DNA of 64,000 bases from Candidatus Nomurabacteria bacterium. GTDB taxonomy: Bacteria > Patescibacteriota > WWE3 > UBA101185 > UBA10185. The stretch lies in contig JACKGU010000002.1 in assembly GCA_020631855.1 (NCBI GenBank), positions 22,569 through 86,568 on the forward strand. The letters are read 5' to 3'. The position numbers were made by a program, and so were the translations under genes. A model generated the notes under the pieces. That model did no database searches. It was not told where the DNA came from and saw only the letters and a list, made by a program, of their open reading frames with translations. This document shows, piece by piece, positions 1 through 64,000 of this stretch. How positions within the stretch are numbered: the first letter of the stretch is position 1; every line of letters starts with the position of its first letter.

Positions 1-1077
1 AAAGCTCTCGAGAGCTGTCGAATTTTTGTAGCTACGCATGATTGCTGTGTAGTTCTCTTCTTTAATAATATCAATAAGATTCTGTCTGAGATCTCGATTA
101 AGACGCGAAAGATCGTGCAAAGGGTAGGTATCAATTATTTTTATCGAAGCAGGCGAAGCCCCGCTGTCCTGCTTCTGCCTTACGTATGCTAAGTTCTTTG
201 GGTAAAGGACCGTCGCGGTTTCGTCGGCAGCCAATTTTTGTTTTGTACCGGTGTATAGCCCTAGGGCCTTCTCAAAACTAACATGACGGCCTTTTGAATC
301 AGTGGCCGACTTTGCTTTTAATCCTCTTGCGTCCAAAATATCAACTGCGAAACCTGTCTCTACAAATATTCTTTCTAGACAAGTTGCAAATTCGCCAGAG
401 GTCCGAGAAAATTCTGCGTTTGCATATAGCCCAATTATTTCTTCGGCACTCATATTCTCGATAATATTCTCTTTTGCTATTTGTTCTTCAATCTGAATTA
501 GTGCGTATTCGGTAGCGGGTACTATACCTACGAGTCTGTCAGGACTGACCCCTAGTTTAGCGGCATCCCCCCTGATTCTTGGCGTTTCAGCTATTACATA
601 CCCAAGTAGTTTTGTAAGATATTGTGCTGCCCCTGCTTCTTGAAGCAATCTCCTGTTACTTAGTAGTTTATTTTTTAAAATTGTCAGCGTTTTTAATAGC
701 CTCTCCATGTCATCCTTTCTTGTATCAGCTTCGTGCGTTTCAGCTCTGGGGGTCGCTTCAACTAAAGTGTCATTTAATGGTAACCTATATAAAGCAGCAG
801 AATTTTGATTTAAGATAGTTCCCCCTGCACCATAAACCTTCGCGACTGTTGGACCCACTTTGTCACTTACTTTTTGGGTCAGTTCTACGGTGACACAAGT
901 AAGTCCGGTGCCTAGAATCAAGGCAGTTTCCCAGGGGTCGCCTTTAAAAGGAGGTTTTGGTTTGTTTCCTCTTTCAGGAAAGTTTGCATACTGACCAAAA
1001 TATCTGAGTGCCCTTGCTCCGGTCCCGTTGTTATCTTCTGTGCGCGGTTGTTCAAGAACTTCTGTGTCATTGGACAT
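1..1077 (-). CDS. hypothetical protein, partial (N-terminal ~358 codons; gene continues past window start)
   Basis: Own reverse-strand translation from ATG at 1075-1077 (MSNDTEVLEQPRTEDNNGTGARALRYFGQ...) stays open to position 1; absent from ORF track only because no stop lies inside the window; no family recognised. Confidence 0.45.
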   Translation of the reverse strand, partial: MSNDTEVLEQPRTEDNNGTGARALRYFGQYANFPERGNKPKPPFKGDPWETALILGTGLTCVTVELTQKVSDKVGPTVAKVYGAGGTILNQNSAALYRLPLNDTLVEATPRAETHEADTRKDDMERLLKTLTILKNKLLSNRRLLQEAGAAQYLTKLLGYVIAETPRIRGDAAKLGVSPDRLVGIVPATEYALIQIEEQIAKENIIENMSAEEIIGLYANAEFSRTSGEFATCLERIFVETGFAVDILDARGLKAKSATDSKGRHVSFEKALGLYTGTKQKLAADETATVLYPKNLAYVRQKQDSGASPASIKIIDTYPLHDLSRLNRDLRQNLIDIIKEENYTAIMRSYKNSTALESF

Positions 1078-1133
1078 GCTTGAATGATATAATTTATGAA
1101 CTAAAATGTTAAGGTTTCGCCCTGATCAAAGTA

Positions 1134-1796
1134 TTAGAAGGCAAGGCTATCCATCTGGTTCATGAAGTATTTTACACCTGATTTCCAATGCCCGTTGCTT
1201 GATGGTGTGTATATCGGCTCGATCTTATCAGGCGTGTCAGCACCTTTAGAGATGTATCCTTCGTACAATCCTTTTGATACAGTTCTAATACCGTCCTCAT
1301 AAGAAGTAAATTTACGAATATTTGACCCATAGATACCCCACCCATAGCAGTTGTATGAGCCCGGAATTATATTCTTGCAGAAAGTTGATTCAACCCCCGC
1401 TATTGAGGGAATTAATCTGTAGTCCATGTTGTATTCCTCGGAAACCTCTATGAACACTTCTACATAATCAATCAACGGAGAATTGTATTTAGCAAAGAAT
1501 TCTTGTAAATTCTGCCTCTTTATATCAGATATATTTACTGATTCAATAATGTGATCAGGCTGTTCAACGAAAGGCTCAAAAACACTTTCTTGTGCTTTTG
1601 CGGTTGTTATTTCAATCACCAGCATGCTTGCCCAAAGAATAACAAGCAACAAAAATCTGCCTCTATGGGATAGGTTTTTAAGTATTTTCGACCAGACGGT
1701 TGTAATGCCTAGGCCTCGTATAGGTACATCGCTTAGGTTAGTATTAGCGGCTTTATCTTTATGATTTTTTTTAACCTTTGTAGCATTTTTATTCAT
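1134..1796 (-). CDS. membrane-anchored GH73-like (glucosaminidase/FlgJ C-domain-like) peptidoglycan hydrolase
   Basis: 220 aa; N-terminal TM; motifs VESTFCKN...YNCYGWGIYGSNIRKFTSYEDGIRTVSKGL resemble the glucosaminidase ESGWG / NNLFGIK / F.SYE.SI pattern; paralog of 2397..3002. Confidence 0.55.
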   Translation of the reverse strand: MNKNATKVKKNHKDKAANTNLSDVPIRGLGITTVWSKILKNLSHRGRFLLLVILWASMLVIEITTAKAQESVFEPFVEQPDHIIESVNISDIKRQNLQEFFAKYNSPLIDYVEVFIEVSEEYNMDYRLIPSIAGVESTFCKNIIPGSYNCYGWGIYGSNIRKFTSYEDGIRTVSKGLYEGYISKGADTPDKIEPIYTPSSNGHWKSGVKYFMNQMDSLAF

Positions 1797-2176
1797 TTTA
1801 TATTTGCGTGCTTTGCCCTAACTACAAATATGTAGTGGGGGGTTTGACCCGCAGTAATAACCAAAACTATAAAGCGTGAATTTTATTTATATTAATCTGG
1901 TTGCAGGGATTTGCTTTTGTTTTCTATAAGGTTATTTGTGTAATAATAGCATAAAAAGGCTTTTTTGGCAAGCACTGGCCTTGTTTTTTAGGCAAAGCTT
2001 TCTATGATAAGAATTTCAGAATTCCGTTTTTCGAGCTAGTGTTTGGGGTTATCGGTGAGCATGGGTGCGCCGCGGGCTCGGCCCGTGGCGCACCCATTGC
2101 TTTAAACTTATAAAAATGGTAAAGTGCCAATATAAATTAGCAAATGCTAATTGTATAAATTTTAAAAGGAGAAACT

Positions 2177-2281
2177 ATGTCCTACAATTTCCCAACACCA
2201 TTAGTAGATAACCCAGACTCAGCTGTTACAGAATTTTCTAATTTCACTAAAGAACAGCTTGATTTTTGGAATTCTCTATAA
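2177..2281 (+). CDS. small ORF (34 aa) with strong SD, followed by intrinsic terminator
   Basis: AAAAGGAGAAACT-ATG spacing; MSYNFPTPLVDNPDSAVTEFSNFTKEQLDFWNSL; hairpin plus T-run at 2309-2343 directly downstream. Confidence 0.35.
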   Translation: MSYNFPTPLVDNPDSAVTEFSNFTKEQLDFWNSL

Positions 2282-2308
2282 TATCAGGGTTTTATATTTG
2301 TAGTCTTT

Positions 2309-2343
2309 GGGCCCCGCATCTGGATGCGGGGCTCATTTTTTTC
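2309..2343 (+). terminator. rho-independent terminator (GCCCCGCATC-tg-GATGCGGGGC then TTTTTTT)
   Basis: 10-bp GC-rich perfect stem 2311-2320/2323-2332 followed by T7 run. Confidence 0.6.
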
Positions 2344-2396
2344 CTTTAACGGTTTATGTATTTAAGTAACCAATGTTGTGAAGAGCAGTACCTTAT

Positions 2397-3002
2397 TTAA
2401 AAGTCTAAAATCTCATCTCTAAAAAAATTAACTCCTCTGCACCACGAGCCGTTCGATCCCGGAGTATAAACTTGCATTATGTCGCAGGTATCGGTTATAT
2501 CTTTCGAGTAAAAGGTTTGATGCAGATATTTGCTGACTACTTCTATACCATGGTCTATGTTGTCAAATGTTTTAGCGTTTTTCCCATAAATTGCCCACCC
2601 CCATAAATTATTTGTTGTCTCGCCGGCAGCATTAGTTGCAACATTTTTTCCGCAACTGGATTCTTGAAAAGCTATAGATGCGACTAGCCAATAAGGTATG
2701 TTGTTTTTATCTGCTTCGTCTACAAATTTTGCCCCATACCCTTGAATAGGACATTTATATTTTTTGAATACCCCCTCAAGTTTTTGTACTCTACTATCTT
2801 GCATAAATATTGCGTGGTCACTTACTCCCAATACTTTTGGCTGACTCCCTAGGTAAGCAAAAATGTTTGATGGTGCGGAGGCTTGGAGCATGGAGTTATT
2901 TAGATAGATAATTATAATTAGGGCAACTATAGTGGAAAAGATCAACCATGCAAAAGGCAGGGTCATTTTGAAAATTAATGTGTTTCGGGCAGTATTATTC
3001 AT
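2397..3002 (-). CDS. membrane-anchored GH73-like peptidoglycan hydrolase (paralog of 1134..1796)
   Basis: 201 aa; N-terminal TM; FQESSCGKN...NNLWGWAIYGKNAKTFDNIDHGIEVVSKYL matches glucosaminidase motifs and aligns with upstream paralog. Confidence 0.55.
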   Translation of the reverse strand: MNNTARNTLIFKMTLPFAWLIFSTIVALIIIIYLNNSMLQASAPSNIFAYLGSQPKVLGVSDHAIFMQDSRVQKLEGVFKKYKCPIQGYGAKFVDEADKNNIPYWLVASIAFQESSCGKNVATNAAGETTNNLWGWAIYGKNAKTFDNIDHGIEVVSKYLHQTFYSKDITDTCDIMQVYTPGSNGSWCRGVNFFRDEILDF

Positions 3003-3093
3003 TTTTTTTCTATTTTCTTTTTCTCTTCTATATTCTCTCTATTTTTCTTTGCGCTTTTGTTGTTGGCCTCTTTTTTAAAGCGGTGTCTGTATC

Positions 3094-3624
3094 TCAGCTG
3101 ATATTAAATAAAGTGGCTATAATAAATCCTATCACGGCTGCGCTACCTGCAACAACAACCATTCTAATTGCAGCTTTAATTTTTTTTGTAGGGATATATC
3201 CCAAAATAAAGAGAGCAACAAGCGTGGCCCCTAAAGATACTATCTTTGCGTAAGGGCCTGAAATAAGAACATAGGGTGTGATTGGTATTAGGCCGAACAA
3301 AAAATATGAGGAAAACATTAAAAGACCGTCTATCGCAGGTTTATCCTGATAGCTTTTTTTACTTAGTTCGTGTGTGGACGTTTCCGTTAAAAAAGCTCCC
3401 GCGCCCATAGACAAGGCTTCAACTGAAATAACAATTAGTCCTGTCATTAAAATTTGTGATTGATCTATTGTTTGTGCTGAGCTTGCTACTCCGAACAAGA
3501 CCCCTACAGTTGAAACGAGGCTGTCTTCTGCCCCGAAAAGTATATTTCTAAAATATCCCGTATTTTTTATCACTCTCATACTACGCTGTTGTTTTTTTAA
3601 CGCAAAGCTTTTGATATAAGACAT
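3094..3624 (-). CDS. VIT1/CCC1-family (DUF125) membrane protein, putative Fe/Mn transporter
   Basis: 176 aa; GAEDSLVSTVGVLFGVASS resembles GANDGLVST motif of VIT family; multiple TM helices. Confidence 0.45.
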   Translation of the reverse strand: MSYIKSFALKKQQRSMRVIKNTGYFRNILFGAEDSLVSTVGVLFGVASSAQTIDQSQILMTGLIVISVEALSMGAGAFLTETSTHELSKKSYQDKPAIDGLLMFSSYFLFGLIPITPYVLISGPYAKIVSLGATLVALFILGYIPTKKIKAAIRMVVVAGSAAVIGFIIATLFNIS

Positions 3625-3638
3625 TTTTTTTATGTTCT

Positions 3639-3920
3639 TTAATCAATTACTTCAACACCTTTCCAAAATGCGATATAGTTTTTTATTTGCTGAGCTTCGC
3701 TTGTTGGTTTAGGATAATACCAGGCGGCGTCCTCGTTAATTCTGTTATTTACTATAATGCTGTAGTAGCTTGCCTCTCCTTTGTTGGTCTGCATTGTGCG
3801 CGTAGGGCTAGGCTTTAAGAACTCTTTATTAACTGAATCGTGAGGAAAATAGTGATTCCCTTCCACCACTATTGTCTCGTCACTTTCGGCTATTATTTCT
3901 CCGTTCCAAATCGCTTTCAT
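3639..3920 (-). CDS. DUF427 domain protein
   Basis: 93 aa; GNHYFP...ASYYSI.V...DAAWYYP...IAFWKGVEV pattern typical of DUF427. Confidence 0.55.
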   Translation of the reverse strand: MKAIWNGEIIAESDETIVVEGNHYFPHDSVNKEFLKPSPTRTMQTNKGEASYYSIIVNNRINEDAAWYYPKPTSEAQQIKNYIAFWKGVEVID

Positions 3921-3936
3921 AGTTTAGATAATTATA

Positions 3937-5433
3937 TCACCTATCGTGGTTCTTGAGTTTAATACTTAGCATGGTAAATAAGAGCACCGCTGACACAAAC
4001 TGAATTTGCATTCTCATTCCCAGGATTATTGCAAAATATGCCAGCAATAATATTAAAGTTTTTTGTGTGCTTTTCACATTTAGTTTAATGTTTTGTAAAA
4101 AGCCTAAACCAATAACTGATATTACAAACCAACTCAGGTAGTTAAGCACAGGTGCTGTAAAAACTGTTGGGTTGTTCCAAATCCACAGCTGCTTAATTTC
4201 CGCAAACTTTTCAAGTATCAGATCGATAAGAATTATTAATATCGCAGCGTTGAATTTATCGGAGAAAAAAGATTTAGCAGATAAAATTATAAAAAGCCAA
4301 GCAAGAGGAATAAAAAGCGGGACACCAAATAAACCAAATTCTCTCATTTCATAGTTGTATGTATATTGACCAAACGGCAAACCGGTTTTTTGCCCTACCG
4401 CTTCTACTAAAAGAAGCAAAGCACCCAACAAGAAAAGTTTTTGCAAAATTTTTGTATTTTGTTGATTTCGCTCTTTCTCGTTATTAATTTGAGAAAAATT
4501 TATGCTTGTCGTCACTGCCGCAGCAAAAATAATAAATATCACTACTCCATTTATAGATTGAGAAAATTCAATATTTAGTAGATCAAACAGGACATCAAAA
4601 AATAAGAGAGTCGCTATAAAAATTGTGGCCGGATTGCTTTTTTCCCATACATTTTTTGTAGCGTCACTTTTTAACGCGTTTTTTATTTTTGATTTCTTTT
4701 CAAACCCTTCCTGTGTTTTTTGCTCGTTTGATTCGTCTTTATACCAAAAGCTCAGTTCGCTCTTGTTTTTTCCTACCGGCCTGCCGTTAATTGCCGCTAT
4801 CAGCTGTGTAATAAATTTCAAGATATCGTTGTTTGACTCTTTGGTGAACTTTCTGTTGCTGGATTCAACAGGAATCCATAAAACCTCTACTGACTGTCTC
4901 CCGTATTGTTTTTTTAATCTTCTTAGTAAATCAATCTCTTCAAATGCATAGTAGTTGTCGTCGAAACCGTTTACTTTTTCAAACGCCTCTTTCTTAATTG
5001 CAATATATTGGCCAACGCCCAAGCTAAAAATTCTAGATAGCAGGTTGTAAAACCAAACAAGTCTAGTCAGAGCTCCGGGATACTCTGCAAAAGATGTTAT
5101 GGACGACACACAAACTTTTTCTTGTTTGAGTTTTGAAAGCGATGTTTGTAGTATTTTTATATTTAATATACTGTCGGCATCAATGAATATTATCTTATCT
5201 CCCAGGGCGTTCTTTGCACCAAGATTTCTTGTTTTTGCAATTCCCCTTTCGGCTTGGAAAAAGACTTTGCAATTTAAAGAAAGTGCGATTTGTGCTGTTT
5301 TATCTGTTGAACAGTTATTTACTACAATTATTTCATATGGTTCTTCAATATTTGCGCAGGTTTCTCTTATGCTGTTAATGCAGTGCGGGAGGTACTCTTC
5401 TTCGTTGTATGCCGGTATTATAAAGCTAATCAT
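3937..5433 (-). CDS. GT2 glycosyltransferase fused to C-terminal polytopic membrane domain (possibly CruF/Caroten_synth-like)
   Basis: 498 aa; N-terminal IIPAYNEEEYL...DAD GT2-A fold motifs; C-terminal ~250 aa with about 6 TM helices; 21 nt upstream of CrtI-like gene on same strand. Confidence 0.5.
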   Translation of the reverse strand: MISFIIPAYNEEEYLPHCINSIRETCANIEEPYEIIVVNNCSTDKTAQIALSLNCKVFFQAERGIAKTRNLGAKNALGDKIIFIDADSILNIKILQTSLSKLKQEKVCVSSITSFAEYPGALTRLVWFYNLLSRIFSLGVGQYIAIKKEAFEKVNGFDDNYYAFEEIDLLRRLKKQYGRQSVEVLWIPVESSNRKFTKESNNDILKFITQLIAAINGRPVGKNKSELSFWYKDESNEQKTQEGFEKKSKIKNALKSDATKNVWEKSNPATIFIATLLFFDVLFDLLNIEFSQSINGVVIFIIFAAAVTTSINFSQINNEKERNQQNTKILQKLFLLGALLLLVEAVGQKTGLPFGQYTYNYEMREFGLFGVPLFIPLAWLFIILSAKSFFSDKFNAAILIILIDLILEKFAEIKQLWIWNNPTVFTAPVLNYLSWFVISVIGLGFLQNIKLNVKSTQKTLILLLAYFAIILGMRMQIQFVSAVLLFTMLSIKLKNHDR

Positions 5434-5454
5434 TGTTTTTATTTGGTAACTTAT

Positions 5455-6903
5455 TTAATTTGAACTCAAAATATTTTTAGCTGCAAATCTTCCCGATAGG
5501 GCTGCCATTGGTAATCCTGCCCCCGGTTGTACTGTAGCACCGGCATAATACAGGTTTTTAATCCTTTTGTCGACAGTTATAGGATTAAAGAGGTTGAAAA
5601 GTATTTTGTCGTCTGTTGCGCCGAATAGCCCCCCTAAATAGTTGTTGTGTTCGTTATCAAAATATAAAGGGGTTTGCTTCCGGATGGCCTTAATTGAGTC
5701 GGGATTGATTTTTATGTCGTATTGTTTTATTAAATCAAATACATAAGGTTTCATCTTTGTTTCAAAGTTTTTCCAGTCAATTCCGTTTTCTATTGCCGGA
5801 GATGAGACTACAAAAAATAAGTTTTGCCGATCTTCAGGGGCATTAATATAGACGGTGGGATTTTTCGGTATCTGCCTTTTTAAGTGTACTTGCGAGTATT
5901 GCTCCCTGTATTCGGTGTTTAGCAGCAAATTATGGTGCAGAAGTATTTTTGGTTTTTCTGACACGCCGATTTGTAAGGAGAAATAGGAATGGGAGGGGGT
6001 TTTTATTAAATTTTTACTGGGCGAGTTATTTATGTGTTTAAGGTATTTGGTTTGAAGTGTTGCATAATCGATGTTTGATACAAAGTAGTCGGCATAAAAG
6101 TCCCCCTTGTTTGTAACAACCTTTTTTATTTTTTTGCCCTCTTTCTCTATAGCCAATAGTTCGGTGCCGGTGCGTATCTCTACGCCTAGAAGTTTTAAAA
6201 CAGCTTCATATGCCTCAATAATTTTAGAAACACCGCCTTTAGGATAAAAAACTCCATACTTAACCATTATGTAGGGGATCATAAAAGCTTCCGGGCTAGG
6301 TTGTGTAAATTTTTTCCCTCCATAGCCCGGAAAATCGTAAAAAAATGCTTTAAGGATCGGATTTTTAAATACCCTTTCTACAATAGAATCATATGGCCCA
6401 ACTAAAGAAGACGCCCTTAGAAAATTTTTATTTGCCATGCTTAATACAGACTTAATGTCGTGTTTAAAAACAGTTTCCAGAGTTGCCTTGTATGCGCTTT
6501 CACAACTTTCCATAATTTTTTTATATGCGTTGTAATCTTCGGGAAAACTCTGTCTTATAAATTGTAGATTTTTTTCTAAACCGGCCGGAAAGTCGTAGTA
6601 TTTTTCGTAGGTGTGGATTCTGAAGATCGGATCAAGTTCAGTAAAAGTTATATAGTCGTCAAGTATAAACCCGGCATCTTTAAATTGCTTTTCATAGATT
6701 GTTTTAAGTATTAGTATTGAGGGCCCCGGATCAAAGGAAAAATCACCTACATTTACATTGCTCGCCTTGCCCCCAAGAACCCGACCTTTTTCAAGCAAGG
6801 TTACTGAGTAGCCTTTTGACGCGAGATCCAGCGCGCATGACATCCCGCCTAATCCCCCTCCCACTACACACACTTTTTTTAGTGCCATTAATTTATTATA
6901 CAT
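5455..6903 (-). CDS. FAD-dependent oxidoreductase, phytoene desaturase (CrtI/CrtD) family
   Basis: 482 aa; N-terminal dinucleotide-binding VCVVGGGLGGMSCALDLASKGYSVTLLEKGRVLGGKA; C-terminal LYYAGATVQPGAGLPMA typical of CrtI family. Confidence 0.6.
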   Translation of the reverse strand: MYNKLMALKKVCVVGGGLGGMSCALDLASKGYSVTLLEKGRVLGGKASNVNVGDFSFDPGPSILILKTIYEKQFKDAGFILDDYITFTELDPIFRIHTYEKYYDFPAGLEKNLQFIRQSFPEDYNAYKKIMESCESAYKATLETVFKHDIKSVLSMANKNFLRASSLVGPYDSIVERVFKNPILKAFFYDFPGYGGKKFTQPSPEAFMIPYIMVKYGVFYPKGGVSKIIEAYEAVLKLLGVEIRTGTELLAIEKEGKKIKKVVTNKGDFYADYFVSNIDYATLQTKYLKHINNSPSKNLIKTPSHSYFSLQIGVSEKPKILLHHNLLLNTEYREQYSQVHLKRQIPKNPTVYINAPEDRQNLFFVVSSPAIENGIDWKNFETKMKPYVFDLIKQYDIKINPDSIKAIRKQTPLYFDNEHNNYLGGLFGATDDKILFNLFNPITVDKRIKNLYYAGATVQPGAGLPMAALSGRFAAKNILSSN

Positions 6904-6941
6904 TAAGCTGGCAGAGAAAATTTATATTGTGTTACCTAAAA

Positions 6942-7042
6942 AGACTTGTGTATGCTAGTAGACGCAGATTACCTAATATGTTGAGCTTAGCAATGCAAAG
7001 AGATTACAGCAAACTACTTGTGTAAGCAGGAAACGGTCGATA
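6942..7042 (+). repeat. ~100-nt intergenic repeat element, copy A (divergent 3' end)
   Basis: Aligns to copies at 14459-14556, 21855-21954(-), 58410-58508, 63661-63757; shared AGCTAGTAGACGCAG...ATTACAGCAAAC core. Confidence 0.55.
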
Positions 7043-7090
7043 TTATTTTGGCTGTCTATCGTTGTTTGGACGTGTTAGACTAAGCTTAAG

Positions 7091-8872
7091 ATGAATTACC
7101 TACCCATCTCATTTCTTTCCGGAGTATTAACGTTGCTTGCTCCGTGTGTTTTACCTATATTGCCCGTTGTATTGGGAAGTGCCTTAAATAATTCTCACAG
7201 CAGGCTCAGGCCTTTTACGGTGATAGGTTCGCTCGGCGTCTCTATAGTTGTATTTACGTTGTTACTGAAGTTCTCTACCTCTTTTATAAACGTAGATCCT
7301 TTAGCATGGACTTTACTTTCCGGAGGGATATTTATTTTTTTTGGATTAATAACTTTTTTCCCCCAAATCTGGGATTTTATTGAAATAAAATTAAGCATTG
7401 GCTCGGCTTCTGGTACTGTTTTACAAAAAACCGTTTCTAAAAAAGGTTTCTTTGGAGATGTTTTACTTGGTGCTGCACTGGGGCCTGTGTTTTCAAGCTG
7501 CAGCCCAACTTATTTTGTTATCTTGGCGGTTGTGTTGCCTCAAAGTTTCTGGATTGGTTTACTCAATCTTATTTTTTATGCAGCTGGTCTGGTTTTAGTA
7601 TTTAGTTTTGTTGGTTTGTTGGGGCAAAGGTATCTGAGGCAAATAAAGTGGATCTCAAACCCCAAAGGCTACTTTAAAAAAGTACTGGGTGCGACTTTTA
7701 TTATTTTGGGAATTTTTATAATAGCAGGGATCGACAAGAAAGTTGAAACTTACATACTAGATTTAGGTTTTTTGGATATAACTAATTTTGAGACAATGCT
7801 ATTATCTAAACTAGAGAGAGAGTCTCCAAATAAAGACATTTTTACACAGGAGGATAGTAAAATGAAAAATCAAGAGATCATGCTAAACGTTAAATACCCC
7901 TATAAGGCACCTTCTTTTGTCGGCTTAACTTCTTGGTTTAATTCCGAACCGTTGGAGTTAGAAGATTTAAAAGGAAAAGTTGTGATAGTGGATTTTTGGA
8001 CATATAGCTGTATTAATTGTATTAGAACACTTCCCTATCTTGAGAAATGGCACGAAAAATATTCTGGACAAGGGCTGGTTATAATAGGGGTACACTCCCC
8101 TGAATTTGTTTTTGAAAAAGTACCGGATAATGTTGAAGGCGCGGTTAAAAAATATGGACTGCAGTACCCAATTGCTTTAGACAGCGACTTCAAAACATGG
8201 CGGGCATATGATAACCACTATTGGCCTGCGAAATATTTTATTGATAAGGATGGAAAAGTTAGGCACACCCATTTTGGAGAAGGCGCGTATGAGGAAAGCG
8301 AGCTTATAATAAGACAGTTACTCGGAGAACTGAATGAAGGCAGCGTGCTTGATGATGAATTGGTATCTGAGAATAAAGTTTCTGGTAGTGTTTCTTCTAA
8401 ACAAAGCCCTGAGACATATTTGAATTATGAAAGAGGCGCAAATTTATCGCCGGTGAATGCTAACGAATTTGCTGCTGATAAAGAGGTTTTTTATTCCATT
8501 CAGACAAAATTGAGTAGAAACGAGTGGTCTTTAGGTGGGACATGGCTTATGGGGGCGGATCATTCTGAGGCTAGGGCTGAAGGCGCTAAGCTTAAATACA
8601 ATTTCTCAGCTAAAGAAGTGTATTTAGTGATGGGGCCTAGTTCTATTAAGTCTGCGGACGCGCCCAAATCATATAAAGTTAAGGTTTTCTTAAACGGAGA
8701 GGCAATAAATGTTGAAGAGGCGGGAAGCTCCGTAAACTCCGATGGCATTGTGATAGTAGATCGGCATGATCTATATAAGCTTGTGAATTTGCCTGAATTT
8801 GCATCTGATCAAATATTAGAGTTGCAATTTGATTCGGGGGTGGAGGTAAATGCATTTACTTTCGGTAGTTAG
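7091..8872 (+). CDS. CcdA/DsbD-type membrane domain fused to TlpA/ResA-like thioredoxin domain plus C-terminal extension
   Basis: 593 aa; N-terminal LLAPCVLPILP CcdA cysteine motif with 6 TM; central WTYSCINCIRTLPYLEKW CxxC thioredoxin fold; about 200-aa C-terminal domain of unknown function. Confidence 0.6.
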   Translation: MNYLPISFLSGVLTLLAPCVLPILPVVLGSALNNSHSRLRPFTVIGSLGVSIVVFTLLLKFSTSFINVDPLAWTLLSGGIFIFFGLITFFPQIWDFIEIKLSIGSASGTVLQKTVSKKGFFGDVLLGAALGPVFSSCSPTYFVILAVVLPQSFWIGLLNLIFYAAGLVLVFSFVGLLGQRYLRQIKWISNPKGYFKKVLGATFIILGIFIIAGIDKKVETYILDLGFLDITNFETMLLSKLERESPNKDIFTQEDSKMKNQEIMLNVKYPYKAPSFVGLTSWFNSEPLELEDLKGKVVIVDFWTYSCINCIRTLPYLEKWHEKYSGQGLVIIGVHSPEFVFEKVPDNVEGAVKKYGLQYPIALDSDFKTWRAYDNHYWPAKYFIDKDGKVRHTHFGEGAYEESELIIRQLLGELNEGSVLDDELVSENKVSGSVSSKQSPETYLNYERGANLSPVNANEFAADKEVFYSIQTKLSRNEWSLGGTWLMGADHSEARAEGAKLKYNFSAKEVYLVMGPSSIKSADAPKSYKVKVFLNGEAINVEEAGSSVNSDGIVIVDRHDLYKLVNLPEFASDQILELQFDSGVEVNAFTFGS

Positions 8873-8889
8873 TTTAAGACCCCAGACAA

Positions 8890-10296
8890 ATGTTTAAAAA
8901 CGCACAGGCCGGTGGGCACCGTGGGGAAAACGGGGGGTCGCCAGACCAGGAAAAGCACCCTAACATTAGCAAACGTGCTTTCTTAAAACTCCTTCTTGCC
9001 GCAAGCACGGCGGCGGTCGGTAAGGCCGGCTATGAAAAGCTACTAGGGCGAGCAGGGGCTGCTCACTTACGGGCACTTGCGGGGGCTGTTGCAGAGGTTG
9101 CGGAGGATCCAAAGGAACCGGGCCGTGCTGAAAATTATGCCGACCTGTACGAAAAATATGGGGGGAAAGAGAAGCTGGGAGTTTCAGAGGAAATGTGGTT
9201 AGAGGGTGGCGTTGCCGCAAGACTAGATGCAGTATCTGGCTTGTATTTTGACAGTACTCTAGAGCAGGGTATTAAAATAGCCTCGGAGCTAAGTGTTAAA
9301 TATGGATTGCGTCCTGAGTACGTCATGCCGGTCTTTTATTTCTTTTGTGATACGAAGATTAGATCACTGTCTAAATTTTTATCTGATAAAGCTGTAAATC
9401 TTGTTCAAACTTTAGCATCGAACACTGTAGATATAGGAGACGACATTATATGCGGAATAGATAGTATATTAAGAGCTCAAAGAGCGGAGCTTAAGAGCGC
9501 ACATTTGGAATGTGATCCGGTTCGGCAGGCGGCAGGAGATATTGCTGTGGCCGCTGCTGGTGAATATACTGGGGCAAGGGCCATGATTCAAATTCGAACA
9601 GTAGGTTTTCTTGATATGCATCCTTCTGAGTACGCCTTAGCAGTAAAGCGTCTAATAAAAGAAGGATTTGTGCGCAAGGAAGATTGTGAAGATTTGTTTG
9701 GTTTCCCCTATGATTCTATAGAAGCTGTTTTGGATTTGCAGACGAAAGTGAAAGAAAGCAGAGATGACAGAGGCAGTAACTTAACCCCATCTGATAATGA
9801 TTACATAAAGGCTGCAAACACTGTAGAGATTTCAGTTACTAGAAATGAAAGATTGTTGCCACAAGGGCTTGAGCTTGCATTTGCATATTTTTCTATGCAA
9901 TTATCTCTTCTTAGAGAAAATTTTTCGGAACTTTTTGTTTATGCCGATGCAGGAAACGTTGAAGCGCAGATGATAGTTTCATATTTGATGATGCAGACTG
10001 TAGATATTTACGCTACTTCGGAGACCGAAGTTTTTGACAGCAATCACCCGCACTATAACCCCTCTTTGGACGAAGGTTTTACTGCGAAGTATATGGCAGA
10101 AGCCATAGCTAAAGACTTCGAACAACTGCCCGCCTATCAAAGGCTTATGAGGATTTGGAGACGTCAGCGCGGCTCTACTTTTCCTATTATAAATTCAGCA
10201 CGCGGCGTAATCGAAGCTCATTTGAAGGGCCCCCCTGAGCCTATAAATTCTCTTGTACCCTCCTTTATAAAAAATCTTCTTGATCATTCGTATTAA
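8890..10296 (+). CDS. hypothetical secreted protein (KR variant of Tat-like signal)
   Basis: 468 aa; N-terminus SKRAFLKLLLAASTAAVG resembles S-R-R-x-F-L-K Tat motif with KR; 5' part visibly GC-richer than surroundings. Confidence 0.4.
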   Translation: MFKNAQAGGHRGENGGSPDQEKHPNISKRAFLKLLLAASTAAVGKAGYEKLLGRAGAAHLRALAGAVAEVAEDPKEPGRAENYADLYEKYGGKEKLGVSEEMWLEGGVAARLDAVSGLYFDSTLEQGIKIASELSVKYGLRPEYVMPVFYFFCDTKIRSLSKFLSDKAVNLVQTLASNTVDIGDDIICGIDSILRAQRAELKSAHLECDPVRQAAGDIAVAAAGEYTGARAMIQIRTVGFLDMHPSEYALAVKRLIKEGFVRKEDCEDLFGFPYDSIEAVLDLQTKVKESRDDRGSNLTPSDNDYIKAANTVEISVTRNERLLPQGLELAFAYFSMQLSLLRENFSELFVYADAGNVEAQMIVSYLMMQTVDIYATSETEVFDSNHPHYNPSLDEGFTAKYMAEAIAKDFEQLPAYQRLMRIWRRQRGSTFPIINSARGVIEAHLKGPPEPINSLVPSFIKNLLDHSY

Positions 10297-10303
10297 GGCC
10301 CAG

Positions 10304-11773
10304 CTAGTATGATTGTGCAAATAGCCACCTGTGGTTTGCGCTTTTTCCACAGTAAACACACTTACCGCTTTCTTCTACTGTCTCTAAAGGTAAGCATCTT
10401 GTGGTCGCTTTGGTTTCCTGCTTAATTATTTCTTCACATTTTGGGTCTTGGCACCAAAAAGCTTTTATGAAACCCTTCTTTGTTTCCAAGATTGTTTTAA
10501 ATTCTTCGTAGCTGTCTACACTATTTGTGTTTTTCTCTCTGTTGCTTTTTGCGTTAGCAAGAAGTTGTTGCTGTATATTCTTGAGCATTTCTAATATATC
10601 ATTCGAGCAGTCCCCTGCCGATAATGTTTTCTTTTCGAAGTCTACTCTGTTTACAGCTTTTAACTCTTTGTTCTCGAGCTCGATCCTCCCTATCTCTATT
10701 CTTATAGGAGTACCCCTCTTTTCCCATTCATTAAACTTGTATCCTGGAGTTTGATAATCTCTAGAATCCAGCTCAGCTCTAATACCTACCTTTTCTAGTT
10801 TTTGTTTAACCTCTTCTGCAAAAGCTAAGATTCCTTTCATATCCTCTAAGTCTTTCCAAATAGGTATAATAACAACCTGAACGGGTGCAACTTTGGGAGG
10901 TAGCACTAGCCCCCTATCGTCGCTGTGGGTCATTATCAGTCCGCCAATAATTCTTGTACTCATTCCCCAACTTGTTTGCCATGCATATGTAAGAGTACCG
11001 TTCTCATCAGTGTATTTAATATCAAAAGCTTTGGAGAAATTGTCGCCAAGATTGTGAGAGGTTCCTGCTTGAAGAGCTTTCCCGTCCTGCATAAGAGCTT
11101 CAATCGTGTAAGTTTTTAATGCTCCAGGAAATTTTTCTGCCTCAGATTTTTGTCCGGCTACCGGAGACATTGCGAGAAATTCCTCTGCAAAGCTCCTATA
11201 CACCTCAAGCATCTTCAGAGTTTCTTCTTGAGCTTCTGCTTGTGTTGCGTGCACTGTGTGGCCTTCTTGCCACAAGAATTCTGTAGTTCGTAAAAATAAC
11301 TTAGTTCGAAGTTCCCACCTTACTACGTTTGCCCATTGATTAACCAATAAAGGTAAATCTCGCCAAGATTGAATCCATTTCGAAAATGTTTGATACATGA
11401 TTGCTTCGGAGGTCGGTCTAATAATGACTTCCTCGTCGAGTTTTGATCCGGGGTCAACCTCGATTCCTTGAGGTGTTGACATTAATCTATGGTGAGTTAC
11501 TACAGCCGATTCTTTCGCGAATCCTGCTACATGCTCTGCTTCTTTAGCAAGACTTGATAGTGGAACAAAAAGAGGAAAATAAACATTTTTATGTCCTGTT
11601 TCTTTGATCCTTCTATCCAATTCGTGTTGAATGTTTTCCCATATAGCATAGCCGTTCGGTTTCATAACCATGCAGCCTCTGACAAAAGAATTTTCCGCCA
11701 AATCTGCTAGGGCAATTACGTCCTGATACCATTGATTGTAATCTTGTCCTCGAGTAGAGATATTTTTTCGCAT
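10304..11773 (-). CDS. proS: prolyl-tRNA synthetase, archaeal/eukaryotic-type class II
   Basis: 489 aa; class II motifs, C-terminal zinc-binding CVYCGK and terminal FAQSY characteristic of archaeal-type ProRS; ends with TAG. Confidence 0.85.
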   Translation of the reverse strand: MRKNISTRGQDYNQWYQDVIALADLAENSFVRGCMVMKPNGYAIWENIQHELDRRIKETGHKNVYFPLFVPLSSLAKEAEHVAGFAKESAVVTHHRLMSTPQGIEVDPGSKLDEEVIIRPTSEAIMYQTFSKWIQSWRDLPLLVNQWANVVRWELRTKLFLRTTEFLWQEGHTVHATQAEAQEETLKMLEVYRSFAEEFLAMSPVAGQKSEAEKFPGALKTYTIEALMQDGKALQAGTSHNLGDNFSKAFDIKYTDENGTLTYAWQTSWGMSTRIIGGLIMTHSDDRGLVLPPKVAPVQVVIIPIWKDLEDMKGILAFAEEVKQKLEKVGIRAELDSRDYQTPGYKFNEWEKRGTPIRIEIGRIELENKELKAVNRVDFEKKTLSAGDCSNDILEMLKNIQQQLLANAKSNREKNTNSVDSYEEFKTILETKKGFIKAFWCQDPKCEEIIKQETKATTRCLPLETVEESGKCVYCGKSANHRWLFAQSY

Positions 11774-11872
11774 ATCACATTATTATATCAGTAAATTCAG
11801 TTTGTAAGGAAATTTCACAAAATAAAAAAAGTTGATATATTGGGTATATGTTGATTTTCTCTGTGTTACACA

Positions 11873-12943
11873 GTGCCCTACCAGAGTGTAACCCGATTTT
11901 ACAGGCAAATAATGGTTAGATCGATTGCGGCCTCACTAGCTAGCGAGTACAATTCTGCAGACTTTTCTGTTGAAAAGCTTGTAAGAGAGCTAGATGCCCC
12001 CCACATGACCGAAAGCTTAAAGGGAAGGTTAATAAATCAAACTTTTTTTGAGAGACTTAGGCTTTTGAATTCTTTAGGCCTGGTTGAAGGTGATACAGCT
12101 TCTTGCAGAGACAGAGTCGATGATAAGCTGCTAGCAGAAGGTGCTGTCGTTGTTCAGACGAACACGCGTCGCCGGCTGAAGGTTTGCGGAATGGAAGCTG
12201 CTTACTATGAGTTTGTAGATCATTATTATAAAAATAGTAAAAAGTTTCCGAACCATTCCGTTTTAGCACTTTCGGTTTGGCAGACATTAAATGAGCTTCT
12301 CGGTCTTTCTGTGGGCGAGGCTGCACCTTCCGCGAGAGATCGAAGATTGTTTTATACGAACAGACCAGAAGTTCCTTTAGAAGGCTTCTTTAGAGGTAGA
12401 AATTTATATGGAAAAGCCGGAGGTTCCGAATGGGCGGTTCTCGCACATCAGCTACTTATGCTTTCTGGAGCTGAGGGTATGAAGTTTGCTCTTGTTCCAT
12501 CGACAAATTCTTATGTGTCTGCTAGAAAGAGGGATATAAGTGAAAGAGATTTGAGAGCTGAGCGTGAGAAACAACTTAAATCGAGCCAAGATAGAGGAGA
12601 TGACAACGACATTTTTCCTCCAGGGTTTCTTGCTTCCACGCTATTACCCAAAGAGCCTCTTTATTACCACATAGTTCATGTTAAAAATGGCAAAGTTTTT
12701 TTAGTATGTTTTGATCCGCGTTTGTCCACCACCTACACAGTTGATAAAGGGGGTAAGGAGTCTTGGCCCTTGTTGGTTCAGCTGAAGCCAGACTTTAATG
12801 CTCAACTTAAGCATGGTCTTTTTGTTCAAGCGCATGATATTCGAGTGCCTTCCGGTGCGACTCGCTCGCCTAGTCCTCATCCTGACTATGACCGTTGTAG
12901 TACTGTTGCCGTTCGGCGGGCAGCCCTAATTTTTCGAGAATAG
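11873..12943 (+). CDS. hypothetical protein
   Basis: 356 aa intact ORF, GC-richer than neighbours; no family recognised. Confidence 0.4.
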   Translation: MPYQSVTRFYRQIMVRSIAASLASEYNSADFSVEKLVRELDAPHMTESLKGRLINQTFFERLRLLNSLGLVEGDTASCRDRVDDKLLAEGAVVVQTNTRRRLKVCGMEAAYYEFVDHYYKNSKKFPNHSVLALSVWQTLNELLGLSVGEAAPSARDRRLFYTNRPEVPLEGFFRGRNLYGKAGGSEWAVLAHQLLMLSGAEGMKFALVPSTNSYVSARKRDISERDLRAEREKQLKSSQDRGDDNDIFPPGFLASTLLPKEPLYYHIVHVKNGKVFLVCFDPRLSTTYTVDKGGKESWPLLVQLKPDFNAQLKHGLFVQAHDIRVPSGATRSPSPHPDYDRCSTVAVRRAALIFRE

Positions 12944-13008
12944 TTTTTTTCTAACGCAAAGATCCCCTCCCCAACAAAGAAGAAAGGTAGGCTCGAATTA
13001 ATAGGCTT

Positions 13009-13872
13009 CTATCGCATTGAATATATATCTAAAACTGCTTGTATTACGATCGGGTAGTTTACATCAGGCGTACTTGAAAGTCCCATAAAGGAAATTGTTT
13101 TTCCGTCTGAGTAAAAACTTTCTTTCACAATAGCGGTTTTATCTTTTATGCTCAGATTTGTGAGTAAATCAGATTTGTCCGAGATGATATCTATCCAGGG
13201 ATGTTCAGCGATAGAATTAATAAAATCTTTTCGACTCGGAGCTTTTTCTTTGTATTGCAGCTGTACGCTCCCGTAATAAGTAAATTTGTTTTGGTAAGGT
13301 TCCCCTCTAAGGTAAACAATGTCCATCCGAGCATTTACCCCAAACAGCTCCAGTATCTGGCTGTTAGCGTTAGGGTTGTTGGGCATGAGCATTCGTGACG
13401 TGTTTGATACTTTAGAATGAGTTCCTAAAATTTTGTATGGTAGCGACATTTTGTTCTTCTTCAATGCACTTAATACTTTAAGTACGGAAATTCCTGAGCA
13501 CAGGGGCATGAGAAAATGCTCGTGCTTGTTAATGTTGGTGCTTCCCGGGTAATACAATGCTCCTATAGAACGATCCTCTTCCCCATTCTGAAAGATTGCT
13601 CTTAAACCAATATTGCTATAAATAGGTTTGTTTTTTGAGCCCTCACCTCTTGGTGAACAATCTATCACTACCTTTGCTTCATGAGCATCGTGTGAAGAAA
13701 GTTCGTGCGGGCTTTCACAGGTTTTGTACCCTCTCTTCAAAAGAATATCTCTTTTGTGTCTATTTGGCTCAATTATTTTAACTATTTTTATATTTTTATG
13801 ATTGCTTTCTATGTGATCAACAAGTCCTGCTCCGAAGACCCCATATCCGGCAATTAGTATGTTTGATTGCAT
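13009..13872 (-). CDS. NAD(P)-binding dehydrogenase resembling archaeal-type (class II) glyceraldehyde-3-phosphate dehydrogenase
   Basis: 287 aa; N-terminal GYGVFGAGL Rossmann start; VIDCSPRGEGSKNKPIY...RAIFQNGEE resembles class II GAPDH VVD.TP.G.G...KP.Y...KAIFQGGEK; Cys in LCSGIS at position of catalytic SCNTT. Confidence 0.4.
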   Translation of the reverse strand: MQSNILIAGYGVFGAGLVDHIESNHKNIKIVKIIEPNRHKRDILLKRGYKTCESPHELSSHDAHEAKVVIDCSPRGEGSKNKPIYSNIGLRAIFQNGEEDRSIGALYYPGSTNINKHEHFLMPLCSGISVLKVLSALKKNKMSLPYKILGTHSKVSNTSRMLMPNNPNANSQILELFGVNARMDIVYLRGEPYQNKFTYYGSVQLQYKEKAPSRKDFINSIAEHPWIDIISDKSDLLTNLSIKDKTAIVKESFYSDGKTISFMGLSSTPDVNYPIVIQAVLDIYSMR

Positions 13873-14133
13873 TTTATCCTTAAATATTTAATTTAATTAT
13901 GTGTAACGTATTAAGTTGTGCTTGATGATTTGTGACCCCTATAAGAGGCCAAAGAAAAAGGTCAATGAGAATATTAATTTCTTCTCAACTAGCATAATCG
14001 TATTGTACCATCAAAAATAAATCTTTTGTAGTTTTTTAGGTGTCATCTTACTATTTGGGTATTCGTGGGTGCTTACTTTATAGTCGGCTCATCGAGGCTT
14101 GTTACTGAGCAGGTCTTGTAGTAAACTTACGTT

Positions 14134-14379
14134 ATGAAAAACAAAGAACCTACACACATTTGCGCCAATTGCGGCTTTAAAGGCAGGCCCGTTAAACAGA
14201 CTAAGGGATCCTTTGCTCTTGAACTTTTATTGTGGATTGTATTTTTAATTCCAGGAGTCGCTTATACCATATGGAGGATGACTACAACCCAAGAAGTTTG
14301 CCCTAAATGCAAAACGCCTAACATGCTCCCCTTAGACACCCCTAAAGGTAGAGAGCTTGAACAAAGTTTTTTGGCTTAA
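14134..14379 (+). CDS. small zinc-ribbon membrane protein
   Basis: 81 aa; CANCG...CPKC four-Cys ribbon flanking one TM helix. Confidence 0.4.
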   Translation: MKNKEPTHICANCGFKGRPVKQTKGSFALELLLWIVFLIPGVAYTIWRMTTTQEVCPKCKTPNMLPLDTPKGRELEQSFLA

Positions 14380-14458
14380 TATTCACGCTTTGTATTTGGA
14401 ATATTGACGTCTACTTTTCTCATTAAGGGTAGCTTGTTTATAATTTTGTTACTTAAAA

Positions 14459-14556
14459 CTACTTGTTTAAGCTAGTAGACGCAGTATACCCAACGTGTTG
14501 AGCTCTGCCGCGCAAAGATATTACGGCAAACAACCTTTGTAAGCTGGTGGTGGTTT
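14459..14556 (+). repeat. ~100-nt intergenic repeat element, copy B
   Basis: CTACTTGTTTAAGCTAGTAGACGCAG...ATTACGGCAAAC...GTAAGCTGGTGGTGGTT; convergent intergenic region. Confidence 0.6.
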
Positions 14557-14668
14557 ATTTTCCGTGCACTTTAGTTATTCTCGTTTAAAGTTAGGGGTGG
14601 TGTAGCAGTAAGGTCATGGAGTGTTTCATGCTCCAAGATGCAAATGAGACAATAGCACAGGCTGGGGG

Positions 14669-15535
14669 CTACGACTTTATCATTATTCCTGCTGCAAAAG
14701 CTAGCGCTCCTGCTATAACCTTCTTTAATTGATTATCTTTTTCTTTGAGGAAGATAATTCCAAAAATAACTGATAAAACAACCTGTGCAGTAAGTAGAAC
14801 CACGACAACACCTCTATCGGGAGCGTATCTATATGCAAGATAAGAAAATACAAAATAAAGCATGCTGGTACCACTTGCAAATAGAGTTTTTAAAAACGAC
14901 TCCTTAATCTGTTGTTTTAAGAGGTGAAGATCGTTGATAATACGTTTCAAGTATAATATGCCAACAATCAAACTCGGCCCTATATATGCCATAAGTAAGT
15001 ATGCTCCTGTGCTAATTACTTTAGATAGATTTGCACTGGCAACTTGAAATACAGCGAATAGTATTGATGAAGCTATTACATAAAGTACCCCCGAATTCAT
15101 ATCTAGTCCCCCTTTTTTGTACTGAACAAGAAGGATTGCAAAAAGCATTAGAAGAATACCTACTATTTGTTTTGTAGAAAAAATACTATCTAAAAATGCA
15201 ACGGATAAAATGGCACCCCATATAAGAATTGACGAAAAGATAATTTGGGTTGTTCCTGAGTCTAAATATTTTATACCTTTGAAAAAAAGAATATTCCCAA
15301 AAGCTTGAGATAGAACCATTATTAATGCTGATAAGTAAAAAGATTCTATACCTGTAAAGGATATACCTCCGACAAAAGGGCTAATTATAATTGATAAAAT
15401 ACTTGCGAATGTTGTTAGCAGTATAGAATGTGTTATTGCAGAAACTTTTACATCTTTACTAAGAACTTTCGTAGCTATGCCGCCGTACATTGCCCTTGTA
15501 GTTATAGCTAATAATGTAAGATAAATCCAATTCAT
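14669..15535 (-). CDS. EamA/DMT-family transporter
   Basis: 288 aa, about 10 TM helices in two halves, typical DMT topology. Confidence 0.5.
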   Translation of the reverse strand: MNWIYLTLLAITTRAMYGGIATKVLSKDVKVSAITHSILLTTFASILSIIISPFVGGISFTGIESFYLSALIMVLSQAFGNILFFKGIKYLDSGTTQIIFSSILIWGAILSVAFLDSIFSTKQIVGILLMLFAILLVQYKKGGLDMNSGVLYVIASSILFAVFQVASANLSKVISTGAYLLMAYIGPSLIVGILYLKRIINDLHLLKQQIKESFLKTLFASGTSMLYFVFSYLAYRYAPDRGVVVVLLTAQVVLSVIFGIIFLKEKDNQLKKVIAGALAFAAGIMIKS

Positions 15536-16026
15536 GCTGTTATTTTAACATTAATCATTGCATAAATAACGAGATTGCGTCATCAATTGCATTAAGAGAA
15601 TTCAATATAGTCATGCTGAAGATTAGTGAGGATTTTATTCCGTTTTGGTTGCGAGATAGAAACTAATCTAGAACTGCTGAACATTATATCAACTTATTAT
15701 CAAATAATTCAGAATTTCAATACCAGTACAGCCGAGTTTTTGTCTTATGTATCGACAGGAGAAGTAAAAGACATACCTGGTCTAATTCTATAATCTGGTT
15801 ATGGCAGATGATATAAGAAAAGACAATCTAGATGATGTGGTACAGCTACAAAACAAAAAAGCTACTGATGGTCAAAGAAACCAACAAAAACACCCTAGTC
15901 AGGAGAAACCTGCTAACGAAAGTAATAAACCAGCTACCACTATAACAAGAAACAATAACGAAACCATTACACTCGGCCAAGGTGTTACATTGAAGAAGCA
16001 GCTCGAACCAAAAGCATATCTCTTGG

Positions 16027-16518
16027 TTGGACAATGTTGTACTCGTACTATATAATTACACCATGGTACCAGCGATAATTCCAATACCTTTCGTACAATA
16101 TGTTAAAAAAGAAGATGTTTTTTCTTTTCTTACAAGCAGAAGAAAAGTTGTTGGCCTAGTTTTATTTGCAATGGTTAATGTAAATGTGATTATGGCCTTG
16201 GCTGTTTTTCCTAGGTTACGGTCTATGTATATAGATTTGGGAATACCAGTCCCCATGCCTATAACAATATTCCCATATGGTATTACCTTACTCGGGTTGG
16301 TTTATCTAGCCATAAGTGTTTATTTATTTTCTACCAAGCCCGATAAAGAAAAGATAGAAGAGCTAATTAGTAAATATAACGATGGGGAGATGATTAGTGT
16401 AAAGCAGTTCACAGAAGTTAAGTTGGATTTGCTAGTATTTTTCCTAATTGGTTTATCTGTTGCTTATCTATTGCTGTCAATCGTTGCCCCAATCTACAGT
16501 ATAACTTCTTCAGTGTAG
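16027..16518 (+). CDS. hypothetical membrane protein
   Basis: 163 aa, about 4 TM helices. Confidence 0.35.
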   Translation: MDNVVLVLYNYTMVPAIIPIPFVQYVKKEDVFSFLTSRRKVVGLVLFAMVNVNVIMALAVFPRLRSMYIDLGIPVPMPITIFPYGITLLGLVYLAISVYLFSTKPDKEKIEELISKYNDGEMISVKQFTEVKLDLLVFFLIGLSVAYLLLSIVAPIYSITSSV

Positions 16519-17399
16519 CGCATGCGATAGTTTGCACCCATAAGTATGTAAGATGAGTTAACATCATAATTAGTTATTATTTCTTCCCCTAACCTAAATT
16601 GAGTTTCCAAAGTATCAAAACCTACATGGGGTGTCGCAACAACGTTATCCAAATTAACAAGTTCAACCGTCTCTTTTGCAGGACTCCCTTTCAAGGGTTC
16701 ATTTGAAAATACGTCTAAAGCAGCGCCTGCAATTTCTCGTTTGCTTAATTTATCAAATAGGGCTTTCTGATCGATAATTTCACCTCTTGCCGTGTGGACA
16801 ATAAATGCAGATTCTCTCAGTAAATCTAATCTATCCTTATTAATTAAGTTCCTAGTATTCTCATTCAAAGGGAGATTTAAAACTAAATAATCGGTCCCTT
16901 TTACATATCTGTTAAAAACCTCTTCTGAAGTTTTTGAGTTAGCAGATAGAACACGTATGCCAATTGAATTTAGTAGCTTAGCAGCTTTACTTCCAATATT
17001 ACCTTCTCCAACTATAAATGCGGTTCTATTGGCCAATTCTACTCCAGTCGTTTGGGAACCCCGCCATATTCCGCTTCTTAATTCAATATTTTGTTGAGTA
17101 ATTCTTTTAGAAACCGCCAACATCAAACCCAAGGTAAGTTCTGCTACTGCGCACGAATTGTGCGTAGGACAATTTATTACCCTTATACCTTTTTCTTTTG
17201 CAGAAACAGCATCTACCCATTCATAACCAACTGCTGGAACTATAATATATTTTAATTTATTTACTTTGCTTAGTATTTCCTCTGTAATATCAATCCAGTT
17301 AGCCGTAATTACTTCAGCCTACGCCAAGGCTTCTGCGGATAACTTCTCGTCCAACCACTACCATAAAAATTTGTATTCCACTTTCAGCGAAATTCAAGT
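16494..17399 (-). pseudogene. D-isomer-specific 2-hydroxyacid dehydrogenase, N-terminal domain disrupted by in-frame stops
   Basis: Intact C-terminal NAD-binding part 16494..17132 (GIWRGSQ...VGEGNIGSKAAKLL...). The same frame upstream still reads a recognisable catalytic-domain sequence (AEVITANWIDITEEILSKVNKLKYIIVPAVGYEWVDAVSAKEKGIRVINCP...) but contains TAG at 17319-17321 and 17358-17360 and TGA at 17394-17396. Confidence 0.55.
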
Positions 17400-17441
17400 T
17401 TTTATGGTCGACTATAGCAGACTATTTTTGCAACTTTTACG

Positions 17442-18122
17442 CTAAAGATTTGGTGTTGGTGGGCTAATTGATGGTTCTACATATCTTTCAACCCACATTA
17501 CAACTTCTAGGTCGGTTATGTCTTCAATACTATGACCGCTATCAAGAGCATACCTTGTATAAGTACAAGCTAACTCATCGCAATAATATTCTGAATTTGA
17601 TTTCCCCATATTATCTAAGGTGGCTACAGCTTGAATCACTTTTTCCTCATCGGGGAACATCATTATTGTTAGTTGGCTATTTTTAATGTCTGAACTTGTC
17701 AGTGTCGTTTTATATTTTGGATAATACCAGCCAACCCATTGTACTTCTTCTAAGGATGTGATCTCATTTAAAGCGTTTGTAGGTATGTAGAAGATATATG
17801 AATAATTTGGAACGTATCCATATCTTTTTGCACCTAACTTCTCCAGTTTTGAGGTTACTTCGTCATAGTACATAGGATCTTTCACTTGAACCAAGACATA
17901 AGCATGCTCTCTGTATACGAGATTTTCTACCATAGGATCACTGATTCGAGTGTCTATCTCTCCGACTTGCAAAGATATCAGATAATTCTCTGGAATTTGC
18001 TTTTCAGTATTATTTACCAGAGGAGGATTAATAACAGGCGAATCTGTTACATTTCTTTTTAGAAACAGGAAAGCTGTGAAAAATAAGGCAATAAAAACTA
18101 TTAATACAAATAATCTTTTCAT
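17442..18122 (-). CDS. hypothetical secreted protein (signal peptide)
   Basis: 226 aa; N-terminal KRLFVLIVFIALFFTAFLF signal/TM. Confidence 0.45.
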   Translation of the reverse strand: MKRLFVLIVFIALFFTAFLFLKRNVTDSPVINPPLVNNTEKQIPENYLISLQVGEIDTRISDPMVENLVYREHAYVLVQVKDPMYYDEVTSKLEKLGAKRYGYVPNYSYIFYIPTNALNEITSLEEVQWVGWYYPKYKTTLTSSDIKNSQLTIMMFPDEEKVIQAVATLDNMGKSNSEYYCDELACTYTRYALDSGHSIEDITDLEVVMWVERYVEPSISPPTPNL

Positions 18123-18222
18123 AAAGAAAGTATATCAAAAAGTTCTAAAGTCCTGATAGGTTTTCAAAATTTAGAACTCTGGAATTATTGCTGCAACAAT
18201 GAGAAAAGCCGGTTTATTTTAC

Positions 18223-18300
18223 TGGTCGGGGTAACAGGATTCGAACCTGTGGCCTCACGGTCCCAAACCGTGCGCTCTAGCCAAGCTGAGCTATACCCCG
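18223..18300 (-). tRNA. tRNA-Pro (anticodon TGG), CCA encoded
   Basis: Manual cloverleaf: acceptor CGGGGTA/TACCCCG, anticodon stem CACGG/CCGTG, loop TTTGGGA, T-loop TTCGAAT. Confidence 0.85.
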
Positions 18301-18324
18301 AGATGTACTTTAAGCAGTATCATT

Positions 18325-19437
18325 CTAGCATACTATGTATTTTTTCATAGTTTCTAGCACACCATTTGCTGTAGCTTTCCAAGAGTATCTTGAGCGTTCT
18401 ATAAGGCAGTTTTCTCTCAACTTGTTGTAGGTTTTTGCATCTGTCACTAGAAGATTTATTGCTTCTGCAAAATCTTTAGGAGTGCTGTTTTCCGGTATAT
18501 GTATTGCTGTCACGTTGTTTTCGGTAATACCCTTTGTGTTTTCTCCAAACAAGCGTACTGTTGGAAGTCCGCAAGCTATAGCTTCAATTTGAGCCAGACT
18601 TTGCGCCTCAAGCAACGAAGAAGCTACATATACGTGGGCTTTTTTATAGAGATTAGGTATTTCGTTGTGTTCTACTAAACCAAGATATTCTACATTTTTA
18701 GGTTTGTACTGTTTCAGGTAGTCTGTGAATTTTATATAGTATAATTTGTCCCATGTTTCTCCCCCGGCTATTTGCAGAATAATGTTGGGTTTTAAGTATT
18801 TAGCTGTCTCAACTAAAAACAGCTGGTTTTTCCTTTGTGAAATCTGACCAACACTCAACAACTTTACTTTTTTCACTTTAGATATATCAAAATGCGTCGG
18901 TTCAAAAGCTTCCAAATCTACCCCGTTACTTAAAAGCTCAACATTATTAAGCCCCAAAGATTTTAGGTAACTTTTCATTTCTTCAGTAAGAGCAAATACT
19001 ACAGTCGATTTTAAAAGCTGTTTAAGAGCTAATTTTTCCACAATTGTGTTTAGCTTGGCAGAATCAAAGTTTTTAATGGGAATTAAATTAGCGACAAATT
19101 TACTAAAGTTTGTATGAACAGCTGTAAATAATATTACATCTTTTTTTACGGCGTACCTGGTACCTAGAAGATCCGTTAGTGCAACTCCGTGAGAATAAAT
19201 AATATTGGGTTGAAAATCGTCTAATTTTTTTGTTGCAAAAGGTATTTTTATTAAATTTTCTCTTCCTATTTCATAAAATGTTATTTTTTCTTCACCGGAT
19301 ATTAACTTGTTTGGTTTTTTTATGCACATTACCATCACATTCTGACCCATTTTAGCTAGCTCTATTGCGGTATATCTAGGTACTAAATTGTACCCGCTGG
19401 TATTTTCAAGATTTGCAGTACATATAACAATGTTCAT
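18325..19437 (-). CDS. GT1 (GT4-like) family glycosyltransferase
   Basis: 370 aa; C-terminal EAQSLAQIEAIACGLPTV matches GT-B Glycos_transf_1 E...E/G motif. Confidence 0.6.
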   Translation of the reverse strand: MNIVICTANLENTSGYNLVPRYTAIELAKMGQNVMVMCIKKPNKLISGEEKITFYEIGRENLIKIPFATKKLDDFQPNIIYSHGVALTDLLGTRYAVKKDVILFTAVHTNFSKFVANLIPIKNFDSAKLNTIVEKLALKQLLKSTVVFALTEEMKSYLKSLGLNNVELLSNGVDLEAFEPTHFDISKVKKVKLLSVGQISQRKNQLFLVETAKYLKPNIILQIAGGETWDKLYYIKFTDYLKQYKPKNVEYLGLVEHNEIPNLYKKAHVYVASSLLEAQSLAQIEAIACGLPTVRLFGENTKGITENNVTAIHIPENSTPKDFAEAINLLVTDAKTYNKLRENCLIERSRYSWKATANGVLETMKKYIVC

Positions 19438-20195
19438 AGTTCCGGCTGTAACTTGTTGAAAACGGCAAGAAAAGGTTGCGATTTATATATTGTGCGAGAG
19501 TTATTTATTAAATCTATTACATGCACTTTGAAAACATATTCGCACTCTTTTTCTAGGTCACACGGAGGATTATTGATATCAGTATCTAGTATATTTCTGG
19601 AAAGTTCAGTCACAACAAAAACGTCGTTACTGTCCGGAAGAAAGAAAGCCCGATCAAAATAACAATTAGAGCCTATTGAGCAGTCAACAACTCGAGCCTC
19701 TAATATTTTGTCGTCTCTTTGCCCAAAATATCTGATCTCATTAGGATCGAAGGAAATTTCAGGTTCCAGCTCGGAGTTTCTTAGCTCTTGTCTATAGTCA
19801 ACAAACTGCCTATTGCTTGGAGAAAATGCAATCTTAGATCGTTCTTGGTATTCAGACACTATTTGTTTGAACTTTGATTCTGTTTCCGGATTATCGGCTG
19901 AATATACTCGCATCCATTTAGTGTTATATATTTCATTTTCTTCTACGAATCTAAAATTGTCCGCTTCAATTTCGACCCCCTTATTTTTTAGATTAGTTAT
20001 CCATCTTTGAAATCCGGTGCTGTCCTCTACTTTAGACGGTAGTTTTGATTTGTCTATAGAAATTTGTTCGTAGTAGTTGCTCGCTACCCCCACCACAACT
20101 AATGCCAGTATTGATACTGTAAGTAATGTAGATGTAAGGCTTTTAGTTATTAAGGTATTTACCATAAACTTACCCATACGATTATTATACAGCAC
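19434..20195 (-). CDS. hypothetical membrane-anchored/secreted protein
   Basis: 253 aa; N-terminal TM; overlaps GT1 start by 4 nt (operon). Confidence 0.4.
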   Translation of the reverse strand: MLYNNRMGKFMVNTLITKSLTSTLLTVSILALVVVGVASNYYEQISIDKSKLPSKVEDSTGFQRWITNLKNKGVEIEADNFRFVEENEIYNTKWMRVYSADNPETESKFKQIVSEYQERSKIAFSPSNRQFVDYRQELRNSELEPEISFDPNEIRYFGQRDDKILEARVVDCSIGSNCYFDRAFFLPDSNDVFVVTELSRNILDTDINNPPCDLEKECEYVFKVHVIDLINNSRTIYKSQPFLAVFNKLQPEL

Positions 20196-20307
20196 TTTAT
20201 GGCCCGAAGGCTCTCCGTTTAAAAAGAAGCCGAAAAGAGCGGGATACTAGACAAATTGCGCAATCTTGCTTATTATCTTAGTGCAGAATGTTACGAGAAT
20301 TAGTGAT

Positions 20308-20383
20308 GCCCTCGTAGCTCAGTGGATAGAGCAGTTCCCTTCTAAGGAAAAGGTCGGGGGTTCAACTCCCTCCGAGGGCGCCA
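20308..20383 (+). tRNA. tRNA-Arg (anticodon TCT), CCA encoded
   Basis: Manual fold: acceptor GCCCTCG/CGAGGGC, anticodon loop CTTCTAA, T-loop TTCAACT. Confidence 0.8.
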
Positions 20384-20448
20384 TATTAGCCTAAATCATT
20401 TGAAGGCATTTTGATTACGGGCGGGGCTTTATTGTAACATTTACATTC

Positions 20449-20535
20449 GGGCGAGTGGCGGAATGGTATACGCGACGGACTTAAAATCCGTTGGGAGTTA
20501 ATCCCGTGAGGGTTCGAGTCCCTCCTCGCCCACCA
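20449..20535 (+). tRNA. tRNA-Leu (anticodon TAA), class II with long variable arm, CCA encoded
   Basis: Acceptor GGGCGAG/CTCGCCC, anticodon loop CTTAAAA, variable arm GGGAGTTAATCCC, T-loop TTCGAGT. Confidence 0.85.
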
Positions 20536-20546
20536 AAAAAATTTAA

Positions 20547-20576
20547 GGTCGCTAAAATGCGACCATAATTTTTTTA
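20547..20576 (+). terminator. rho-independent terminator after tRNA-Leu
   Basis: GGTCGC-taaaat-GCGACC hairpin followed by ATAATTTTTTT. Confidence 0.55.
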
Positions 20577-20662
20577 TTGAGATAGAAAAGGACTCGAATG
20601 CCGCAGGCACGACGGTGCCGAGGCGGGGTCGAGCAAATTTTCAGCAGAAAATTATGCGTGAC

Positions 20663-20683
20663 CGAGTCCCTCCTCGCCCACCA
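20663..20683 (+). repeat. 21-nt exact direct repeat of tRNA-Leu 3' end (CGAGTCCCTCCTCGCCCACCA)
   Basis: Identical to 20515-20535; separated by 127 nt; att-site-like footprint. Confidence 0.7.
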
Positions 20684-20851
20684 TAGTACTTTTAGATTGT
20701 CTTATCAACTTCATTTTTCCGAATTTTTTTACTAAATTAATATTTTTTCATAGATATCACCTCGTTCCACAAACAGTTATAGGAAATATAACCTTGTAGT
20801 AATAGGTAGGACATAGCTTGAAAATATTATTTGTAATGCCATACTTACAAT

Positions 20852-21628
20852 ATGACAAAAAACCTCTATGGCTTTTCAATACCTTTGTTAATAATAATTT
20901 TGGCAGTAGTTAGTACAGTAATTATATTTTTTGAAATCTCTCCTAAGGTATTAACAAATACTATTGTAAATAAAGACGAAAAGGCCAAAAATATAGAAAT
21001 AGTAGAACCTGCAAAATCCACAGAACCATCAAAGTCTAAAGAAATAAATGAAATTTTATCAACTGCAGACTGGACTTACAAAAAGGCAGATAGTTGTGAT
21101 GTTGAATTTAAAATTCCTCCAAAAGAAGTTCCTTTTTATCATCCCTACAATAAAGATAAACTTTCTGATGTTACGGCCCTTGAGGGTAGCGGAAGATACT
21201 GGGATTTTCCTAGAGGTAATATATGGCCTACCGTTCTAGGGATACTTAACACAGACTTCACAGTAATCGCTACATCTTATGCATCCCCTGAGGAGGCAAG
21301 TGGCTACAGTGCTGGATATGTTTTTGTTGCATGCGCCCCATCCAAATTACAAAATTTTACAGATCTCTTAAAAGATTTAGACGTAAAAATTTCTGAATAT
21401 AACAATAAAGAGTATAAAGGAATGGGTCCTGATAAATATATTATTAATGAGTCTACTGAAATAGAAATGTGGGATAAATCAGTTCTTAAGTTAGTAATAA
21501 ATGATCGAGCCTATTATGTTTTTATCTCAAAGGGAAAAATTTATGAAATTGCAAAAGGTGGAGATGCCTCACATACTTTTGTCTCTGAAACAGCAGACAC
21601 TATTATAAAAGAACTAAAGTTTAATTAA
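20852..21628 (+). CDS. hypothetical membrane-anchored protein
   Basis: 258 aa; N-terminal TM helix. Confidence 0.4.
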   Translation: MTKNLYGFSIPLLIIILAVVSTVIIFFEISPKVLTNTIVNKDEKAKNIEIVEPAKSTEPSKSKEINEILSTADWTYKKADSCDVEFKIPPKEVPFYHPYNKDKLSDVTALEGSGRYWDFPRGNIWPTVLGILNTDFTVIATSYASPEEASGYSAGYVFVACAPSKLQNFTDLLKDLDVKISEYNNKEYKGMGPDKYIINESTEIEMWDKSVLKLVINDRAYYVFISKGKIYEIAKGGDASHTFVSETADTIIKELKFN

Positions 21629-21854
21629 GCAAAGGTTTTTGACTCAGGTGTTTCTTAAAAAGTCTCATTTTAGGATTTAGTCTTGGATATTCAGCACTTA
21701 TATGGTGGATCAAGAGTCATTCAAGAAAAAAGCATTTGAAAACAGGTTTAGATGGGAGCCTTAAATAGGACTTATAAAAATTTATGTCTGATTATCGCGT
21801 CCTTGGTTATAGTTAGCAAACCAGCCCCACCCTTTTGAGAGAATCTTAAAAATA

Positions 21855-21954
21855 TATCAACCACCACCAGCTTGCGTAGACAACTTGCTGTAATTTCTTT
21901 GCGCCGCAAAGCCGAGCATATTAAGTAAAGTGCTTCTCTAGCTAACACAAATAG
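21855..21954 (-). repeat. ~100-nt intergenic repeat element, copy E (reverse orientation)
   Basis: Reverse complement reads ...GTTAGCTAGAGAAGCACTTTACTTAATATGCTCGGCTTTGCGGCGCAAAGAAATTACAGCAAG...CAAGCTGGTGGTGGTTGATA. Confidence 0.6.
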
Positions 21955-21991
21955 GTCTAAGTAACGAAATTATAAATACAGGTAACAAAAT

Positions 21992-22930
21992 TCACTCTTT
22001 TGAAGCTAAAAATCTTTCGGTATCAAGAGCCGCCATGCATCCATAGCCTGCGGCCGTTATTGCTTGCCTGTAAATATGGTCCTGCACGTCCCCGGCAACA
22101 AAAACACCTTCGACTGAAGACCTGGTGCCGTTTTTTGTCTTTGCATAACCAACACTATCAGTTTCTATAAAATTAGCTAAAAACGAGGTGTTCGGGCTGT
22201 GCCCTATTGCTAAAAACAGCCCATCAACGTCCAAACTGGAAAGCTCCTGAGTGACAACATTTCTAAGCCGAAGGCCGGTAACAAAGCTTTCGCCTAACAC
22301 CTCGGCAACCTCAGAATTAAAAATAAATTCTATTTTTTTATTTGCAAAAGCACGATCCTGCATAATTTTGCTGGCTTTAAGTTGATCTTTTTCTTTACGA
22401 GCAATAACATATACCTTAGAAGCGAATTTGGTTAAGTAATTCGATTCCTCCATAGCAGAATCTCCGCCACCAACAACTGCAACAACTTTATCTTTAAAAA
22501 AGAAACCGTCGCAAGTGGCACATGCAGAAACACCTTTGCCCCGCAGTCTCTGCTCACTTGGAATATCTAACCATTTAGCAGTAGCGCCTGTAGCTACAAT
22601 TACAGTCCTGCTACTGTACTTCGCCCCCGACTCGGTTTTAGTTATAAATCCTGAAGAAAAATCACCCTCAATGCTGATGGCATTGTCATCAAAAACCTCT
22701 GTGCCGAACTTTAAAACCTGCTCTCTCATTTTTTGTATAAGTTCCGGTCCCAATAAACCCTCAGGAAAACCGGGAAAGTTTTCAACTTCTGTCGTGAGCA
22801 TAAGCTGCCCTCCTGGAGGATTTCCGGCTAATACGCAAGTTTTTAAATTGGCTCTTGAAGTATAAACCGCGGCTGTTAAACCTGAAGGCCCGCCGCCCAA
22901 TATTAGGACATCGTAGATTGAATTTTCCAT
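21992..22930 (-). CDS. trxB: thioredoxin-disulfide reductase
   Basis: 312 aa; FAD motif VLILGGGPSGLTAA, redox-active CATCDGFF, NADPH motif VVGGGDSAMEE; ends with TGA. Confidence 0.85.
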   Translation of the reverse strand: MENSIYDVLILGGGPSGLTAAVYTSRANLKTCVLAGNPPGGQLMLTTEVENFPGFPEGLLGPELIQKMREQVLKFGTEVFDDNAISIEGDFSSGFITKTESGAKYSSRTVIVATGATAKWLDIPSEQRLRGKGVSACATCDGFFFKDKVVAVVGGGDSAMEESNYLTKFASKVYVIARKEKDQLKASKIMQDRAFANKKIEFIFNSEVAEVLGESFVTGLRLRNVVTQELSSLDVDGLFLAIGHSPNTSFLANFIETDSVGYAKTKNGTRSSVEGVFVAGDVQDHIYRQAITAAGYGCMAALDTERFLASKE

Positions 22931-23053
22931 AAATATAGTTTACCACGTTAATGAAATTAACTACCCATTCAATCACACCCATACAAAACTCGGGCACCGG
23001 CAAGTCGTCGCCAGCTGATTGACGTTATGTAAAAGCGATGATAACTTTAGACC

Positions 23054-23503
23054 ATGCCTACACTTTTGCTGAAACTAGGTGGAAACAAGTACGTCAACCA
23101 CACAATGTTTCGTCCCCATCTATACATTTATGACGACTACATAATATATAAAAAACGTAGCAAATTCGTAAAACTAGAGGAAATAACAGTCTCATATAAC
23201 CACATTGTTCAGGTGTATCTGCACCAAGGAATAGTTTTTGCTACAATCGAAATCATGAACTCCGGAGCTGACAATGTAAAGGTAAAAGGTGTATGGAAAA
23301 AAACAGCAAAAAAAGCTAAAAAAATAATTGATAAGAAAATCCACCATGTACACCACATACCCACAGAGACTTTCGGCTTAAAATCAACCGGAGTAGCTAA
23401 AATGGAAAAAAGCATTGCAAGGCTTAACGAACTTCTTGAATCGGGGCGAATATCTCAACGCGAATACAATAAAAAGAGGAGTGAACTTCTAAAACAAATG
23501 TGA
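23054..23503 (+). CDS. bacterial PH (bPH_2)-like domain protein with C-terminal SHOCT motif
   Basis: 149 aa; C-terminal LNELLESGRISQREYNKKRSELL matches SHOCT pattern. Confidence 0.4.
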   Translation: MPTLLLKLGGNKYVNHTMFRPHLYIYDDYIIYKKRSKFVKLEEITVSYNHIVQVYLHQGIVFATIEIMNSGADNVKVKGVWKKTAKKAKKIIDKKIHHVHHIPTETFGLKSTGVAKMEKSIARLNELLESGRISQREYNKKRSELLKQM

Positions 23504-23534
23504 TAAAATCCTTGTGTACTATAGCTTTGAGTCA

Positions 23535-23608
23535 GCGGGATTAGTTGAAAGGCTCAACGTCACCCTTCCAAGGTGAAGATACGGGTTCGATTCCCGTATC
23601 CCGCTCCA
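23535..23608 (+). tRNA. tRNA-Gly (anticodon TCC), CCA encoded
   Basis: Acceptor GCGGGAT/ATCCCGC, anticodon stem TCACC/GGTGA, loop CTTCCAA, T-loop TTCGATT. Confidence 0.85.
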
Positions 23609-25148
23609 TATCGGACTGCATTTGCAAAAATGCCCTTTTAATCCGATCTGTAGGGCTATTTTCAGGTTCGAGCCACTCATTTTTCCTAATTACGCTTTTT
23701 TCAGTCTCTTTGATATACACAAACGCGTTTTTGGCGTTGATTCGGACTATTCTATCTTTTAGCTCTAGGTTCGAGCCAAGTATCCTCAGAACCATCCTTT
23801 TTGCTTCTGTGTCGTAAGAATGGAAGATTTTGGTAACATTTGCTAAGAACGCCAACACCTCCTCCATGACCTCCGTCCAATTCGTAAGACCATCACCCGC
23901 AATGCTATCTTTAGTTTGTTTCTCCTCAACTAGTAATCGGCTTTTTTCCTTTTTATACTCATCGTCACTAATTAAGCCTTCTATCTTCATCCCGTAGAGG
24001 TTCTTTTTCTCGACTAGTATCGAATCTAAGCGTTTGGTTAATTTGCTCTTTTGTCCACGCTCAAACTCAAATTCCCGCTCATTTCTGCGCTTCAGGTTTT
24101 TTCTTACCCACGTTACAAATGTGGGTCTAATCTCTAGGCTACTAATGAAAGCGATAACTTGTTTTTCAACTTCGATTGCATTCAGATAAGGCTGACTACA
24201 TGGCCCCTTTTTCTTAACACATCTCGCATAAATAAAAGTCTGTGAGTTCCCGTTTTTATACTTCTTCGTTTTTCGATCGCATGTAATTGCAGATCCACAT
24301 TCTCCGCATTTGAGTGTCTTCATAAAATAAAAGTCATTCGTGAACTGGTGAATTTTGGCTCTGCCGTCAATGATATCCTGAACGCGATAGTATTCATCAA
24401 TGGTAACCATTGGTGTATGTTTGCCGTTAAAACGTTCTCCATTGTAATCAAATAGTCCAGCATAAAATACGTTCCTAAAAAACCTAAACGCTTCCGTTCT
24501 ACTGACTGGTTTTCCCGTCCTTTTGCTTTTCAACCCTAAGGCAGTAATTTTTTCTAGCGAACTTTCGACAGTCTCATTTCCTGTAAGCATAAATTCCCAC
24601 CAAGATCGGCATAAGTTAAATCTATCCGGATCAGGAAGAACTTCTTTTTGCCCCTTTGGTTTAATAGGGTCATTCAAATACCCCAAAGGAGCTGAGCCAG
24701 GTCGCCAGCCGTTTTGAACCTTTGTATTCATTCCTCTTTTGACATTATCGGAAAGGTCTTTGCTAAATTTAGTTGCCATGCCAAATTCGATAAAAAGGAA
24801 GGTAGAGTTGTTGCGATCGTAATCCATGGTAGGGGTGACGATCAACATGCCGTTATAGTCGACGTGATCAATGAGCGTACCACCTTCCTTAGCATTTCGG
24901 CAGAGTCGATCGGCTTTCCAACAGAGTATGTGTTTTACCTCTCCCTTGGAAACTCTTTCAACCATGGCTGTAAATTCTGGACGATGATCAGGGCGCTTAG
25001 CTGATTTACTTTCTTTATAGACTCCCAGAACCGCAAACCCCTTATCTTTGGCCAATTCTTTACATGTGCGTTCCTGATCATCAAGGGAGAGAATTTGTCG
25101 ATCTTTATCCTCGGAAGATTTTCTACAGTATATAAAACAAGTATTCAT
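23541..25148 (-). CDS. large serine recombinase (integrase)
   Basis: 535 aa; N-terminal resolvase domain with catalytic Ser (YCRKSSEDKDRQ), recombinase domain, zinc ribbon CGECG...C; last ~22 codons overlap tRNA-Gly antisense. Confidence 0.8.
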   Translation of the reverse strand: MNTCFIYCRKSSEDKDRQILSLDDQERTCKELAKDKGFAVLGVYKESKSAKRPDHRPEFTAMVERVSKGEVKHILCWKADRLCRNAKEGGTLIDHVDYNGMLIVTPTMDYDRNNSTFLFIEFGMATKFSKDLSDNVKRGMNTKVQNGWRPGSAPLGYLNDPIKPKGQKEVLPDPDRFNLCRSWWEFMLTGNETVESSLEKITALGLKSKRTGKPVSRTEAFRFFRNVFYAGLFDYNGERFNGKHTPMVTIDEYYRVQDIIDGRAKIHQFTNDFYFMKTLKCGECGSAITCDRKTKKYKNGNSQTFIYARCVKKKGPCSQPYLNAIEVEKQVIAFISSLEIRPTFVTWVRKNLKRRNEREFEFERGQKSKLTKRLDSILVEKKNLYGMKIEGLISDDEYKKEKSRLLVEEKQTKDSIAGDGLTNWTEVMEEVLAFLANVTKIFHSYDTEAKRMVLRILGSNLELKDRIVRINAKNAFVYIKETEKSVIRKNEWLEPENSPTDRIKRAFLQMQSDMERDTGIEPVSSPWKGDVEPFN

Positions 25149-25177
25149 GTTATTTTGTCTACCAAGTAAGAATATTC

Positions 25178-25435
25178 TTACTTCTGGATTGTGTTGATGT
25201 TAACTCTGTTGCGTTTGTTTGCAAGTGATTTTTCGATTAAGGTATCCACTAACAGCAATAATGCAGTCGCTTGCTCAAAGGCTTGTTCATCAGTTAACTT
25301 CACTCCATACTCTTTTAGGGCAATTTCCTTAAATTCATCGAGCTCCTCCCTCGTCACAAGAGAATTTGTAAGTATTAGGGTGTTTCCGTTATTTGTTGGG
25401 CTTTGAGCAGCAATTTCTGTCATCTTTATAAACAA
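25178..25435 (-). CDS. hypothetical small protein
   Basis: 85 aa ORF immediately upstream of integrase, same strand. Confidence 0.35.
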   Translation of the reverse strand: MFIKMTEIAAQSPTNNGNTLILTNSLVTREELDEFKEIALKEYGVKLTDEQAFEQATALLLLVDTLIEKSLANKRNRVNINTIQK

Positions 25436-25957
25436 AGGTACAGAAACTGTTGATTTACCTCAATAAACTTTGTGAGTGAATTTGTCCACTTATGTAAATT
25501 AGTAGGAAGCTTGTGTACATTACTGATCGATTACCCCGGATTTGCTATGATAAAAATATGCCAACATTTTTTCGACAGGAGAAGAAACAGCCATTTATGT
25601 ACTCCGCAATAGAGACTCGTCGGAGTAAACCTAATTATTCTGGGTGGGTTGTAGGGGGCATTCTATTCTCAGGGTTATTGCTCGTGGCTTACCTGATTCT
25701 TACCTAACGGCATTGACTCTGGGCGGTGAGTTTGGTATATTAACAATACCGAATGACCTTTGTGGTGAAGGTACCTTACTTTTAGGGAACTGTTGACACT
25801 AGCGATAGTGATTCAACTTAGCCACAGAGGTCGCTTTTTTTAGTAGGGCTTCCACAAATCTTCTTCCCGCTTCCTGATTAGTTTATAAAACGAATCGTCT
25901 TTTTTGTTGTATTTTCTGTAAATTGCTCCACACACCATATCGGCTAACTGCAAGAGG

Positions 25958-26551
25958 TTGTTGCTTTTGGGTCAAAGCAATCTCAGGTTGAGTATGAACG
26001 CCCAGAACATATCCAACGCCCTGACCACTGTCGCAAATATTCTTATACAACTAAACCGAGAATTTATCGGTGAAGATAAACTGTACCGCATCGTCGGTAA
26101 CGTCGTGGACTTCAAAGAATTTAAATCTGAAGACAAAAAGATTCAGGTTGATGCTGTTGTTGAGGTAGAGCCGGTTATTCCACCAGATAAACAAGCCCGC
26201 CTTAACCAGATCCTGCTTCTGTACGATAAGTTAATCGCACAGGACAAACCGGATCCAAATAGCGTGGAAGATGTAAAACACTGGCTAATTCGCAAGCGTG
26301 CATTGCAAAAGATGATTTTAGAGGAACTAGACCTTGACCAGTATGTCGATATCCTACTTGGTCCCGAAATAACACTAGCTCAAGAGAAGACAGAGGAAGC
26401 ATCTCCAAATGACGAGATTGTAACCCCTGTAGCGCCTTCTAACGACACTTTGCCACCTGAAGCAGGTAATTCATCACCTGTTGCCAATAAAAACAAAATA
26501 CGAGAGCTTATCGGCAAGATTCCAGGATTAGGAAAAATGCTCAACTCCTAG
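25958..26551 (+). CDS. hypothetical protein
   Basis: 197 aa ORF. Confidence 0.35.
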   Translation: MLLLGQSNLRLSMNAQNISNALTTVANILIQLNREFIGEDKLYRIVGNVVDFKEFKSEDKKIQVDAVVEVEPVIPPDKQARLNQILLLYDKLIAQDKPDPNSVEDVKHWLIRKRALQKMILEELDLDQYVDILLGPEITLAQEKTEEASPNDEIVTPVAPSNDTLPPEAGNSSPVANKNKIRELIGKIPGLGKMLNS

Positions 26552-26597
26552 AATGTTTCGCTTTCATTTAATCCCCTGAATTCATATAATAAAAGTA

Positions 26598-26849
26598 ATG
26601 AAAGTAAGAAATGTAGGACTTCCAGTAGTTCTCTTGATTTCCATCATAATGATTTTAGTTGGAGCCTTCGTTGGGTATCAATTTGCCAGTAATCCGGTTC
26701 CTAAGAATTGTGCAGAACTTGGAGCCACTTATCTGGAAATGGGAAAAAATGAGTTAGGGATAACTGACTTCGGGTCAGACGAATGGAGAAGGTTAATTGA
26801 TGACGAAACAAAGTTTACAAATGATTGTTACGAAAGCCTAAATAAATAG
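26598..26849 (+). CDS. small membrane-anchored protein
   Basis: 83 aa, N-terminal TM; 1-nt gap to next ORF. Confidence 0.35.
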   Translation: MKVRNVGLPVVLLISIIMILVGAFVGYQFASNPVPKNCAELGATYLEMGKNELGITDFGSDEWRRLIDDETKFTNDCYESLNK

Positions 26850-26850
26850 C

Positions 26851-28413
26851 ATGGATAAAACAACCCTCTCCTTCCAGACAATCTCCATGCTAATCAATTC
26901 AGGAGAGTCAAAAAAAGCTCTTGAGAGATTGGCTGAATTCGAGGAAAAAAACTCTGAAGACAAGAGGTTGATATTTTATAAACCAGGTTTTCTAGTTGAT
27001 ATAGGTAATGATCTCAGAGACGAAAAAATCATTAGAGAAGGTATTGATCTTGGTGAAGTGACATTATCAAAAACAAAGAACAACAGGACACAGGCCTACC
27101 TCCGCTACTGCCTGGCAAATGGGTACACATATTTGCATCAACTTACAGAGAGTATGGGTGGCATTGTAGACCGGACCATACCTCAAAGCGAACACCTTCT
27201 ACAAGCTAAACGGCACTTACTTCAGGCTACTGATTTTGAAATTGATGACCCGAGCCTGAAAGTACAATTATTAGTTAACTTGGGTAACAGTCTAGACACG
27301 TTCGGTAGAGGAATAGAGGCAATTCACGCTTATAACGAGGCTCTTCGTTTAAGTAAAAATTTCCCTATGGCAGTGGCAAATAGAGCCAAGGCTCTTCGTG
27401 CATTTGCCGATATCTCTGACAAGTATCGAGCTTCGATATATGTTACAGCTTATCAGGACATTAAGTCGGTTCTAGACGATCCAAAACTAGTACAAGTTGG
27501 TGGGCTTGAAGCAAAGAAAGCTTTCGAACGTGAACTTACTAATATTGAATCCCGCTTCCAGGACAAATCGTTACTCAAGAAAAATATCAAACACCCTCGC
27601 TATAAAACCGATGGGCTTACCAAGTTTGAAAAATACTATTTGGACTTTTGCAGTCAGGAAGGATTGTTTCTAAACTTCCACATTCACGACGGTCACTGCG
27701 AAGCAGCTATTGAGGATCCTGTCTTTATCAGATTAATCACAAAGTTGGACGATAACGATACGTTTTATTACTTTGCAAAACAGCTCAATCAGATTAAAGA
27801 AGATTATGCTGTAGCCAGGTTGAATCTGGTCCAATCACAATACAAACAAAAAGCCTTCGATAACATTAGCAAAAGAACCAGTTATGTATATGCTTTGGAC
27901 TACTCACAATTTAATCTCTATATCGGTTTGTTGAAATCAGCATTTAAAGACGCATTCAACATATTAGATAAAATCGCAGTGTTTATTAATGACTACTACA
28001 ACCTGGAACTCAAGGAGAATAACATTTATTTCATTACAGCTTCAATCTGGGAGGATAAAGGAGCAATTAGAAGAGAAATACTTAACTCAGAAAATATAAG
28101 TCTTTACGCCCTATATGATATTTACCGAGATTTTAAATCAAACAGGTGTCAAAAAATTAAGCAAATAAGAAACGCACTTACCCACAGGAGACTAGTTGTC
28201 TTCGATTCATTAATAACAAGTATTGATGATGATGCCGATAAACACAATATCGACTCGGATACTCTCCTTCAAGAAACAGTGAATCTTATGCGACTAACTA
28301 AGGCAGCAATTATTTACCTGATTAATTTTGTAAATATTGAGGAAGAAAAGAAGCACAAAGCAGGTGTCAAGCCAATTCTGAGTATGTACGCAGACACTTC
28401 ACAATTTCTATAG
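26851..28413 (+). CDS. TPR-repeat protein with C-terminal HEPN-like (R-x4-H) domain; candidate defence/abortive-infection protein
   Basis: 520 aa; N-terminal TPR-like helices (AIHAYNEALRLSKNFPMAVANRAKAL); C-terminal KQIRNALTHRRLVVF contains Rx4HxR HEPN signature. Confidence 0.45.
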   Translation: MDKTTLSFQTISMLINSGESKKALERLAEFEEKNSEDKRLIFYKPGFLVDIGNDLRDEKIIREGIDLGEVTLSKTKNNRTQAYLRYCLANGYTYLHQLTESMGGIVDRTIPQSEHLLQAKRHLLQATDFEIDDPSLKVQLLVNLGNSLDTFGRGIEAIHAYNEALRLSKNFPMAVANRAKALRAFADISDKYRASIYVTAYQDIKSVLDDPKLVQVGGLEAKKAFERELTNIESRFQDKSLLKKNIKHPRYKTDGLTKFEKYYLDFCSQEGLFLNFHIHDGHCEAAIEDPVFIRLITKLDDNDTFYYFAKQLNQIKEDYAVARLNLVQSQYKQKAFDNISKRTSYVYALDYSQFNLYIGLLKSAFKDAFNILDKIAVFINDYYNLELKENNIYFITASIWEDKGAIRREILNSENISLYALYDIYRDFKSNRCQKIKQIRNALTHRRLVVFDSLITSIDDDADKHNIDSDTLLQETVNLMRLTKAAIIYLINFVNIEEEKKHKAGVKPILSMYADTSQFL

Positions 28414-28612
28414 AAGCTCAGTTTTGATAATTTCCACTTCAATCTGAAGGAGCTTATTTTCAGAAAAAACCTCTTCTTTGTCTCACTTCTTACTAGTAAG
28501 AATATCTTTACTTTTCTTACAACGTTGTTTATTCTGAATACTGTCGGCTCATTAACAACAAGGAGTGTGTATTTATCAGTATACTTGAAAATACGAAAAA
28601 TAACACATTCGG

Positions 28613-28843
28613 CTAGAACGGCAAGAGTTCGCAGGATTTAACGCCCAGGGCCTTAGATACTTTATATAGCGTGCGGATAGTAGGGTTTCTTTCTCCCCTT
28701 TCTATCATGCCCACATAGTTTCTATGCATGGCCAGTCTGGCGGCTAATTCTTCCTGGCTAATTCCTTTAGCTTTCCGGACTCTTTGCACCTTCTCTCCGA
28801 ATTTCATCAAAATGTGTTTGTGAGTAATAGGTTTGCCCATCAA
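28613..28843 (-). CDS. XRE-family helix-turn-helix transcriptional regulator
   Basis: 76 aa; KGISQEELAARLAMHRNYVGMIERGERNPTIRTLYKVSKALGV is a canonical Cro/CI-type HTH. Confidence 0.8.
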   Translation of the reverse strand: MMGKPITHKHILMKFGEKVQRVRKAKGISQEELAARLAMHRNYVGMIERGERNPTIRTLYKVSKALGVKSCELLPF

Positions 28844-28985
28844 GCAAATCGTATATACTCCTTGTATGCTTCTCTACCCACTCCCTGTGGGTTTTTGCAT
28901 TATAAATAGTCATGAGAAAACAGAAAAACAAAATGTCCGTAAATAAGTTATTTGATGAAAATTATAAAGAAACTTAACAATCACT

Positions 28986-29324
28986 ATGTGCGAAAAGCTG
29001 CTCATTTTCCAAAAAACATATGATTTACTTCTCTGGTTATACCCTGTAATTAACCGTATCCCTAAAAGCCACAGACTAGTATTAGGAAAAGAACTGGAAG
29101 AACTTGGTATAGCTTTGCTGGTCACTACGGTTAAAGCCAATAAAGTCCGTGGACAAGAAAGGACTTCTCTGCAACTTCAGATATCCGATGACCTTGACTC
29201 TATACGCATCCTTATCCGGCTCACAAAAGATTTAAGGCTTATGAGTATAAAACAGTATGCAATGGGTGCTGAAAAAATTAATGAAATAGGAAGGATGCTC
29301 AATTCATGGATGAAAGTGGTATAG
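28986..29324 (+). CDS. avd: DGR accessory variability determinant (Avd; four-helix-bundle / 23S rRNA IVS protein family)
   Basis: 112 aa; LLIFQKTYDLLLWLY...SLQLQISDDLDSIRILIRLTKDL...EKINEIGRMLNSWMK matches four-helix-bundle (TIGR02436/PF05635) pattern; located immediately 5' of TR and RT. Confidence 0.75.
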   Translation: MCEKLLIFQKTYDLLLWLYPVINRIPKSHRLVLGKELEELGIALLVTTVKANKVRGQERTSLQLQISDDLDSIRILIRLTKDLRLMSIKQYAMGAEKINEIGRMLNSWMKVV

Positions 29325-29357
29325 TTTTATTAAGGGGAAAATCACAAATACGCAGCG

Positions 29358-29476
29358 GTGTGTTCCTTCGCGGCGGGAATTGGAATAATGGTTCCAACGC
29401 GGGTGCGTTCACACTCAACCTGAATAACGATACGGGTAGCCAGAACAACAATATCGGCTTTCGCTGCGCCAGTGAT
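29358..29476 (+). repeat. DGR template repeat (TR)
   Basis: 119-nt near-identical copy of 31932-32050; carries A at 14 of the 15 positions where the two copies differ; AAC/AAT-rich. Confidence 0.85.
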
Positions 29477-29669
29477 GAACTTGCCAAGCACGTCTTGGTG
29501 TGCCGGATGAGTGATATGCGTTTAAGGATGCATATTCCGGATCTATATGATCACAAGGTTTTCTCCGTTTCCTGCCCATCGGTAGGGGAAAACATAATAC
29601 CTGTATCCCCGCGTCTTGTACGCAGCAGCGGCATGAGGCGCGGGGGAAATGGGTTAACTACCTCCGAGT

Positions 29670-30770
29670 ATGTTTGATAATATTTGCAACCTGGAACAAC
29701 TGGTTGGTGCGTACTATCGTGCCAGAAAGGGTAAGCGCGAGAAAACAAGAGTTTGTGAGTTTGATTTCACTCTTGAGAGTAATTTAATAAAGCTAAAATA
29801 CCTTCTGGAAACAGGAAAATATATCCCAGCTCCTTACGCTCACTTCACGATTTTTGATCCTAAGACAAGAAGCGTATCTGCGCCCGCGTTTCGAGACAGG
29901 GTATTACAACACTCACTAGTAAAGTCTGCCGAACCTTTGTTTGAAAAGAAATTTATTGTTGATTCTTATGCCTGCCGTGAAGGAAAAGGTACACACTTCG
30001 GAGCCAAACGGGTAAAGAAATTTTTAATGGCTGCCCGATGCAAATATGGCAAGCAACAGGACATTTACGTCCTTCAATGTGATATCCAAAAATACTTTCA
30101 GAGCATTGATTGGAACACACTCTTGATTATAGTGGCAAAGACAATCCATTGTCCTAAAACTCTCGATCTTATTAAAAAAATCGTAGAGAACCATGACTCA
30201 ACTAACAGAAAACTAATGCCGGCAAGTAAGGACAGCTGTCAATTAGATTTATTTTCGTCTCTTTCTCCCATTGAGGTACCACCGGTTTCCGTGGCGGAAA
30301 GAAAAGGGCTACCCATCGGCAACCTAACGAGTCAGTTATTTGCGAATGTCTATCTGAACGAGCTTGATCATTATGTCAAAGAAACGCTCCGCGAGAAATG
30401 GTATGCGCGATATATGGATGACTTCCTCGTTATCAGTAAAGACAAAAATCACCTGAAAGAAGTCAGGGAAGATATAAGAACTTTTCTTAACAAAAAACTG
30501 AAACTGCGTCTTCACCCCAGAAAAATCTCTATCAAAAATGTGAATGAGGGTGTCCCTTTTGTCGGCTACCGGATATTCTATGATCACAAACTAGTGAGAG
30601 GTGAAACACTCATCCGTTTACAGAGGAAGCACAGAAAGCGGCTAAAACTATTTCGGGAAGGGAAAATTACGGAAAATCAGATGCAAATGTCAGAAGCTTC
30701 AGTGCGCGGTCATCTGAAACACGCAGATGCACACGGCTTGTATTCTTTTATGACCAAGAATTCTGTTTGA
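29670..30770 (+). CDS. DGR reverse transcriptase
   Basis: 366 aa; RT motifs including LPIGNLTSQLFANVYL (DGR-specific IGxxxSQ variant of QGxxxSP) and YMDDF (YxDD catalytic box). Confidence 0.85.
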   Translation: MFDNICNLEQLVGAYYRARKGKREKTRVCEFDFTLESNLIKLKYLLETGKYIPAPYAHFTIFDPKTRSVSAPAFRDRVLQHSLVKSAEPLFEKKFIVDSYACREGKGTHFGAKRVKKFLMAARCKYGKQQDIYVLQCDIQKYFQSIDWNTLLIIVAKTIHCPKTLDLIKKIVENHDSTNRKLMPASKDSCQLDLFSSLSPIEVPPVSVAERKGLPIGNLTSQLFANVYLNELDHYVKETLREKWYARYMDDFLVISKDKNHLKEVREDIRTFLNKKLKLRLHPRKISIKNVNEGVPFVGYRIFYDHKLVRGETLIRLQRKHRKRLKLFREGKITENQMQMSEASVRGHLKHADAHGLYSFMTKNSV

Positions 30771-30838
30771 CTTTTGCTGAGAATTAGTTATACTGAATAG
30801 TAAGAGTAGGTAGGTGTTACCTATGGTATTCAATTATT

Positions 30839-33800
30839 ATGCGTATAATACAGAGAATTAAACATTATCTGTGGGAGCCACGGTTTCATTTCAGCCGCTT
30901 TCAGTTTAATCTGGTAGCACTTGTTTTTATTGGTGTTGGTTTTGTTAGCGGCACTTACCTGGCGCTTTCCGAACTCTACCCAAAAGTTTTTGCTCTCAAT
31001 GATAGCGCCAAAGTTTGGACTTTTAATGCCGCCAGCTCCGGTGACTATACTACAAGCCAAACTGTCGTTGACAATAGTGGTGCTCATCCTACTGGGGGGC
31101 AAGTAGGGGCAAATGAACTTGCAAATCCTGCTTTTGCTTCTGATAACACCTCATGGAGTGTAGCGGCAGTCCCGCCATCTGGTTATGTGGAGGTTCCGGG
31201 TAATGCCACCTACGGAACCAGTAACTTCCTCGCAATGCAGTATGAAGCAAAATACGACTGTACTGCTACGCCTGACGGCGATGGTGATACTGCGGCTACG
31301 TGTTCGGCTCCTGCCGACTCAGGGTTGGGATTAGATTATCGTGATATCAGTGGTTTTTCTTCCAGCCGCGTTGTCTCTACAGCCAACGGCGCTCCGATTG
31401 TTCACATCACCCACACCCAGGCACTCACAGCTTGTCCTACGGGTTATCATCTGATTACTAATCCCGAATGGATGTCGATTACAAGAGATGCCGAAGCTCA
31501 AACTTCCAACTGGGCTAATGGAGTAGTCGGCAGCCTTGTGTCTGCCGGCGGCGGATTTAAACGCGGTAATGTAGGTCAGAGCGATAGCGTAAGTTATAAC
31601 GGCAATGATCCTGAATACGGTTCCGGCCGTGACAGCAAGGCCATGTTAACACTTTCTAACGGTGCTACGATCTGGGATTTATCCGGCAATGTTTGGGAAC
31701 ATGTAAAAATAAATTCTGGCGATACACTTATTCCTCAAAATCAACAGCCTACTTTAAGTATTGCTGGTGATGATGCCGCAGGAACAGGTGCCTGGGGAGA
31801 ATTCACCGAAATTTCCGGATACGGAATACTCTCGTATGACCAGATAAGACCTTCGGGTTCCTCATATAATGCAAATCACGGTGTGGGTCGCATATGGACC
31901 TACGGTGACGGTGAAACTGCCACCACCGATCGTGTGTTCCGTCGCGGCGGGTCTTGGTATAATGGTTCCTACGCGGGTGCGTTCACACTCGGCCTGTCTT
32001 ACGCTACGGGTAGCCAGTACCACGATGTCGGCTTTCGCTGCGCCAGTGATCCCGTAGGAATCTCTCAATCTTATTCATCTAGTTCCGGCGTAGCCGGCGG
32101 CGGCGGAAATTCGGTGGCTATAGGCTCTGTATCCGACGGGAAAATTTACCAGTCGGTAAATGTGGGTGATACTTCTACTTATGATTTTTCTGTTTATGTC
32201 TATAACAATACCTCCGGCAGTGAGGGTACTGTCGTTGACGGGAGCGTTGCCAGCCTATACTACAACGGATCCACAATCACTACCTCGTACGAAGCGGTGT
32301 CCGGCAACTGGTACAAGCTAACCGGAACCCTGACTGGTGCCAACGCTTCCCGCGAGTACGGTGTGTTAGTTAAAACCGGAAAAACCGTCAAGGTAGATGA
32401 CTTTACTCTCACAAAACAAGGCACTTATAGTGTCTATACCACGAGTGCTTACTCAAATGCTTTGGTAGCTACCTGGGACACCTTCTGCGAAGGCACGTTG
32501 TCCGGTTCCACCTGCACCGAAGATGCCACTCAGGGCGGTTATGGTGTTATTAAATATCAGATTTGCACGGATGACGGATCTACCTGCGAATCAGGCGGGT
32601 CATGGAAATACTGGGATGGGGCTGCCTGGCAAACAGCGTCCAATACAACTACGCATGTCAATACAAAAGTGCAACTTACCCAGACAGCCATGCAGGCGCT
32701 TCCCATTTTCTCCCAGAAGATATCCATTAAGGCGATCTTTACCTCCGGCGGAAGTGATGTCCCGTATCTTCCTCATGTTTCCATTGGTCTGACTACCGAT
32801 ACCACCCCACCCGACACAAATGCCTCTGCAGTCACTATGACCAGAAGCAATGGTGGCACAAGCGTATCCTCTAACGGCTGGACCAACAATCTCTCTCCAT
32901 ATTTTTCCTGGACAGCTGGAGCAGATAATAGTGGTGGAAGTGGCGTAAAAGGGTATTGTTTGTATTTAGGAACAGACTCAAATGGCAATCCAGCGACCAG
33001 CAAAGGACTCCTTGGGACAAGTCCTGTCTCAACAGCTGGAACAACCTGTCAGTTTATCGTTTCAGCAACATCGATTGATTTTGCTACCTCATCATATAAA
33101 GGAGGAACTTGGTTAACCACTTCAAGTGACCCTTATTATTTAAACATTAAGGTTGTAGATAATTCCGGTAATGTTTTTGGTGGAAGCTCAGAGCAATTCC
33201 AATTTCGATTTGACAATACTGCTCCAACCAATACGTCATACATTTCCTGTGCCTCTGGATCTTTTTCAAATGTGGCAGATATGAACTTTTCGTGGCCAAC
33301 TTCAGGGGGTGTTGCTTCCTCTGACACCAACGCTGGAGTTTTAGGTTGGCAATACCAGATCAACTCAACTGTTGGAACATGGCTGGGGACAACAACTGAG
33401 TCAAGCTTGGGAATCAATAATTACATACCAACCAGTGCTTCTTCCAGAACTCTTACCCAAGATCAAGATGGATCCTCGATTGTGTCTGGAAATAACATTG
33501 TGTACTTTAGGAGTGTAGACGCAGCAGGTAACACTTCAACTGACGCATCCATCAGAACCTGTAACCTCTCTTACGGTGGAGCTGCACCTGCTTTTGATGG
33601 CCTAGATGAAGTTACGGTTACGCCATCAACTTCTACCTCAAACTCATACGCTTTAAGCTGGCCGGCAGCAACGGCGACGTCGGGCCAATCAGTTGCACAT
33701 TATTATTACATGGTTAATACCTCACCTCCGTCGACATTGGCAACTTTGCAAAGTAATAGTGCTACATATATCGACAATGGCACTTCAACAACCGTTGCAG

Positions 33801-35473
33801 CTGCGGCATTATCGAATGTAAATAAGGGCAGTAATACGGTTTATGTTGTAGCGGTAGATGACGCGGATACTCCTAACTATTCTCCCTCCAACTATATAAG
33901 CGGAGCATTTACACTAAATTCTACAGATCCGGATAACGTGAGCGGCCTGGTGGCATCTGACTCTTCGATCAAGAGCCTGTCTCAGTGGAACGTAACCCTA
34001 ACCTGGGCAGCACCTACATACCAGGGTGCTGGGAATTTAACATATCTTATCTACCGTTCATCAGACGGAACCAGTTTCACTCAGGTTGGATCAACAACAG
34101 GTTTGTCTTACGTAGACAATACACCATCCTCCGCACTCTATTACTACAAGCTTTATACAAAGGATGGAGCTAATGCGACATCATCTGGTACAAATGCCGT
34201 TTCCATCACTCCTACCGGCAAATGGACAACTGCACCGTCTCTTGATTCCGGTCCAAGTGTTGGTAGTATTACCACTAAAAAAGCAACCATTGCCTGGACG
34301 ACCTCCAGATCCAGTGACTCTAAAGTGCAATACGGAACATCATCGGGAAGCTACGGAGATGTAGAGCCGAGCAACTCCTCCCAGGTCAGCTCTCATTCAA
34401 TTCAGTTAACAGGCCTTAATCCGGGAACAACTTACTATTACAAAGCTAAATGGACGGATGAAGACGGTAATACCGGTACCAGCGAAGAAAAGAATTTTAC
34501 CACGGCTGCTGCCCCCACTGTTAAAGATGTTGTTGCTAAAAATATCGGTCTTTCTTCGGCGATTATTCAATTTACTTCCAAGGATGCTTCTAAGGTGAAA
34601 ATATACTACGGCACGACGACCAGTTTTGGTGGGGCAAAAGAAATCTCAACGTCGACCTCTGAAACAACCTATACTGCTGAACTTACAGGTCTGTTGGACG
34701 GCACTAAATATTATTACAAAATCAACACTTTTGACAGCGACAACAGTGAATATGAAGGTACAGTTTTGGATTTCACCACTCTACCCCGTCCCAGAATAAG
34801 CAATGTCAGGATTCAGCAAGTGGCCAATACAGCTCAATCGACTGTTCTTGTTACCTGGATGACGAACACAGATGTTTCTTCCATTGTCACATACTATCCG
34901 GAGGAAAATACAGCTGATGCCCGAGATGAAGTTAATGTGGCTCTCACTAAAGGTGAACACCGGATGATTATCCGCGGGTTAGCACCGCAAACTAACTACA
35001 TTTTGGTAGTTAAGGGCAGGGATAAGATTGGCAACGAAGCAACTTCCGATACTCAACGAATTACTACTGCCACAGATACAAGACCTCCACAGATTTCGGA
35101 ACTCCATGTAGAAGGAGCCGCGATTCCGCCAACAGCCTCCACAGCTCAGGAATCTATGGCGCAGCTTATTGTTTCCTGGAATACAGACGAACCATCAACT
35201 TCACAGGTTGAATTCGGAGAAGGCACAGGCACTACGTACTCATCAAAGACTCAGGAAGATAGTAACCTGACGTATAATCACCTGGTTATTATTTCCGGCC
35301 TGACTCCGAGCAAGGTCTACCATGTACGAACTATCTCAAAAGATAAAGCCGGGAATACAGGAAACTCAATTGACACGGTAACCATAACTCCTAAAGCGAC
35401 TGAAAATGCTCTGAATCTTGTCATTACTAATTTACAGGAAGCATTTGGGTTTCTGGGAGGATTAACTAAATAA
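30839..35473 (+). CDS. DGR target (variable) protein: N-terminal TM anchor, FGE-sulfatase/C-type-lectin-fold domain carrying VR, long Ser/Thr-rich region with FN3-like repeats
   Basis: 1544 aa; TM at residues ~22-45; GNVWEHV and RGGSWYNG...GFRCASD FGE/CLec motifs; VR at 31932-32050; C-terminal repeated IAWTTSRSSDSKVQYG...TTYYYKAKW FN3-like modules. Confidence 0.8.
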   Translation: MRIIQRIKHYLWEPRFHFSRFQFNLVALVFIGVGFVSGTYLALSELYPKVFALNDSAKVWTFNAASSGDYTTSQTVVDNSGAHPTGGQVGANELANPAFASDNTSWSVAAVPPSGYVEVPGNATYGTSNFLAMQYEAKYDCTATPDGDGDTAATCSAPADSGLGLDYRDISGFSSSRVVSTANGAPIVHITHTQALTACPTGYHLITNPEWMSITRDAEAQTSNWANGVVGSLVSAGGGFKRGNVGQSDSVSYNGNDPEYGSGRDSKAMLTLSNGATIWDLSGNVWEHVKINSGDTLIPQNQQPTLSIAGDDAAGTGAWGEFTEISGYGILSYDQIRPSGSSYNANHGVGRIWTYGDGETATTDRVFRRGGSWYNGSYAGAFTLGLSYATGSQYHDVGFRCASDPVGISQSYSSSSGVAGGGGNSVAIGSVSDGKIYQSVNVGDTSTYDFSVYVYNNTSGSEGTVVDGSVASLYYNGSTITTSYEAVSGNWYKLTGTLTGANASREYGVLVKTGKTVKVDDFTLTKQGTYSVYTTSAYSNALVATWDTFCEGTLSGSTCTEDATQGGYGVIKYQICTDDGSTCESGGSWKYWDGAAWQTASNTTTHVNTKVQLTQTAMQALPIFSQKISIKAIFTSGGSDVPYLPHVSIGLTTDTTPPDTNASAVTMTRSNGGTSVSSNGWTNNLSPYFSWTAGADNSGGSGVKGYCLYLGTDSNGNPATSKGLLGTSPVSTAGTTCQFIVSATSIDFATSSYKGGTWLTTSSDPYYLNIKVVDNSGNVFGGSSEQFQFRFDNTAPTNTSYISCASGSFSNVADMNFSWPTSGGVASSDTNAGVLGWQYQINSTVGTWLGTTTESSLGINNYIPTSASSRTLTQDQDGSSIVSGNNIVYFRSVDAAGNTSTDASIRTCNLSYGGAAPAFDGLDEVTVTPSTSTSNSYALSWPAATATSGQSVAHYYYMVNTSPPSTLATLQSNSATYIDNGTSTTVAAAALSNVNKGSNTVYVVAVDDADTPNYSPSNYISGAFTLNSTDPDNVSGLVASDSSIKSLSQWNVTLTWAAPTYQGAGNLTYLIYRSSDGTSFTQVGSTTGLSYVDNTPSSALYYYKLYTKDGANATSSGTNAVSITPTGKWTTAPSLDSGPSVGSITTKKATIAWTTSRSSDSKVQYGTSSGSYGDVEPSNSSQVSSHSIQLTGLNPGTTYYYKAKWTDEDGNTGTSEEKNFTTAAAPTVKDVVAKNIGLSSAIIQFTSKDASKVKIYYGTTTSFGGAKEISTSTSETTYTAELTGLLDGTKYYYKINTFDSDNSEYEGTVLDFTTLPRPRISNVRIQQVANTAQSTVLVTWMTNTDVSSIVTYYPEENTADARDEVNVALTKGEHRMIIRGLAPQTNYILVVKGRDKIGNEATSDTQRITTATDTRPPQISELHVEGAAIPPTASTAQESMAQLIVSWNTDEPSTSQVEFGEGTGTTYSSKTQEDSNLTYNHLVIISGLTPSKVYHVRTISKDKAGNTGNSIDTVTITPKATENALNLVITNLQEAFGFLGGLTK
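31932..32050 (+). repeat. DGR variable repeat (VR) inside target gene
   Basis: 15 mismatches to TR, 14 at TR adenines; identical 3' end GGCTTTCGCTGCGCCAGTGAT (IMH-like). Confidence 0.85.
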
Positions 35474-35476
35474 TCT

Positions 35477-36277
35477 ATGAGTGAATACTTATTTCAAGTC
35501 CAGCAGGTTTCAAAGTCGTTCCATGTGGCTACTGCTGACGTGCCGGTTTTGAAAAACATTACCTTTGACATAAAGAGGGAAGACTTTGTGGTTATTTTTG
35601 GACCGTCAGGGTGTGGAAAATCCACATTGCTTCACACCATGCTGGGTTTGGAAGAACCCAGTAGCGGCAAAGTTTTGTTTTTGGATAAAAATCTTTACAA
35701 CGGAGTCACTGAAGATGAGCGCTCGGACTTTCGGAAGCAACATGCAGGGATGGTGTATCAGCAACCGAACTGGATCCGTTCCTTGACCGTGCAGGAAAAT
35801 GTAGCTTTCCCTTTGCAACTGCTTGGCGAAGACAAGAGCGTTGCCCTCGAGAAAGCGAAACAGGCTCTGGAAATGGTAGAGATGCTTGAGTGGTCTGCAT
35901 ACATACCCACGGAGTTATCAAGCGGTCAGCAACAACGTGTAGCTTTGGCACGGGCACTGGTTACCAATCCTGAAGTTATTATAGCCGATGAACCGACGGG
36001 AAACCTGGACTATGAATCAGGACAGGAACTCATGCAGCTATTGACCTCATTAAATAAGAAAGCCAGGAAAACTATCGTTATGGTGACACACGACCTGGAA
36101 TACTTGAGATTTGCAAAGACTGCAGTGAGAATGTTTAACGGCCAGATTGTCGGAGTATACGACGAGAAAGATCAGAATAAACTAATGAATGAAATCAAAG
36201 GTAAACGCGGAAACGGTGACTTTGAACATCAGGCAAAACCGGAAAAATTAGAGCCATCAAAAAACATACAACCATGA
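35477..36277 (+). CDS. ABC transporter ATP-binding protein (MacB/LolD-like)
   Basis: 266 aa; Walker A GPSGCGKST, signature LSSGQQQRVALARAL, Walker B IIADEPTGNLD; starts 4 nt after DGR target stop. Confidence 0.8.
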   Translation: MSEYLFQVQQVSKSFHVATADVPVLKNITFDIKREDFVVIFGPSGCGKSTLLHTMLGLEEPSSGKVLFLDKNLYNGVTEDERSDFRKQHAGMVYQQPNWIRSLTVQENVAFPLQLLGEDKSVALEKAKQALEMVEMLEWSAYIPTELSSGQQQRVALARALVTNPEVIIADEPTGNLDYESGQELMQLLTSLNKKARKTIVMVTHDLEYLRFAKTAVRMFNGQIVGVYDEKDQNKLMNEIKGKRGNGDFEHQAKPEKLEPSKNIQP

Positions 36278-38304
36278 TCAAACTTAATATAAAAGGCAGA
36301 ATCAGCACAATGTTCCACACCATGTATCAGATGGGGACTTTTGTATTGCTTTTAATTTTGTATATGACCGGTAAGGGCATCTCCCGCCTGGCTAATTGGA
36401 GATTTTTCCCAAAAATAATTAAAAATAGGTTATCAGGTCCATTGGCACTTTTTTATTCCAAAGCGGTTAAGATTCTGGATTTTAAACGGACCGGAACTAT
36501 CTCACGTATTGATTTGATTGAACTTTCAATACGAAATATGAAAGCAAAAAAGACAAGAACTATTGTAACCATAGGCGGAATGATGATAGGTATAGGTACG
36601 ATTGTTTTCCTGGTTTCCATCGGTTACGGGTTACAACAACTCGTAATCACCAGAGTAGCCAGGCTTGAAGAAATGAGACAAGCTGATATAACTCCACAAG
36701 CTGGCGGCAAGGTCAGAATTGATGACAAGACTCTCAATGACTTTAAAGATATTACTGCTGTCGAAATGTCTCTGCCGCTCATAGCTGTTGTCGGTCGGGT
36801 AAATTACCAAAACTCTGTATCTGATATGGCGGTTTACGGTGTTACCACAGACTATCTCAAACAATCAGCCATCAAACCTATTCAGGGAAAAATATTTGAC
36901 AGCAACGAATTAACAGCAGAGCTTCCGGATACATCTGGAAAAGTGGCTGGTGTTTATACTGAAAGTAAGTCCGGTGAACCCGGAGAAAAAATACAGGATG
37001 TCGAATACACAATTGATCAAACAAGTTGGATCCGTGTAAGGGAAGATGCATCTACGAGTGCAAAAGTGTTGGGGTATACCAAACGTGTGGAAGGAAGTTC
37101 TAACGGTGAGGAGGTTTGGGGTGGTAAATATACTTCGGATAACGGAGCGGGTACAGCGGGTGAGTCAGAAACAGGCTCTACAATCGGGAAATGGATAAAA
37201 GCTCCTGTACTCCTCTGGAAGGAGCAAACATGTGACACGGAAACGGAAGGTGACTGCGAAGATGGTAAATATATGGTTCTTAGGGACGAGGACAGCAAAC
37301 AAGCGCAGAAAGAAGGATACTTTGCTGAAATTGGCCTGACAATTAGTGGAGCCAGTATCAAATATACTCAAGTTTTAGGCGAAACTACTGATGTTTCTTC
37401 CGGAAGTGCTCAACCTGTTACTAATACTGCCACCTCTCTTGATTGGGTTGAGATTGCTTCAGAAGCAGGAGTTATTCAGACATCTGATATCAAAACAGTA
37501 GAGTTATCGGACAGTGCCAAGAAACAAGCGGTTGTTAACCGGGCAATGCTGAAAATTCTCGGCATTAATGAAAATGAGGCTGTTGGTAAGAAATTTACGG
37601 CTTCATTTGTCGTTGTCGGTGAACTACTGGCAGATCCGAAAGAAAAAATTGAGTCAGCACCGACTGAATATACCATCGTGGGAGTTACTCCTGAAGAAAA
37701 GACCCCGGTTTTCTATGTTCCCTTCATGGACTTAAGATCTTTGGGAATCAGTAACTATTCTCAAGTCAAGGTTGTAGTTAAAGACCAAACGGATCTTTCA
37801 AAAACCAGAAAGCAGATTGAAGCAATGGGGTATATTACCAGATCGGTAGCTGATACAGTTGCACAAATTAATTCGCTATTTGCGACTGCCAGAACACTTT
37901 TAGCTCTTTTAGGAATGGTGGCTCTGGCTGTAGCGGCTCTGGGGATGTTTAACACGTTAACCGTGTCATTACTTGAAAGAACCAGAGAGGTGGGACTCAT
38001 GAAAGCAATGGGGATGAAATCATCGGAAGTGCAGGAGCTATTCCTTACAGAATCGATGATAATGGGATTCTTTGGCGGAGTCCTGGGGATATTTGTCGGC
38101 TTCCTATTCGGTAAATTAGCAGGACTCTTCCTATCATTCTTCTCAATAGTTAGAGGAGTCGGGTTTGTAGACATCTCCTATTTGCCGTTCCCCTTTGTGC
38201 TTGTCGTAGTGTTTTTATCTCTCTTAGTCGGCATTGCTACCGGAATATATCCAGCCAGGCGTGCAACAAAGATTTCCGCTCTCAACGCTCTTCGGTACGA
38301 ATAA
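36274..38304 (+). CDS. ABC transporter permease, MacB/FtsX family with large extracytoplasmic domain
   Basis: 676 aa; TM1, about 420-aa periplasmic region, three C-terminal TM helices (FtsX-like); start overlaps ATPase stop (ATGA). Confidence 0.7.
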   Translation: MIKLNIKGRISTMFHTMYQMGTFVLLLILYMTGKGISRLANWRFFPKIIKNRLSGPLALFYSKAVKILDFKRTGTISRIDLIELSIRNMKAKKTRTIVTIGGMMIGIGTIVFLVSIGYGLQQLVITRVARLEEMRQADITPQAGGKVRIDDKTLNDFKDITAVEMSLPLIAVVGRVNYQNSVSDMAVYGVTTDYLKQSAIKPIQGKIFDSNELTAELPDTSGKVAGVYTESKSGEPGEKIQDVEYTIDQTSWIRVREDASTSAKVLGYTKRVEGSSNGEEVWGGKYTSDNGAGTAGESETGSTIGKWIKAPVLLWKEQTCDTETEGDCEDGKYMVLRDEDSKQAQKEGYFAEIGLTISGASIKYTQVLGETTDVSSGSAQPVTNTATSLDWVEIASEAGVIQTSDIKTVELSDSAKKQAVVNRAMLKILGINENEAVGKKFTASFVVVGELLADPKEKIESAPTEYTIVGVTPEEKTPVFYVPFMDLRSLGISNYSQVKVVVKDQTDLSKTRKQIEAMGYITRSVADTVAQINSLFATARTLLALLGMVALAVAALGMFNTLTVSLLERTREVGLMKAMGMKSSEVQELFLTESMIMGFFGGVLGIFVGFLFGKLAGLFLSFFSIVRGVGFVDISYLPFPFVLVVVFLSLLVGIATGIYPARRATKISALNALRYE

Positions 38305-38378
38305 TCTCATTCTTTTTGTTATTTTCCATAACTAATAATAACTACTCCTTGTGTGTAATTGTGCTAAAATTGTGATAC

Positions 38379-38690
38379 ATGAGAAAAACCCCAGCGATAG
38401 AATTCTATGAATTTAGTCCGATCGAAGGTATTAGTGATGAAGCCTTACTTAAAGCTGAGAAGAAAGCCCAATATAGCTTTTTCAGGAAGCAAAAAGGGTT
38501 CATCAGGTGTGAAATACTCAAATCTGACAAAAACTGGATTAGTATCAGTTATTGGAATGACGTAGAAGAAGCGAGAAAAGCCTTGGATGAATTCCTAAAT
38601 CATTCCAGCTGTCTGCCTTTTGTACAGATGGTCTCCCCTAGTAGTGAGCGGAGACTATACATGCATCGAGAGTTATCTTCTAAAGTTTAG
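38379..38690 (+). CDS. hypothetical protein
   Basis: 103 aa ORF. Confidence 0.35.
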   Translation: MRKTPAIEFYEFSPIEGISDEALLKAEKKAQYSFFRKQKGFIRCEILKSDKNWISISYWNDVEEARKALDEFLNHSSCLPFVQMVSPSSERRLYMHRELSSKV

Positions 38691-38875
38691 TTTTAAATAT
38701 ATCCCTTCAAATCACCACAAAATAACACAAAGTTTATTGAGAACTATTTTTCCCTTTACTAGACTGTAGATATTAGGAAGTAAAGCCTAACGAAACAATC
38801 GGGGCTGTGACTTTTGAATATACGCATACTCGCGTGTGTTTAGAAGTTACAGCCCTTTTTAGTTACTAAGAAAAA

Positions 38876-39274
38876 ATGAAAACACTTAATCAGAACATCC
38901 ACCCGGCAACTCTCCTTCCCATCGGAGTGATTACTGAAACCACTCAGGGCTCAGCAGTTGATAGTTATCTCTCTGATCGACCAGCTTACGACTCTGGTCT
39001 TATCGACATCGCCATCGGGAACCTCGGCGATCAAACATCCACCAAAGTGAAGATTGAAGAATCAGATGCTTCGGACTTCTCTTCAGGAGTAACTGTGGCT
39101 AAAGGCGGAGAGGAAGTTACCGTTGCGGCAGACACGGGCTACAAGATGCAGATTGAACGAAAGAAAAGATATTTCAGGGCAGTTGTAACTATCACTGCTG
39201 GGTCAACCCCATCTGCTGAAGTATATATCGGAGCATTACTGTGGGACGCGCAAAGACCGTTCCCGATTACTTAA
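38876..39274 (+). CDS. hypothetical phage structural-module protein
   Basis: 132 aa, first gene of same-strand structural block. Confidence 0.4.
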   Translation: MKTLNQNIHPATLLPIGVITETTQGSAVDSYLSDRPAYDSGLIDIAIGNLGDQTSTKVKIEESDASDFSSGVTVAKGGEEVTVAADTGYKMQIERKKRYFRAVVTITAGSTPSAEVYIGALLWDAQRPFPIT

Positions 39275-39282
39275 GGAAAACT

Positions 39283-39609
39283 ATGGAACCAGATCAAAAC
39301 AAACAACCAAAAGCACCAACACAGGATCCAAATCCTGCAGACAAAAAACCTGAAGCTGGTGCATCAGCTCAACCCAATGAAGCTCAAATGTGGGACAAGG
39401 TTGACTCTCTATTCACAGTCGCCCGTAACGCATTTTTTCAGGGCAATTCCACCTTTGTGGAGGTGCTGGATAGCTTAATCGCTACTCTGCAGGACATGAA
39501 GGAGAACGAGGTACGCCCTCTTGGTGGGTTAACTCAGAAAAACAAAATGAAGTTAGAAGACCAGGAACAGCCGGAAAAAGAAGAAGAACCGGCTAATCCG
39601 AACTTATAA
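39283..39609 (+). CDS. hypothetical phage protein (start adjusted to ATG with AAGGA SD)
   Basis: 108 aa; acidic, Pro-rich N-terminus. Confidence 0.4.
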   Translation: MEPDQNKQPKAPTQDPNPADKKPEAGASAQPNEAQMWDKVDSLFTVARNAFFQGNSTFVEVLDSLIATLQDMKENEVRPLGGLTQKNKMKLEDQEQPEKEEEPANPNL

Positions 39610-39613
39610 AACT

Positions 39614-39868
39614 ATGGCAAGCAGTATTGACGAAAAACTTGATCGAGGCCGAGCAGTTTGGGAAATGACTCAAACCGAAGGCTGGCAGATTATAAAAAGC
39701 CTAATCGACCAAGAGCTAGAGATTGAAAGTAAGGATTTATTGGACTGTCCCATAGAGGAAGACCTTGAACATAAACAAATGATCAAGGTCTACCGAAAAG
39801 TCTTGAGTATGGTCGACAGCGTTATTAAAGAGCGAGACGAAACTGCTCAGGATTTACGAAAGGAATGA
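39614..39868 (+). CDS. hypothetical phage protein
   Basis: 84 aa. Confidence 0.35.
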   Translation: MASSIDEKLDRGRAVWEMTQTEGWQIIKSLIDQELEIESKDLLDCPIEEDLEHKQMIKVYRKVLSMVDSVIKERDETAQDLRKE

Positions 39869-39872
39869 ATAT

Positions 39873-40757
39873 ATGGACGAAGAACAACTGAAACAAAAAG
39901 AACAAGAAGAATTACGAGCCCTACTCGATTCACCAGACGAGGAGGATTCTTCTGGTGAAGATAAAAAGAATAAGGATGTCACTCCACCTGCAGACAATCC
40001 CGATGGCAAAGAAACGAAACCGGAAGCCGGCAAAGATGACAAGCCAAACGAAGAAGGCTCTGAGGACGAAAAGAATAAAGACTCTAAAGATAAGGACAAA
40101 GATAAAGATAAAGACAGCAAAGATCGCTGGAACGGCAAAAGCCGTGAAGAGGTAATTAAAGAATACGAAACTTTGGAGAGTCGTGTCGATGCCTTAGAAA
40201 ATAAAGGTCCTGACGAAAAAGACCAATCGGAAGATGGCAAGACCAAAGACAAAGATGAAGAAAACTTAAATCTTCCTTCAGCAGATGAGCTTCAGAAGAT
40301 GACTCCTTCAGACTTTGCCAAATGGGTTATCTCTCGCATTGATGATGGAGTCAAAAAGACTATCGAAACACAGGAAAAGATCCGTGAGTCAGTTCGCAAA
40401 GAAATTGCAGAAGCAAAGAAAGAACATCCTCTACAGGATCCCGACTACCGCAAGATGGTGCAAACCATTATGGATGCAGCCAGTGCTAAAGGCACGACCG
40501 TCACTCTAAAAGAAGCGTGTGTTCAAGTCGATGCTTTCCTCGGCAAGCATAAGGAAAAAGATGAAGCCGAGAATAACGATGGATCTGAAGAATTATCAGA
40601 TGAAGAAAAGAGCCGGCTCAAAAAAGCCAAAGCTCAAGTTGAGAGTGGAGCGGGCGCTCCGACTCAGCCCGACGGCTCGGATGCCGAAACAAAACGCATC
40701 CAGAAAGCCCTCGCCGGAAGCGGGTCAAAAAGCTCCTTAGGAGGGTTAGGAATCTAA
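39873..40757 (+). CDS. putative capsid scaffolding protein
   Basis: 294 aa, highly charged K/D/E-rich with KDKDKDKD run and predicted coiled coils; immediately upstream of capsid-like gene. Confidence 0.5.
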   Translation: MDEEQLKQKEQEELRALLDSPDEEDSSGEDKKNKDVTPPADNPDGKETKPEAGKDDKPNEEGSEDEKNKDSKDKDKDKDKDSKDRWNGKSREEVIKEYETLESRVDALENKGPDEKDQSEDGKTKDKDEENLNLPSADELQKMTPSDFAKWVISRIDDGVKKTIETQEKIRESVRKEIAEAKKEHPLQDPDYRKMVQTIMDAASAKGTTVTLKEACVQVDAFLGKHKEKDEAENNDGSEELSDEEKSRLKKAKAQVESGAGAPTQPDGSDAETKRIQKALAGSGSKSSLGGLGI

Positions 40758-40796
40758 CTCCCTATGTTATTAAAAGAAGGGAGGTGAAAAAAATAT

Positions 40797-41966
40797 ATGC
40801 CAGCATCAGCAACAGGAATCAGAGGTTCAGGTAATTTAGGGGCAACCCAAAAGTATGACGTCGCGGACGTTGTATCGCTATTGGATGTCAACCGATATCC
40901 ATTGATGGCGATACTAACAAACGCTGGTAAAGATCCAGCAACCGGCGAGGGCGAAGCACTCAAAAAGAAAGAATCCACCGACCCAGAATTCAAATGGTTT
41001 GAAGATGAGTTTGGAAAGCGACAGCTAACAGGCTCAAGCACTGTCGATCCGGATGGCGGGAACTTAACTGTCACAGGGCAATCACAGTATCTTCAAGTCG
41101 GTGACATCATCTTGGTGTCTTCACAGAAATGGGTCTTTCAGGTAACCGCAATCGTAGACGCAAACACTGTAACAGTTGGTCCCGAACTCGGTGGAGCAAC
41201 AGGCTCGGCTGCATCAGCAGTCGGAGACGTCTGGCTCATTGGTAATGCCAATGAGGAAGGTGCAGGTCTGCGAGATATCAAATCGACCACCATTGCCGAA
41301 GTGTCCAACTATTGTCAGATCTTCAGAACTCCAGTCGGTATCACAGAAACTGCCCGAAATACTCAAGGATGGGTGAAAGAAAATGACTTTGACTATCAGA
41401 GGCGCAAAAAAGGTATTGAACACTATGTCGATATCGAACGCACATTTATCTTTGGTAAAAAAGGCATTCTTACTTCTGGAACTCACCCCAAGAGGTTCAC
41501 AAGCGGAATTCTAGGAAGGATTGCTACTTACGCCACTGCCAACGTTGACACCGAGTCTGAGTTTGACTCATGGCTCGAAAGTCTCTTTGCACACGGCAAC
41601 ACTGAAAAATATCTCTTTGCTTCAGCTTCGGTCGTTTCGATGATCAATGGCTGGGCAAAAGGAAAACTCCAAGTAGTCAACCCGACCAAGGCCTACGGAC
41701 TCAGAATCGTTACTTACGACTCTCCACACGGCACACTGCACATCATCAAGCATCCGCTCTTAATCGGAACAACCTACGGAAACTACGCCGTTGGGTTGGA
41801 CATGGAAGCTTTGACATACCGCTATCTGACAAATCGTGACACCAAGCTTATGACTAATCGTCAAAACCCTGGTGAAGATAGTCAGGTCGATGAGTACCTA
41901 ACCGAATGTGGACTGCAAATGGAGCAAGAGCAACGCCACGCCATTATGAGTATCGGCGCTCTTTAA
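40797..41966 (+). CDS. putative major capsid protein (HK97-fold-like)
   Basis: 389 aa; strong GGAGGTG SD; position after scaffold; overall resemblance to lambda gpE-like coat proteins (judged from memory). Confidence 0.45.
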   Translation: MPASATGIRGSGNLGATQKYDVADVVSLLDVNRYPLMAILTNAGKDPATGEGEALKKKESTDPEFKWFEDEFGKRQLTGSSTVDPDGGNLTVTGQSQYLQVGDIILVSSQKWVFQVTAIVDANTVTVGPELGGATGSAASAVGDVWLIGNANEEGAGLRDIKSTTIAEVSNYCQIFRTPVGITETARNTQGWVKENDFDYQRRKKGIEHYVDIERTFIFGKKGILTSGTHPKRFTSGILGRIATYATANVDTESEFDSWLESLFAHGNTEKYLFASASVVSMINGWAKGKLQVVNPTKAYGLRIVTYDSPHGTLHIIKHPLLIGTTYGNYAVGLDMEALTYRYLTNRDTKLMTNRQNPGEDSQVDEYLTECGLQMEQEQRHAIMSIGAL

Positions 41967-42127
41967 ACCTAAGCATTACTGAAACCTATGAATAAAAAAG
42001 CAACGCAACGAAAGTCACTACACACTTTCTTACTCAGTGTAGTCGCCTAGGAAGGGGTGAGCGTTATCACCCCTTCAACCCAATCTGGGGTTGTTAATCA
42101 GACAAAAAAGAAAGCGAGGTGAAAAAT

Positions 42128-42736
42128 ATGACTGAAGAAAGAAACACAAAATCCATAGAAGAAATGTCAATGGCAGAACTCTGGAGCGTTGCAAAACTGC
42201 TCGGTGTCTCCAAAGACGGCAAGCGAGATGAACTGATTGCACGCATTAAACAGGCTCAGGAGCAGCAAGGAGATACCCCTCCGGCATCAACACCTCAGCA
42301 ACCAAAAACTGCTAAGGCTCAAGCTCCAAAAGAAACTGTTTATATCTCTCGCTACTACGAACTCAAGTTAGTGATGTCACCTTCCTACTTAAAAGAAGTT
42401 GGTGGCAAAGTGCTCATTATTCGGGGTACTTACATTCAATTCCATGAGGGCGTGTATAAAACCACAAACCCTGAGGAAGTTGAATATCTCGATAATCACT
42501 CAAATTTCGGTAGCGTCTTTAGAAAAGTTGAAACCGCAGACCTAAAGGGCGGTAAGAGTGTTGATCAAATCTACCAAGATAAATTCAAAACTCTAGAAGA
42601 ACGCGAAAAAGAAATTGAGGCTCGAGAAGCAGCACTTCGCAAACGAGAGGTCGAAATGAGTGGTGCAGAAGAAGGGGCTACCCAACCTAAGGCAAAGTCT
42701 GGAATTAGAAGTACGGCAGACCAGCCGAAGTTTTAA
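42128..42736 (+). CDS. phage protein with N-terminal Rho_N/SAP-like motif
   Basis: about 202 aa from ATG with GAGGTGA SD; MAELWSVAKLLGVSKDGKRDELIARI resembles Rho N-terminal helix motif. Confidence 0.4.
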   Translation: MTEERNTKSIEEMSMAELWSVAKLLGVSKDGKRDELIARIKQAQEQQGDTPPASTPQQPKTAKAQAPKETVYISRYYELKLVMSPSYLKEVGGKVLIIRGTYIQFHEGVYKTTNPEEVEYLDNHSNFGSVFRKVETADLKGGKSVDQIYQDKFKTLEEREKEIEAREAALRKREVEMSGAEEGATQPKAKSGIRSTADQPKF

Positions 42737-42748
42737 AAGTAAAGATCT

Positions 42749-43045
42749 ATGGCTATACACAGTCGACCAACCTTTACGACTGCTCAGGTAACCATGACCA
42801 ACCAAGATGATTGGTATCCACTCCCTTCTATCAAAGTTGGTGAAGGTTGCGAAGTCGTTATTAAAAGCAGCGCAGATAACACTGCGCCTGTAAACGTGGC
42901 TCATAACGACGATGACAGTAAGGCTGCTCCTTTTGTTTTGGATAACGCAGGAGACAGCATTTCATTGTGCATCAAAGGGACAGAGCAAATTGTGGTCAGC
43001 TCCGGCGTTGCAGGTCAAGTTGTCGAACTTATAACCGAAAAGTAA
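42749..43045 (+). CDS. hypothetical phage protein
   Basis: 98 aa. Confidence 0.35.
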   Translation: MAIHSRPTFTTAQVTMTNQDDWYPLPSIKVGEGCEVVIKSSADNTAPVNVAHNDDDSKAAPFVLDNAGDSISLCIKGTEQIVVSSGVAGQVVELITEK

Positions 43046-43049
43046 ATCT

Positions 43050-43637
43050 ATGGCTAAATTTAAACCATCACAATCCAGTATTAAAAGAGTGTTTTCGAAA
43101 CTGAGAATCATCGTTAACACTGATGACGGTGAAGAAGATTACGATACAACCTGGTATCCCAATGGTTTTGCTAGTAACCAGATATCAATTGGTCATGATG
43201 GCACGGGTAGCAACGATGCAGGATTGAGATTTTTGCGGCCACTTTTACCAAATAACGTCAAGATCATTAAAGCAGTTCTGAGGGTCAAGTCTGCTGTCAA
43301 CTCCACAAAACGACCCGTCTTCGTCATTAAAGGCATTAAACAACCCAGCACTCTAAGCTTCGACTCAACTCACAGACCTTCTCAGCAACCCAAAACGACA
43401 GCTACTGTTGCGTGGGTACCGGGGGCAGATTGGGCAATTAATACCTGGTATGAAAGCCCTGACATTAAATCAATTATCCAGGAAATTATCGATCAGACGG
43501 AGTTTACCAATAAAGCAATTGGTATAGCGATTGAAGATAATGCCAGCCCTTCCAATAACTATGAAAACATATGGGACTTTAACAGTGGCAACGCGAACGC
43601 ACCACAACTCATATTGACGATCGATGCAAATTTGTAA
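43050..43637 (+). CDS. phage tail-associated protein, single copy of a ~190-aa domain repeated twice in 43913..45577
   Basis: 195 aa; DGEEDYDTTWYPNGF and YESPDIKSIIQEIID motifs shared with downstream gene. Confidence 0.45.
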   Translation: MAKFKPSQSSIKRVFSKLRIIVNTDDGEEDYDTTWYPNGFASNQISIGHDGTGSNDAGLRFLRPLLPNNVKIIKAVLRVKSAVNSTKRPVFVIKGIKQPSTLSFDSTHRPSQQPKTTATVAWVPGADWAINTWYESPDIKSIIQEIIDQTEFTNKAIGIAIEDNASPSNNYENIWDFNSGNANAPQLILTIDANL

Positions 43638-43650
43638 GGAGGTGAAAACT

Positions 43651-43962
43651 ATGCAAGAAAGCGATGTAGCACTACTAGAACAAATCATAAAAGCCATAGT
43701 CGCAAAGCCGGAAAAAGTTGTTATCGAAAGAAAAGTCGACGAAATGGGAGTCCTGTTATCAGTCCGACTAGATGACAAAGACGCGGGTGCCTTAATCGGC
43801 AGAGGCGGTGAAACCATAGCAGCAATCAGAAGAATTATGAAGCTCGTAGGGGTCAAAGCCAACGCACGAATAAACATCAAGTTAGATGTTCCGCGCAGAA
43901 GCAAAAACGACTATGAAAAACCAAGTATTGAAGATCAAAGTAACAATCCAAGAGAACTCTGA
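43651..43962 (+). CDS. KH-domain RNA-binding protein (KhpA/YlqC UPF0109-like)
   Basis: 103 aa from ATG with AAGGAGGTGA SD; VKAIVAKPEKVVIERKVDEMGVLLSVRLDDKDAGALIGRGGETIAAIRRIMKLVG contains GxxG KH signature. Confidence 0.5.
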   Translation: MQESDVALLEQIIKAIVAKPEKVVIERKVDEMGVLLSVRLDDKDAGALIGRGGETIAAIRRIMKLVGVKANARINIKLDVPRRSKNDYEKPSIEDQSNNPREL

Positions 43963-45577
43963 TGACGGCAAAGAAGCTGGGTCTTCGACTTGGAATAAAG
44001 ATGGTAATGCTTCAAACGTTATAACTTTGGGAAACTTCACCGGCGCTCAAACCGGTGCATTGCGATTTCGTGCTATCGATATTCCAAAGTTTTCAAAAGT
44101 TCTCCTAGCCAGGCTTCGTCTTCGCCCTGCAATCACCGATGAGACTGACTTTACAGTTAACCTGAAGATTAAGGGAATTAAAGAACCAGACCCCGCCCCA
44201 TTCAAACCAAACGGCTCAAATCGTCCATCCACTAGAACCAAAACAATCAACGCAGTCGATTGGGACATTATCAGAAAATGGAACGTCCACGAATGGGTTC
44301 AAACACCAAACTTGAATCTAATCGTGGAAGAACTCATTTCTCAAAGTGGCTGGAAGCCAGGTAATTCATTAGCCTTTGTCATTGAGGATGACGGTAGCCC
44401 AGCCGATCAATCAAAAACCTGTTATGACTCCAGCAAAGGTGAAGGTTACCAGGCAGAACTTGAAATTTACTATCTCCCTCAAGGATTGCATGAACAAGTC
44501 ACGATCGGATTAATCCAAGGCAACGATCGGGATGGTGAAGAAGATTATAAAAGCACTTGGTATCCAAATGGTTTTCAGAACAATATGACCACCTTTGGAG
44601 ATGATGGCAGTCTAGATCCAGAGCAATCACCCAACGATGCTGGTTTTATTTTCAGCCCGATTGCAATTCCTAAAAGAGCAGAAATTATTTCAGCAAAGAT
44701 ACTTGTAACCAGTCCTTTCCAAAACAACGGCATGCCAAATGTTTTAATTAAAGGTCTGGCTGAAGATGATGCTGCAGTCTTTGTCTCCAATGGCTCAAAT
44801 CGTCCTTCGCTACGCAATAAGACGAACGCAAAGGTTCAGTGGAACTTAGGACATGCCGAAGCAGGTGTGCTTATAGGAGATCACTGGACTGCAGAAAGTG
44901 CCTACGAATCACCAGAGCTCAAAGATATTATTCAAGAAATTGTTGACCGCCCAGGTTGGGCAGAAAGCAAGCTTGGACTTGTGCTGGAGAACTATAACTC
45001 CGGACACGGAAACACAAAATACATTTGGGACTATAACCAAGATTCAGGTAAATACGCTCCTCGACTACTTATAGCCTGGACAAAAGAACGCAGAGTAACC
45101 GCCAGAGACAAAGACGTGGAGACTTTCAATAAAGCTAACTACCCCGAGTTTATTATTGTCCACCATTCAGCCACTCCTCGGGATAACACCCGCTTTGAAA
45201 CGATTAAGAAGGCTCACATCGGCTTTGGTTGGGATGATATCGGATATCACAAATGGATAGCCGGAGCCCTTGACGGAGATGGTGTGTTGATCTTAGGCCG
45301 ACCAGACAATGTTATCGGTGCTCACTGCGACAGCAACAAAATGAATTACCGCTCATTAGGAGTAGTTTTGTGCGGCAGCTTCCATAACAGTGAAACCCCT
45401 ACCTCCGCCCAACTGACAACTTTGCAGAAAGTTCTAGACGACTTGCGCCAAGAAAGAAGTATTCCAAAAGAAAGAGTTTTCGGTCATGGGGAAGTTCCTG
45501 AATCAGCTACAGATTGTCCAGGCAATGCCATCTTGCCCTATGTCCAGAGATATAGAGCGACCGGAAGTTTGCAATAA
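43913..45577 (+). CDS. tail protein with two paralogous receptor-binding-like domains and C-terminal N-acetylmuramoyl-L-alanine amidase (Amidase_2/PGRP) domain
   Basis: 554 aa from MKNQV (start chosen by homology to 43050 paralog); C-terminal FIIVHHSATPRDN...GWDDIGYHKWI...GAHCDSNKMNYRSLGVVLCG matches Amidase_2. Confidence 0.6.
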   Translation: MKNQVLKIKVTIQENSDDGKEAGSSTWNKDGNASNVITLGNFTGAQTGALRFRAIDIPKFSKVLLARLRLRPAITDETDFTVNLKIKGIKEPDPAPFKPNGSNRPSTRTKTINAVDWDIIRKWNVHEWVQTPNLNLIVEELISQSGWKPGNSLAFVIEDDGSPADQSKTCYDSSKGEGYQAELEIYYLPQGLHEQVTIGLIQGNDRDGEEDYKSTWYPNGFQNNMTTFGDDGSLDPEQSPNDAGFIFSPIAIPKRAEIISAKILVTSPFQNNGMPNVLIKGLAEDDAAVFVSNGSNRPSLRNKTNAKVQWNLGHAEAGVLIGDHWTAESAYESPELKDIIQEIVDRPGWAESKLGLVLENYNSGHGNTKYIWDYNQDSGKYAPRLLIAWTKERRVTARDKDVETFNKANYPEFIIVHHSATPRDNTRFETIKKAHIGFGWDDIGYHKWIAGALDGDGVLILGRPDNVIGAHCDSNKMNYRSLGVVLCGSFHNSETPTSAQLTTLQKVLDDLRQERSIPKERVFGHGEVPESATDCPGNAILPYVQRYRATGSLQ

Positions 45578-45582
45578 AACAT

Positions 45583-46287
45583 ATGCAATTACAAGAATTT
45601 AGACAAGACTTAAACGCCAGAATGACCGCCTCTAAAGTAAGCGGTTTCTGGAAAGATGCTGATAAAGATCGCTGGATTAACAAAGCGATAGTTCGGGCAT
45701 GCAATTTTGCTCGTTTTAAGTTCCTAAGCAAACACGCCAGTCAACTCACAGAACTAAATCCTGATGGCTCAGGTAAAGAATCGTACTTCCTTCCTTTCGA
45801 CTTTAAGCCAGGTGGCATGGTTTTCCTCTCTGTGGATGGCGAGGAGTATCACAAAGCTTCCGAGAACCAATATCTAAGCCGTAAATCAGATAACAAGATA
45901 GCTCCCACTTTTCATCCCTCACTCGACATAGTTCACCCATCTCTTCACACAGACTGGCGATGGCAAAAAATCTACGCCGCAATCGGAGATCAATATTTTA
46001 TAGATCCTCCGGCTGATGTTGCTGGCAAAGTAATCGACCTCTTTTATAAACGCCGCCCAGTCCGACTCGTTGAAGAAACTGATGAACCAATTACTCCAGA
46101 GGAACTTGATGAACCGATTTTGAAACTGGCATTAGCAACCTGTCTAGCAAAAGAGCCAGGGAGAAAAAACGAAGCAGAAAAAGAAGTTATTGAAGCTCAC
46201 GCCTTATTACAACAAACCAAAGATCGCGAGGACGAGGAACCATCGGCCGTCTTCGTGGGGCAGGCAAAAAGCACCCGATGGTCATAA
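45583..46287 (+). CDS. hypothetical phage protein
   Basis: 234 aa. Confidence 0.4.
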   Translation: MQLQEFRQDLNARMTASKVSGFWKDADKDRWINKAIVRACNFARFKFLSKHASQLTELNPDGSGKESYFLPFDFKPGGMVFLSVDGEEYHKASENQYLSRKSDNKIAPTFHPSLDIVHPSLHTDWRWQKIYAAIGDQYFIDPPADVAGKVIDLFYKRRPVRLVEETDEPITPEELDEPILKLALATCLAKEPGRKNEAEKEVIEAHALLQQTKDREDEEPSAVFVGQAKSTRWS

Positions 46288-46291
46288 ATAT

Positions 46292-47737
46292 ATGAACGCA
46301 TACAGACTTCAAGGATTTCGAGGTGGAATAGCTGATGACCCATTCCAAGGGGTTAGAGAGGCTTTTCGTTTTGGCTATGGCTTAAATATCCGAGGCGAAG
46401 AAAACACTCTTAAATGTAACCAACGATTAAAAGAAGACCTCGGTAGCGACACTGTCATTACAGACCTCATTCTCTTTTATGTTCCAGCTTCAAACGGCAG
46501 TTTATATGGTTTTGGTGACACTGGCAAGATTTATAGAAAAGCCGGTGGAGCTAGTGCTTGGGAGTTGGTCTATACGGACTCAAACGGCAAAATCACTGGA
46601 GCAGCTGAATACACCAACAATGATGGAAGCGATAACTACATTCCTTATCTCTATTGGGCGACTGAAACAAAAGTGAGCAGAATTAAACTTTCTGGCACCT
46701 GGCCAACAGATGTAGAGCACGACTGGCAAACACTTGATGGCGACCCTTCTTGGCACACCATGTCAGAAGCTCTGGGAGTGCTTCTTATTTGCGACAGCAA
46801 AGATTTAGCGATGGTCGACTTCGAAGGAGGATTTAATCGAGATGCTATCGATCTTCCTCGAAGCCATAGAAACAAATGCTTACTAGGACTGGATCAGTTA
46901 GTTGTGTTCGGCTCTACCAAGGGCGACAAAGTCGAGGAAGGTTGGCTCTGGACTTGGGACAAGATTCAACCCTCTTGGATCCAAAGAAGAATGGTGGCCG
47001 AAAGAGGTATAAACGCCCTTCTGCAAGGTGAATTCTTAATGATCCAAGCAGGAGTGCGCGGTGGTCTCTACTTCTGGGATACCTCCAACTTACTGAGGAT
47101 AAAAAAGCTTCCTGGTGAGTTTGGGTGGGTAAACCCTGGCGGTGTCACAATCATGGGAGGTTTACCTTTGTTAGGAGTGAATGGAAGCGATAAATGCGGC
47201 ATTTACTCTTACGGCCGACTGAACAAAAACGAACCCTATGCTCTAAACCTTGAGTACATTCCTTCTCACGGCAAAATGGAAAATGTCCTCATCGGGGCTT
47301 TAACCATGTATGAGGACAAAATCTACTGCTCCTGGAAAGACGGAACTACTTTTGGAACGGATGTCATCGATCCAGATAACAAAGCAGAAGCCCGCTATGA
47401 AGGCTTGGTGTTTGATGGTGGTGAATCATTTACCCAGAAGGGATTCAGACATATCAAGCTCGTTACAAAACCTCTCCCCAAAGACTGCACGATAGAAGTT
47501 TTCTACAAAGTGAATCAACAAGCGGAGTGGCAACTGGCCACTATGCAGGATGGCTCAGAGCTATTTGACCAAGAAGGAAGATCAAAGGCAATTTTTACCA
47601 TCGAAACCGGTGGGGACGAAGATGACCCAGGTACTGGAGAGGAATACGAATTGGCAATGAATCTACACCCCAATGGAAATGACACTCCGGAAGTTATCTC
47701 AGCAACAACTTATTTCGAACCTTTAGGAGTCTTATAA
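46292..47737 (+). CDS. hypothetical phage structural protein
   Basis: 482 aa from ATG 46292 (track ORF begins earlier, overlapping the upstream gene). Confidence 0.4.
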   Translation: MNAYRLQGFRGGIADDPFQGVREAFRFGYGLNIRGEENTLKCNQRLKEDLGSDTVITDLILFYVPASNGSLYGFGDTGKIYRKAGGASAWELVYTDSNGKITGAAEYTNNDGSDNYIPYLYWATETKVSRIKLSGTWPTDVEHDWQTLDGDPSWHTMSEALGVLLICDSKDLAMVDFEGGFNRDAIDLPRSHRNKCLLGLDQLVVFGSTKGDKVEEGWLWTWDKIQPSWIQRRMVAERGINALLQGEFLMIQAGVRGGLYFWDTSNLLRIKKLPGEFGWVNPGGVTIMGGLPLLGVNGSDKCGIYSYGRLNKNEPYALNLEYIPSHGKMENVLIGALTMYEDKIYCSWKDGTTFGTDVIDPDNKAEARYEGLVFDGGESFTQKGFRHIKLVTKPLPKDCTIEVFYKVNQQAEWQLATMQDGSELFDQEGRSKAIFTIETGGDEDDPGTGEEYELAMNLHPNGNDTPEVISATTYFEPLGVL

Positions 47738-47741
47738 ATCT

Positions 47742-49076
47742 ATGTTGACCAAAGATATTAAGAAAATAGTAACAAATCGAGAAGTTGAGGATCAGCCATT
47801 TCCTGAGGTAGTGCCTCATACCCACAATGGAGTTGACTCACCTGCTCTTGGTGCAAATACTGTCGACAGCGTCAATATAAAACCAGGAGCTGTCGGAGAT
47901 AACGAGCTTGACGATTTTTCGGTCACAGAACAGAAACTAGCAGAGGCAGCCGTTGCGACACAAAAGATCCAAGATGATGCCATTACCGCCGCAAAAGTTT
48001 ATAAAGCAGGATCCGTTATTACCGTCTCTGCTCAAATTGCAGAAGCAATCATTCTTACCGCTCATATAGGAACCGCCCAAATTACTAATGCCAAGATCGC
48101 TAATGCTTCAATCTCTACAGCAAAAATCCAGACAGCCGCAATCACAAATGCTGAAATAGCAGATGCAGCGATTACGAATGCAAAAATAGGAGCTTTAGAA
48201 GTTGGTAACTCACGAATAGCCAATGCTGCTATCAGCACTGCCAAAATTCAAGATGCAGCCGTGACAAATGCCGAAATTGCTGACGCGTCTATCACTAATG
48301 CCAAAATTGGTGCGCTAGAAGTTGGCAACTCTCGTATTGCAAACGCAGCCATAAGTACAGCCAAGATTCAGGATCTGGCAGTTACAGATGCCGAGATCAA
48401 CGACTTAAACGCTGGGAAGATCACTGCTGGCTCAATGAGCGCTGAACGTATTTACGGAGGGACTGGATACTTCACCAGAATTAACATCTTGATGTCGGGA
48501 TTAGAAGCGTTGAATGTCGCTGGGAATATAAATAAATCCGGAACATCAAACTTCTCTATTCCTCATCCATTGAAAAAGGGCCATAGATTGGTTTATACTG
48601 GTATTGAAGCAGCAGAAGTTCTCCTCGTTCATCGAGGGACAGCCACTCTAAGTAACGGACAGACACGAATTGACTTCCCAGACCACTTCATAGCGGTCAG
48701 CGATCCCAGAAACATTACAGCATATCTGACTCCCAAGCAAAACTGCAACGGACTTTTCATTGTCGAAGTAACAAACGACCATCTTGTCGTGCAAGAACTG
48801 CAAGGAGGAATATCCTCCGCTCAGTTTGACTACATGGTCGTCACAGTCCGCGACAAATTCTTCGACTTTGATTTTGAACCTGAAGGCGACATTGCGATTA
48901 AACGTGATGACGAAGATGAGGAAACTTTCAAGCAACGCTATCTGGAACACCGAATAAACGAGATTACCAAAAAAGGTGGTCCCAAAGTCCAGGAGCAAAT
49001 TGACCAACTACGGAGTGAATTTATCACCACAGTTGGCAGAAAGGAGATCGCAGGCAATGTCAAAAAAACAAACTAA
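47742..49076 (+). CDS. tail fibre-like protein with tandem ~40-aa repeats
   Basis: 444 aa; repeated AAITNAEIADAAITNAKIGALEVGNSRIANAAISTAKIQD units. Confidence 0.5.
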   Translation: MLTKDIKKIVTNREVEDQPFPEVVPHTHNGVDSPALGANTVDSVNIKPGAVGDNELDDFSVTEQKLAEAAVATQKIQDDAITAAKVYKAGSVITVSAQIAEAIILTAHIGTAQITNAKIANASISTAKIQTAAITNAEIADAAITNAKIGALEVGNSRIANAAISTAKIQDAAVTNAEIADASITNAKIGALEVGNSRIANAAISTAKIQDLAVTDAEINDLNAGKITAGSMSAERIYGGTGYFTRINILMSGLEALNVAGNINKSGTSNFSIPHPLKKGHRLVYTGIEAAEVLLVHRGTATLSNGQTRIDFPDHFIAVSDPRNITAYLTPKQNCNGLFIVEVTNDHLVVQELQGGISSAQFDYMVVTVRDKFFDFDFEPEGDIAIKRDDEDEETFKQRYLEHRINEITKKGGPKVQEQIDQLRSEFITTVGRKEIAGNVKKTN

Positions 49077-49290
49077 ATTAGATAGGTCCGATTTAAAAGA
49101 ACTGCAATTGCGAAAGCAGATGATTAAGCAGCATCAGCTGACAATCCAAGCGCTTGATTCGCAATTGGTCATGTGGCTTCTCGGTAAGTTTTTCAAATAC
49201 GGCTTGGATAGTCAGAAAGAATACAACTTCGATGCTGTAACCGGTGAAATAACCGAAGTCATACAGTCCCAGAAAGGAGGTGGCTCCTAA
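49057..49290 (+). CDS. small phage protein
   Basis: 77 aa from in-frame ATG; overlaps preceding gene by 20 nt. Confidence 0.3.
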   Translation: MSKKQTKLDRSDLKELQLRKQMIKQHQLTIQALDSQLVMWLLGKFFKYGLDSQKEYNFDAVTGEITEVIQSQKGGGS

Positions 49291-50354
49291 TGGCGACAAA
49301 ACAATACGGCGGTTGGTATTGGCAACCTGATCAAAATAAGGCTCTCAGATGGTGGGGTACTGATTCTTCTGGCAAAGACATTTACACAACCGGCGATGAA
49401 CCAGGCAAGCAACAATCGGTCAGCAATTTAAGTAGCGGTCTTTCTCAGGTTGATGGTTCTAGTATCTTGGGTTTTGATGTAGGAACGCTCAATACTCGAT
49501 TTCAGGACACTTATAAACAAGCTCAAGATTTATCATCAGATCTCGAAACCTACCAAACAAGGCGTTACGACGAAGAATATGGCAAAGCAGAACTTGGCAA
49601 ACTCAAAGATACCATTAGCTCTTTGGATACAAGTATCGCAAGTGAAAAAAATGTTCGTGATGAATCAGTCAGCAAGATTCGCAAAAACCCAGGCTATTCG
49701 GCAGCCACTATAACAGGTGAATCCGGAGAGGTTCAAAGACTTGCCAATGCAAAAATTGGCAATCTCATTGAAGAACGAAATGCAAAAGCCGAAGATTACA
49801 ACGCCCGACTTGGAGAAATAACTCGTAAAGTAACCTCAGAAACTCAAGGCAAAGAAGCCAAACTTAATAACCTTCGGTATGATTTGCAATTTTTAGGAGG
49901 ACTGCTTAATACCTACAATCAAATTCGATCTTCAGAATTATCCTCTGCCAAAGAAGATGAACGTTGGGAAAAAGAGTTTGAGCTAAAACTATATGATTCC
50001 CAGACGAGCAGAATGAAGACCGGCGATGGTGGTGGAACTTATGCTAAACAACAGGTTAAAGATGCTTTTGGCAATGTTGTTGGATATTTCGATGCCACCT
50101 CAGGTAAAACCACCCTTTATGAGGAACCCTCCAGTAAATCACAGGTAACCACTGTAAACGAAAGCGATCTGCGAAATGAAATCAGATCTGCGTGGAAACA
50201 AGGATTCACGGCTGACCAACTCAAGACAAATCTATCAGGAGTCGCAACAGATAAAGGTAAGAATGCCACTCAAATAATCGATGAAGAATGGCAGTTAAAG
50301 ACCCAGCCAGGTGTGATGGGATTCTTAAGACGCTTATTTACACCTGGAGTTTAA
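49290..50354 (+). CDS. coiled-coil phage protein
   Basis: 354 aa; AAAGGAGGTGG SD. Confidence 0.45.
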   Translation: MATKQYGGWYWQPDQNKALRWWGTDSSGKDIYTTGDEPGKQQSVSNLSSGLSQVDGSSILGFDVGTLNTRFQDTYKQAQDLSSDLETYQTRRYDEEYGKAELGKLKDTISSLDTSIASEKNVRDESVSKIRKNPGYSAATITGESGEVQRLANAKIGNLIEERNAKAEDYNARLGEITRKVTSETQGKEAKLNNLRYDLQFLGGLLNTYNQIRSSELSSAKEDERWEKEFELKLYDSQTSRMKTGDGGGTYAKQQVKDAFGNVVGYFDATSGKTTLYEEPSSKSQVTTVNESDLRNEIRSAWKQGFTADQLKTNLSGVATDKGKNATQIIDEEWQLKTQPGVMGFLRRLFTPGV

Positions 50355-53300
50355 TGCATATGGACAATTTTTTATCACAAATTAAGAAAAACATAACCTC
50401 GTCAATTCAAAATACGAGTCAAACTCTTGGTGGTATTTTTGGAAAGTCGCAACAAGCAGCTTCTTCTCTGGTACGTTCTGGCTCTGAAAAAATTCAAGAC
50501 ATACTAAGACCTCTGGAAAAACTAAAGCCTGAACAATACGACATCGCCATTCCAGGTCCCACAACCGGCTCCTACAAACCATTCAAAAATCTGTATGTAG
50601 AAACTGCTGCCCAAACACTTGGATTGGGTGCCAGAGATACAGATGTACTTGAGCGATTGCCAAGTGCAACAATCGGAGCCTTAAAGGGTGCCGGAGATGG
50701 TCTTGCCCAAGCCTTAACTTTTGGCTGGTGGAATCCGGAAATAGAGTACGCCAATGACATCGAAAAAATGGCCGGTGACATGACGGAGGTAGAGTTTAAT
50801 GTTTTAGGAACAATAGGAACTTTTGTGGTAGGAGGCGGTCTAGTTCAAGGAGCACTCAAAGGTGTTCCACTTCTTGGAAGAGTTGCTACAGTTGCTCCAA
50901 GAACATTTAGCCTACTTTCGAATGGACTTACTTTTGCAGGGTTAACCCAACTGCAAAAAGAAGAATCCTACAAAGATGCTCAACACCGAGCCAAAGACTT
51001 TGTGAGTGATTTTGCTCTCGGCGGAGCCTTTTCCATTGCTGGCATGAAACCTTCATTTCTAAAATCCTCGGCAATTATTGGACCCGCAACATATGTGACC
51101 TCACTTATCAAAGGTGACTCAAACGAAGACGCTCTCAAAAACACCGCAGCGATGATTGGACTCCATTCATTAAACTTTGCGGTGGCGAAATATCTTCCTA
51201 ACAAATCGGCAGTTGAGAGCCAAATAGAAAAAGCGGCCAGTGAGCAGTTGAAGATAACCAAGAAACAAGCTCTTGAGTACCTCGGCGTAAACGAAAAGGC
51301 TACTGCAGAGCAAGTGAAGCAAGCGTGGAAAAACAAAGTAGTTGGTATTACCAAAGAGTTTCCCGCTCAAGCAAAGCAAACACCACAAGAGATGGGGCAA
51401 TTCAATCAAGCTTGGAATACAGCCAACAGAGCTTACGAGTTCCTGGCAAAAGTAAGCAATCCAACCGGATATACCGGCAAGTCCTTCAGACAGGAGTTTC
51501 AAGATCTTTACTATGACCTCTGGAAAAATGTTCCTGACAAAAGGGCTATTGTTATCAGAGCGGTTCGCAACATGCCTGCGGGACTCTCAATCAGAGCCAC
51601 ATTAAACGAGACTCAAAGAAGCGAAATTGTGACCGCACTTGGAGGGCAAGAAGCCAAAACTCGACTCGGACGAGTTGCAGAACTAACTGATGCTGATTTA
51701 GTCACTGTAGCAATGGAAAACAAGATACCTGTTACTCCTTTCAAAGCAAATCCACCCGAGTTAAGTGCAGAAACATATAAACATGGCACGCCTGTCCCCG
51801 AGAAGATCTTAAAAGAAGGATTTAGCTTGGCGGAGTCTGGAAAAACAAGCGGTTATGGTGGAGTTATGGGTAAGGGTGTTTATTTGGATCTTACCCCAGG
51901 TGGTGAAGGAGCAAAATTATACGGAACAGTAATTGATACAAAGATTAAAAAAGGATTAAAACTTTTCAGTTGGTCTGGCAAAATTGACGAACTTTACTCT
52001 GAAGCCACGAAGTATGGGGATCCTGAAAAGATTACTGAAGTTCTACAAAAGAAGGGATATGACGGTGTTAAAGGCCTAAACCAAATGGTCATTTTTGACC
52101 CACAAAATGTAGTACCAATAGTTGATGGCAAGCCTTCCATTCCGCTAACCACCTCTTTCTCTGTTTTAGATCAAAAAGCGGCCAAGGCTGCAGAAATACG
52201 AGACAAATACCGAGTGCCTGGCGAAACCGAGCTAGAAAAACTTGAACGTACTAACAAGGATGTATCACAGACAACACTCATTCAAAAACGGCGCCAAGGT
52301 CAAATAATTGCACCAGATCAACCGCGAGTGGATGAGGTGAAAGATCCACCGCCTGGTAGTCCTCCTAGACCTCCCCAGGAAACACCTATTGGTTCTGATT
52401 CACCACCTCCTGAAGGGAGTGCTTTAAGCCAGATCGATGCGATGGTTGGAAAGCTTTCGCCTGCTGCTAATCTTCTGGACAAAGCTAAAAAAACAATTCA
52501 GGTTTTCCCGCGCCTTTTTACTGACCGCTTTGCTCCTATTCGGGAGTTTGAAAACAAAGTAAGTAAACTGCAGGGCAAGCCCATCGATATCAATTCCAGT
52601 CCTTATGTGGGCGCCCGAATGTATGCTGGACGCTTCGGCATTGTAGAAGGAAGTTTCCGAGATTTGTATACCGCACTTCAACCTGTCAGAAAATTGCGGG
52701 CAGACTTTACACGCTATGTACTTGCCCAGAGAACAGCAGAAAGAGCCGCCAGAGGTGTTGAAAATCCTCTTGAGGTCACTCAAGAAACTGCAGAGAAGGC
52801 ACTCCAAGAACTAAAAACTAAAGTTGGTGACAAAGCATTTAAAACATTTGAACAAGTTGGTAGTGGAATGCAAAATTGGGCAGTTAAAGCAATTCTCGAA
52901 CCCATGAGAGACTCTGGAATTTTAAGCAATAAAGCCTTCAACGCTGTTGTTGAGAAAAACAAAAACTGGCTTCCATTCCATGTTTTGGAATACATACCCA
53001 CGCTAGAAGAAGCAGACAAGATGGCAATCGGCTCCGAAACATTTTCCGTAAGTAAGCAAGGTGTTGTGAGTGCTCTTGAAGGAACAGACAAGGTCATTCG
53101 GGATCCATTTATCTCCGTAATAGACAACCTCACAAAAGCAGTTAGCCTTGTTGAACGAAATAAAGTAGCCCTGAAATTGGTAGAGCTTCGTAAAACTCAC
53201 CCTGATGCAACCAAAGGGTTGATCAGATTCTTACCCACCAAAGAAAATGCTCCGCAAGATTGGGAATCAATTAGCGTATTTATCGGTGGCAAGGTAACGC

Positions 53301-54958
53301 GCTGGGCTGTACCAAAAGAATTATCTGAAGCAATGCACGCCATGAGTCCGGCAGAGACAGGTTTGATGGGTAAGTTAGTAATGATGTCTTCAAAAGCATT
53401 TAAAGCAGGTACGACTACGCTCTATTTCCCATTTACGCTCTCCAATGCAGTCCGTGACTATCAAACCGCAACGATGGTTTCCAAATATGGCTTTAATCCT
53501 GCAGTATGGCTATCAGGATTTAAAGACGGCTTCCGCTCGGCGTTTAAATGGGAATCCAAAGCCTATGACGAATTTATGAGAAATCAAGGTGGCTATGGGA
53601 GCTACATTGAATCAACCAAAGGTTTGTCAGTTGCCTCTGATCAATTATTCCGACCCAGATGGATGGAAAGAACGAAAGCTGTTCTTAACCCTTTTGAGTT
53701 AATAGGCAACTTCTCTGAAGCCATAGAACTTGCTCCGAGACTTGGAATCTATAAAAAAGCTCTCAGTAAAGGAGCCAGTCCTTTGGAAGCAGCATTTGAA
53801 GCACGAAACGTGACAGTCGACTTTGCCAAAGCAGGAGTTGAAGCCCGATTGATTAATATGTGGGTTCCGTTTGTAAATGCACGATGGCAAGGTTTACTAA
53901 ATGTCACCCGTGTCATGAAGGACAATCCTGTCCGAACTGCAGCCAGAGCTCTTGCCATGACTGTTCTTCCTGGAATTGCCACTTACTTTTATAACGTCAT
54001 GAACCATGAAGACCTCTGGGAAGATATTCCTCAGTGGGCAAAAGACACCTACTTCATCATTATTGTCGGAGAAGAAAAAGATGAAGATGGTAATAAAGTT
54101 CCAAAGGTAATCCAAATCCCTAAAGGTGACGTTGGAACGATTTTCTTCAACCCTCTGATGTACTCGTTTGAATATGTTCGTAAACAAGAACCTCAAAACC
54201 TCTTCAAGCTCGGTCTAGAGTGGATGAGTCAGTTAGCTCCAGTTCCATTTACAAGAGATGGTGAGTTATCCGCTCAAGCCTTCTTCTCTGGAGCTCTGCC
54301 ACCTATTATGCGTACTCCTCTGGAAATAGCGACAAATACAAACTTCTTTACCGGATTTCCAGTGGTCCCAAGAAAACTAGAAAAAGTCGCCCCATCAGAA
54401 CAATACGACAGTAGAACACCTGATTTAGCAATCACCATCGGTCGTGCCTTGGGAGTAAGTCCTATGAAGTTGACCCACGCAGTCTATGGATTAACCGGAA
54501 GCTTGGCTAGAGAGCTACTTAGCCCTGCAGATGTCCTAGGTCTGACAATGGATCGTTTTTACCGAACTCAGGGCGGTGAGAAGCAACGTAGAGCCTGGGA
54601 CATCAAATATGAAGCAGAAGTAGGCTACAACACCACTCGTCTGCAAATGAAGAAGCTCATAGAGGCTGGTGACATGCAAGGCGCCCAGCAAATGGCACTG
54701 AGGTGGAACGAAGAAGCAGAAAAACTGATCCCACAGGTTGTTCCGCTTTTAATGAAAGATGATCCCAAAGAAGCAACATTGTTTCAAAGTAGCATCACTT
54801 TTAATGCGAGCGATTTACAACGCTTATTAAAGACAACTCTTCCTGGCGGTATTCCTCAAGAAACTGACAGTGATAAGCAGAAATCAACACTAACTCCATT
54901 GAAGAATGGGTCCAATTCCACGGACAATCAGAGTATTAAGAGTTTGATTTATAGATAA
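50354..54958 (+). CDS. giant (1534 aa) virion-associated protein (tape-measure/internal ejection protein-like)
   Basis: Start at ATG overlapping upstream stop (TAATG); size and position between fibre and lysis genes; no enzymatic motif recognised. Confidence 0.5.
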   Translation: MHMDNFLSQIKKNITSSIQNTSQTLGGIFGKSQQAASSLVRSGSEKIQDILRPLEKLKPEQYDIAIPGPTTGSYKPFKNLYVETAAQTLGLGARDTDVLERLPSATIGALKGAGDGLAQALTFGWWNPEIEYANDIEKMAGDMTEVEFNVLGTIGTFVVGGGLVQGALKGVPLLGRVATVAPRTFSLLSNGLTFAGLTQLQKEESYKDAQHRAKDFVSDFALGGAFSIAGMKPSFLKSSAIIGPATYVTSLIKGDSNEDALKNTAAMIGLHSLNFAVAKYLPNKSAVESQIEKAASEQLKITKKQALEYLGVNEKATAEQVKQAWKNKVVGITKEFPAQAKQTPQEMGQFNQAWNTANRAYEFLAKVSNPTGYTGKSFRQEFQDLYYDLWKNVPDKRAIVIRAVRNMPAGLSIRATLNETQRSEIVTALGGQEAKTRLGRVAELTDADLVTVAMENKIPVTPFKANPPELSAETYKHGTPVPEKILKEGFSLAESGKTSGYGGVMGKGVYLDLTPGGEGAKLYGTVIDTKIKKGLKLFSWSGKIDELYSEATKYGDPEKITEVLQKKGYDGVKGLNQMVIFDPQNVVPIVDGKPSIPLTTSFSVLDQKAAKAAEIRDKYRVPGETELEKLERTNKDVSQTTLIQKRRQGQIIAPDQPRVDEVKDPPPGSPPRPPQETPIGSDSPPPEGSALSQIDAMVGKLSPAANLLDKAKKTIQVFPRLFTDRFAPIREFENKVSKLQGKPIDINSSPYVGARMYAGRFGIVEGSFRDLYTALQPVRKLRADFTRYVLAQRTAERAARGVENPLEVTQETAEKALQELKTKVGDKAFKTFEQVGSGMQNWAVKAILEPMRDSGILSNKAFNAVVEKNKNWLPFHVLEYIPTLEEADKMAIGSETFSVSKQGVVSALEGTDKVIRDPFISVIDNLTKAVSLVERNKVALKLVELRKTHPDATKGLIRFLPTKENAPQDWESISVFIGGKVTRWAVPKELSEAMHAMSPAETGLMGKLVMMSSKAFKAGTTTLYFPFTLSNAVRDYQTATMVSKYGFNPAVWLSGFKDGFRSAFKWESKAYDEFMRNQGGYGSYIESTKGLSVASDQLFRPRWMERTKAVLNPFELIGNFSEAIELAPRLGIYKKALSKGASPLEAAFEARNVTVDFAKAGVEARLINMWVPFVNARWQGLLNVTRVMKDNPVRTAARALAMTVLPGIATYFYNVMNHEDLWEDIPQWAKDTYFIIIVGEEKDEDGNKVPKVIQIPKGDVGTIFFNPLMYSFEYVRKQEPQNLFKLGLEWMSQLAPVPFTRDGELSAQAFFSGALPPIMRTPLEIATNTNFFTGFPVVPRKLEKVAPSEQYDSRTPDLAITIGRALGVSPMKLTHAVYGLTGSLARELLSPADVLGLTMDRFYRTQGGEKQRRAWDIKYEAEVGYNTTRLQMKKLIEAGDMQGAQQMALRWNEEAEKLIPQVVPLLMKDDPKEATLFQSSITFNASDLQRLLKTTLPGGIPQETDSDKQKSTLTPLKNGSNSTDNQSIKSLIYR

Positions 54959-54964
54959 ACAGTT

Positions 54965-56032
54965 ATGGCAGACATCATACGACCAATAGAACCATTTGAA
55001 TTGACTCAAGGTTTTGGAGAAAACCCAGCTGACTATGCTCGATTCGGACTCAAAGGACATAATGGTTGGGATTTAAAAACAAAGTTTCCCGATACTCCAC
55101 AGGGCTTTAGAAATATTCTTTCATCTTGGGCATCTAAATTTTATTCTCAGGGCAACGAGGGGAACGATGGCTTTGGTCTTTACTTTGAGGTAATCGTCCA
55201 ACTTTATAACACCTACAAGCTGACCTATGCTCACTGCAAATCCATTGAAGGCTTTGAAAACAAGAATGAGGGTGACTCATTGGCCATTAGTGACAACACC
55301 GGCAATAGCACTGGCAGTCATTTACACCTTACCGTAAAGCGTGGACAACTTTCCAACGGAAAGTTTGCCAGCGACAACTATAACAATGGCTATTTTGGAG
55401 CCATCAATCCTCAAGAGTTCTTTGATGAACTCAGAAAGTATAAGAAAGAAAAAGGCACAACTTCTGCTCCTGAGGGATGTTTGGTGCCAAATACACCTGA
55501 ATGGCGAACTAAGTACGAGCAAGTAGTCTCTTCGGCAACCAAATGGGCCGATACGCTTAAGATTTTTGAGATCACTGACGACCCCAACACTACCCCCAGC
55601 GACAGAATTAAGAGTGTAGTCGGAGGGTATAAAAGTCGTGAAACTGACCTATCTAACAAGCTAAACGAGAAGTCAGCCGATCTCGACAAAGCCAACCAGG
55701 AGATTAGCAACCGGGTGGAACAAGTTGGCAGACTCGAAAAGGATTTGCTAGAGAAGGAAAAGTACCACAAAGCCCTGATCGACGCATTAAATAAACAGCT
55801 CAAAAATGGTTCAGATGCGCTCCCCTTGGCTCAGGCTCGCATAGGGGTGCTGGAGGGCGAGCTAGATGAAGCTAATAAAGCCAAGGGCAGAGCTCTCAAC
55901 GATGCACAGCAATACAAAGGTCAATTTGAGGCGTGCCAAAAGGGTACTCTGGTTCCGACTCCTCAATTAATTTTCTCCCTGGTTATTCAGTATTTCAGCA
56001 ATAAATTACCCAAAGGAGGTGAAAAACTATGA
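54965..56032 (+). CDS. M23-family peptidase (lysin) with C-terminal coiled-coil region
   Basis: 355 aa; GHNGWD (HxxxD) and GSHLHLTV (HxH) M23 metal-binding motifs. Confidence 0.55.
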   Translation: MADIIRPIEPFELTQGFGENPADYARFGLKGHNGWDLKTKFPDTPQGFRNILSSWASKFYSQGNEGNDGFGLYFEVIVQLYNTYKLTYAHCKSIEGFENKNEGDSLAISDNTGNSTGSHLHLTVKRGQLSNGKFASDNYNNGYFGAINPQEFFDELRKYKKEKGTTSAPEGCLVPNTPEWRTKYEQVVSSATKWADTLKIFEITDDPNTTPSDRIKSVVGGYKSRETDLSNKLNEKSADLDKANQEISNRVEQVGRLEKDLLEKEKYHKALIDALNKQLKNGSDALPLAQARIGVLEGELDEANKAKGRALNDAQQYKGQFEACQKGTLVPTPQLIFSLVIQYFSNKLPKGGEKL

Positions 56033-56250
56033 TAGTTACCAGCCCTAAATATCAACTGACATTTGATGACCTTAAGAAACTTGGTACAGGTTTAGGAATT
56101 GCACTACTCGGAGCAGCTCTAACATACTTGACAGAACAGATTCCCAATATCGACTTCGGTCAATGGACTCCGATTGTTGTAGCTTTCTGGTCAGTTGTTG
56201 TCAACACAGTCAGAAAATGGTTAACAGCAAGTGAATATATTGAGAACTAA
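56029..56250 (+). CDS. holin-like small membrane protein
   Basis: 73 aa; two hydrophobic segments (LGIALLGAALTYL, PIVVAFWSVVV); AAAGGAGGTGA SD; follows lysin. Confidence 0.45.
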   Translation: MIVTSPKYQLTFDDLKKLGTGLGIALLGAALTYLTEQIPNIDFGQWTPIVVAFWSVVVNTVRKWLTASEYIEN

Positions 56251-56256
56251 TGTCCT

Positions 56257-56505
56257 ATGAGTGATAAACCAGTCAATACCATCAATATGCTCGAACGTGT
56301 TGCCAAACTCGAAGAACGAGTAGATGGCGGGTTTGGATTTGTAAATAAAGAGTTAAAGGAAATAAAAGAAAATCATTTACACCAATTACAAGCAGATGTT
56401 AGTGACTTGAAAATAAAAGTGAGTACTTTGGCGGTGAAGATTAGCATCGCTGCTGCTGTGGCAACGATAGTTGGAGATTTTATTTTCCGTCTTCTTTTTC
56501 GGTAG
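56257..56505 (+). CDS. small coiled-coil protein with C-terminal TM (holin/spanin-like)
   Basis: 82 aa; C-terminal ISIAAAVATIVGDFIF TM. Confidence 0.35.
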   Translation: MSDKPVNTINMLERVAKLEERVDGGFGFVNKELKEIKENHLHQLQADVSDLKIKVSTLAVKISIAAAVATIVGDFIFRLLFR

Positions 56506-56794
56506 GCTCTTTAACCTTCATCTCTTTTTTAGCAAGATCCGCTTCCTGCTTATGGTTGAAGACAAGATTATTCAAATCATTGGTGAAACCCTTGAAAGAA
56601 TTAGCATTCAGAACATGGAAGTACCCAGACTCAGGATTACCAGTAAAGATTAGAGTATCACCAGGATTAATGTTCTGAGCTTTACGCAATTTAGCAGGTA
56701 TCACAATTTGACCGCGTGAACTTACCGGGGCGGTCCCGAACACTGTCATTTTTGCTTGTGGCTTCTTTTTTGAGCCTTTATCTTTCATAGTCAT
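56480..56794 (-). CDS. AbrB/MazE/SpoVT-type DNA-binding protein
   Basis: 104 aa; GQIVIPAKLRKAQNINPGDTL matches swapped-hairpin AbrB-domain pattern. Confidence 0.5.
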   Translation of the reverse strand: MTMKDKGSKKKPQAKMTVFGTAPVSSRGQIVIPAKLRKAQNINPGDTLIFTGNPESGYFHVLNANSFKGFTNDLNNLVFNHKQEADLAKKEMKVKEPTEKEDGK

Positions 56795-57095
56795 ATAAAA
56801 CGGTAACTACTCCACCGAGAAATTGTTCCTACAATAAAGAATAATCTTTAATGTAGGTTACGGGTATTATACAATACATCGATCTCGAGAAGTTCGCAAC
56901 ATCAGAAAGTGACAGAAACAACCTTGTATCTACTAGGGTAAAAGAAGTAAAATAAGGATGTTATTGATAGGCGGCGGCGAAAGATTCAATGCCAATATGT
57001 TCTTTAAGAAAACTAAGCTGGAGTTCCAAACTAGGCTCGATAAGAGGTCTTAGGTTCGAGCAAAGTACGGTGACCAGCTCCAAATTCTCCTACAT

Positions 57096-57872
57096 ATGCA
57101 AAAAAGCAAACTACCACCAAGTATAAGGTCAATAAGCAAATCCCCGATAGATCAACAAAAAATCATAAATGACATCCAGCAAGAACTGATAAACAATATA
57201 GACAAAAAATATAAGCTATCTTCTCTAAAATTTTATAAACACAAAACACACAATTACGGAGTGAAAACCCCATTAGTAAGAAAAATTGCAATAAAGTATT
57301 TTCGAGAAATAAAAAGCCTAAATAAAAAACAAATTTATGAAATTTGCGAAAATCTGTTGAAAAATAGAAGCAACGAAGAAGCAACTATATCCATACAGTG
57401 GGCAGGAGCTACTTCAAAAGACTTTACTGAAAAAGATTTCAAAATATTTGAAAGCTGGCTTACAAAATACATCGACAACTGGAGTAAAGACGACGATTTC
57501 TGTCTGCATATACTGAATCCGCTCTTAAAAATGTACCCAAACCTGATCGCACACACAAAAAAATGGGCTATGTCAAAAAATATGTGGCTTAGAAGGGCCT
57601 CAGCAGTTTGTATGATATCCTCGGACAAATCAATGTATGTATCGGAACATTCTTTAAACGATATATTTGAAGTATCAATAAAGCTAATGGGCGATCGAGA
57701 AGACCTGGTACAAAAAGGCTATGGCTGGTTACTAAAAGCAGCTTCGATACGCAAGCAGAGAGAAGTGTTTGATTTTATTATAGAAAATAAACTCAAAATG
57801 AGCAGAACCTCCTTAAGATATGCTATAGAGAAAATGCCTCCGGAACTAAGAAAAAAGGCTATGGAGAAATAA
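57096..57872 (+). CDS. DNA alkylation repair (AlkD/AlkC-like HEAT-repeat) protein
   Basis: 258 aa; helical-repeat architecture resembling the DNA_alkylation family; assignment from overall pattern only. Confidence 0.35.
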   Translation: MQKSKLPPSIRSISKSPIDQQKIINDIQQELINNIDKKYKLSSLKFYKHKTHNYGVKTPLVRKIAIKYFREIKSLNKKQIYEICENLLKNRSNEEATISIQWAGATSKDFTEKDFKIFESWLTKYIDNWSKDDDFCLHILNPLLKMYPNLIAHTKKWAMSKNMWLRRASAVCMISSDKSMYVSEHSLNDIFEVSIKLMGDREDLVQKGYGWLLKAASIRKQREVFDFIIENKLKMSRTSLRYAIEKMPPELRKKAMEK

Positions 57873-57904
57873 GCATTAAACGAAAAATTTTTTTTCGGTA
57901 AAAT

Positions 57905-58330
57905 TTACGAATTTTGCTCAAGATAAGACACAAAGAAATCTTTCAAAACTTCTGGGTGAACTTCCATGTTCTTAAAATAAGAGGGGATAACCCATACAGG
58001 TCTGACAAGTAAATTAGGATTTTCTTTCAAATGCTTTATTTCCACCTCATCTAAAAGCTCGGGCTCGCCGCTAACGTATTCGCAAAGATATAAAGATTGC
58101 TCGCACTTTCTTAAAGGATCGTAGGCTGAAAAAAGAAATTTAACAACCTTTGCTTGAATGGAGGTTTCTTCATAAAGCTCACGTAAAACGGTTTGCTCTA
58201 AAGTAGCGTCGGTTTCCTCATAGGTTCCTCCGGGAATTGTTAGATATACAGCACCATTTTTATACTTTAGCAACACTAACACCATGCCGTCTTTTATAAT
58301 CAGAGCTCTAGATTTTTTAGCAGATTTCAT
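57905..58330 (-). CDS. NUDIX hydrolase
   Basis: 141 aa; Nudix box GGTYEETDATLEQTVLRELYEETSI. Confidence 0.75.
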   Translation of the reverse strand: MKSAKKSRALIIKDGMVLVLLKYKNGAVYLTIPGGTYEETDATLEQTVLRELYEETSIQAKVVKFLFSAYDPLRKCEQSLYLCEYVSGEPELLDEVEIKHLKENPNLLVRPVWVIPSYFKNMEVHPEVLKDFFVSYLEQNS

Positions 58331-58409
58331 GCGAACATAATAACATACTAGGCAACAGCTTGGTTTAACAAGATTGATTATTACTATTTTATAATTTCGT
58401 TACTTAAAT

Positions 58410-58508
58410 CTACTTGTGTTAGCTATAGAAGCACTTTACTTAATATGCTCGGCTTTTCGGCGAAAAGAAATTACAGCAAACCATCTGCATAAGTTGGTGG
58501 TGGTTGAT
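58410..58508 (+). repeat. ~100-nt intergenic repeat element, copy C
   Basis: CTACTTGTGTTAGCTATAGAAGCACTTTACTTAATATGCTCGGCTTTTCGGCGAAAAGAAATTACAGCAAACC...TAAGTTGGTGGTGGTTGATA; hairpin with T-tract follows at 58571-58604. Confidence 0.6.
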
Positions 58509-58570
58509 AAGTTCGGCGTAGGTTTGTGTATTATTTTTAGCGGTTTTAGGTTTTTTGGTTGTTTATTTTT

Positions 58571-58604
58571 GAGGGCGGGCTGAAAGCCCGCCCTCTTCTT
58601 ATCT
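58571..58604 (+). terminator. GC-rich hairpin with flanking T-runs (intrinsic terminator-like)
   Basis: GAGGGCGGGC-tgaaa-GCCCGCCCTC; preceded by GTTTATTTTT and followed by TTCTTATCT. Confidence 0.45.
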
Positions 58605-58677
58605 ACCATCTTATTATTATTGTTCCAGTCCCCTGCCCTTTAATACCTCTCCCCGAGTCGTTTTCTAGGACTTTTTT

Positions 58678-59643
58678 CTATGCTTGCTGCTTAAGGTTTT
58701 TGCTGTCTTTAACAACAGTTTTCTTGTTCTCGGCTAATTTTCTTATGAAAAGAAATACGCCTAAGGCAGGTACCCATATCACCGAGAAGATCGCAATCTT
58801 AACTGCCAGCTCAGTGATGCTTTGCAAGGATATTACTAAGGATCTTATTGCTTCTTTAACAACAGTTTTAAAGCTCCAGCCGTTATTTGGTATGTATGGC
58901 AAGGTGTTTTCATTCGTGGCGACATAGATTGTTATCAAGTTAGTTTGTGATTGTTTTTCAAGCATGCGCATCTGTCCTTCTATTCTATCTATTTGTTTTT
59001 GTGTGTTTGTTATTGCCTGTTGAACTTTAAGAACTTCGTTAACATCTGTCGTAGTGGTTAAAAGGCCATAGAATATCTCGTTTGCTTTTTGTAAAGGTTC
59101 TAGCTGTTTTTCGTAGTTTGTATAAGAGTCGGTAATGTCTCCTACGTTTATTGTCTCGGTGACTACTCTAAGTCCGAGGGATTTTACTTCTTTTACAAAA
59201 AGATCTTTATTTTCCCCCGGTATCCTTACAGTTATTGATCCGTAAGAATTCTCTTCACCATTGCTTATGTCTTTTGTAACAAGGTAGCCTTTAGCTTTGT
59301 TTTGAGCAATTTCTTGAATATCTAAAACAGCTTTATTCACATCAAGCACTACCATTGATAGCATTGATTCCACTTTGTACATCATTGAAGATGAGGCTGG
59401 CGAAATCTGCGCTTCGTCTACTCCCGTCTCAAAAGTTACGCCTTTGTTATAATCTGCCGCGAAGTCTCTTGTATTACCCACGTAGTTTATATCACCCACG
59501 CCTCTCATATGAGAGGTATAGTAAGGTTTTTGCATCCAACCGCCGTTTGCGCCTAATCTATAGGCAAAAAAAGCAGCTACTAAGACTATAAGTGTTGTTT
59601 TATGGTCTTTTATAAGTTTAAGCAGACTATCTTTTAAATGCAT
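58678..59643 (-). CDS. hypothetical secreted/membrane-anchored protein
   Basis: 321 aa; N-terminal LIVLVAAFFAYRLGA TM/signal. Confidence 0.45.
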   Translation of the reverse strand: MHLKDSLLKLIKDHKTTLIVLVAAFFAYRLGANGGWMQKPYYTSHMRGVGDINYVGNTRDFAADYNKGVTFETGVDEAQISPASSSMMYKVESMLSMVVLDVNKAVLDIQEIAQNKAKGYLVTKDISNGEENSYGSITVRIPGENKDLFVKEVKSLGLRVVTETINVGDITDSYTNYEKQLEPLQKANEIFYGLLTTTTDVNEVLKVQQAITNTQKQIDRIEGQMRMLEKQSQTNLITIYVATNENTLPYIPNNGWSFKTVVKEAIRSLVISLQSITELAVKIAIFSVIWVPALGVFLFIRKLAENKKTVVKDSKNLKQQA

Positions 59644-59650
59644 ATAAATA

Positions 59651-60247
59651 TTATAATCTTTCTTCTACAACTTTCCAGTTTACTGTTTTCCACCAATTTT
59701 CTATGTATTCCGCTCTTCTGTTTTGATACTTTAGGTAATACGCATGTTCCCACACATCAAGCCCGAGAACAGGCTTGCCGCCTGTCATAATCGGGTTATC
59801 CTGGTTTGGGGTAGATTCTATTTTCAGCTTTCCTTCCTGCGTAAGTGTAAGCCATGCCCATCCGCTGCCAAATCTTGTAAGGGCGGATTGAGTAAATTGT
59901 TCTTTGAAAGATTCAAAGGTTTGAAAATCTTTTTCAACACGCATTATTAATGTTTCAGATGGCTCGGCGTACTTCGGCGCCATGCTCTCCCAAAATAAAA
60001 GGTGGTTGTAGTAACCTCCTCCGTTATTTTGAACAGATGTTCTAATATCTTCGGGAAGAGAGGCTATGTTTTGCAGTAATTCCTCTATGTTTTTTGCACT
60101 AAGTTCGTTATGTTTTTCCAACGACGCGTTAAGATTAGTAGTATATGCTTGATGGTGCTTTGTATAATGAATTTCCATTGTTTGTGCGTCTATATATGGC
60201 TCCAGATCTTCATAAGAAAATTTTAATTTTGGTAGTTCGAATGTCAT
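59651..60247 (-). CDS. Fe/Mn-family superoxide dismutase
   Basis: 198 aa; LPKLKFSYEDLEPYIDAQTMEIHYTKHHQAY N-terminal motif and C-terminal DVWEHAYY metal-ligand motif. Confidence 0.85.
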   Translation of the reverse strand: MTFELPKLKFSYEDLEPYIDAQTMEIHYTKHHQAYTTNLNASLEKHNELSAKNIEELLQNIASLPEDIRTSVQNNGGGYYNHLLFWESMAPKYAEPSETLIMRVEKDFQTFESFKEQFTQSALTRFGSGWAWLTLTQEGKLKIESTPNQDNPIMTGGKPVLGLDVWEHAYYLKYQNRRAEYIENWWKTVNWKVVEERL

Positions 60248-60329
60248 AAATATCCTTTCAGGTTTTTACCTAAATTTAATAATAATTGCTTTCAGACTTC
60301 AGATTTGTAAAGTTAAAAGAGTATTTCCA

Positions 60330-62123
60330 TTATAGCACTCTTACCGGGTCTTTTTGGCACCAGCTTCCTACATAAGCTTTTTTTCCGACTAAATTATATA
60401 TTATTGACGTGTACTCCTTATTAAGTTCTATTTCCTTGGTGTGTTTTTTAATGTTAGGTAAGTTTGGCTTTCTACTCTCAAAAATTCTTGGGTTTTTCAG
60501 AAAGATTGGTCTTTCAGGATTCAGTAAGGACAGCATTCTAGTTGCTTTTATATTTTGATCGATCGTGTAGTCATCTACAAAACATCGATATAGGCCTGAG
60601 AAATCTAAGTGTGTCCCAGTCTCAAAGAAATTATTTTCGATAACGTATTTTATATAAGAATCATCTACATAGATTTGAGATGACACTAAATATTTTTCGG
60701 AAATTTTCTGGGCCTGCTCCCATTTAATTCTTTTAATTTGTATGTCGTCTAAAGACAGTGCAAAAGTAATAAAAACAAACAAAATACTTACTGCTACAAA
60801 AAGGTGCTTACTATATTTTTGCGCGACATTTTTCTTATCATCGTATATTGAAAAAAGATACAAAATAAAAATTAAAGATGCCGGTGCTAAGTATCTGTCG
60901 TAAAAGTCGCTTGATACTATAGTAAAAGATAATAAAAATACCGTGGAAAAAAGTAGATAAAGCGACTCTTTACCTTTTTTTATAGCGTTGAGTATTTTTT
61001 TGCGTTCTGCTAATGTGATTTCTATAAGATTAATTATCCCAATAGAAATCAAGAAACTAATAAATAATTTAAAGAAGCTGTTGTCAAAAAGACTCTCGTT
61101 TTGTGCATAGTAATTTTTTGCATACAACTTTTCTACATAAAAAACATTACCCATTGCAAAGTTGTCGTGGGGGAATAGCAAATTTACGGCTAGAAAACTC
61201 GCAACTATAGCTTTAATGAAAAAATAGCGCATTTTATTTTTTACTCCCATGGTTAGGGTTAAAGGCAACGTAAAATATATAAAATAAGGTATTATTCTCC
61301 ATAGCTTTGCGATTCTGCCTGATAGTTCCTCTACACTAAGTAGTATTGTACTTTTAACGTATGAAGAAGCCTCTGCGTCCCTGTAGGTTGGCCATGCCAG
61401 CCAAATTCCAAGCCCCAGTAAGGGAAGAAACAAAAGAATTACGAGCTGCTTGAGGGGGACATATTTTAAGGTTTTAAATAGGTTTTTGCCCGACAGGCTG
61501 CTTTTTTTGAAATTAGTGTAAAAAGTATTATATATCTCTGATCCCAGTGCGTAAGCAATGAAAGTGTTTACCACAGCCAAAAGACCTACCTGTCGGACAA
61601 GCACAGAGGCTGCAGCTAATAACATGCTTATATATATATTTTTAACATTTTTACTTTTAATATAAGCGAGTGAAAAATATGTGTTCCAGATTAATATAGA
61701 AATAAAGTAATTCTCAGACATATATGAGAAGGTGGAGCTGTACAGAATAGGATTAAAAAGCATTAATAAGAATGTTGCGCCTAGTATTGTATTGGAGACC
61801 TTTGCAGGCTTAAGAAGTTTCAGTATTTTATAAAATCCAACCCCTCCCGTAATAGTAATTAAAAGGGTGAGAAATCTTATTGTTTCGAAAGAATAACCGA
61901 ATATTCTAGACCAGATCACTCCGGCTACCCCTTGTAAGATAAAAGACATGTCAAGTTTTTGTTGCAGCGCGAAATCCCCGGCCAAAAACATCTTGAGTTG
62001 AATATGCATTACCCAGTCGTCATTTACAACATAGTTACCTCCAAGGCCAATAATAAGAATTGATGTTACAAATAACCCTAAGCATGAAAAAAGAGTCTTA
62101 TGTGATATGAGTATATTTTTCAT
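60330..62123 (-). CDS. GT39/GT83-like (PMT/ArnT-type) polytopic membrane glycosyltransferase
   Basis: 597 aa, more than 10 TM helices; architecture like dolichyl/undecaprenyl-phosphate sugar transferases; overlaps upstream gene by 4 nt. Confidence 0.4.
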   Translation of the reverse strand: MKNILISHKTLFSCLGLFVTSILIIGLGGNYVVNDDWVMHIQLKMFLAGDFALQQKLDMSFILQGVAGVIWSRIFGYSFETIRFLTLLITITGGVGFYKILKLLKPAKVSNTILGATFLLMLFNPILYSSTFSYMSENYFISILIWNTYFSLAYIKSKNVKNIYISMLLAAASVLVRQVGLLAVVNTFIAYALGSEIYNTFYTNFKKSSLSGKNLFKTLKYVPLKQLVILLFLPLLGLGIWLAWPTYRDAEASSYVKSTILLSVEELSGRIAKLWRIIPYFIYFTLPLTLTMGVKNKMRYFFIKAIVASFLAVNLLFPHDNFAMGNVFYVEKLYAKNYYAQNESLFDNSFFKLFISFLISIGIINLIEITLAERKKILNAIKKGKESLYLLFSTVFLLSFTIVSSDFYDRYLAPASLIFILYLFSIYDDKKNVAQKYSKHLFVAVSILFVFITFALSLDDIQIKRIKWEQAQKISEKYLVSSQIYVDDSYIKYVIENNFFETGTHLDFSGLYRCFVDDYTIDQNIKATRMLSLLNPERPIFLKNPRIFESRKPNLPNIKKHTKEIELNKEYTSIIYNLVGKKAYVGSWCQKDPVRVL

Positions 62124-63637
62124 TGTAGTCGCCTGTAGATATTAATTGTTTTTTCTTCGGGAGTAAAAATAGTGTATTCCTTTGAATAGTAAAAAGGATC
62201 ATCTATGTCTGTCTGCACCGATTTCGCGTTTTGCATCTCCTGCGAGTCCTCCACCTCTATGAAGTATTGAGGAGCTTCAAGGAACAATGTTAGGGGCTTT
62301 AAATAGAATTCGGCAACGGTATTGTTATCGTTTGTTTCAAAATTTCGAGTTTTTTCTACAGGCAAGGGCCCCAGCAAATATTCTGCGATTTTATCCCACG
62401 CCCTGTTGTAAGGAAAGCCGTATAAGAAGAGCTGGGATTTATCACGGTCAATTTTATCTAGGTTGATGCCGTATATGTTGGTATCTTCCCATGGATATTT
62501 TTTATTTACTGAGGGCGTGAAAATTAAAGATATGTAAAAAATACCAACGGCGAGAGCACTGCAGATAAGTGCATACAATAGGCTTTGTTGTTTTTTATTA
62601 TTAGGAATTGCGGATAGTTTCTCTAGGCCAATTGCCGACACAATAATCAAAGGAATTATGTAATTTAGTATATGAGTCCCCGGCCTTGAGAATATAAACT
62701 CAAAAAGTATAAATGGTATTAAAAACCAAACTAAAATTATATAGGTATGCGTCGATGCCCTTACATTTCTGTTTAAAAAAGATTTAGCTGCTGTAATTAT
62801 ACCTAAGACAGGTAGAAAGTAAGCAAAAACAAAAGGGTTGTAAACGTAAAAAGTATACAGGGAGTTATTTGGGAGTTGGTTTATTCCGTTGAGCCTCTTT
62901 TGCAAGTAGCTCAGTGTGTTTTCCTGGAAGAAACCTTTGATAATGTACGGTATATAGAAAGCTGCCGCAATGAGAGCGGCCATAAAAAGAAAAAGTAGCA
63001 AGTTATTAGTTAAATTACGCTTATCGGAAATATTTTTAGTTTTTGATAGTTTGGTAGCAAAAACGAGAATTATTGGAATAAAAATAAAAATTCCATCGTA
63101 GTGAGACAGGAGTGCTAACCCGGCAGATATGCCGGCTAAGGTAAGTGAGAAAACACCTAGAATTTTTTTATTATAAGAATTGCTCGCAGACTGCAGTCCT
63201 ATAAGAGTTAAATACAGCGCTAGAAAGGAAAAAAAATGCACCATGCTTTGATATTGCGCGGTGCGACTAAATGCTATAAAAAATCCGTTTGATAGGTATA
63301 TTAATGTTGCTATGAATCCTGTTTTATTATTGAACATTTTTGAAACTGCGCCGTAGAAGAAAATTGTTGAGGCTAGACCTGCTACTGCAAAGGGCAGTCT
63401 CATAAATTGTTCCGAGTAACCCCCGGTAATTTTCTCCATGCCCCAGGTCGCTATAAATTGCATTGGGCCTTTTCTTTGATTAAGTAAAAATTGTATTGGG
63501 GTAAGGTATTTGTCGGTATATAAAGCTTTTGTTTCATCTCCGTAATAGTTTGAATACCCTAAATTACTAAAACGAGGCGGCAGGGCTAAAAGCAAGATGA
63601 CTATTACTGGTATTATTATTTTAAGTTTTTTTCTCAT
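62120..63637 (-). CDS. GT39/GT83-like (PMT/ArnT-type) polytopic membrane glycosyltransferase
   Basis: 505 aa; first loop YYGDETKALY resembles DE motif of GT-C transferases; many TM helices. Confidence 0.45.
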   Translation of the reverse strand: MRKKLKIIIPVIVILLLALPPRFSNLGYSNYYGDETKALYTDKYLTPIQFLLNQRKGPMQFIATWGMEKITGGYSEQFMRLPFAVAGLASTIFFYGAVSKMFNNKTGFIATLIYLSNGFFIAFSRTAQYQSMVHFFSFLALYLTLIGLQSASNSYNKKILGVFSLTLAGISAGLALLSHYDGIFIFIPIILVFATKLSKTKNISDKRNLTNNLLLFLFMAALIAAAFYIPYIIKGFFQENTLSYLQKRLNGINQLPNNSLYTFYVYNPFVFAYFLPVLGIITAAKSFLNRNVRASTHTYIILVWFLIPFILFEFIFSRPGTHILNYIIPLIIVSAIGLEKLSAIPNNKKQQSLLYALICSALAVGIFYISLIFTPSVNKKYPWEDTNIYGINLDKIDRDKSQLFLYGFPYNRAWDKIAEYLLGPLPVEKTRNFETNDNNTVAEFYLKPLTLFLEAPQYFIEVEDSQEMQNAKSVQTDIDDPFYYSKEYTIFTPEEKTINIYRRLQ

Positions 63638-63660
63638 GTTTTATAACTTCGTTAATTAAA

Positions 63661-63757
63661 ACTATTGCGCAAGCTATAGATGTAGTTTACCCAACATGTT
63701 GTGCTTTGTAACGCAAAAAACTACAGCAACCACCTGCGTAAGCTGGTGGTGGTTGAT
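63661..63757 (+). repeat. ~100-nt intergenic repeat element, copy D
   Basis: ...CAAGCTATAGATGTAGTTTACCCAACATGTTGTGCTTTGTAACGCAAAAAACTACAGCAACCACCTGCGTAAGCTGGTGGTGGTTGATA. Confidence 0.6.
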
Positions 63758-63844
63758 AGTTTAAATAATAACATTTTAGAATAGTCCATAGAATCGTTCT
63801 CGTTTGTTATGGAAGTTTAATTGTTTTACATATAAAATAGCATT

Positions 63845-64000
63845 ATGAATGAGTTTAAAGTGCTGGGCGTTATTGTGAGCTACAACACGCGAGCTACACT
63901 TGATGAGTGTTTAAAAAATCTAGTTGAAATAAAAAATAGTGCCCCGGCAAAGTTTTTAGAGATAGTTGTGTATGATAATGCTTCTAATGACGGCTCGGCT
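63845..64000 (+). CDS. GT2 family glycosyltransferase, partial (N-terminal 52 codons)
   Basis: MNEFKVLGVIVSYNTRATLDECLKN...IVVYDNASNDGS matches GT2 N-terminus; runs off window end. Confidence 0.55.
   Translation, partial: MNEFKVLGVIVSYNTRATLDECLKNLVEIKNSAPAKFLEIVVYDNASNDGSA

Follow-up and report, generated by a model that had tools for sequence, protein, structure and literature searches.

A complete and probably recently active diversity-generating retroelement with an internal variable repeat on a phage-derived island of a CPR bacterium

Introduction

Diversity-generating retroelements (DGRs) are familiar elements, in CPR genomes as elsewhere, and one more of them is no surprise in itself. 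In the phage-borne DGR of BPP-1 (mtd-avd-TR-brt), adenine-specific transfer from an AAY-rich, stop-proof template repeat (TR) alters the C-terminal variable repeat (VR) of a CLec-fold target, which is encoded upstream of the reverse transcriptase (RT) gene. A GC hairpin (8 bp with a GRNA loop) lies downstream of the BPP-1 VR, where an element has been defined experimentally; the hairpins of phage DGRs have stems of 7-10 bp and GRNA tetraloops, at a distance of 4-34 bp from the VR (PMC3240598). In the Treponema DGR, an HRDC gene serves as the accessory gene (Wu et al. 2018). The variable proteins TvpA of Treponema denticola (2y3c) and TaqVP of Thermus aquaticus (5vf4) are about 280-380 aa long and have a C-terminal VR.

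A further survey of DGRs in the CPR (Patescibacteria) is reportedly that of Paul from 2017. In other surveys these elements, from the same host phylum as the one described here, appear as "clade 2" (Roux 2021) or as the "CPR set" (Wu 2018), 90% of which has architecture B3, in which avd is inverted (PMC5758913). The surveys found CPR DGRs to be almost entirely cellular; their targets usually have neither TM nor other recognisable domains (PMC8144416) and are described as of essentially unknown function. Wu et al. (2018) stated that next to no information existed on the phage association of CPR DGRs.

A C-terminal VR has been called a "hallmark" of DGRs, and surveys place 87%, or the "great majority", of VRs there; the published argument is that the cis elements need freedom from coding constraint. 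Internal VRs have been documented in a minority of cases (PMC5758913; PMC11661182), and an internal VR is therefore a variant trait that does not exclude an element from the DGRs. With an internal VR, the homing signals must overlap coding sequence (Wu et al. 2018; PMC5758913).

The element described here lies in a window of 64,000 nucleotides from a Candidatus Nomurabacteria bacterium (contig JACKGU010000002.1); coordinates refer to the window, and the features of the element and of the transporter genes that follow it are on the forward strand. Taken as a whole, the locus is best explained, with a probability of about 85%, as a complete, recently active DGR that diversifies an exported lectin and is borne on an island. 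Three conserved features are unusual: the VR is internal, the target joins a lectin to an FN3 giant accompanied by a MacB-type transporter, and the island is integrated at a tRNA-Gly gene in a CPR host. The first of these is the main departure from textbook DGRs and was absent from the remarks of the first-pass annotation. As far as the surveyed CPR DGRs can be compared by description, the window clade differs from them in its co-oriented avd-TR-RT, its signal peptide with FN3 repeats, and its phage linkage.

Genes and repeats of the element

The first-pass annotation had proposed an intact and probably active DGR and had remarked that DGRs are enriched in CPR/DPANN genomes; its open reading frames for avd, RT, and a 1544-aa target are as it described them. 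The core order avd-TR-RT is that of BPP-1, and Avd and RT are homologous to their BPP-1 counterparts, whereas the target gene (30839-35473) lies downstream of the RT gene rather than upstream. The identity of Avd (28986-29324, 112 aa) is borne out by both curated cut-offs, with 92.8 bits against the NCBIfam equivalog NF033474 DivGenRetAVD (cut-off 80) and 81.4 bits against Pfam bAvd (cut-off 40), and by a match to phrog_3206, "Avd protein of DGR" (E=1e-25). The RT (29670-30770, 366 aa) matches phrog_1423 (E=2e-110) and Pfam RVT_1. Its best relative in the PDB is BPP-1 bRT (8ub7_A, E=1.1e-52), and group II intron and retron RTs are far more distant (only E~1e-16). The LPIGNLTSQ and YMDD motifs, already read at first pass, align with IPIGSLTSQ and YMDD of bRT; a motif 4 of the form [I/L/V]GxxxSQ and the YxDD site place the RT, judged by its sequence, in the DGR clade. 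Its relatives come predominantly from Patescibacteria MAGs.

A repeat search of the window found a single direct repeat of 119 nt (87% identity), the TR between avd and RT (29358-29476) and the VR inside the target gene (31932-32050, aa 365-404); no second VR was found on either strand of the window. Pairwise comparison reproduced the 15 differences reported earlier, 14 of them at TR adenines (A>T 6, A>C 4, A>G 4, T>G 1). Changes affect 14 of the 29 adenines and 1 of the 90 non-adenines (Fisher one-sided p=1.7e-9), and adenine bias marks the TR/VR differences of every clade member examined. The sole non-adenine mismatch, T>G at 29367/31941, where the sister element L082 has T>A, is an unexplained exception to adenine specificity and is counted against it. 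As had been remarked, the TR is dense in AAC/AAT (10 of 39 codons), and it shares with its BPP-1 counterpart the property that no adenine substitution can create a stop codon. In the target frame, every changed adenine is at the first or second codon position, and up to about 4e16 protein variants are possible by adenine mutagenesis. With Avd adjoining TR and RT, an RT of the DGR clade, and a TR/VR pair whose differences are, apart from the one exception, confined to adenines, the locus is a DGR.

The relatives of the element bear on its activity. The TR of L082 is identical to that of the window at 118 of 119 positions; of the 15 sites that distinguish the two VRs, 13 are at shared TR adenines and one follows the single TR difference, while identity in the 300-nt flanks is no higher than 84% and 82%. 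Homing must have occurred after the window and L082 split, because the non-adenine sites of the VR still match the TR while the flanks have diverged by about 17%. In L001 and L002, two assemblies of one relative's population, all 13 differences across 12,496 aligned nt (a contig-end stretch left out) lie in the VR, 12 of them at TR adenines. Variation at TR-adenine-templated positions of the VR is seen between natural relatives and points to mutagenic homing. The DGR appears complete and recently active, its current activity in this genome being judged through these relatives; the earlier proposal of an intact, probably active element is supported by adenine-specific mismatches, intact genes, and VR variation between relatives.

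Structured RNA around the template repeat

Upstream of the TR, the strand GGGGAAAATC (29334-29343) pairs with 29557-29566 downstream of it. A contiguous TR-bracketing duplex of 10-14 bp is found at the same place in 14 of 14 clade members, and cognate strands pair with a mean energy of -15.7 kcal/mol versus -10.3 for non-cognate ones (Mann-Whitney p=1.8e-7). This duplex may be the analogue of the avd:Sp "cPRT-stop" duplex of BPP-1, although the upstream strand is intergenic in the window and lies inside avd in BPP-1.

The 193-nt spacer between TR and RT (29477-29669) contains, besides the downstream duplex strand, the helices P1 (29513-29522/29527-29536), P2 (29568-29573/29585-29590), P3 (29599-29604/29649-29654), and P4 (29607-29617/29635-29645), an invariant GATCAC (29549-29554), and an A-rich tract (29589-29598). 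RNAalifold on 14 loci gave 36 pairs, with compensatory changes in 26. For the 33 pairs tested, 91% of cells were paired (33-53% with partners slid), and the observed covariation was reached by 0 of 500 shuffles. The spacer RNA had no Rfam match at E<=1, and a promoter and terminator scan did no better than on shuffled sequence. A structured RNA flanks the TR, as it does in the BPP-1 RNP (layout as published in bioRxiv 10.1101/2023.10.23.563531); common to both, with individual elements matched by order and position only, is the succession of upstream strand, TR, stem-loop, primer-like segment, duplex strand, stem-loop plus adenosines, and long stem-loop.

The target protein and its internal variable repeat

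The target begins with a predicted Sec signal peptide (aa 1-52; 30839-30994), with predicted cleavage at ...VFA/LND, directly after VFA. Orthologues conserve both the hydrophobic helix and the junction of VFA with (L/A)ND, at which L023 has a short signal peptide of the classical kind, and the target is probably exported. Residues ~112-409 (31172-32065) were modelled confidently as a CLec/FGE fold, and the top structural match is a DGR variable protein; structure prediction here bears out the first-pass annotation, which had expected such a fold at about residues 150-410. The VR forms part of this fold in the model and would encode the variable face of the domain, with invariant scaffold residues (RGG.W..G..AGAF.L.L...GFRC) alternating with variable positions. 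The lectin domain has many homologues among CPR proteins, some of which begin with a prepilin-type N-terminus. The rest of the target (32098-35473) consists of about 1125 aa of beta-rich repeats ending in FN3/Pur_ac_phosph_N-type domains (Pfam Pur_ac_phosph_N in four stretches, plus fn3), and aa 651-1542 are 64-66% identical to exported Microgenomates proteins of ~1055 aa without a CLec domain.

In contrast to BPP-1, TaqVP, and TvpA, where the VR is C-terminal, the VR of the window is followed by 1140 aa, and the domain that makes up TaqVP and TvpA is here the N-terminal head of a 1544-aa fusion. The arrangement is kept in 13 related loci, with the VR at aa ~323-483 and another 948-1176 aa after it; uninterrupted target ORFs of 1360-1623 aa are present in 13 loci. 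Two-gene versions of the target in relatives were rejected as frameshifts. The internal-VR DGRs of Wu et al. (2018) likewise have the VR inside the target gene, but their targets are mostly Ig folds of the Ig1/Ig2 type with isolated CLec cases, whereas the window represents a whole CLec-type clade in which the embedded signals are visible as a peak of synonymous-site conservation.

Directly 3' of the VR lies a conserved 34-nt block, CCCGTAGGAATCTCTCAATCTTATTCATCTAGTT (32051-32084), a proposed target-recognition element in coding sequence, which is absent from the TR. Synonymous-codon identity peaks at this block (0.84 versus a gene mean of 0.40), and the top 21 of the 12-codon windows for synonymous identity all fall within aa 391-422. 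The block is followed, 34 nt past the VR, by the GC hairpin CCGGC-GTA-GCCGG (32085-32097), which encodes part of the Ser/Gly linker joining the lectin to the FN3-type repeats. With pLDDT below 50 in the model, this linker is predicted to be disordered. Hairpins of at least 5 bp occur at an offset of 34-37 in 9 of 15 loci (0.27 expected, P~6e-13; 0 of 2000 codon shuffles) and are missing at that offset in the other 6; there are 7 distinct stem/loop versions across loci, and the encoded peptide varies. The hairpin of the window itself, a 5-bp stem with a 3-nt GTA loop, is below the stem length of phage DGR hairpins, and its loop is not GRNA; the clade as a whole has stems of 5-9 bp and mostly 3-nt loops, compared with the 8 bp and GRNA of BPP-1. 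By analogy with BPP-1, where the cis elements do not lie inside coding sequence as they do here, block and hairpin are proposed as the cis elements of the homing site. On this reading, the sequence by itself is enough to place the homing signals: they coincide with the strongest synonymous-site constraint of the 4.6-kb gene and with a structure-conserving hairpin.

The transporter and the phage-derived island

Three nucleotides past the target stop codon begins the gene of an ABC transporter ATPase (35477-36277; Pfam ABC_tran E=9e-35, LolD/FtsE-like), which overlaps by 4 nt with that of a 676-aa MacB/FtsX-type permease (36274-38304; Pfam MacB_PCD and FtsX). Hydropathy places TM1 of the permease at aa 95-113, followed by a large loop and three TM segments at aa 534-646, with an extracytoplasmic domain of about 420 aa between TM1 and TM2. 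An FtsX-fold permease with an extracytoplasmic domain and a cognate ATPase indicate a MacB-type ABC transporter; no specific subfamily is given, because the transporter stays below every NCBIfam equivalog cut-off. The MacB/FtsEX/LolCDE "mechanotransmission" transporters share MacB_PCD plus FtsX, four predicted TM segments, and a separate LolD/FtsE-like ATPase, whereas the extracytoplasmic domain here is about twice the usual size and the conserved partner is an FN3 giant that may or may not have a DGR lectin.

ATPase and permease follow the target in 13 related loci and likewise in L160-L165. An orthologous FN3-giant/ABC/MacB module stands beside a different DGR clade (RT 33-36% identical), which targets a separate secreted Lcl_C lectin. 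L161 has the target-ABC module but neither Avd nor RT in the surrounding 10 kb, so the module can be found without a local DGR. Together with the signal peptide, the conserved synteny suggests that the target works with a co-transcribed MacB-type transporter as an apparatus for display or adhesion at the cell envelope, of which the lectin would be the variable ligand-binding head.

The island that carries the DGR was earlier called prophage-like, and much of that description stands. A large serine recombinase (integrase, 23541-25148) abuts tRNA-Gly (23535-23608), and island genes encode an SU10-type capsid, an adaptor, a tail-fibre candidate, and an amidase (lysin). GC content is 42-47% in the island versus 34-40% in the flanks, with a shift at ~56 kb, and IMG/VR contigs include close relatives. 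Host genes lie on both flanks, and the host is a CPR bacterium. In its integrase at an attachment site, its capsid, its tail and lysis genes, and its flanking host DNA, the island agrees with a temperate tailed prophage; the terminase large subunit and the portal were not found with Pfam and PHROG among the scanned island ORFs of at least 100 aa. They may be missing, or may have diverged beyond recognition, and the island may be defective or no simple prophage. "Phage-derived island" is the safer term, because terminase and portal went unrecognised.

Alternative explanations

It is very improbable that the element is an intact-looking relic, no longer mobile, whose VR differences date from an ancestor's activity. 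Activity in this genome is seen through relatives, which the population data cover, only 14 of 29 adenines differ, and targets are frameshifted or disrupted in L160, L161, L007, L016, and L018; against this, all ORFs are intact, the catalytic YMDD is present, TR, spacer helices, and cis elements are visibly under purifying selection, homing was needed after the split from L082, and a sister element differs between two assemblies from a single population. Block and hairpin could also act in translation or on the mRNA (by pausing, attenuation, or recoding that yields an extra short lectin-only product) rather than in retrohoming. Constraint at the nucleotide level shows action on nucleic acid and leaves its kind undefined, the hairpin would form in mRNA too, and an out-of-frame TAG occurs in the conserved ...CATCTAGTT... 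shortly before it. This explanation is nevertheless unlikely: no canonical slippery heptamer was seen by eye upstream of the hairpin in the sequences inspected, the block starts exactly at the end of the TR/VR homology, and the position, GC-richness, and "structure kept, sequence free" pattern of the hairpin fit the DGR target hairpin as defined by experiment, which lies 4-34 bp from the VR (PMC3240598). L160 and L161 have the hairpin as well; that L161 retains block and hairpin with no nearby DGR speaks for an mRNA role, but its VR-like segment is adenine-depleted, as expected for a remote or former DGR target.

Nor does the target look much like a receptor-binding protein of the virion, a tail fibre or spike like BPP-1 Mtd, through which the DGR would serve phage tropism switching rather than the lysogen surface. 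The phage setting of the DGR is shared with BPP-1, but virion proteins normally assemble in the cytoplasm and the target has a conserved N-terminal Sec-type signal peptide; the island has its own, separate tail-fibre candidate (47742-49076); and the target gene lies beside the integrase, at the cargo end, outside the structural block. A MacB-type transporter always follows it, with an ATPase that falls in a PHROG classed "moron", and orthologous FN3-giant/ABC modules occur in plain chromosomal contexts with PGK, GAPDH, and UbiA. A virion role is accordingly a doubtful one, and the module is most likely lysogenic-conversion cargo; unlike Mtd, the target is probably no tail fibre.

Proposed mechanism and implications

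As established for BPP-1 and supposed here, a transcript of the avd-TR intergenic region, the TR, and the spacer would fold into a conserved structure: the TR-bracketing duplex, a stem-loop, the invariant GAUCAC, a second stem-loop, the A-rich tract, and a long bipartite stem-loop. RT and Avd would bind this RNA, and the RT would copy the TR into cDNA, misincorporating opposite adenines. This cDNA would go on to take the place of the VR within the target gene, at a homing site marked by the 34-nt block and the GC hairpin.

More tentatively, the DGR lectin of CPR bacteria may be a plug-in head on a conserved FN3 giant and MacB-type apparatus, supplied either as a separate secreted protein (as in L162 and L164) or fused to the fibre (as in the window); phages would spread the fused form between CPR lineages, and lysogeny would reprogramme binding. 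An internal VR would be possible on such a head because the homing signals are written into the disordered linker. If so, DGRs are not intrinsically confined to the 3' ends of genes, and lysogeny would change what an episymbiont cell binds (e.g., its host cell, particles, or other phages).

Here a whole clade offers a natural case of a CLec-type VR that is internal. Its embedded cis elements address the argument for C-terminal VRs and suggest a design rule for placing DGR targets inside multidomain proteins. The covarying RNA around the TR extends the BPP-1 RNP layout to the CPR and could seed an RNA family missing from Rfam. On phage association, the window supplies a CPR DGR carried by a phage-derived island that is integrated at a tRNA gene; close relatives occur in other CPR lineages. 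Gene fusion on the one hand, and the adjacency of the module to another DGR clade on the other, link the lectin to an exported FN3 giant and a MacB-type transporter, which provides a concrete, testable hypothesis for the function of CPR DGR targets.

Features of the Retroelement

A repeat search finds a single 119-nt direct repeat in the window, with 87% identity between the TR, which lies between avd and the reverse transcriptase (RT) gene (29358-29476), and the VR inside the target gene (31932-32050). The mismatch tally of the first-pass annotation is reproduced exactly: of 15 mismatches, 14 are adenines of the TR that are replaced in the VR by T (6), C (4), or G (4), and the lone non-adenine mismatch is T>G (29367/31941). 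Adenines are changed at 14 of 29 positions and other bases at 1 of 90 (Fisher one-sided p=1.7e-9), and every adenine change falls at codon position 1 or 2 of the target frame (30839-35473). The TR is as rich in AAC and AAT codons as had been reported (10 of 39), and stop codons cannot arise from any substitution of its adenines; in theory, these allow 4^29 DNA variants, or about 4e16 protein variants. No further VR-like copy is present on either strand of the 64 kb, and a chance repeat or ordinary paralogy is excluded by the adenine bias and the absence of another copy in the window.

The T>G mismatch, at repeat position 10, replaces Leu with Arg. L082, a related locus, has T>A there, and L001, L002, and L081 are unchanged; L002 also carries one T>G, between two mutated adenines. 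Lying 9 nt from the 5' end of the TR/VR homology, the 29367/31941 difference may fall beyond the stretch that cDNA normally replaces, or may stem from occasional non-adenine errors.

The ORFs of the window agree with the earlier listing, and its identification of Avd and RT holds under classification. The 112-aa Avd ORF (28986-29324) exceeds the curated cut-offs of both NCBIfam DivGenRetAVD (92.8 bits; cut-off 80) and Pfam bAvd (81.4; cut-off 40). The 366-aa RT (29670-30770) matches only the generic RVT_1 family in Pfam; its best solved relative is the RT (bRT) of the Bordetella phage diversity-generating retroelement (DGR) (8ub7, E=1.1e-52), and group II intron and retron RTs follow at about 1e-16. 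The motifs LPIGNLTSQ and YMDD align with IPIGSLTSQ and YMDD of bRT. Compared with bRT, the enzyme has about 37 extra aa (aa ~173-209; 30186-30296) between the two aligned blocks, directly before LPIGNLTSQ. A 123-aa ORF at 29306-29677 was rejected as a gene; it has no family match and is the TR read in the VR frame. By the features that define DGRs, the element is one of them.

Structure of the Template RNA

The 193-nt spacer between the TR and the RT gene (29477-29669), aligned across 14 loci, folds as three hairpin units. RNAalifold returns 36 pairs, and 26 show compensatory double changes. Across 33 spacer pairs, 91% of the alignment cells are paired; shifting the partners by 1-3 columns lowers this to 33-53%, and the observed covariation is reached by none of 500 shuffles. 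The spacer has no Rfam match, even at E<=1. A scan for promoters and terminators gave counts not above those of shuffled sequence and carries no weight here.

A G-rich strand in the avd-TR intergenic region (29334-29343, GGGGAAAATC) forms a duplex with a spacer strand (29557-29566, GGTTTTCTCC) that begins 2 nt after an invariant GATCAC. A contiguous duplex of 10-14 bp occurs at the same place in 14 of 14 loci, with differing sequences, and cognate strands pair more stably than non-cognate strands (-15.7 vs -10.3 kcal/mol, p=1.8e-7). The elements are thus ordered as upstream strand, TR, stem-loop, GAUCAC, duplex strand, stem-loop, A-rich tract, and long stem-loop. The same succession has been described for the RNP of the Bordetella phage reference DGR, BPP-1 (Avd-binding stem-loop, template:primer duplex, avd:Sp "cPRT-stop" duplex, stem-loop with A-minor adenosines, and bRT-binding stem-loop; bioRxiv 10.1101/2023.10.23.563531), single elements being matched by position. 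The GATCAC (29549-29554), invariant in the 14 loci, complements a GTGAT with which the TR closes (29469-29473, 3' end). By analogy with the template:primer position of BPP-1, pairing of the TR 3' GUGAU with GAUCAC as a primer duplex is plausible; several TRs would have a mismatch in it.

Signs of Recent Activity

Activity was judged from natural relatives of the element by comparison of TR, VR, and flanks. The RT of L082, an IMG/VR contig, is 87% identical to that of the window, and its TR is identical at 118 of 119 positions. The two VRs differ at 15 sites: 13 shared TR adenines, one site tracking the single TR difference, and the 29367/31941 site. Identity in the 300-nt flanks of the VR is only 84% and 82%. 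Since the non-adenine sites of the VR have stayed matched to the TR while the adenine sites have diverged, homing took place after the two elements separated. L001 and L002, two assemblies of one Woesebacteria-labelled population whose target is 80% identical to that of the window, align without gaps over 12,496 nt; setting aside the first 167 nt at a contig end, they differ at 13 positions, all within the VR and 12 at TR adenines. The adenine bias is present in every clade member in which a TR/VR pair was found. From these relatives, the element in the window's own genome is probably active as well.

The Internal VR and the Fused Target

The VR occupies aa 365-404 of the 1544-aa target. Surveys describe a C-terminal VR as near-universal, the reason given being that the cis signals for homing must escape coding constraint (PMC8144416), and VRs are terminal in 87% of cases (PMC11661182). 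Wu et al. found internal VRs chiefly in Ig-type targets, where the homing-site signal (IMH) must overlap coding sequence (PMC5758913).

Database homologues of the target come as proteins of about 390-500 aa and of about 1050-1175 aa, and the 1544-aa ORF could be read as two genes joined by an assembly or annotation error. This reading is rejected, as the ORF is unbroken in 13 loci from several lineages of the candidate phyla radiation (CPR), with lengths of 1360-1623 aa and 948-1176 aa beyond the VR. The split genes have explanations of their own, a +1 indel within the VR in L160 and a frameshift with a 44-nt ORF overlap in L161, and the proteins of about 1055 aa are a true paralogue family that lacks the CLec domain and has its own signal peptide. 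Targets are also broken in or beside the VR in L007, L016, and L018, as in L160 (3440-3640), where the +1 indel is relative to its own TR; these interruptions may be assembly artefacts arising from VR heterogeneity, or true indels made by an error-prone RT.

A PDB sequence search with the N-terminal 454 aa of the target gave no matches, so structure prediction was needed; the resulting model supports the CLec/FGE-type fold that the first-pass annotation had expected. Many CPR homologues of this lectin domain (e.g., P0009, P0011, P0036, P0084) are proteins of 380-520 aa with a prepilin-type N-terminal methylation domain (PF07963), which suggests lectin-tipped type IV pilin-like proteins as another possible mode of display for the same domain.

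Proposed Homing Signals Embedded in the Linker

Synonymous-codon identity was scored on a codon alignment of the target from 11 diverged loci. The top 21 12-codon windows of the whole gene all fall within aa 391-422, where identity peaks at 0.84 (gene mean 0.40; maximum elsewhere 0.56). The peak spans the constant 3' segment of the VR together with the ~14 codons that follow it (32051-32084, CCCGTAGGAATCTCTCAATCTTATTCATCTAGTT); this latter block is absent from the TR. Directly 3' of this block lies a GC hairpin, CCGGC-GTA-GCCGG (32085-32097). A perfect hairpin of at least 5 bp begins 34-37 nt past the VR in 9 of 15 loci and is absent at that offset in six; the hairpin density of each gene predicts 0.27 loci (P~6e-13, a value that ignores relatedness), and none of 2000 codon shuffles matches the observed count. 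The hairpin exists in seven distinct stem/loop versions that keep the pairing while the encoded peptide varies (GVAG, GREAAG, GRFAAG, GFPG, GRAG, GRQAS, and GRADLGAA), and seven independent stems soften the neglect of phylogenetic relatedness in these statistics. Whole-segment folding of 32020-32130 is no better than that of shuffled sequence (z=0.65); positional comparison across loci alone exposed the hairpin.

In BPP-1, experiments place a GC stem 4-34 bp from the VR and show that its structure matters and its sequence does not (PMC3240598). The GC hairpins of the clade partly resemble it, in keeping structure while sequence varies and, in the window, in lying 34 nt past the VR. In contrast to the BPP-1 hairpin, those of the clade have shorter stems and mostly 3-nt loops, and are missing at this offset in the six loci. 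The linker has a pLDDT below 50 in the structure model. We infer that the cis elements are accommodated in this low-constraint linker, which would free the VR from the 3' end of the gene.

Predicted Export and the Proposed ABC Transporter Partner

The conserved N-terminus of the target ends at a signal-peptidase-like junction (...VFA|LND), the same junction at which L023 has a short classical signal peptide, and the target is probably cleaved there. The ABC ATPase gene (35477-36277) begins 3 nt past the target stop codon and is overlapped by 4 nt by the MacB_PCD/FtsX permease gene (36274-38304), whose product has an extracytoplasmic domain of ~420 aa. Target, ATPase, and permease would form an operon. 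In 13 related loci the ATPase likewise comes after the target, as does the permease wherever the flank extends far enough.

The module also occurs in other settings. L161 (JGI 3300033145 Ga0366840_1000525, 10001-17356) has the lectin-FN3 giant, ATPase, and permease, and neither Avd nor RT was found in the 10 kb to each side; what it retains is a VR-like segment poor in adenine, together with the 3' block and a hairpin of 8 bp. This module could be diversified remotely, by a DGR located elsewhere in the genome, or could have lost its DGR. Its target gene is frameshifted ~60 codons beyond the VR. In L162-L165, which are ordinary chromosomal neighbourhoods of Microgenomates, a CLec-less FN3 giant of about 1055 aa with its own signal peptide is accompanied by the ATPase and permease and is divergent to an adjoining Avd-RT cassette. 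In L162 a small secreted lectin of Lcl_C type, encoded separately, carries the VR of the cassette at its C-terminus, and all 13 mismatches fall at TR adenines; a TR/VR scan of L164 found no pair. Identity of L162/L164 to the window is 33-36% for RT and 28-29% for Avd, and 64-66% for the FN3 giant, 57-59% for the ATPase, and 50-61% for the permease. Two different DGR lineages are thus coupled to one envelope module, with the lectin separate in one and fused in the other. Because the same module occurs with either arrangement, a Rosetta-stone type argument suggests that FN3 giant and MacB transporter are working partners of the lectin.

The Phage-Derived Island

Cellular genes lie to the left of ~23.5 kb (prolyl-tRNA synthetase [ProRS], glycosyltransferases, thioredoxin reductase, and four tRNAs) and to the right of ~56.5 kb (a DNA-alkylation repair gene and PMT-type glycosyltransferases). 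At the left edge, a 535-aa large serine recombinase (23535-25148, minus strand; phrog_95 integrase) overlaps tRNA-Gly at its 3' end; its ORF covers nearly all of this tRNA-Gly(TCC), which lies on the opposite strand. Other island genes encode an SU10-type major capsid protein and adaptor, an amidase, a tail-fibre candidate, an M23 peptidase, and a 1556-aa LPD38 "large polyvalent protein" (50288-54958) that also matches PHROGs of unknown function. GC content is 42-47% over 30-56 kb vs 34-40% in the flanks. Island gene order is the same on both sides of the DGR in the IMG/VR contigs L081 and L082, and the DGR of L016 comes directly after LPD38, M23, and w56480 homologues.

The earlier description of a prophage-like island is largely supported, by integrase, SU10 capsid and adaptor, tail-fibre candidate, lysin, GC shift, and IMG/VR relatives. 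Neither a terminase large subunit nor a portal is recognised by Pfam or PHROGs in 23500-56500, or by a PDB search with a 515-aa ORF, and no ORF between the ABC permease and capsid genes is big enough for either; "phage-derived island" is for this reason the cautious term. The island may be defective, satellite-like, or very divergent. No flanking att direct repeats of at least 16 nt were found, as expected for a serine integrase and hence uninformative.

The slot directly upstream of avd holds an LA2681-type HEPN protein gene (26851-28413). The same slot in L082 (1182-8795) holds genes for a C5 DNA methylase, a HerA/DUF87 ATPase, a 727-aa protein, an S26-peptidase-like protein, and a methyltransferase. 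This would be a variable cargo slot of the island, possibly one for defence. The LPD38 protein is a second giant of the island, unrelated to the DGR target, and its homologue in L016 is just upstream of the DGR. A 45-nt motif (DGEEDY..TWYPNGF) occurs once in a 195-aa ORF, with two further copies towards the amidase N-terminus (43125-43169, 43964-44008, 44531-44575), and may be a cell-wall-binding repeat common to two lysis-module proteins.

Named relatives of the host ProRS are nearly all from CPR lineages, at identities of at most 65%, vs up to 80-92% between island proteins and those of other contigs, a pattern that fits horizontal transfer of the island. Nine loci with a CPR-type DGR and target (L001, L008, L010, L011, L018, L020-L022, L024) are labelled Pseudomonadales or Gammaproteobacteria, and L001 is essentially identical to the Woesebacteria-labelled L002; these labels are likely taxonomic mislabels or binning errors.

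Comparison with Known DGRs

The element departs from the common DGR pattern in five ways: VR position, target placement, avd orientation, target features, and phage linkage. Its VR is internal and its target is downstream of the RT. In the CPR set of Wu et al., avd is inverted in 90% of cases, whereas here it is co-oriented, and these authors had "essentially no information" on phage linkage of CPR DGRs (PMC5758913), whereas this DGR is phage-linked. CPR targets in the survey of Roux et al. mostly lack recognisable features (PMC8144416), in contrast to the signal peptide and FN3 repeats of this target. Members of the clade, present in public MAGs, were probably counted in earlier surveys; the DGR literature compared here holds no description of embedded cis elements, the ABC/FN3 association, or the phage context.

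Follow-up and report, generated by a model that had tools for sequence, protein, structure and literature searches.

In the classical layout of a DGR target, the variable repeat (VR) lies at the extreme C-terminus of the protein. This layout is not seen in the window (the whole stretch of DNA that was analysed, 64,000 nucleotides of contig JACKGU010000002.1 from a Candidatus Nomurabacteria bacterium), where 1140 residues follow the VR. The locus raises the question of whether the long open reading frame (ORF) is one genuine gene, and, if so, what kind of protein it encodes, whether it is still being diversified, and where the DNA elements of the recipient site are placed.

The DGR cassette and its target

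The genes and repeats of the cassette are as follows.

28986-29324, + strand: Avd accessory protein, 112 aa (Pfam bAvd PF22296, E 8.1e-23)
29358-29476, + strand: template repeat (TR), 119 nt, a direct repeat of the VR with 87% identity
29502-29543, + strand: two-tier stem-loop 3' of the TR, CCGGA..ATATGC-loop-GCATAT..TCCGG (from inspection of TR 3' flanks in 22 loci)
29670-30770, + strand: DGR reverse transcriptase (RT), 366 aa (Pfam RVT_1, E 6e-22), with the TR end 193 nt upstream
30839-35473, + strand: target gene, 1544 aa, a single ORF open for 1544 codons, whose exact protein is public
31932-32050, + strand: VR, aa 365-404, a direct repeat of the TR at 24-26% of the protein length
35477-36277, + strand: ABC transporter ATPase, 266 aa (Pfam ABC_tran, E 9e-35), starting 3 nt after the target stop
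36274-38304, + strand: MacB/FtsX-type permease, 676 aa (MacB_PCD E 9e-18, FtsX E 1e-17), its start overlapping the ATPase stop

The features by which a DGR is recognised are all present, namely an RVT_1-type RT by the TR, an Avd, adenine-biased TR/VR differences, and variation confined to the VR. The TR and VR form the only long direct repeat (119 nt) in the region, and 14 of their 15 mismatches are at TR adenines, the remaining one being a T>G near the 5' edge. The TR translation encodes ...NWNNGSNAGAFTLNLNNDTGSQNNNIGFRCASD, and 26 of the 27 adenines in the mutagenised span are at codon positions 1 or 2. The RT translation includes LPIGNLTSQLFANVYL and YMDDF, and its orthologues in related cassettes are 47-71% identical.

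The order Avd, TR, RT, target, ABC ATPase and MacB/FtsX permease is syntenic in about 25 loci, and Avd is conserved upstream of the RT in about 25 related loci. In about 21 of the related loci, the VR is at aa ~340-435 and its mismatches with the TR are at adenines only or predominantly. The stem-loop 3' of the TR, which is presumed to be part of the DGR RNA spacer, was seen by inspection of the 22 loci to recur with compensatory changes (AGCATG..CATGCT, GGTATAT..ATATACC and GGTTCCTAT..ATAGAACC).

Continuity of the target reading frame

The earlier note on this DNA had placed the VR at residues ~365-404, following a GNVWEHV motif and with about 1140 residues of the ORF beyond it. These particulars are borne out; the peptide that it quoted, RVFRRGGSWYNGSYAGAFTLGLSYATGSQYHDVGFRCASD, is aa 365-404 of 1544, and the motif is at aa 283-289. 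The note had also raised the possibility of an assembly frameshift. In that case the window would hold two real genes, a classical target of ~400 aa ending in FRCASD and an FN3 protein of ~1130 aa, joined by a lost stop or an indel. Such an explanation is favoured by the homology searches, which gave split pieces only (380-490 aa, ending at the VR), and by the presence of FN3 proteins of 1050-1175 aa on the same contigs as these pieces.

In the split relatives, however, the frame reading GFRCASDPVAISQS... passes uninterrupted across the junction of the VR and the stalk, even where two genes are annotated. Compared with the locus's own TR, every split is a 1-2 nt indel or a stop within the VR; what the databases show as 'two-gene' relatives is one and the same gene, interrupted in its VR by indels of 1-2 nt. 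Moreover, the supposed second genes start at internal TTG or GTG codons and have no signal sequence. An uninterrupted collinear ORF of 1507-1636 aa in one frame is present in 20 of the 25 species-representative genomes with complete loci. The exact 1544-aa protein is found on three contigs in NCBI/Logan (MCB9823903.1 and two more accessions), and the sister allele is likewise 1544 aa long. Because the exact protein is public and 20 of the 25 orthologous loci are uninterrupted, the ORF is a genuine single gene and no assembly artefact. The two-gene explanation is, from these comparisons, largely refuted already and is considered extremely improbable.

Natural variation in the VR

Between the allele in the window (P0241) and that in a sister assembly (P0242) there are 11 differences in 1544 residues, all within aa 368-396, and ten of these eleven are at codons that contain adenines in the TR. 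Six alleles of a sister cluster (L007) have six different VRs, and in five other clusters the differences within the cluster are enriched in the VR. Since all 11 differences between P0241 and P0242 are inside the VR, the DGR appears to be active on the full-length gene.

The likeness of TR and VR might instead be historical, leaving an ordinary surface protein with a lectin domain that no longer varies. Decay in some relatives would agree with this; one locus (L027) has mismatches at all four bases together with internal stops, and two others (L019 and L034) have no detectable DGR. In the window, however, RT, Avd and TR are intact and the mismatches are nearly confined to adenines, and the allelic differences described above, both between the two assemblies and among the six L007 alleles, also speak against it. 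A relic DGR is accordingly regarded as very unlikely here.

Architecture of the target protein

The modelled order of domains is a transmembrane (TM) anchor, a disordered linker, a CLec fold, a CBM-like sandwich, about nine Ig/FN3 domains and a C-terminal helix.

30905-30973, + strand: N-terminal TM anchor, aa 23-45, the only hydrophobic 19-mer with KD >1.6
31151-32053, + strand: CLec/FGE-type variable-protein domain, aa ~105-405 (AF2 pLDDT mostly >90, with aa 110-405 above 90; Foldseek; profile search)
32111-32419, + strand: CBM-like beta-sandwich domain, aa ~425-527 (AF2 pLDDT about 85-94)
32423-35398, + strand: stalk of about nine beta-sandwich (Ig/FN3-like) domains, aa ~529-1520 (AF2 mean pLDDT 85, all-beta beads)
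35408-35443, + strand: C-terminal helix, aa 1524-1535, NALNLVITNLQEAFGFLGG (AF2 helix; nearly invariant in 83 stalk homologues)

An AF2 helix at aa 20-43 matches the TM segment, in agreement with the single N-terminal TM helix that had been proposed. The anchor is preceded by a PRFHFSRFQFNL motif, which is conserved also in stalk proteins with non-DGR heads.

The VR had been read as the end of an FGE/C-type-lectin-fold domain, and on this point AF2, Foldseek and the profile search agree. The best Foldseek matches of the CLec domain in the PDB are TaqVP (5vf4, E 7e-9), TvpA and Mtd, and the profile search against the PDB gave TaqVP (8e-9), SUMF2 (5e-6), PorK (PorK/GldK, 1e-5) and FGE (9e-4). 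The models thus show the VR closing a predicted CLec/FGE-type fold at aa ~105-405. The Pfam FGE-sulfatase model (PF03781) gave no match on aa 1-442 even at E <= 10; a precomputed PF03781 match is present in many homologues. The description of the lectin domain as 'membrane-proximal' appears overstated, as it was deduced from sequence order only. The CBM-like domain that follows has Foldseek matches to CBM16/22/6/27 (E ~1e-4).

The stalk is matched by multi-Ig/FN3 chains in Foldseek (MyBP-C/titin-type filaments, contactin, gp130 and the base of GhpA). Within aa 1134-1519, Pfam found four Pur_ac_phosph_N-type FN3 stretches (E 1e-22) and fn3 (E 5e-9); the count of at least four FN3-like modules given earlier is therefore upheld by Pfam, with which AF2 and Foldseek concur.

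The stalk and the transporter genes

The two genes downstream of the target have the make-up of a MacB-type (type VII) transporter, with a separate ABC ATPase and a MacB-core/FtsX permease in the same operon. Every cassette locus with enough sequence beyond the target has an ABC ATPase there, and in 33 of 51 other stalk loci one lies within 600 nt after the stalk gene. In Patescibacteria, genes for an ABC ATPase and a MacB/FtsX permease come after the stalk in almost every case. The stalk (aa ~600-1544) is joined to other heads in many of these bacteria, a finding that supports the suggested fusion of a DGR target with a stalk module. In sibling elements, a separate classical target with a C-terminal VR stands beside a stalk gene that lacks a head. 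These comparisons indicate that the stalk and transporter form a conserved module, widespread in Patescibacteria, with interchangeable heads.

Putative recognition elements in the coding linker

As the VR is internal, the DNA elements of the recipient site cannot be intergenic. Two features were found at and after the VR end, in the linker, rich in Ser, Gly and Ala, that joins the CLec and CBM-like domains.

32030-32057, + strand: IMH-like GC-rich VR end (GGCTTTCGCTGCGCCAGTGAT) and an invariant CCCGTAG just past the TR/VR homology
32085-32097, + strand: GC hairpin/cruciform CCGGC-GTA-GCCGG in the coding linker, 34 nt after the VR end

The DNA of the GC-rich VR end and CCCGTAG is nearly invariant across 23 loci, synonymous sites included, and the whole-gene maximum of synonymous-codon conservation is at aa 400-417 (0.92, versus a mean of 0.53 with sd 0.07). 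At +34/+36, 16 of the 23 loci have a stem of 5 bp or more without mismatches, closed by a 3-4 nt loop, versus an expectation of 0.078 from dinucleotide shuffles. The loci are phylogenetically related, so that a binomial P value exaggerates their independence, and the shuffles are only a partial control for a GC-rich linker coding for Gly, Ala and Arg. The hairpin occurs in five stem types with compensatory changes, and is missing or imperfect in seven of the 23 loci. There is no T-run after the stem, which rules out a terminator. The same elements are present in a shorter CLec+CBM architecture. Sequence conservation and the hairpin together give an IMH-type arrangement, in which a GC-rich inverted repeat comes after a GC-rich 3' end of the VR. 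The GC-rich VR end, CCCGTAG and the hairpin are therefore putative target-recognition elements, embedded in the codons of the linker.

Genomic context

The earlier note had suggested a cell- or virion-surface adhesin. If the cassette belonged to a (pro)phage, the diversified protein would be a virion fibre or receptor-binding protein, as is Mtd of the Bordetella phage. In keeping with this, genes for an SU10-type major capsid protein (MCP), an adaptor, a tail-fibre-like protein, an amidase and an LPD38 protein are at 38.4-56 kb of the window, and a serine recombinase is at 23.5 kb. The closest relatives (L007 and L008; MCP 94% identical) have this capsid gene too, in collinear order with the cassette, and two related loci (L086 and L087) are on IMG/VR viral contigs.

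The target, however, precedes the structural block, flanked by the RT and ABC transporter genes, and is translationally coupled to the ABC ATPase and the MacB/FtsX permease. It has an N-terminal TM anchor, and a separate tail-fibre-like gene is at 47742-49076. A search for virion-structural homology in PHROG gave no match to a tail-fibre family, the sole match being that of the VR segment to phrog_2889, of unknown function. Furthermore, two relatives (L006 and L009) have the cassette next to conjugation genes and a third (L017) has it in the company of ordinary genes, so that conjugative and chromosomal settings are both represented, and the trio of stalk, ABC and FtsX genes is widespread without phage genes. 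A virion role is thus judged unlikely, and the cell is the more probable of the two surfaces suggested; a phage-related function is still conceivable, as the cassette is collinear with phage structural genes in the window.

Proposed explanation

It is probable that the target is a giant membrane-anchored surface protein of Patescibacteria (Microgenomates-type), the ligand-binding head of which is hypervaried by the adjacent DGR, with the cis elements in the linker. TR RNA would be reverse-transcribed with mutagenesis at adenines, and the mutagenised cDNA would replace target codons ~368-397. The protein may serve as a variable adhesin or receptor at the cell surface, and gene order suggests that the MacB-type transporter might assemble, release or mechanically actuate it. 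The cassette may travel on mobile elements, as phage-like genes adjoin it here and conjugation genes elsewhere. The target family would thus represent conserved giant surface proteins of ultra-small Patescibacteria, in which a retroelement appears to rewrite a lectin-like binding pocket located one quarter of the way into the protein.

Comparison with known systems

TvpA of Treponema denticola and TaqVP of Thermus aquaticus have the same FGE-sulfatase-like CLec fold, with the VR as the last strands and loops of the domain, and share with the target an AAY-rich VR with a G-F-R-C-type end motif. They are ~280-380 aa long with the VR at the extreme C-terminus, whereas the VR of the present target has 1140 residues beyond it (CBM-like and about nine Ig/FN3 domains) and the putative recognition elements are in coding sequence.

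The prototype DGR, Mtd/Brt/Avd of Bordetella phage BPP-1, shares Avd, TR, RT and adenine-specific mutagenesis with the cassette, which also adjoins phage genes. In BPP-1 the 3' end of the VR carries a GC-rich IMH, with a GC-rich inverted repeat after it (PMC5758913), an arrangement that the putative elements of the window resemble. In BPP-1, Mtd is at the tail-fibre tip and has a C-terminal VR, the cis elements are intergenic, and the order is target-avd-TR-brt; in the window the arrangement is avd-TR-RT-target with an internal VR, and the product, which has a membrane anchor, is linked to a transporter.

LdtA of Legionella pneumophila is a cellular surface-anchored DGR target on a mobile element (ICE), and some relatives of the present cassette similarly sit among conjugation genes. 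In contrast to the window target, LdtA is small, a lipoprotein whose C-terminal VR is exposed, and it has neither a stalk nor a dedicated ABC transporter. Closer at hand, the pilin-like and LamG-CLec DGR targets of Patescibacteria (for example P0033 and P0011) have a homologous CLec/VR module (50-67% identity), but they start with a prepilin or LamG region, end with the VR and have no stalk.

The claim of a new layout is not supported. Wu et al. 2018 list internal VRs as rare exceptions (PMC5758913, section 11), and about 37 of the best 150 representatives of 50%-identity clusters extend past the VR. The proteins were, moreover, already deposited, under the labels 'fibronectin type III domain-containing protein' or 'FGE'. 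The internal-VR layout is rare but has precedent. Of the earlier note's overall reading, the single gene, the CLec head and the stalk fusion are supported, the new layout is not, and the virion role is disfavoured. The internal-VR targets of Wu et al. comprise the Ig1/Ig2 classes, one CLec2 and one triple-VR CLec1 (PMC5758913). They are alike in that the VR is not C-terminal, so that the IMH must overlap coding sequence (PMC5758913). They are mostly non-CLec phage proteins or single cases, whereas the present target belongs to a conserved CLec family, found in at least 20 species-level genomes, with conservation of the cis elements in the linker.

A complete DGR with an internal variable repeat

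The target ORF (30839-35473, + strand of the window) comprises 1544 uninterrupted codons. Only one long direct repeat is present near it, with copies at 29358-29476 and 31932-32050 (119 nt, 87% identity). Fourteen of the 15 mismatches between the two copies fall at adenines of the upstream one, and 26 of the 27 adenines in its mutagenised span occupy codon positions 1 or 2. The upstream copy is the template repeat (TR) and the downstream copy the variable repeat (VR); with the two genes below they constitute a complete DGR, in the order Avd, TR, RT, target. An Rfam scan of the window returned four tRNAs and no DGR RNA family.

DGR genes flanking the TR
28986-29324, bAvd-family gene, upstream of the TR
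29670-30770, RVT_1 reverse transcriptase, downstream of the TR

The VR encodes residues 365-404, i.e. 24-26% along the protein, and 1140 residues are C-terminal to it. There is one hydrophobic segment (residues 23-45), and the last 400 residues contain, by Pfam, four Pur_ac_phosph_N-type FN3 stretches and an fn3 match. The features noticed in the earlier note, namely a VR inside a long ORF, a TM helix and FN3 modules, were thus all found in place.

Fold and domain order

A phmmer search of the whole protein against PDB yielded marginal FN3 matches only. The head (residues ~105-405) matched neither FGE-sulfatase nor DUF1566 in Pfam, its sole and weak match being Fib_succ_major (E 0.038), and its fold was therefore established by modelling. 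The AlphaFold2 model of residues 1-540 (95 sequences, mean pLDDT 84.5) consists of a TM helix (residues 20-43), a disordered segment (47-100), a domain at ~105-405 with pLDDT mostly above 90, and a beta-sandwich at ~425-527. When the head was compared with PDB by Foldseek, DGR variable proteins ranked at the top, TaqVP with E 7e-9 and TvpA and Mtd lower, and a family profile search matched TaqVP, SUMF2, PorK/GldK and FGE. The second domain matched carbohydrate-binding modules (CBM16/22/6/27). The remainder was covered by a model of residues 405-1544 (83 sequences, mean pLDDT 85), an all-beta string of about 10 sandwiches, including the CBM-like one, that ends in a helix at 1524-1535 and whose PDB matches are multi-Ig/FN3 chains. 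The CLec/FGE fold proposed in the earlier note is therefore borne out by the confident model and by TaqVP as best structural match; of the Pfam annotation that it suggested as a check, the FN3 part appeared and the FGE-sulfatase model had no match.

One gene or two

Protein homology searches suggested a two-gene reading. In the first of them, homologues of residues 1-442 were mostly 380-490 aa long and terminated at FRCASD, and homologues of residues 405-1135 were separate FN3 proteins of 1050-1175 aa, often on the same contig as a head homologue. These word-indexed protein searches listed only fragments or split pieces, and full-length proteins of 1500-1546 aa, including that of the window, are in the same collection; taken alone, such a match list would have led to wrong conclusions.

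The two-gene reading was dropped on the junction DNA of three related loci (L004, L005 and L006) and on the intact ORFs in genome contigs. In all three loci the frame coding GFRCASDPVAISQS stays open across the boundary between the VR and the "second" gene, a different frame encodes the upstream part of the head, and the VR carries a 1-nt indel relative to the TR of the same locus. A scan of species-representative genomes gave 79 loci, 25 of them with complete head and stalk, and 21 of the 25 are collinear with residues 1-1544 in one frame. Uninterrupted ORFs of 1507-1636 aa occur in 19 of these 21 (20 if the near-duplicate L008 is counted). The window protein has been deposited identically three times (MCB9823903.1 and others) as a "fibronectin type III domain-containing protein", the largest contig among these copies being 629,590 bp, and for several orthologues full-length members are clustered from multiple assemblies. 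Intact collinear orthologues, repeated deposits and multi-assembly clusters indicate that the fusion is genuine and conserved. The assembly frameshift that the earlier note had asked about is thus answered in favour of a single gene: it is real. Its product is a DGR target whose mechanism and fold are known and whose rare layout is conserved across a clade.

Diversification of the full-length gene

The 90% cluster of the window protein has one other member, likewise of 1544 aa and taken from an independent assembly. The two differ at 11 residues, all within 368-396 and none elsewhere, and ten of the 11 are at codons with a TR adenine. The cluster of a related locus, L007, contains six full-length alleles with six different VRs. 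Approximately 21 related loci have TR/VR pairs with adenine-dominated mismatches, and the VR always lies at residues ~340-435 of a long protein.

Relatives with an interrupted long ORF nearly always owe the break to an indel of 1-2 nt that sets the 120-nt VR apart from the TR of the same locus, beside A-mutated positions. Five of the 25 species-representative loci have such a VR lesion, as do three other assemblies.

VRs of relatives with a broken ORF (locus, coordinates in that locus)
L013 (= L005), 7782-7898
L025, 8324-8441
L050, 4524-4644
L067, 10137-10257
L004, 3445-3559
L006, 7989-8109
L087, ~10200

These indels could be off alleles generated by the RT or assembly noise at a hypervariable site. 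Gene callers report the broken loci as a "classical" target of ~390 aa and an FN3 protein of ~1130 aa, and since the indels split the gene calls, DGR catalogues probably undercount internal-VR layouts and misreport them as C-terminal. In the related locus L016 (TR 4992-5111, VR 10140-10259), TR and VR alike carry TGA at the position of the conserved VR tryptophan (RGGxW); a mutation in the TR has thus created a stop-capable, adenine-mutable codon inside the target.

The stalk as a separate module

The stalk (residues ~600-1544) occurs with other N-terminal parts in 50-odd further loci, either in a short signal-peptide form (~1055 aa) or in proteins of 1400-3200 aa, and some stalk proteins with other heads share the N-terminal PRFHFSRFQFNL-TM anchor. 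Downstream of the stalk gene, at a distance of at most 600 nt, 33 of 51 such loci have genes for an ABC ATPase and a MacB_PCD/FtsX permease; both also come after the target in every head-bearing cassette with room for them. In the window, the target, ATPase and permease genes are 3 nt apart or overlap. The earlier note's "fusion of a DGR target with a stalk module" is therefore the right description, of a family trait and not of a one-off layout.

About 37 of the best 150 matches of an exhaustive search (50%-identity representatives) run past the VR into further domains. The homologous CLec module is also found C-terminal to prepilin or LamG domains, with its VR in the classical place at the end of the protein, and in proteins of ~600 aa with an N-terminal extension that stop after the CBM-like domain, the VR being ~125 aa from the C-terminus. 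No DGR was found within L003, one of the two loci listed for the last form.

Proteins ending after the CBM-like domain
L001 333-2171 (GCA_053526315.1), protein P0003, gene order target-Avd-RT
L003 10001-11824, protein P0002, after type IV pilus genes

Head-less stalk genes (~1055-1090 aa) with ABC/FtsX partners
L041 5585-9319
L053 6047-9378
also in L044, L049 and L066

Divergent Avd/RT genes lie directly upstream of these head-less stalk genes, in which a search for a VR of their own found none. In elements of the L041/L053 type, a small DUF1566-like protein, separate from the stalk and encoded directly upstream of it, carries the VR at the classical C-terminal position. The L041 neighbourhood also contains a TrwB-like coupling protein, a relaxase-like gene and DUF2958.

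Genomic context of the cassette

The window is cellular DNA, as indicated by four tRNAs, ProRS, thioredoxin reductase and glycosyltransferases, and its homologues carry Patescibacteria names. The cassette is located between a serine recombinase and a block of phage-like genes.

Features flanking the cassette
about 23535-25148, large serine recombinase, abutting tRNA-Gly
26851-28413, + strand, LA2681-type HEPN protein (E 4e-33), directly upstream of Avd with the HTH gene
28613-28843, - strand, small HTH (Xre-like) gene, between HEPN gene and Avd
38379-56032, phage-like block, downstream of the cassette
40797-41966, SU10-type major capsid
43886-45577, amidase
45583-46287, SU10 adaptor
47742-49076, tail-fibre-like protein
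50288-54958, LPD38 protein, 1556 aa
54965-56032, M23 peptidase

GC content is 0.40-0.47 in the recombinase and phage-like regions (23535-25148 and 38379-56032), against ~0.36 in the flanks. Neither terminase nor portal was recognised in the phage-like block (38379-56032), and a search for prophage att repeats near tRNA-Gly and the recombinase found none. The 3' end of tRNA-Leu (CGAGTCCCTCCTCGCCCACCA, 20515-20547) is repeated 148 nt downstream (20663-20695, 85% identity), which could be an old integration scar, and a 105-nt direct repeat (79% identity) is present at 6926-7030 and 14443-14547, 7.5 kb apart.

Homology with L008 and L087 begins at ~25950 and excludes the recombinase. The closest relatives, two of which are IMG/VR contigs, retain the collinearity of cassette and phage genes, and in more distant relatives the cassette is surrounded by conjugation genes (L006, L009) or by ordinary ones (L017). 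In L013 an M23 homologue is upstream of the cassette. The HEPN and HTH genes are conserved with L007/L008, other genes taking their place in L086; the pair may serve the element in defence or regulation.

Possible function

The preferred reading is that mobile elements carry the cassette as accessory cargo and that its product is displayed on the cell surface. A role in the virion, for a protein encoded next to phage genes, appears unlikely: the TM anchor, the transporter operon, the lack of virion-family homology and a separate tail-fibre-like gene all argue for display on the cell.

Under cell display, one may speculate, with little confidence in the combination, that the head is the hypervariable tip of an undescribed Patescibacteria surface apparatus borne by mobile elements. 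The Ig/FN3 stalk, roughly 40 nm long, would be assembled or mechanically driven by the dedicated MacB-type ABC transporter, which might extract the conserved N-terminal anchor and so place the lectin head distally. With an internal VR, indels or stops generated by the RT would switch the whole 1140-residue stalk on or off.

The family ties DGR hypervariation to a widespread module of giant stalk and MacB-type transporter in episymbiotic ultra-small bacteria; this module, which both phage-like and conjugative elements carry, may help to determine how cells attach to one another.

Candidate recognition elements and comparison with other DGRs

In surveys, DGR VRs are C-terminal, so that the homing elements are free of coding constraint (PMC8144416, section 8; PMC5758913, section 11). 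An internal VR forces the IMH, the GC-rich recognition element at the VR 3' end, to overlap with coding sequence (PMC5758913, section 11). Such an overlap is directly visible in the present family. In 23 loci there is almost no DNA-level variation in the final 21 nt of the VR or in the 7 nt that follow it, CCCGTAG, at which TR and VR part, and synonymous-codon conservation reaches its gene-wide maximum at residues 400-417 (0.92; gene mean 0.53, sd 0.07). A GC hairpin (stem 5-8 bp, loop 3-4 nt) begins +34 or +36 nt from the VR end in 16 of the 23 loci, the expectation from dinucleotide shuffles being 0.078 per locus. Its five stem types (GGCCGC/GCGGCC, GGTCGC/GCGACC, CCGGC/GCCGG, CCGGA/TCCGG and CTGGCC/GGCCAG) differ by compensatory changes. 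CCCGTAG and a CCGGC-NNN-GCCGG hairpin are also present in the linker of the ~600-aa CLec and CBM genes.

Hairpin in the window
32085-32097, GC hairpin, coding for part of a Ser/Gly/Ala linker of low confidence in the model; no T-run follows it

By analogy with the Bordetella and Legionella systems, we infer that CCCGTAG, the IMH and the hairpin act in retrohoming; they would then be candidate recognition elements contained in the coding sequence of a linker between domains. The family thus lends itself naturally to the question of what the IMH and the hairpin truly require, and it is demonstrably a conserved and active counter-example to the rule of C-terminal VRs.

Follow-up and report, generated by a model that had tools for sequence, protein, structure and literature searches.

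The element in the window, by which the whole analysed stretch of 64,000 nucleotides is meant, is very probably a defective prophage with an intact late operon, which lacks terminase and portal because one recent deletion of ~26-29 kb took them out. The prophage is inserted at the 3' end of a tRNA-Gly gene by a large serine recombinase, in the genome of a member of the Patescibacteria (CPR). The initial annotation had described the region 38876-56505 as a morphogenesis and lysis module with no recognisable terminase or portal and had left open whether it belongs to a defective prophage, a helper-dependent particle or a divergent phage with unrecognised packaging proteins. The first of these readings proved correct, with a microhomology deletion fusing the stump of a DUF3800 gene to the stump of a portal gene. 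The element carries the marks of a defective prophage, namely a defined attachment site that is found unoccupied in another allele of the population, truncated genes at the breakpoint as a scar, and the loss of virion-essential functions that are kept in its relatives (the rebuilt relatives cA and cB, and others).

The prophage boundaries are resolved by three alleles without insert (L121, L122 and L126), which define attB, attL and attR, the empty site reading tRNA...CCCGCTCCA|AATTCTCC. The attL core, GCTCCA, is formed by the last 6 nt of the tRNA gene (23603-23608) and the prophage occupies 23609-57082 (33,474 bp), with a sibling copy departing from the window directly after 57082. A direct-repeat search for att sites yielded nothing useful because the core is merely 6 bp long. 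The reconstructed attP junction (…GACCAGCTCCA|TATCGGACTGC…) had no exact match in metagenome contigs, and thus there is no direct evidence for a free or circular form of exactly this phage. The integrase contains Resolvase, Recombinase and Zn_ribbon_recom domains and matches the integrase family phrog_95 (E 1e-65); its last ~22 codons run antisense through tRNA-Gly, and in the rebuilt attP form it would comprise 553 aa. The adjoining 85-aa ORF has no match above threshold in Pfam or PHROGs, lies beside the integrase also in L033, and is annotated with 81 aa in the assemblies L114-L119. At the opposite end, the MazE/AbrB-like gene falls within the stretch common to relatives. An Rfam scan revealed tRNAs only. 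All features are listed in Table 1.

Table 1. Features of the prophage and its attachment sites, with positions in the window
Feature	Position	Strand	Basis
tRNA-Gly(TCC)	23535..23608	+	ARAGORN, Rfam
Large serine recombinase (integrase), intact, 535 aa	23541..25148	-	Pfam, PHROGs
Conserved 85-aa ORF adjoining integrase	25178..25435	-	Conservation
Remainder of DUF3800 gene truncated by the deletion (3' end, final 42 codons)	25843..25968	-	tblastn
Remnant of portal gene with the C-terminal ~196 of its ~629 residues (197-aa ORF)	25958..26551	+	Comparison with relatives
Deletion junction with 9-bp microhomology TGCTTTTGG, shared by the two parental sequences	25962..25970	.	Homology limits
83-aa membrane-like ORF and HEPN_LA2681 protein (26851-28413)	26598..28413	+	Pfam, E 4e-33
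HTH_3 regulator in cargo region	28613..28843	-	Pfam, E 8e-18
Diversity-generating retroelement (DGR): Avd 28986-29324, TR 29358-29476, RT 29670-30770, target 30839-35473 (1544 aa) with VR 31932-32050	28986..35473	+	Pfam bAvd, RVT_1; phrog Avd, RT
MacB-type ABC ATPase (35477-36277), FtsX/MacB_PCD permease (36274-38304), 103-aa ORF	35477..38690	+	Pfam
Three small conserved head-module ORFs (132, 122, 84 aa)	38876..39868	+	phrog_5707
Presumed scaffold, acidic, low-complexity, immediately 5' of MCP	39873..40757	+	Position, composition
Major capsid protein (MCP), SU10_MCP family	40797..41966	+	Pfam, PHROG, PDB
Five ORFs separating capsid from adaptor: Rho_N/SAP-like, 98-aa ORF, 195-aa ORF, KH-domain protein, 563-aa protein	42119..45577	+	Pfam, PHROGs, repeat search
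Head-to-tail adaptor (SU10_adaptor)	45583..46287	+	PF24175, E 1.6e-9, above threshold
Nozzle/tail-hub protein (beta-propeller), 481 aa	46292..47737	+	AF2 model, Foldseek
Tail fibre with repeats (47742-49076) and small downstream ORF (48976-49290)	47742..49290	+	PHROGs
Presumed internal/ejection proteins: 354-aa protein, ~1534-1556-aa LPD38 protein (50288/50354-54958), M23-like peptidase (54965-56032)	49290..56032	+	Position, size, podovirus analogy
Pair of small membrane-type proteins (73, 82 aa), presumed to act in lysis as holin/spanin-like proteins	56029..56505	+	Hydropathy, position
MazE/AbrB-like 104-aa gene, final prophage gene	56480..56794	-	Precomputed Pfam MazE_antitoxin
attR core GCTCCA	57077..57082	.	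Empty-site comparison

The scar of the deletion lies between the integrase and the cargo genes. Homology to relatives on the integrase side stops at 25970 and homology on the portal side begins at 25962, with the two gene stumps abutting at 25961-25968. The DUF3800 stump corresponds to aa 170-211 of the 211-aa protein of an intact relative with 100% identity (tblastn), the family being assigned by Pfam on the full-length relative. The portal stump, whose first codons derive from the junction, matches nothing in Pfam or PHROGs and was identified solely through relatives, being 55% identical to aa 466-654 of the L008 portal and 92% identical to aa 434-629 of the cA portal. This remnant, which lies outside the 19-gene block, had been overlooked. 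The reported absence within the block stands: neither TerL nor portal was detected in 38876-56505 using Pfam and PHROGs. Using the TerL of relatives as tblastn query, with their portal as a further query, no TerL was found in the whole 64 kb. The replication module is likewise absent, as had been stated.

The interval equivalent to the deletion measures 28.6 kb in cA and 26.1 kb in cB, and the lost content is read from these relatives, which share ~81-90% (cA) and 77-84% (cB) nucleotide identity with the prophage over shared DNA. It comprises the ImmA/repressor module with early genes, one candidate for a replication gene, two methylase genes, the TerS-like gene and TerL, plus portal aa 1 to ~433, two thirds of that protein. 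Apart from the two stumps, none of the other 21 ORFs of this interval has a match inside the prophage 23609-57082, and one of these 21 gave just weak matches, with 25-31% identity, to host genes located around 1-2.8 kb. One illegitimate recombination between two 9-bp TGCTTTTGG repeats, with its ends within the DUF3800 gene and at portal codon ~433, accounts for this loss of ~26-29 kb. Assembly of a portal vertex would no longer be possible, nor would the cutting and packaging of DNA, and the repressor module and candidate replication genes are gone. No infectious particles would be expected because of these combined losses, and the late genes are probably silent now. Judged from the gene content of this prophage of an uncultured host, the element would be defective and inert, save that the integrase might still excise it and that its cargo might be expressed, i.e. 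the HEPN protein, the DGR with its target and the ABC exporter.

L115, L116, L117 and L118, as well as L138, read across the junction with 99.98-100% identity, and the datasets carrying it are SRR17907852, SRR14234113, ERZ795048 (SPAdes) and ERZ27257475 (MEGAHIT). Its recurrence in four other datasets, which were assembled with different programs, demonstrates, at the level of assembled sequence, that the junction is real. Exact searches for it gave no match in IMG/VR and, among JGI/ENA metagenome contigs, the above ERZ795048 contig as the sole match. A false joining of two parts of an intact prophage in the MAG contig could be envisaged, as intact and deleted alleles seem to co-occur and are able to confuse assemblers. 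However, the joint shares just 9 bp, far below assembler k-mer sizes, and the identical junction recurs in the above four datasets, SPAdes and MEGAHIT assemblies included, so that such an artefact is highly improbable. No evidence against the deletion itself was found.

The intact relatives show what the window has lost. A search for the same block in viral and other contigs, as had been proposed, retrieved relatives with a recognisable TerL on over 50 contigs of IMG/VR and GTDB, of Microgenomates/Patescibacteria origin, and homologues of the 17 ORFs 38876 to 50354 were all present, in 16-50 related loci. This family is one of widespread temperate podovirus-like phages of Microgenomates-group bacteria, with intact genomes of about 54-62 kb as proviruses. 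Starting from the integrase end, the intact order is integrase, DUF3800, ImmA-like peptidase and HTH repressor, early and candidate replication genes, two DNA methylases, TerS-like gene, TerL, variable cargo, portal, variable cargo, head genes, adaptor, nozzle and fibre, large internal proteins and lysis genes. The portal of relatives has 620-690 aa, lies directly 5' of the homologue of ORF 38876, and its family profile matches the solved portals 9k09_D (E 4e-6) and 9lbz_A (E 4e-5). The family has two cargo slots bearing defence genes and a DGR.

Another of the earlier readings was a divergent phage with terminase and portal hidden among the 19 ORFs, 46292-47737 and 45583-46287 being the candidates; several ORFs of the block have no family match in Pfam or PHROGs, as a complete phage of high divergence might show. 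This reading is refuted and retains next to no probability. In relatives, TerL is readily recognised as GpA_ATPase (E 1e-18 to 1e-20, e.g. 3e-20 and 3e-18), and both TerL and portal occur in addition to the block homologues and do not replace them. Furthermore, the window itself contains the portal stump, and neither candidate is a packaging protein: 45583-46287 encodes an SU10-type head-to-tail adaptor, and 46292-47737 a nozzle resembling P22 gp10 and T7 gp12. Recognition of the nozzle required structure prediction, because a single-sequence search of the 481-aa protein against PDB gave no match and its family profile retrieved only generic beta-propellers among PDB sequences. The AF2 model (pLDDT 91, pTM 0.90) has the PhiM1 nozzle, P22 gp10, Sf6, T7 gp12 and VP1 as best Foldseek matches. 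The reported lack of a protease in the block was also accurate, but this is no sign of a defect, because intact relatives lack a prohead protease too.

The late block was correctly described as 19 plus-strand ORFs forming a phage head, tail and lysis module, and several of its gene assignments were substantiated. The capsid-like protein belongs to SU10_MCP (PF17236, E 2e-44) and to the PHROG 'major head protein', and the proposed check of its fold was positive, with PDB matches to 9in6_M (E 1e-19) and 7z45_A. A KhpA-type KH domain (43624-43962, E 2e-15), a C-terminal Amidase_2 domain in 43886-45577 (E 1e-16), a fibre matching 22 PHROG families, mostly tail fibre, and a 1534-aa protein matching LPD38 and phrog_9854 (E 8e-62) were all confirmed. 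The 563-aa Amidase_2 protein contains two copies of the 195-aa-type domain (repeat D2) in addition to the amidase. Other assignments held in part. Strong GGAGGTGA-type Shine-Dalgarno sequences precede only ~4 of the 19 genes, most others being stop/start coupled; the Rho_N/SAP matches exist (E about 1e-3) but fall under Pfam thresholds, the likely start of this gene being 42128; and the M23 match scores 24.4 bits, under the Pfam cut-off of 28.7. The putative scaffold, conserved in 50 loci and without a match in Pfam or PHROGs, is acidic and of low complexity, its role being presumed from this composition and its place before the MCP. Similarly, the two presumed holins match no Pfam or PHROGs family and are proposed from position and composition, with a clear transmembrane segment in the 82-aa protein alone. 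The products of 49290-56032 are presumed, by analogy with podoviruses, to have an internal or ejection role. Homologues of the three small head-module ORFs occur at 32-44 loci, and the first of them, which in relatives lies directly 3' of the portal, is 50% identical to L008:7723-8154. All 19 late ORFs equal in length those of three relatives with full portal and TerL, and the operon thus appears complete and uncorrupted. Recoding of the genetic code as a means of hiding genes was dismissed, as there are no large non-coding gaps in the block and relatives read normally in table 11.

The undecayed block fits a very recent event, and fits maintenance by selection as well. Sibling sequences show that the deletion is recent on the measure of nucleotide divergence. 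The sibling L130, covered only from 57 nt 5' of its portal onwards, encodes a full 629-aa portal, and 8,118 nt of its late region match the window with 100.000% identity. L102 is 100% identical over 2.9 kb, yet runs on into more portal sequence, and L100 (99.72% over 6.4 kb) likewise extends further into the portal. In addition, the Logan contigs of SRR14234040 are interrupted precisely at the junction, with L114 ending at 25970 and L103 starting at 25941.

Such siblings could in principle provide portal, terminase and regulation in trans to a satellite-like element contributing its own capsid and tail genes. The integrase, both att cores and 19/19 late ORFs are intact, a near-identical full-portal sibling occurs in related samples, and the SRR14234040 break fits the presence of both alleles in one sample. 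However, this helper-dependent reading lacks support and is very unlikely. The breakpoint lies in a 9-bp microhomology and interrupts two ORFs at arbitrary codons, and the TerS-like/TerL region, the usual place of pac/cos, is wholly gone with its surrounding DNA, so that a helper would probably find no specific packaging signal. The M23 protein is single-copy in the source MAG, which thus gives no sign of a resident helper. The junctions of other decayed copies (L042, L056, L057) differ, which means that the architecture is not conserved, and the existence of a full-portal sibling, identical over the compared stretches, argues against an evolved architecture. Phage satellites (PICI, cf-PICI, P4-like) bring their own TerS or a helper-matching cos/pac and/or capsid-size redirection. 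No satellite packaging-hijack or capsid-redirection family was found here in Pfam or PHROGs, nor a homologue of the TerS-like gene, TerL or their flanking DNA, and the nearest relatives are full-length phages.

The cargo between the portal stump and the late block suggests a further explanation. The slot 26598-28413 varies among relatives, and the stretch 35477-38690 is colinear with the intact relative cA and therefore part of the phage genome. The DGR looks active from its repeats: TR and VR (119 nt) are 87% identical, 14 of their 15 mismatches fall on TR adenines, and VR lies in the N-terminal third of a membrane-anchored, fn3-rich target followed by the ABC exporter. A grounded prophage might thus be kept for its HEPN protein and its DGR-diversified surface protein with exporter, the loss of lytic and packaging functions being tolerated or favoured. 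The portal tail is likewise retained by independent copies that have decayed in other genomes of Patescibacteria, and one of them, L056, retains the HEPN gene and an RT with upstream genes lost. However, lysis and structural genes are kept here too, which such retention does not require, and the deletion is so young, with 0 substitutions over several kb, that selection cannot be read here; this explanation is considered unlikely. A slightly more doubtful extension is that integrase-proximal-to-portal deletions recurrently ground phages of the CPR, leaving cargo and a late operon that siblings may complement, i.e. a nascent helper-dependent element. If true, grounding deletions would remove immunity, packaging and candidate replication genes and leave HEPN, DGR with target, and ABC exporter. 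Deletion-derived defectiveness remains the ordinary answer to a module without terminase and portal, which is hence not to be pursued as a new kind of particle. With att sites, empty site, intact sibling and scar, the locus provides a cleanly resolved case of polymorphic and decaying prophages in uncultured members of the CPR, a group for which the biology of phages is so far sparsely documented.

Cryptic prophages arising by internal deletion are well known, e.g. the remnants DLP12, Rac and Qin of E. coli K-12. The present element shares with them an integrase with att sites, partial gene sets, truncated breakpoint genes and, presumably, a lack of infectious particles. Unlike them, it results from a single very recent deletion, its 19-gene late operon is fully intact, and a full-portal sibling, 100% identical over the compared late region, persists in the population. 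Gene transfer agents keep terminase and portal, and tailocins consist of tail genes without head genes; here TerL and a complete portal are missing, capsid genes are present and the tail is of the short podovirus type. The prototype of phage-borne DGRs is that of Bordetella phage BPP-1, with which the present one shares a phage-carried Avd-TR-RT cassette and adenine-specific TR-to-VR differences, but its target is not a tail fibre and resides in a cargo slot.

The virion genes resemble those of SU10/VP1-type podoviruses (PDB 7z45, 9in6, 8zkk) in the HK97-fold MCP family (E 2e-44), the short-tail adaptor family (E 1.6e-9) and the nozzle fold (8zkk_O, TM 0.59/0.55), and the portal of relatives weakly matches SU10_portal. 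They differ in that MCP identity to any cultured phage is <=30%, the phage is temperate with a serine integrase and a CPR host, relatives have a TerL of the lambda gpA type, and the present copy lacks TerL and retains only the C-terminal ~196 residues of the dodecameric portal. Phages and prophages of Roizmanbacteria fall into Podoviridae and Siphoviridae clades on a capsid tree (Chen et al. 2019, PMC6509639), and are similarly temperate, associated with Microgenomates-group CPR hosts and recovered from metagenomes. Compared by description, the ~27-kb Roizmanbacteria prophage of that study differs in having a tape-measure and a major tail protein and is hence siphovirus-like.

The 19 consecutive plus-strand ORFs that the initial annotation had described as a phage-like morphogenesis and lysis block are present, and its failure to recognize a terminase or portal among them agrees with Pfam and PHROGs searches of the block, while tblastn revealed neither TerL nor a portal N-terminus in the entire 64 kb. 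Among its ORFs, remote-homology searches identified a capsid match and an adaptor, and a structure comparison identified a nozzle. The presumed capsid protein is an SU10-family major capsid protein, and the KH, Amidase_2, fibre and large virion protein labels were also borne out, the last by LPD38 and phrog_9854 matches (E 8e-62) in a protein of about 1540 aa. The Rho_N/SAP and M23 labels correspond to existing, yet sub-threshold, matches, and "scaffold" and "holin" have position and composition as their sole basis. Strong GGAGGTGA-type Shine-Dalgarno sequences precede only about four genes, most others being stop/start coupled. The KhpA-type gene lies midway through the structural operon and is kept in 18 related loci. 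A repeated domain of about 190 aa (DNA repeat D2) links a 195-aa protein (43050-43637; 336 aa in two relatives) with the 563-aa amidase protein, where it falls in the N-terminal two thirds. Immediately ahead of the first late gene, where the cargo gives way to the late operon, there is a hairpin with a 20-bp stem and, after it, a T-run.

Using the capsid protein as a query, 32 related IMG/VR loci were found, and relatives inspected upstream carry a TerL gene (517-547 aa; GpA_ATPase, E 3e-20 to 3e-18) followed by a 620-690-aa gene ending just before the homologue of the gene at 38876. The profile of this 620-690-aa family matches solved portal proteins (9k09_D, E 4e-6; 9lbz_A, E 4e-5), and one member weakly matches SU10_portal. 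Because of these matches, the packaging proteins of this phage family are recognizable and additional to homologues of the block genes, which refutes the proposal of a complete, divergent phage with unrecognizable packaging proteins. Both ORFs suggested as packaging candidates are instead tail parts: one is an SU10-type adaptor, and the other is predicted to be nozzle/tail-hub-like, since its structure model (pLDDT 91, pTM 0.90) resembles the podovirus proteins of PhiM1, P22 (gp10), Sf6, T7 (gp12) and VP1. A protease was likewise rightly reported as not recognized; the inspected relatives likewise show none from portal to scaffold, so that lacking one is usual in this family.

The missing genes can be traced to a scar at 25962-25970. 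In contigs that also carry the integrase, homology to the window begins near 23523 and ends exactly at 25970, portal-side homology starts at 25962, and TGCTTTTGG is present in both parental sequences at the junction point. Two gene stumps flank this point, namely the end of a DUF3800 gene and an overlooked portal stump, with 55% identity to aa 466-654 of the L008 portal, from a related locus, and 92% to aa 434-629 of that of the closest rebuilt relative. In two intact relatives rebuilt from overlapping loci, the missing interval measures 28.6 kb (cA, the closest) and 26.1 kb (cB), and only two of its 23 ORFs, the stumps, match the prophage region. A single microhomology-mediated deletion took out most of the portal along with the packaging genes, the candidate replication genes and the immunity module; still present are the integrase with both att cores, the cargo, and a late operon that is intact. 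In the TerL-portal interval, a second cargo slot is occupied by the ECF-like sigma factor together with a cassette, defence-like in appearance, that encodes proteins of 1094, 1063 and 948 aa.

The window was assigned to contig JACKGV010000006.1 of GCA_020631795.1, a CPR MAG with the label Nomurabacteria/WWE3. A misjoin of two prophage parts during assembly is excluded, since the same junction is spanned at 99.98-100% identity in independent assemblies (SRR17907852; SRR14234113; ERZ795048, made with SPAdes; ERZ27257475, made with MEGAHIT) and a k-mer chimera would need more than its nine shared bases. One related contig (L102) follows the window at 100% identity starting at 25962 but has 264 nt more portal, and a sibling prophage encodes a full 629-aa portal (L100; 99.72% identity over 6.4 kb), with a late region (L130) 100.000% identical over 8,118 nt. 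All 19 late ORFs equal in length those of three relatives with full portal and TerL. Given this near-identity and these equal lengths, the deletion is very recent, and the downstream genes are free of decay.

With two stumps at the junction and TerL and the portal N-terminus lost, the element is a defective prophage, one of the three readings originally offered. That it is instead a satellite-like, helper-dependent particle is unlikely, as the cut points are arbitrary, the packaging signal region is not kept and the source MAG shows no sign of a helper copy. Lacking portal, TerS and TerL, the defective prophage should be unable to form DNA-filled particles, and its late operon is probably silent, since the early region is lost and late expression would lyse the cell.

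Features of the defective prophage and its flanks, and of the deleted interval in its closest rebuilt relative (cA)
Feature	Position	Strand	Evidence or remark
Late operon	38876-56505	+	19 ORFs
Major capsid protein	40797-41966	+	PF17236 E 2e-44; PHROG "major head protein"; PDB 9in6_M E 1e-19
KhpA-type KH-domain (RNA-binding) protein	43624-43962	+	family search
563-aa amidase protein	43886-45577	+	C-terminal Amidase_2
SU10-type adaptor	45583-46287	+	PF24175 E 1.6e-9
Predicted nozzle/tail-hub-like protein	46292-47737	+	structure model
Tail fibre	47742-49076	+	many tail-fibre PHROGs
Portal stump, 197-aa ORF	25958-26551	+	C-terminal third of family portal
DUF3800 stump, last 42 codons	25843-25968, left of junction	-	100% identity
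Hairpin and T-run	38805-38852
HEPN_LA2681	26851-28413
DGR with target	28986-35473		Avd, TR, RT
TR	29358-29476
VR	31932-32050
MacB-type ABC ATPase and permease	35477-38304
Host-flank element, about 120 nt	14437-14558; 21855-21976 (minus orientation); 58388-58509; 63640-63758		75-88% identity
Rest of DUF3800 gene	cA, deleted interval
ImmA/IrrE-type peptidase and HTH repressor	cA, deleted interval
Early genes	cA, deleted interval
C5 methylase and ParB-N6/N4 methylase	cA, deleted interval
TerS-like gene	cA, deleted interval
TerL	cA, deleted interval
ECF-like sigma factor with membrane proteins	cA, deleted interval
Large reverse-strand defence-like cassette	cA, deleted interval
First ~433 portal codons	cA, deleted interval

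Empty-site alleles (L121, L122, L126) read tRNA-Gly…CCCGCTCCA followed directly by AATTCTCC, the window attL reads …CCCGCTCCA followed by TATCGG and attR …GACCAGCTCCA followed by AATTCTCC, and the prophage therefore spans 23609-57082 (33,474 bp). The integrase ORF terminates in host DNA, antisense to tRNA-Gly (23541-23608 compared with 57015-57082), giving 535 aa, and the rebuilt circular attP form would give 553 aa with a different tail of about 40 aa; members of its cluster have 535-559 aa. The full-portal sibling (L100, L130, L121; ENA ERZ27248703 contig k141_1090326) occupies a different chromosomal site, with a GATase and an aaRS in its right flank, and on the right it terminates at the identical GCTCCA. 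An empty tRNA-Gly site lies about 72 kb away on that contig. Hence, two or more attB sites seem to be targeted by the serine integrase within a single host population.

The DGR, ABC transporter and HEPN gene are phage cargo, colinear with relatives, and not host DNA between two separate elements. The slot between portal and head genes is a variable hot spot, with HEPN_LA2681 in the window, where the closest relative (cA 33437-41072) has 7.6 kb of other large genes and another (L005 3676-8243) a reverse-strand cassette. The DGR is complete, TR and VR differing at 15 positions of which 14 are TR adenines. Its target, a protein of 1544 aa, is fn3-rich and membrane-anchored, and has the VR (aa ~365-404) within the N-terminal third instead of at the C-terminus; the ABC genes follow it, and the whole set sits in a phage cargo slot. 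In the host flanks, an intergenic element occurring four times has no Rfam match, and its RNAalifold stems are weak with almost no covariation.

Homologues of the portal tail occur in Levy-, Woese-, Davies-, Ames-, Roizman-, Gottesman- and Pacebacteria MAGs, the majority as full portals, and in the four that are 58-60% identical to the stump TerL, too, is present about 5 kb upstream. Three loci bear other truncations, with junctions unlike that of the window: a portal tail alone (L042 9902-10594), integrase aa 299-533 fused to the portal tail (L056 9343-10338), and integrase, DUF3800 and portal fragments together (L057 1664-2184). These leftovers of the phage family, truncated independently in other Patescibacteria genomes, are a case of ordinary prophage decay. 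Among cultured phages, the nearest major capsid protein shares only 30% identity with that of the window, and descriptions of Microgenomates phages, and of a prophage, date back to 2019 (PMC6509639).
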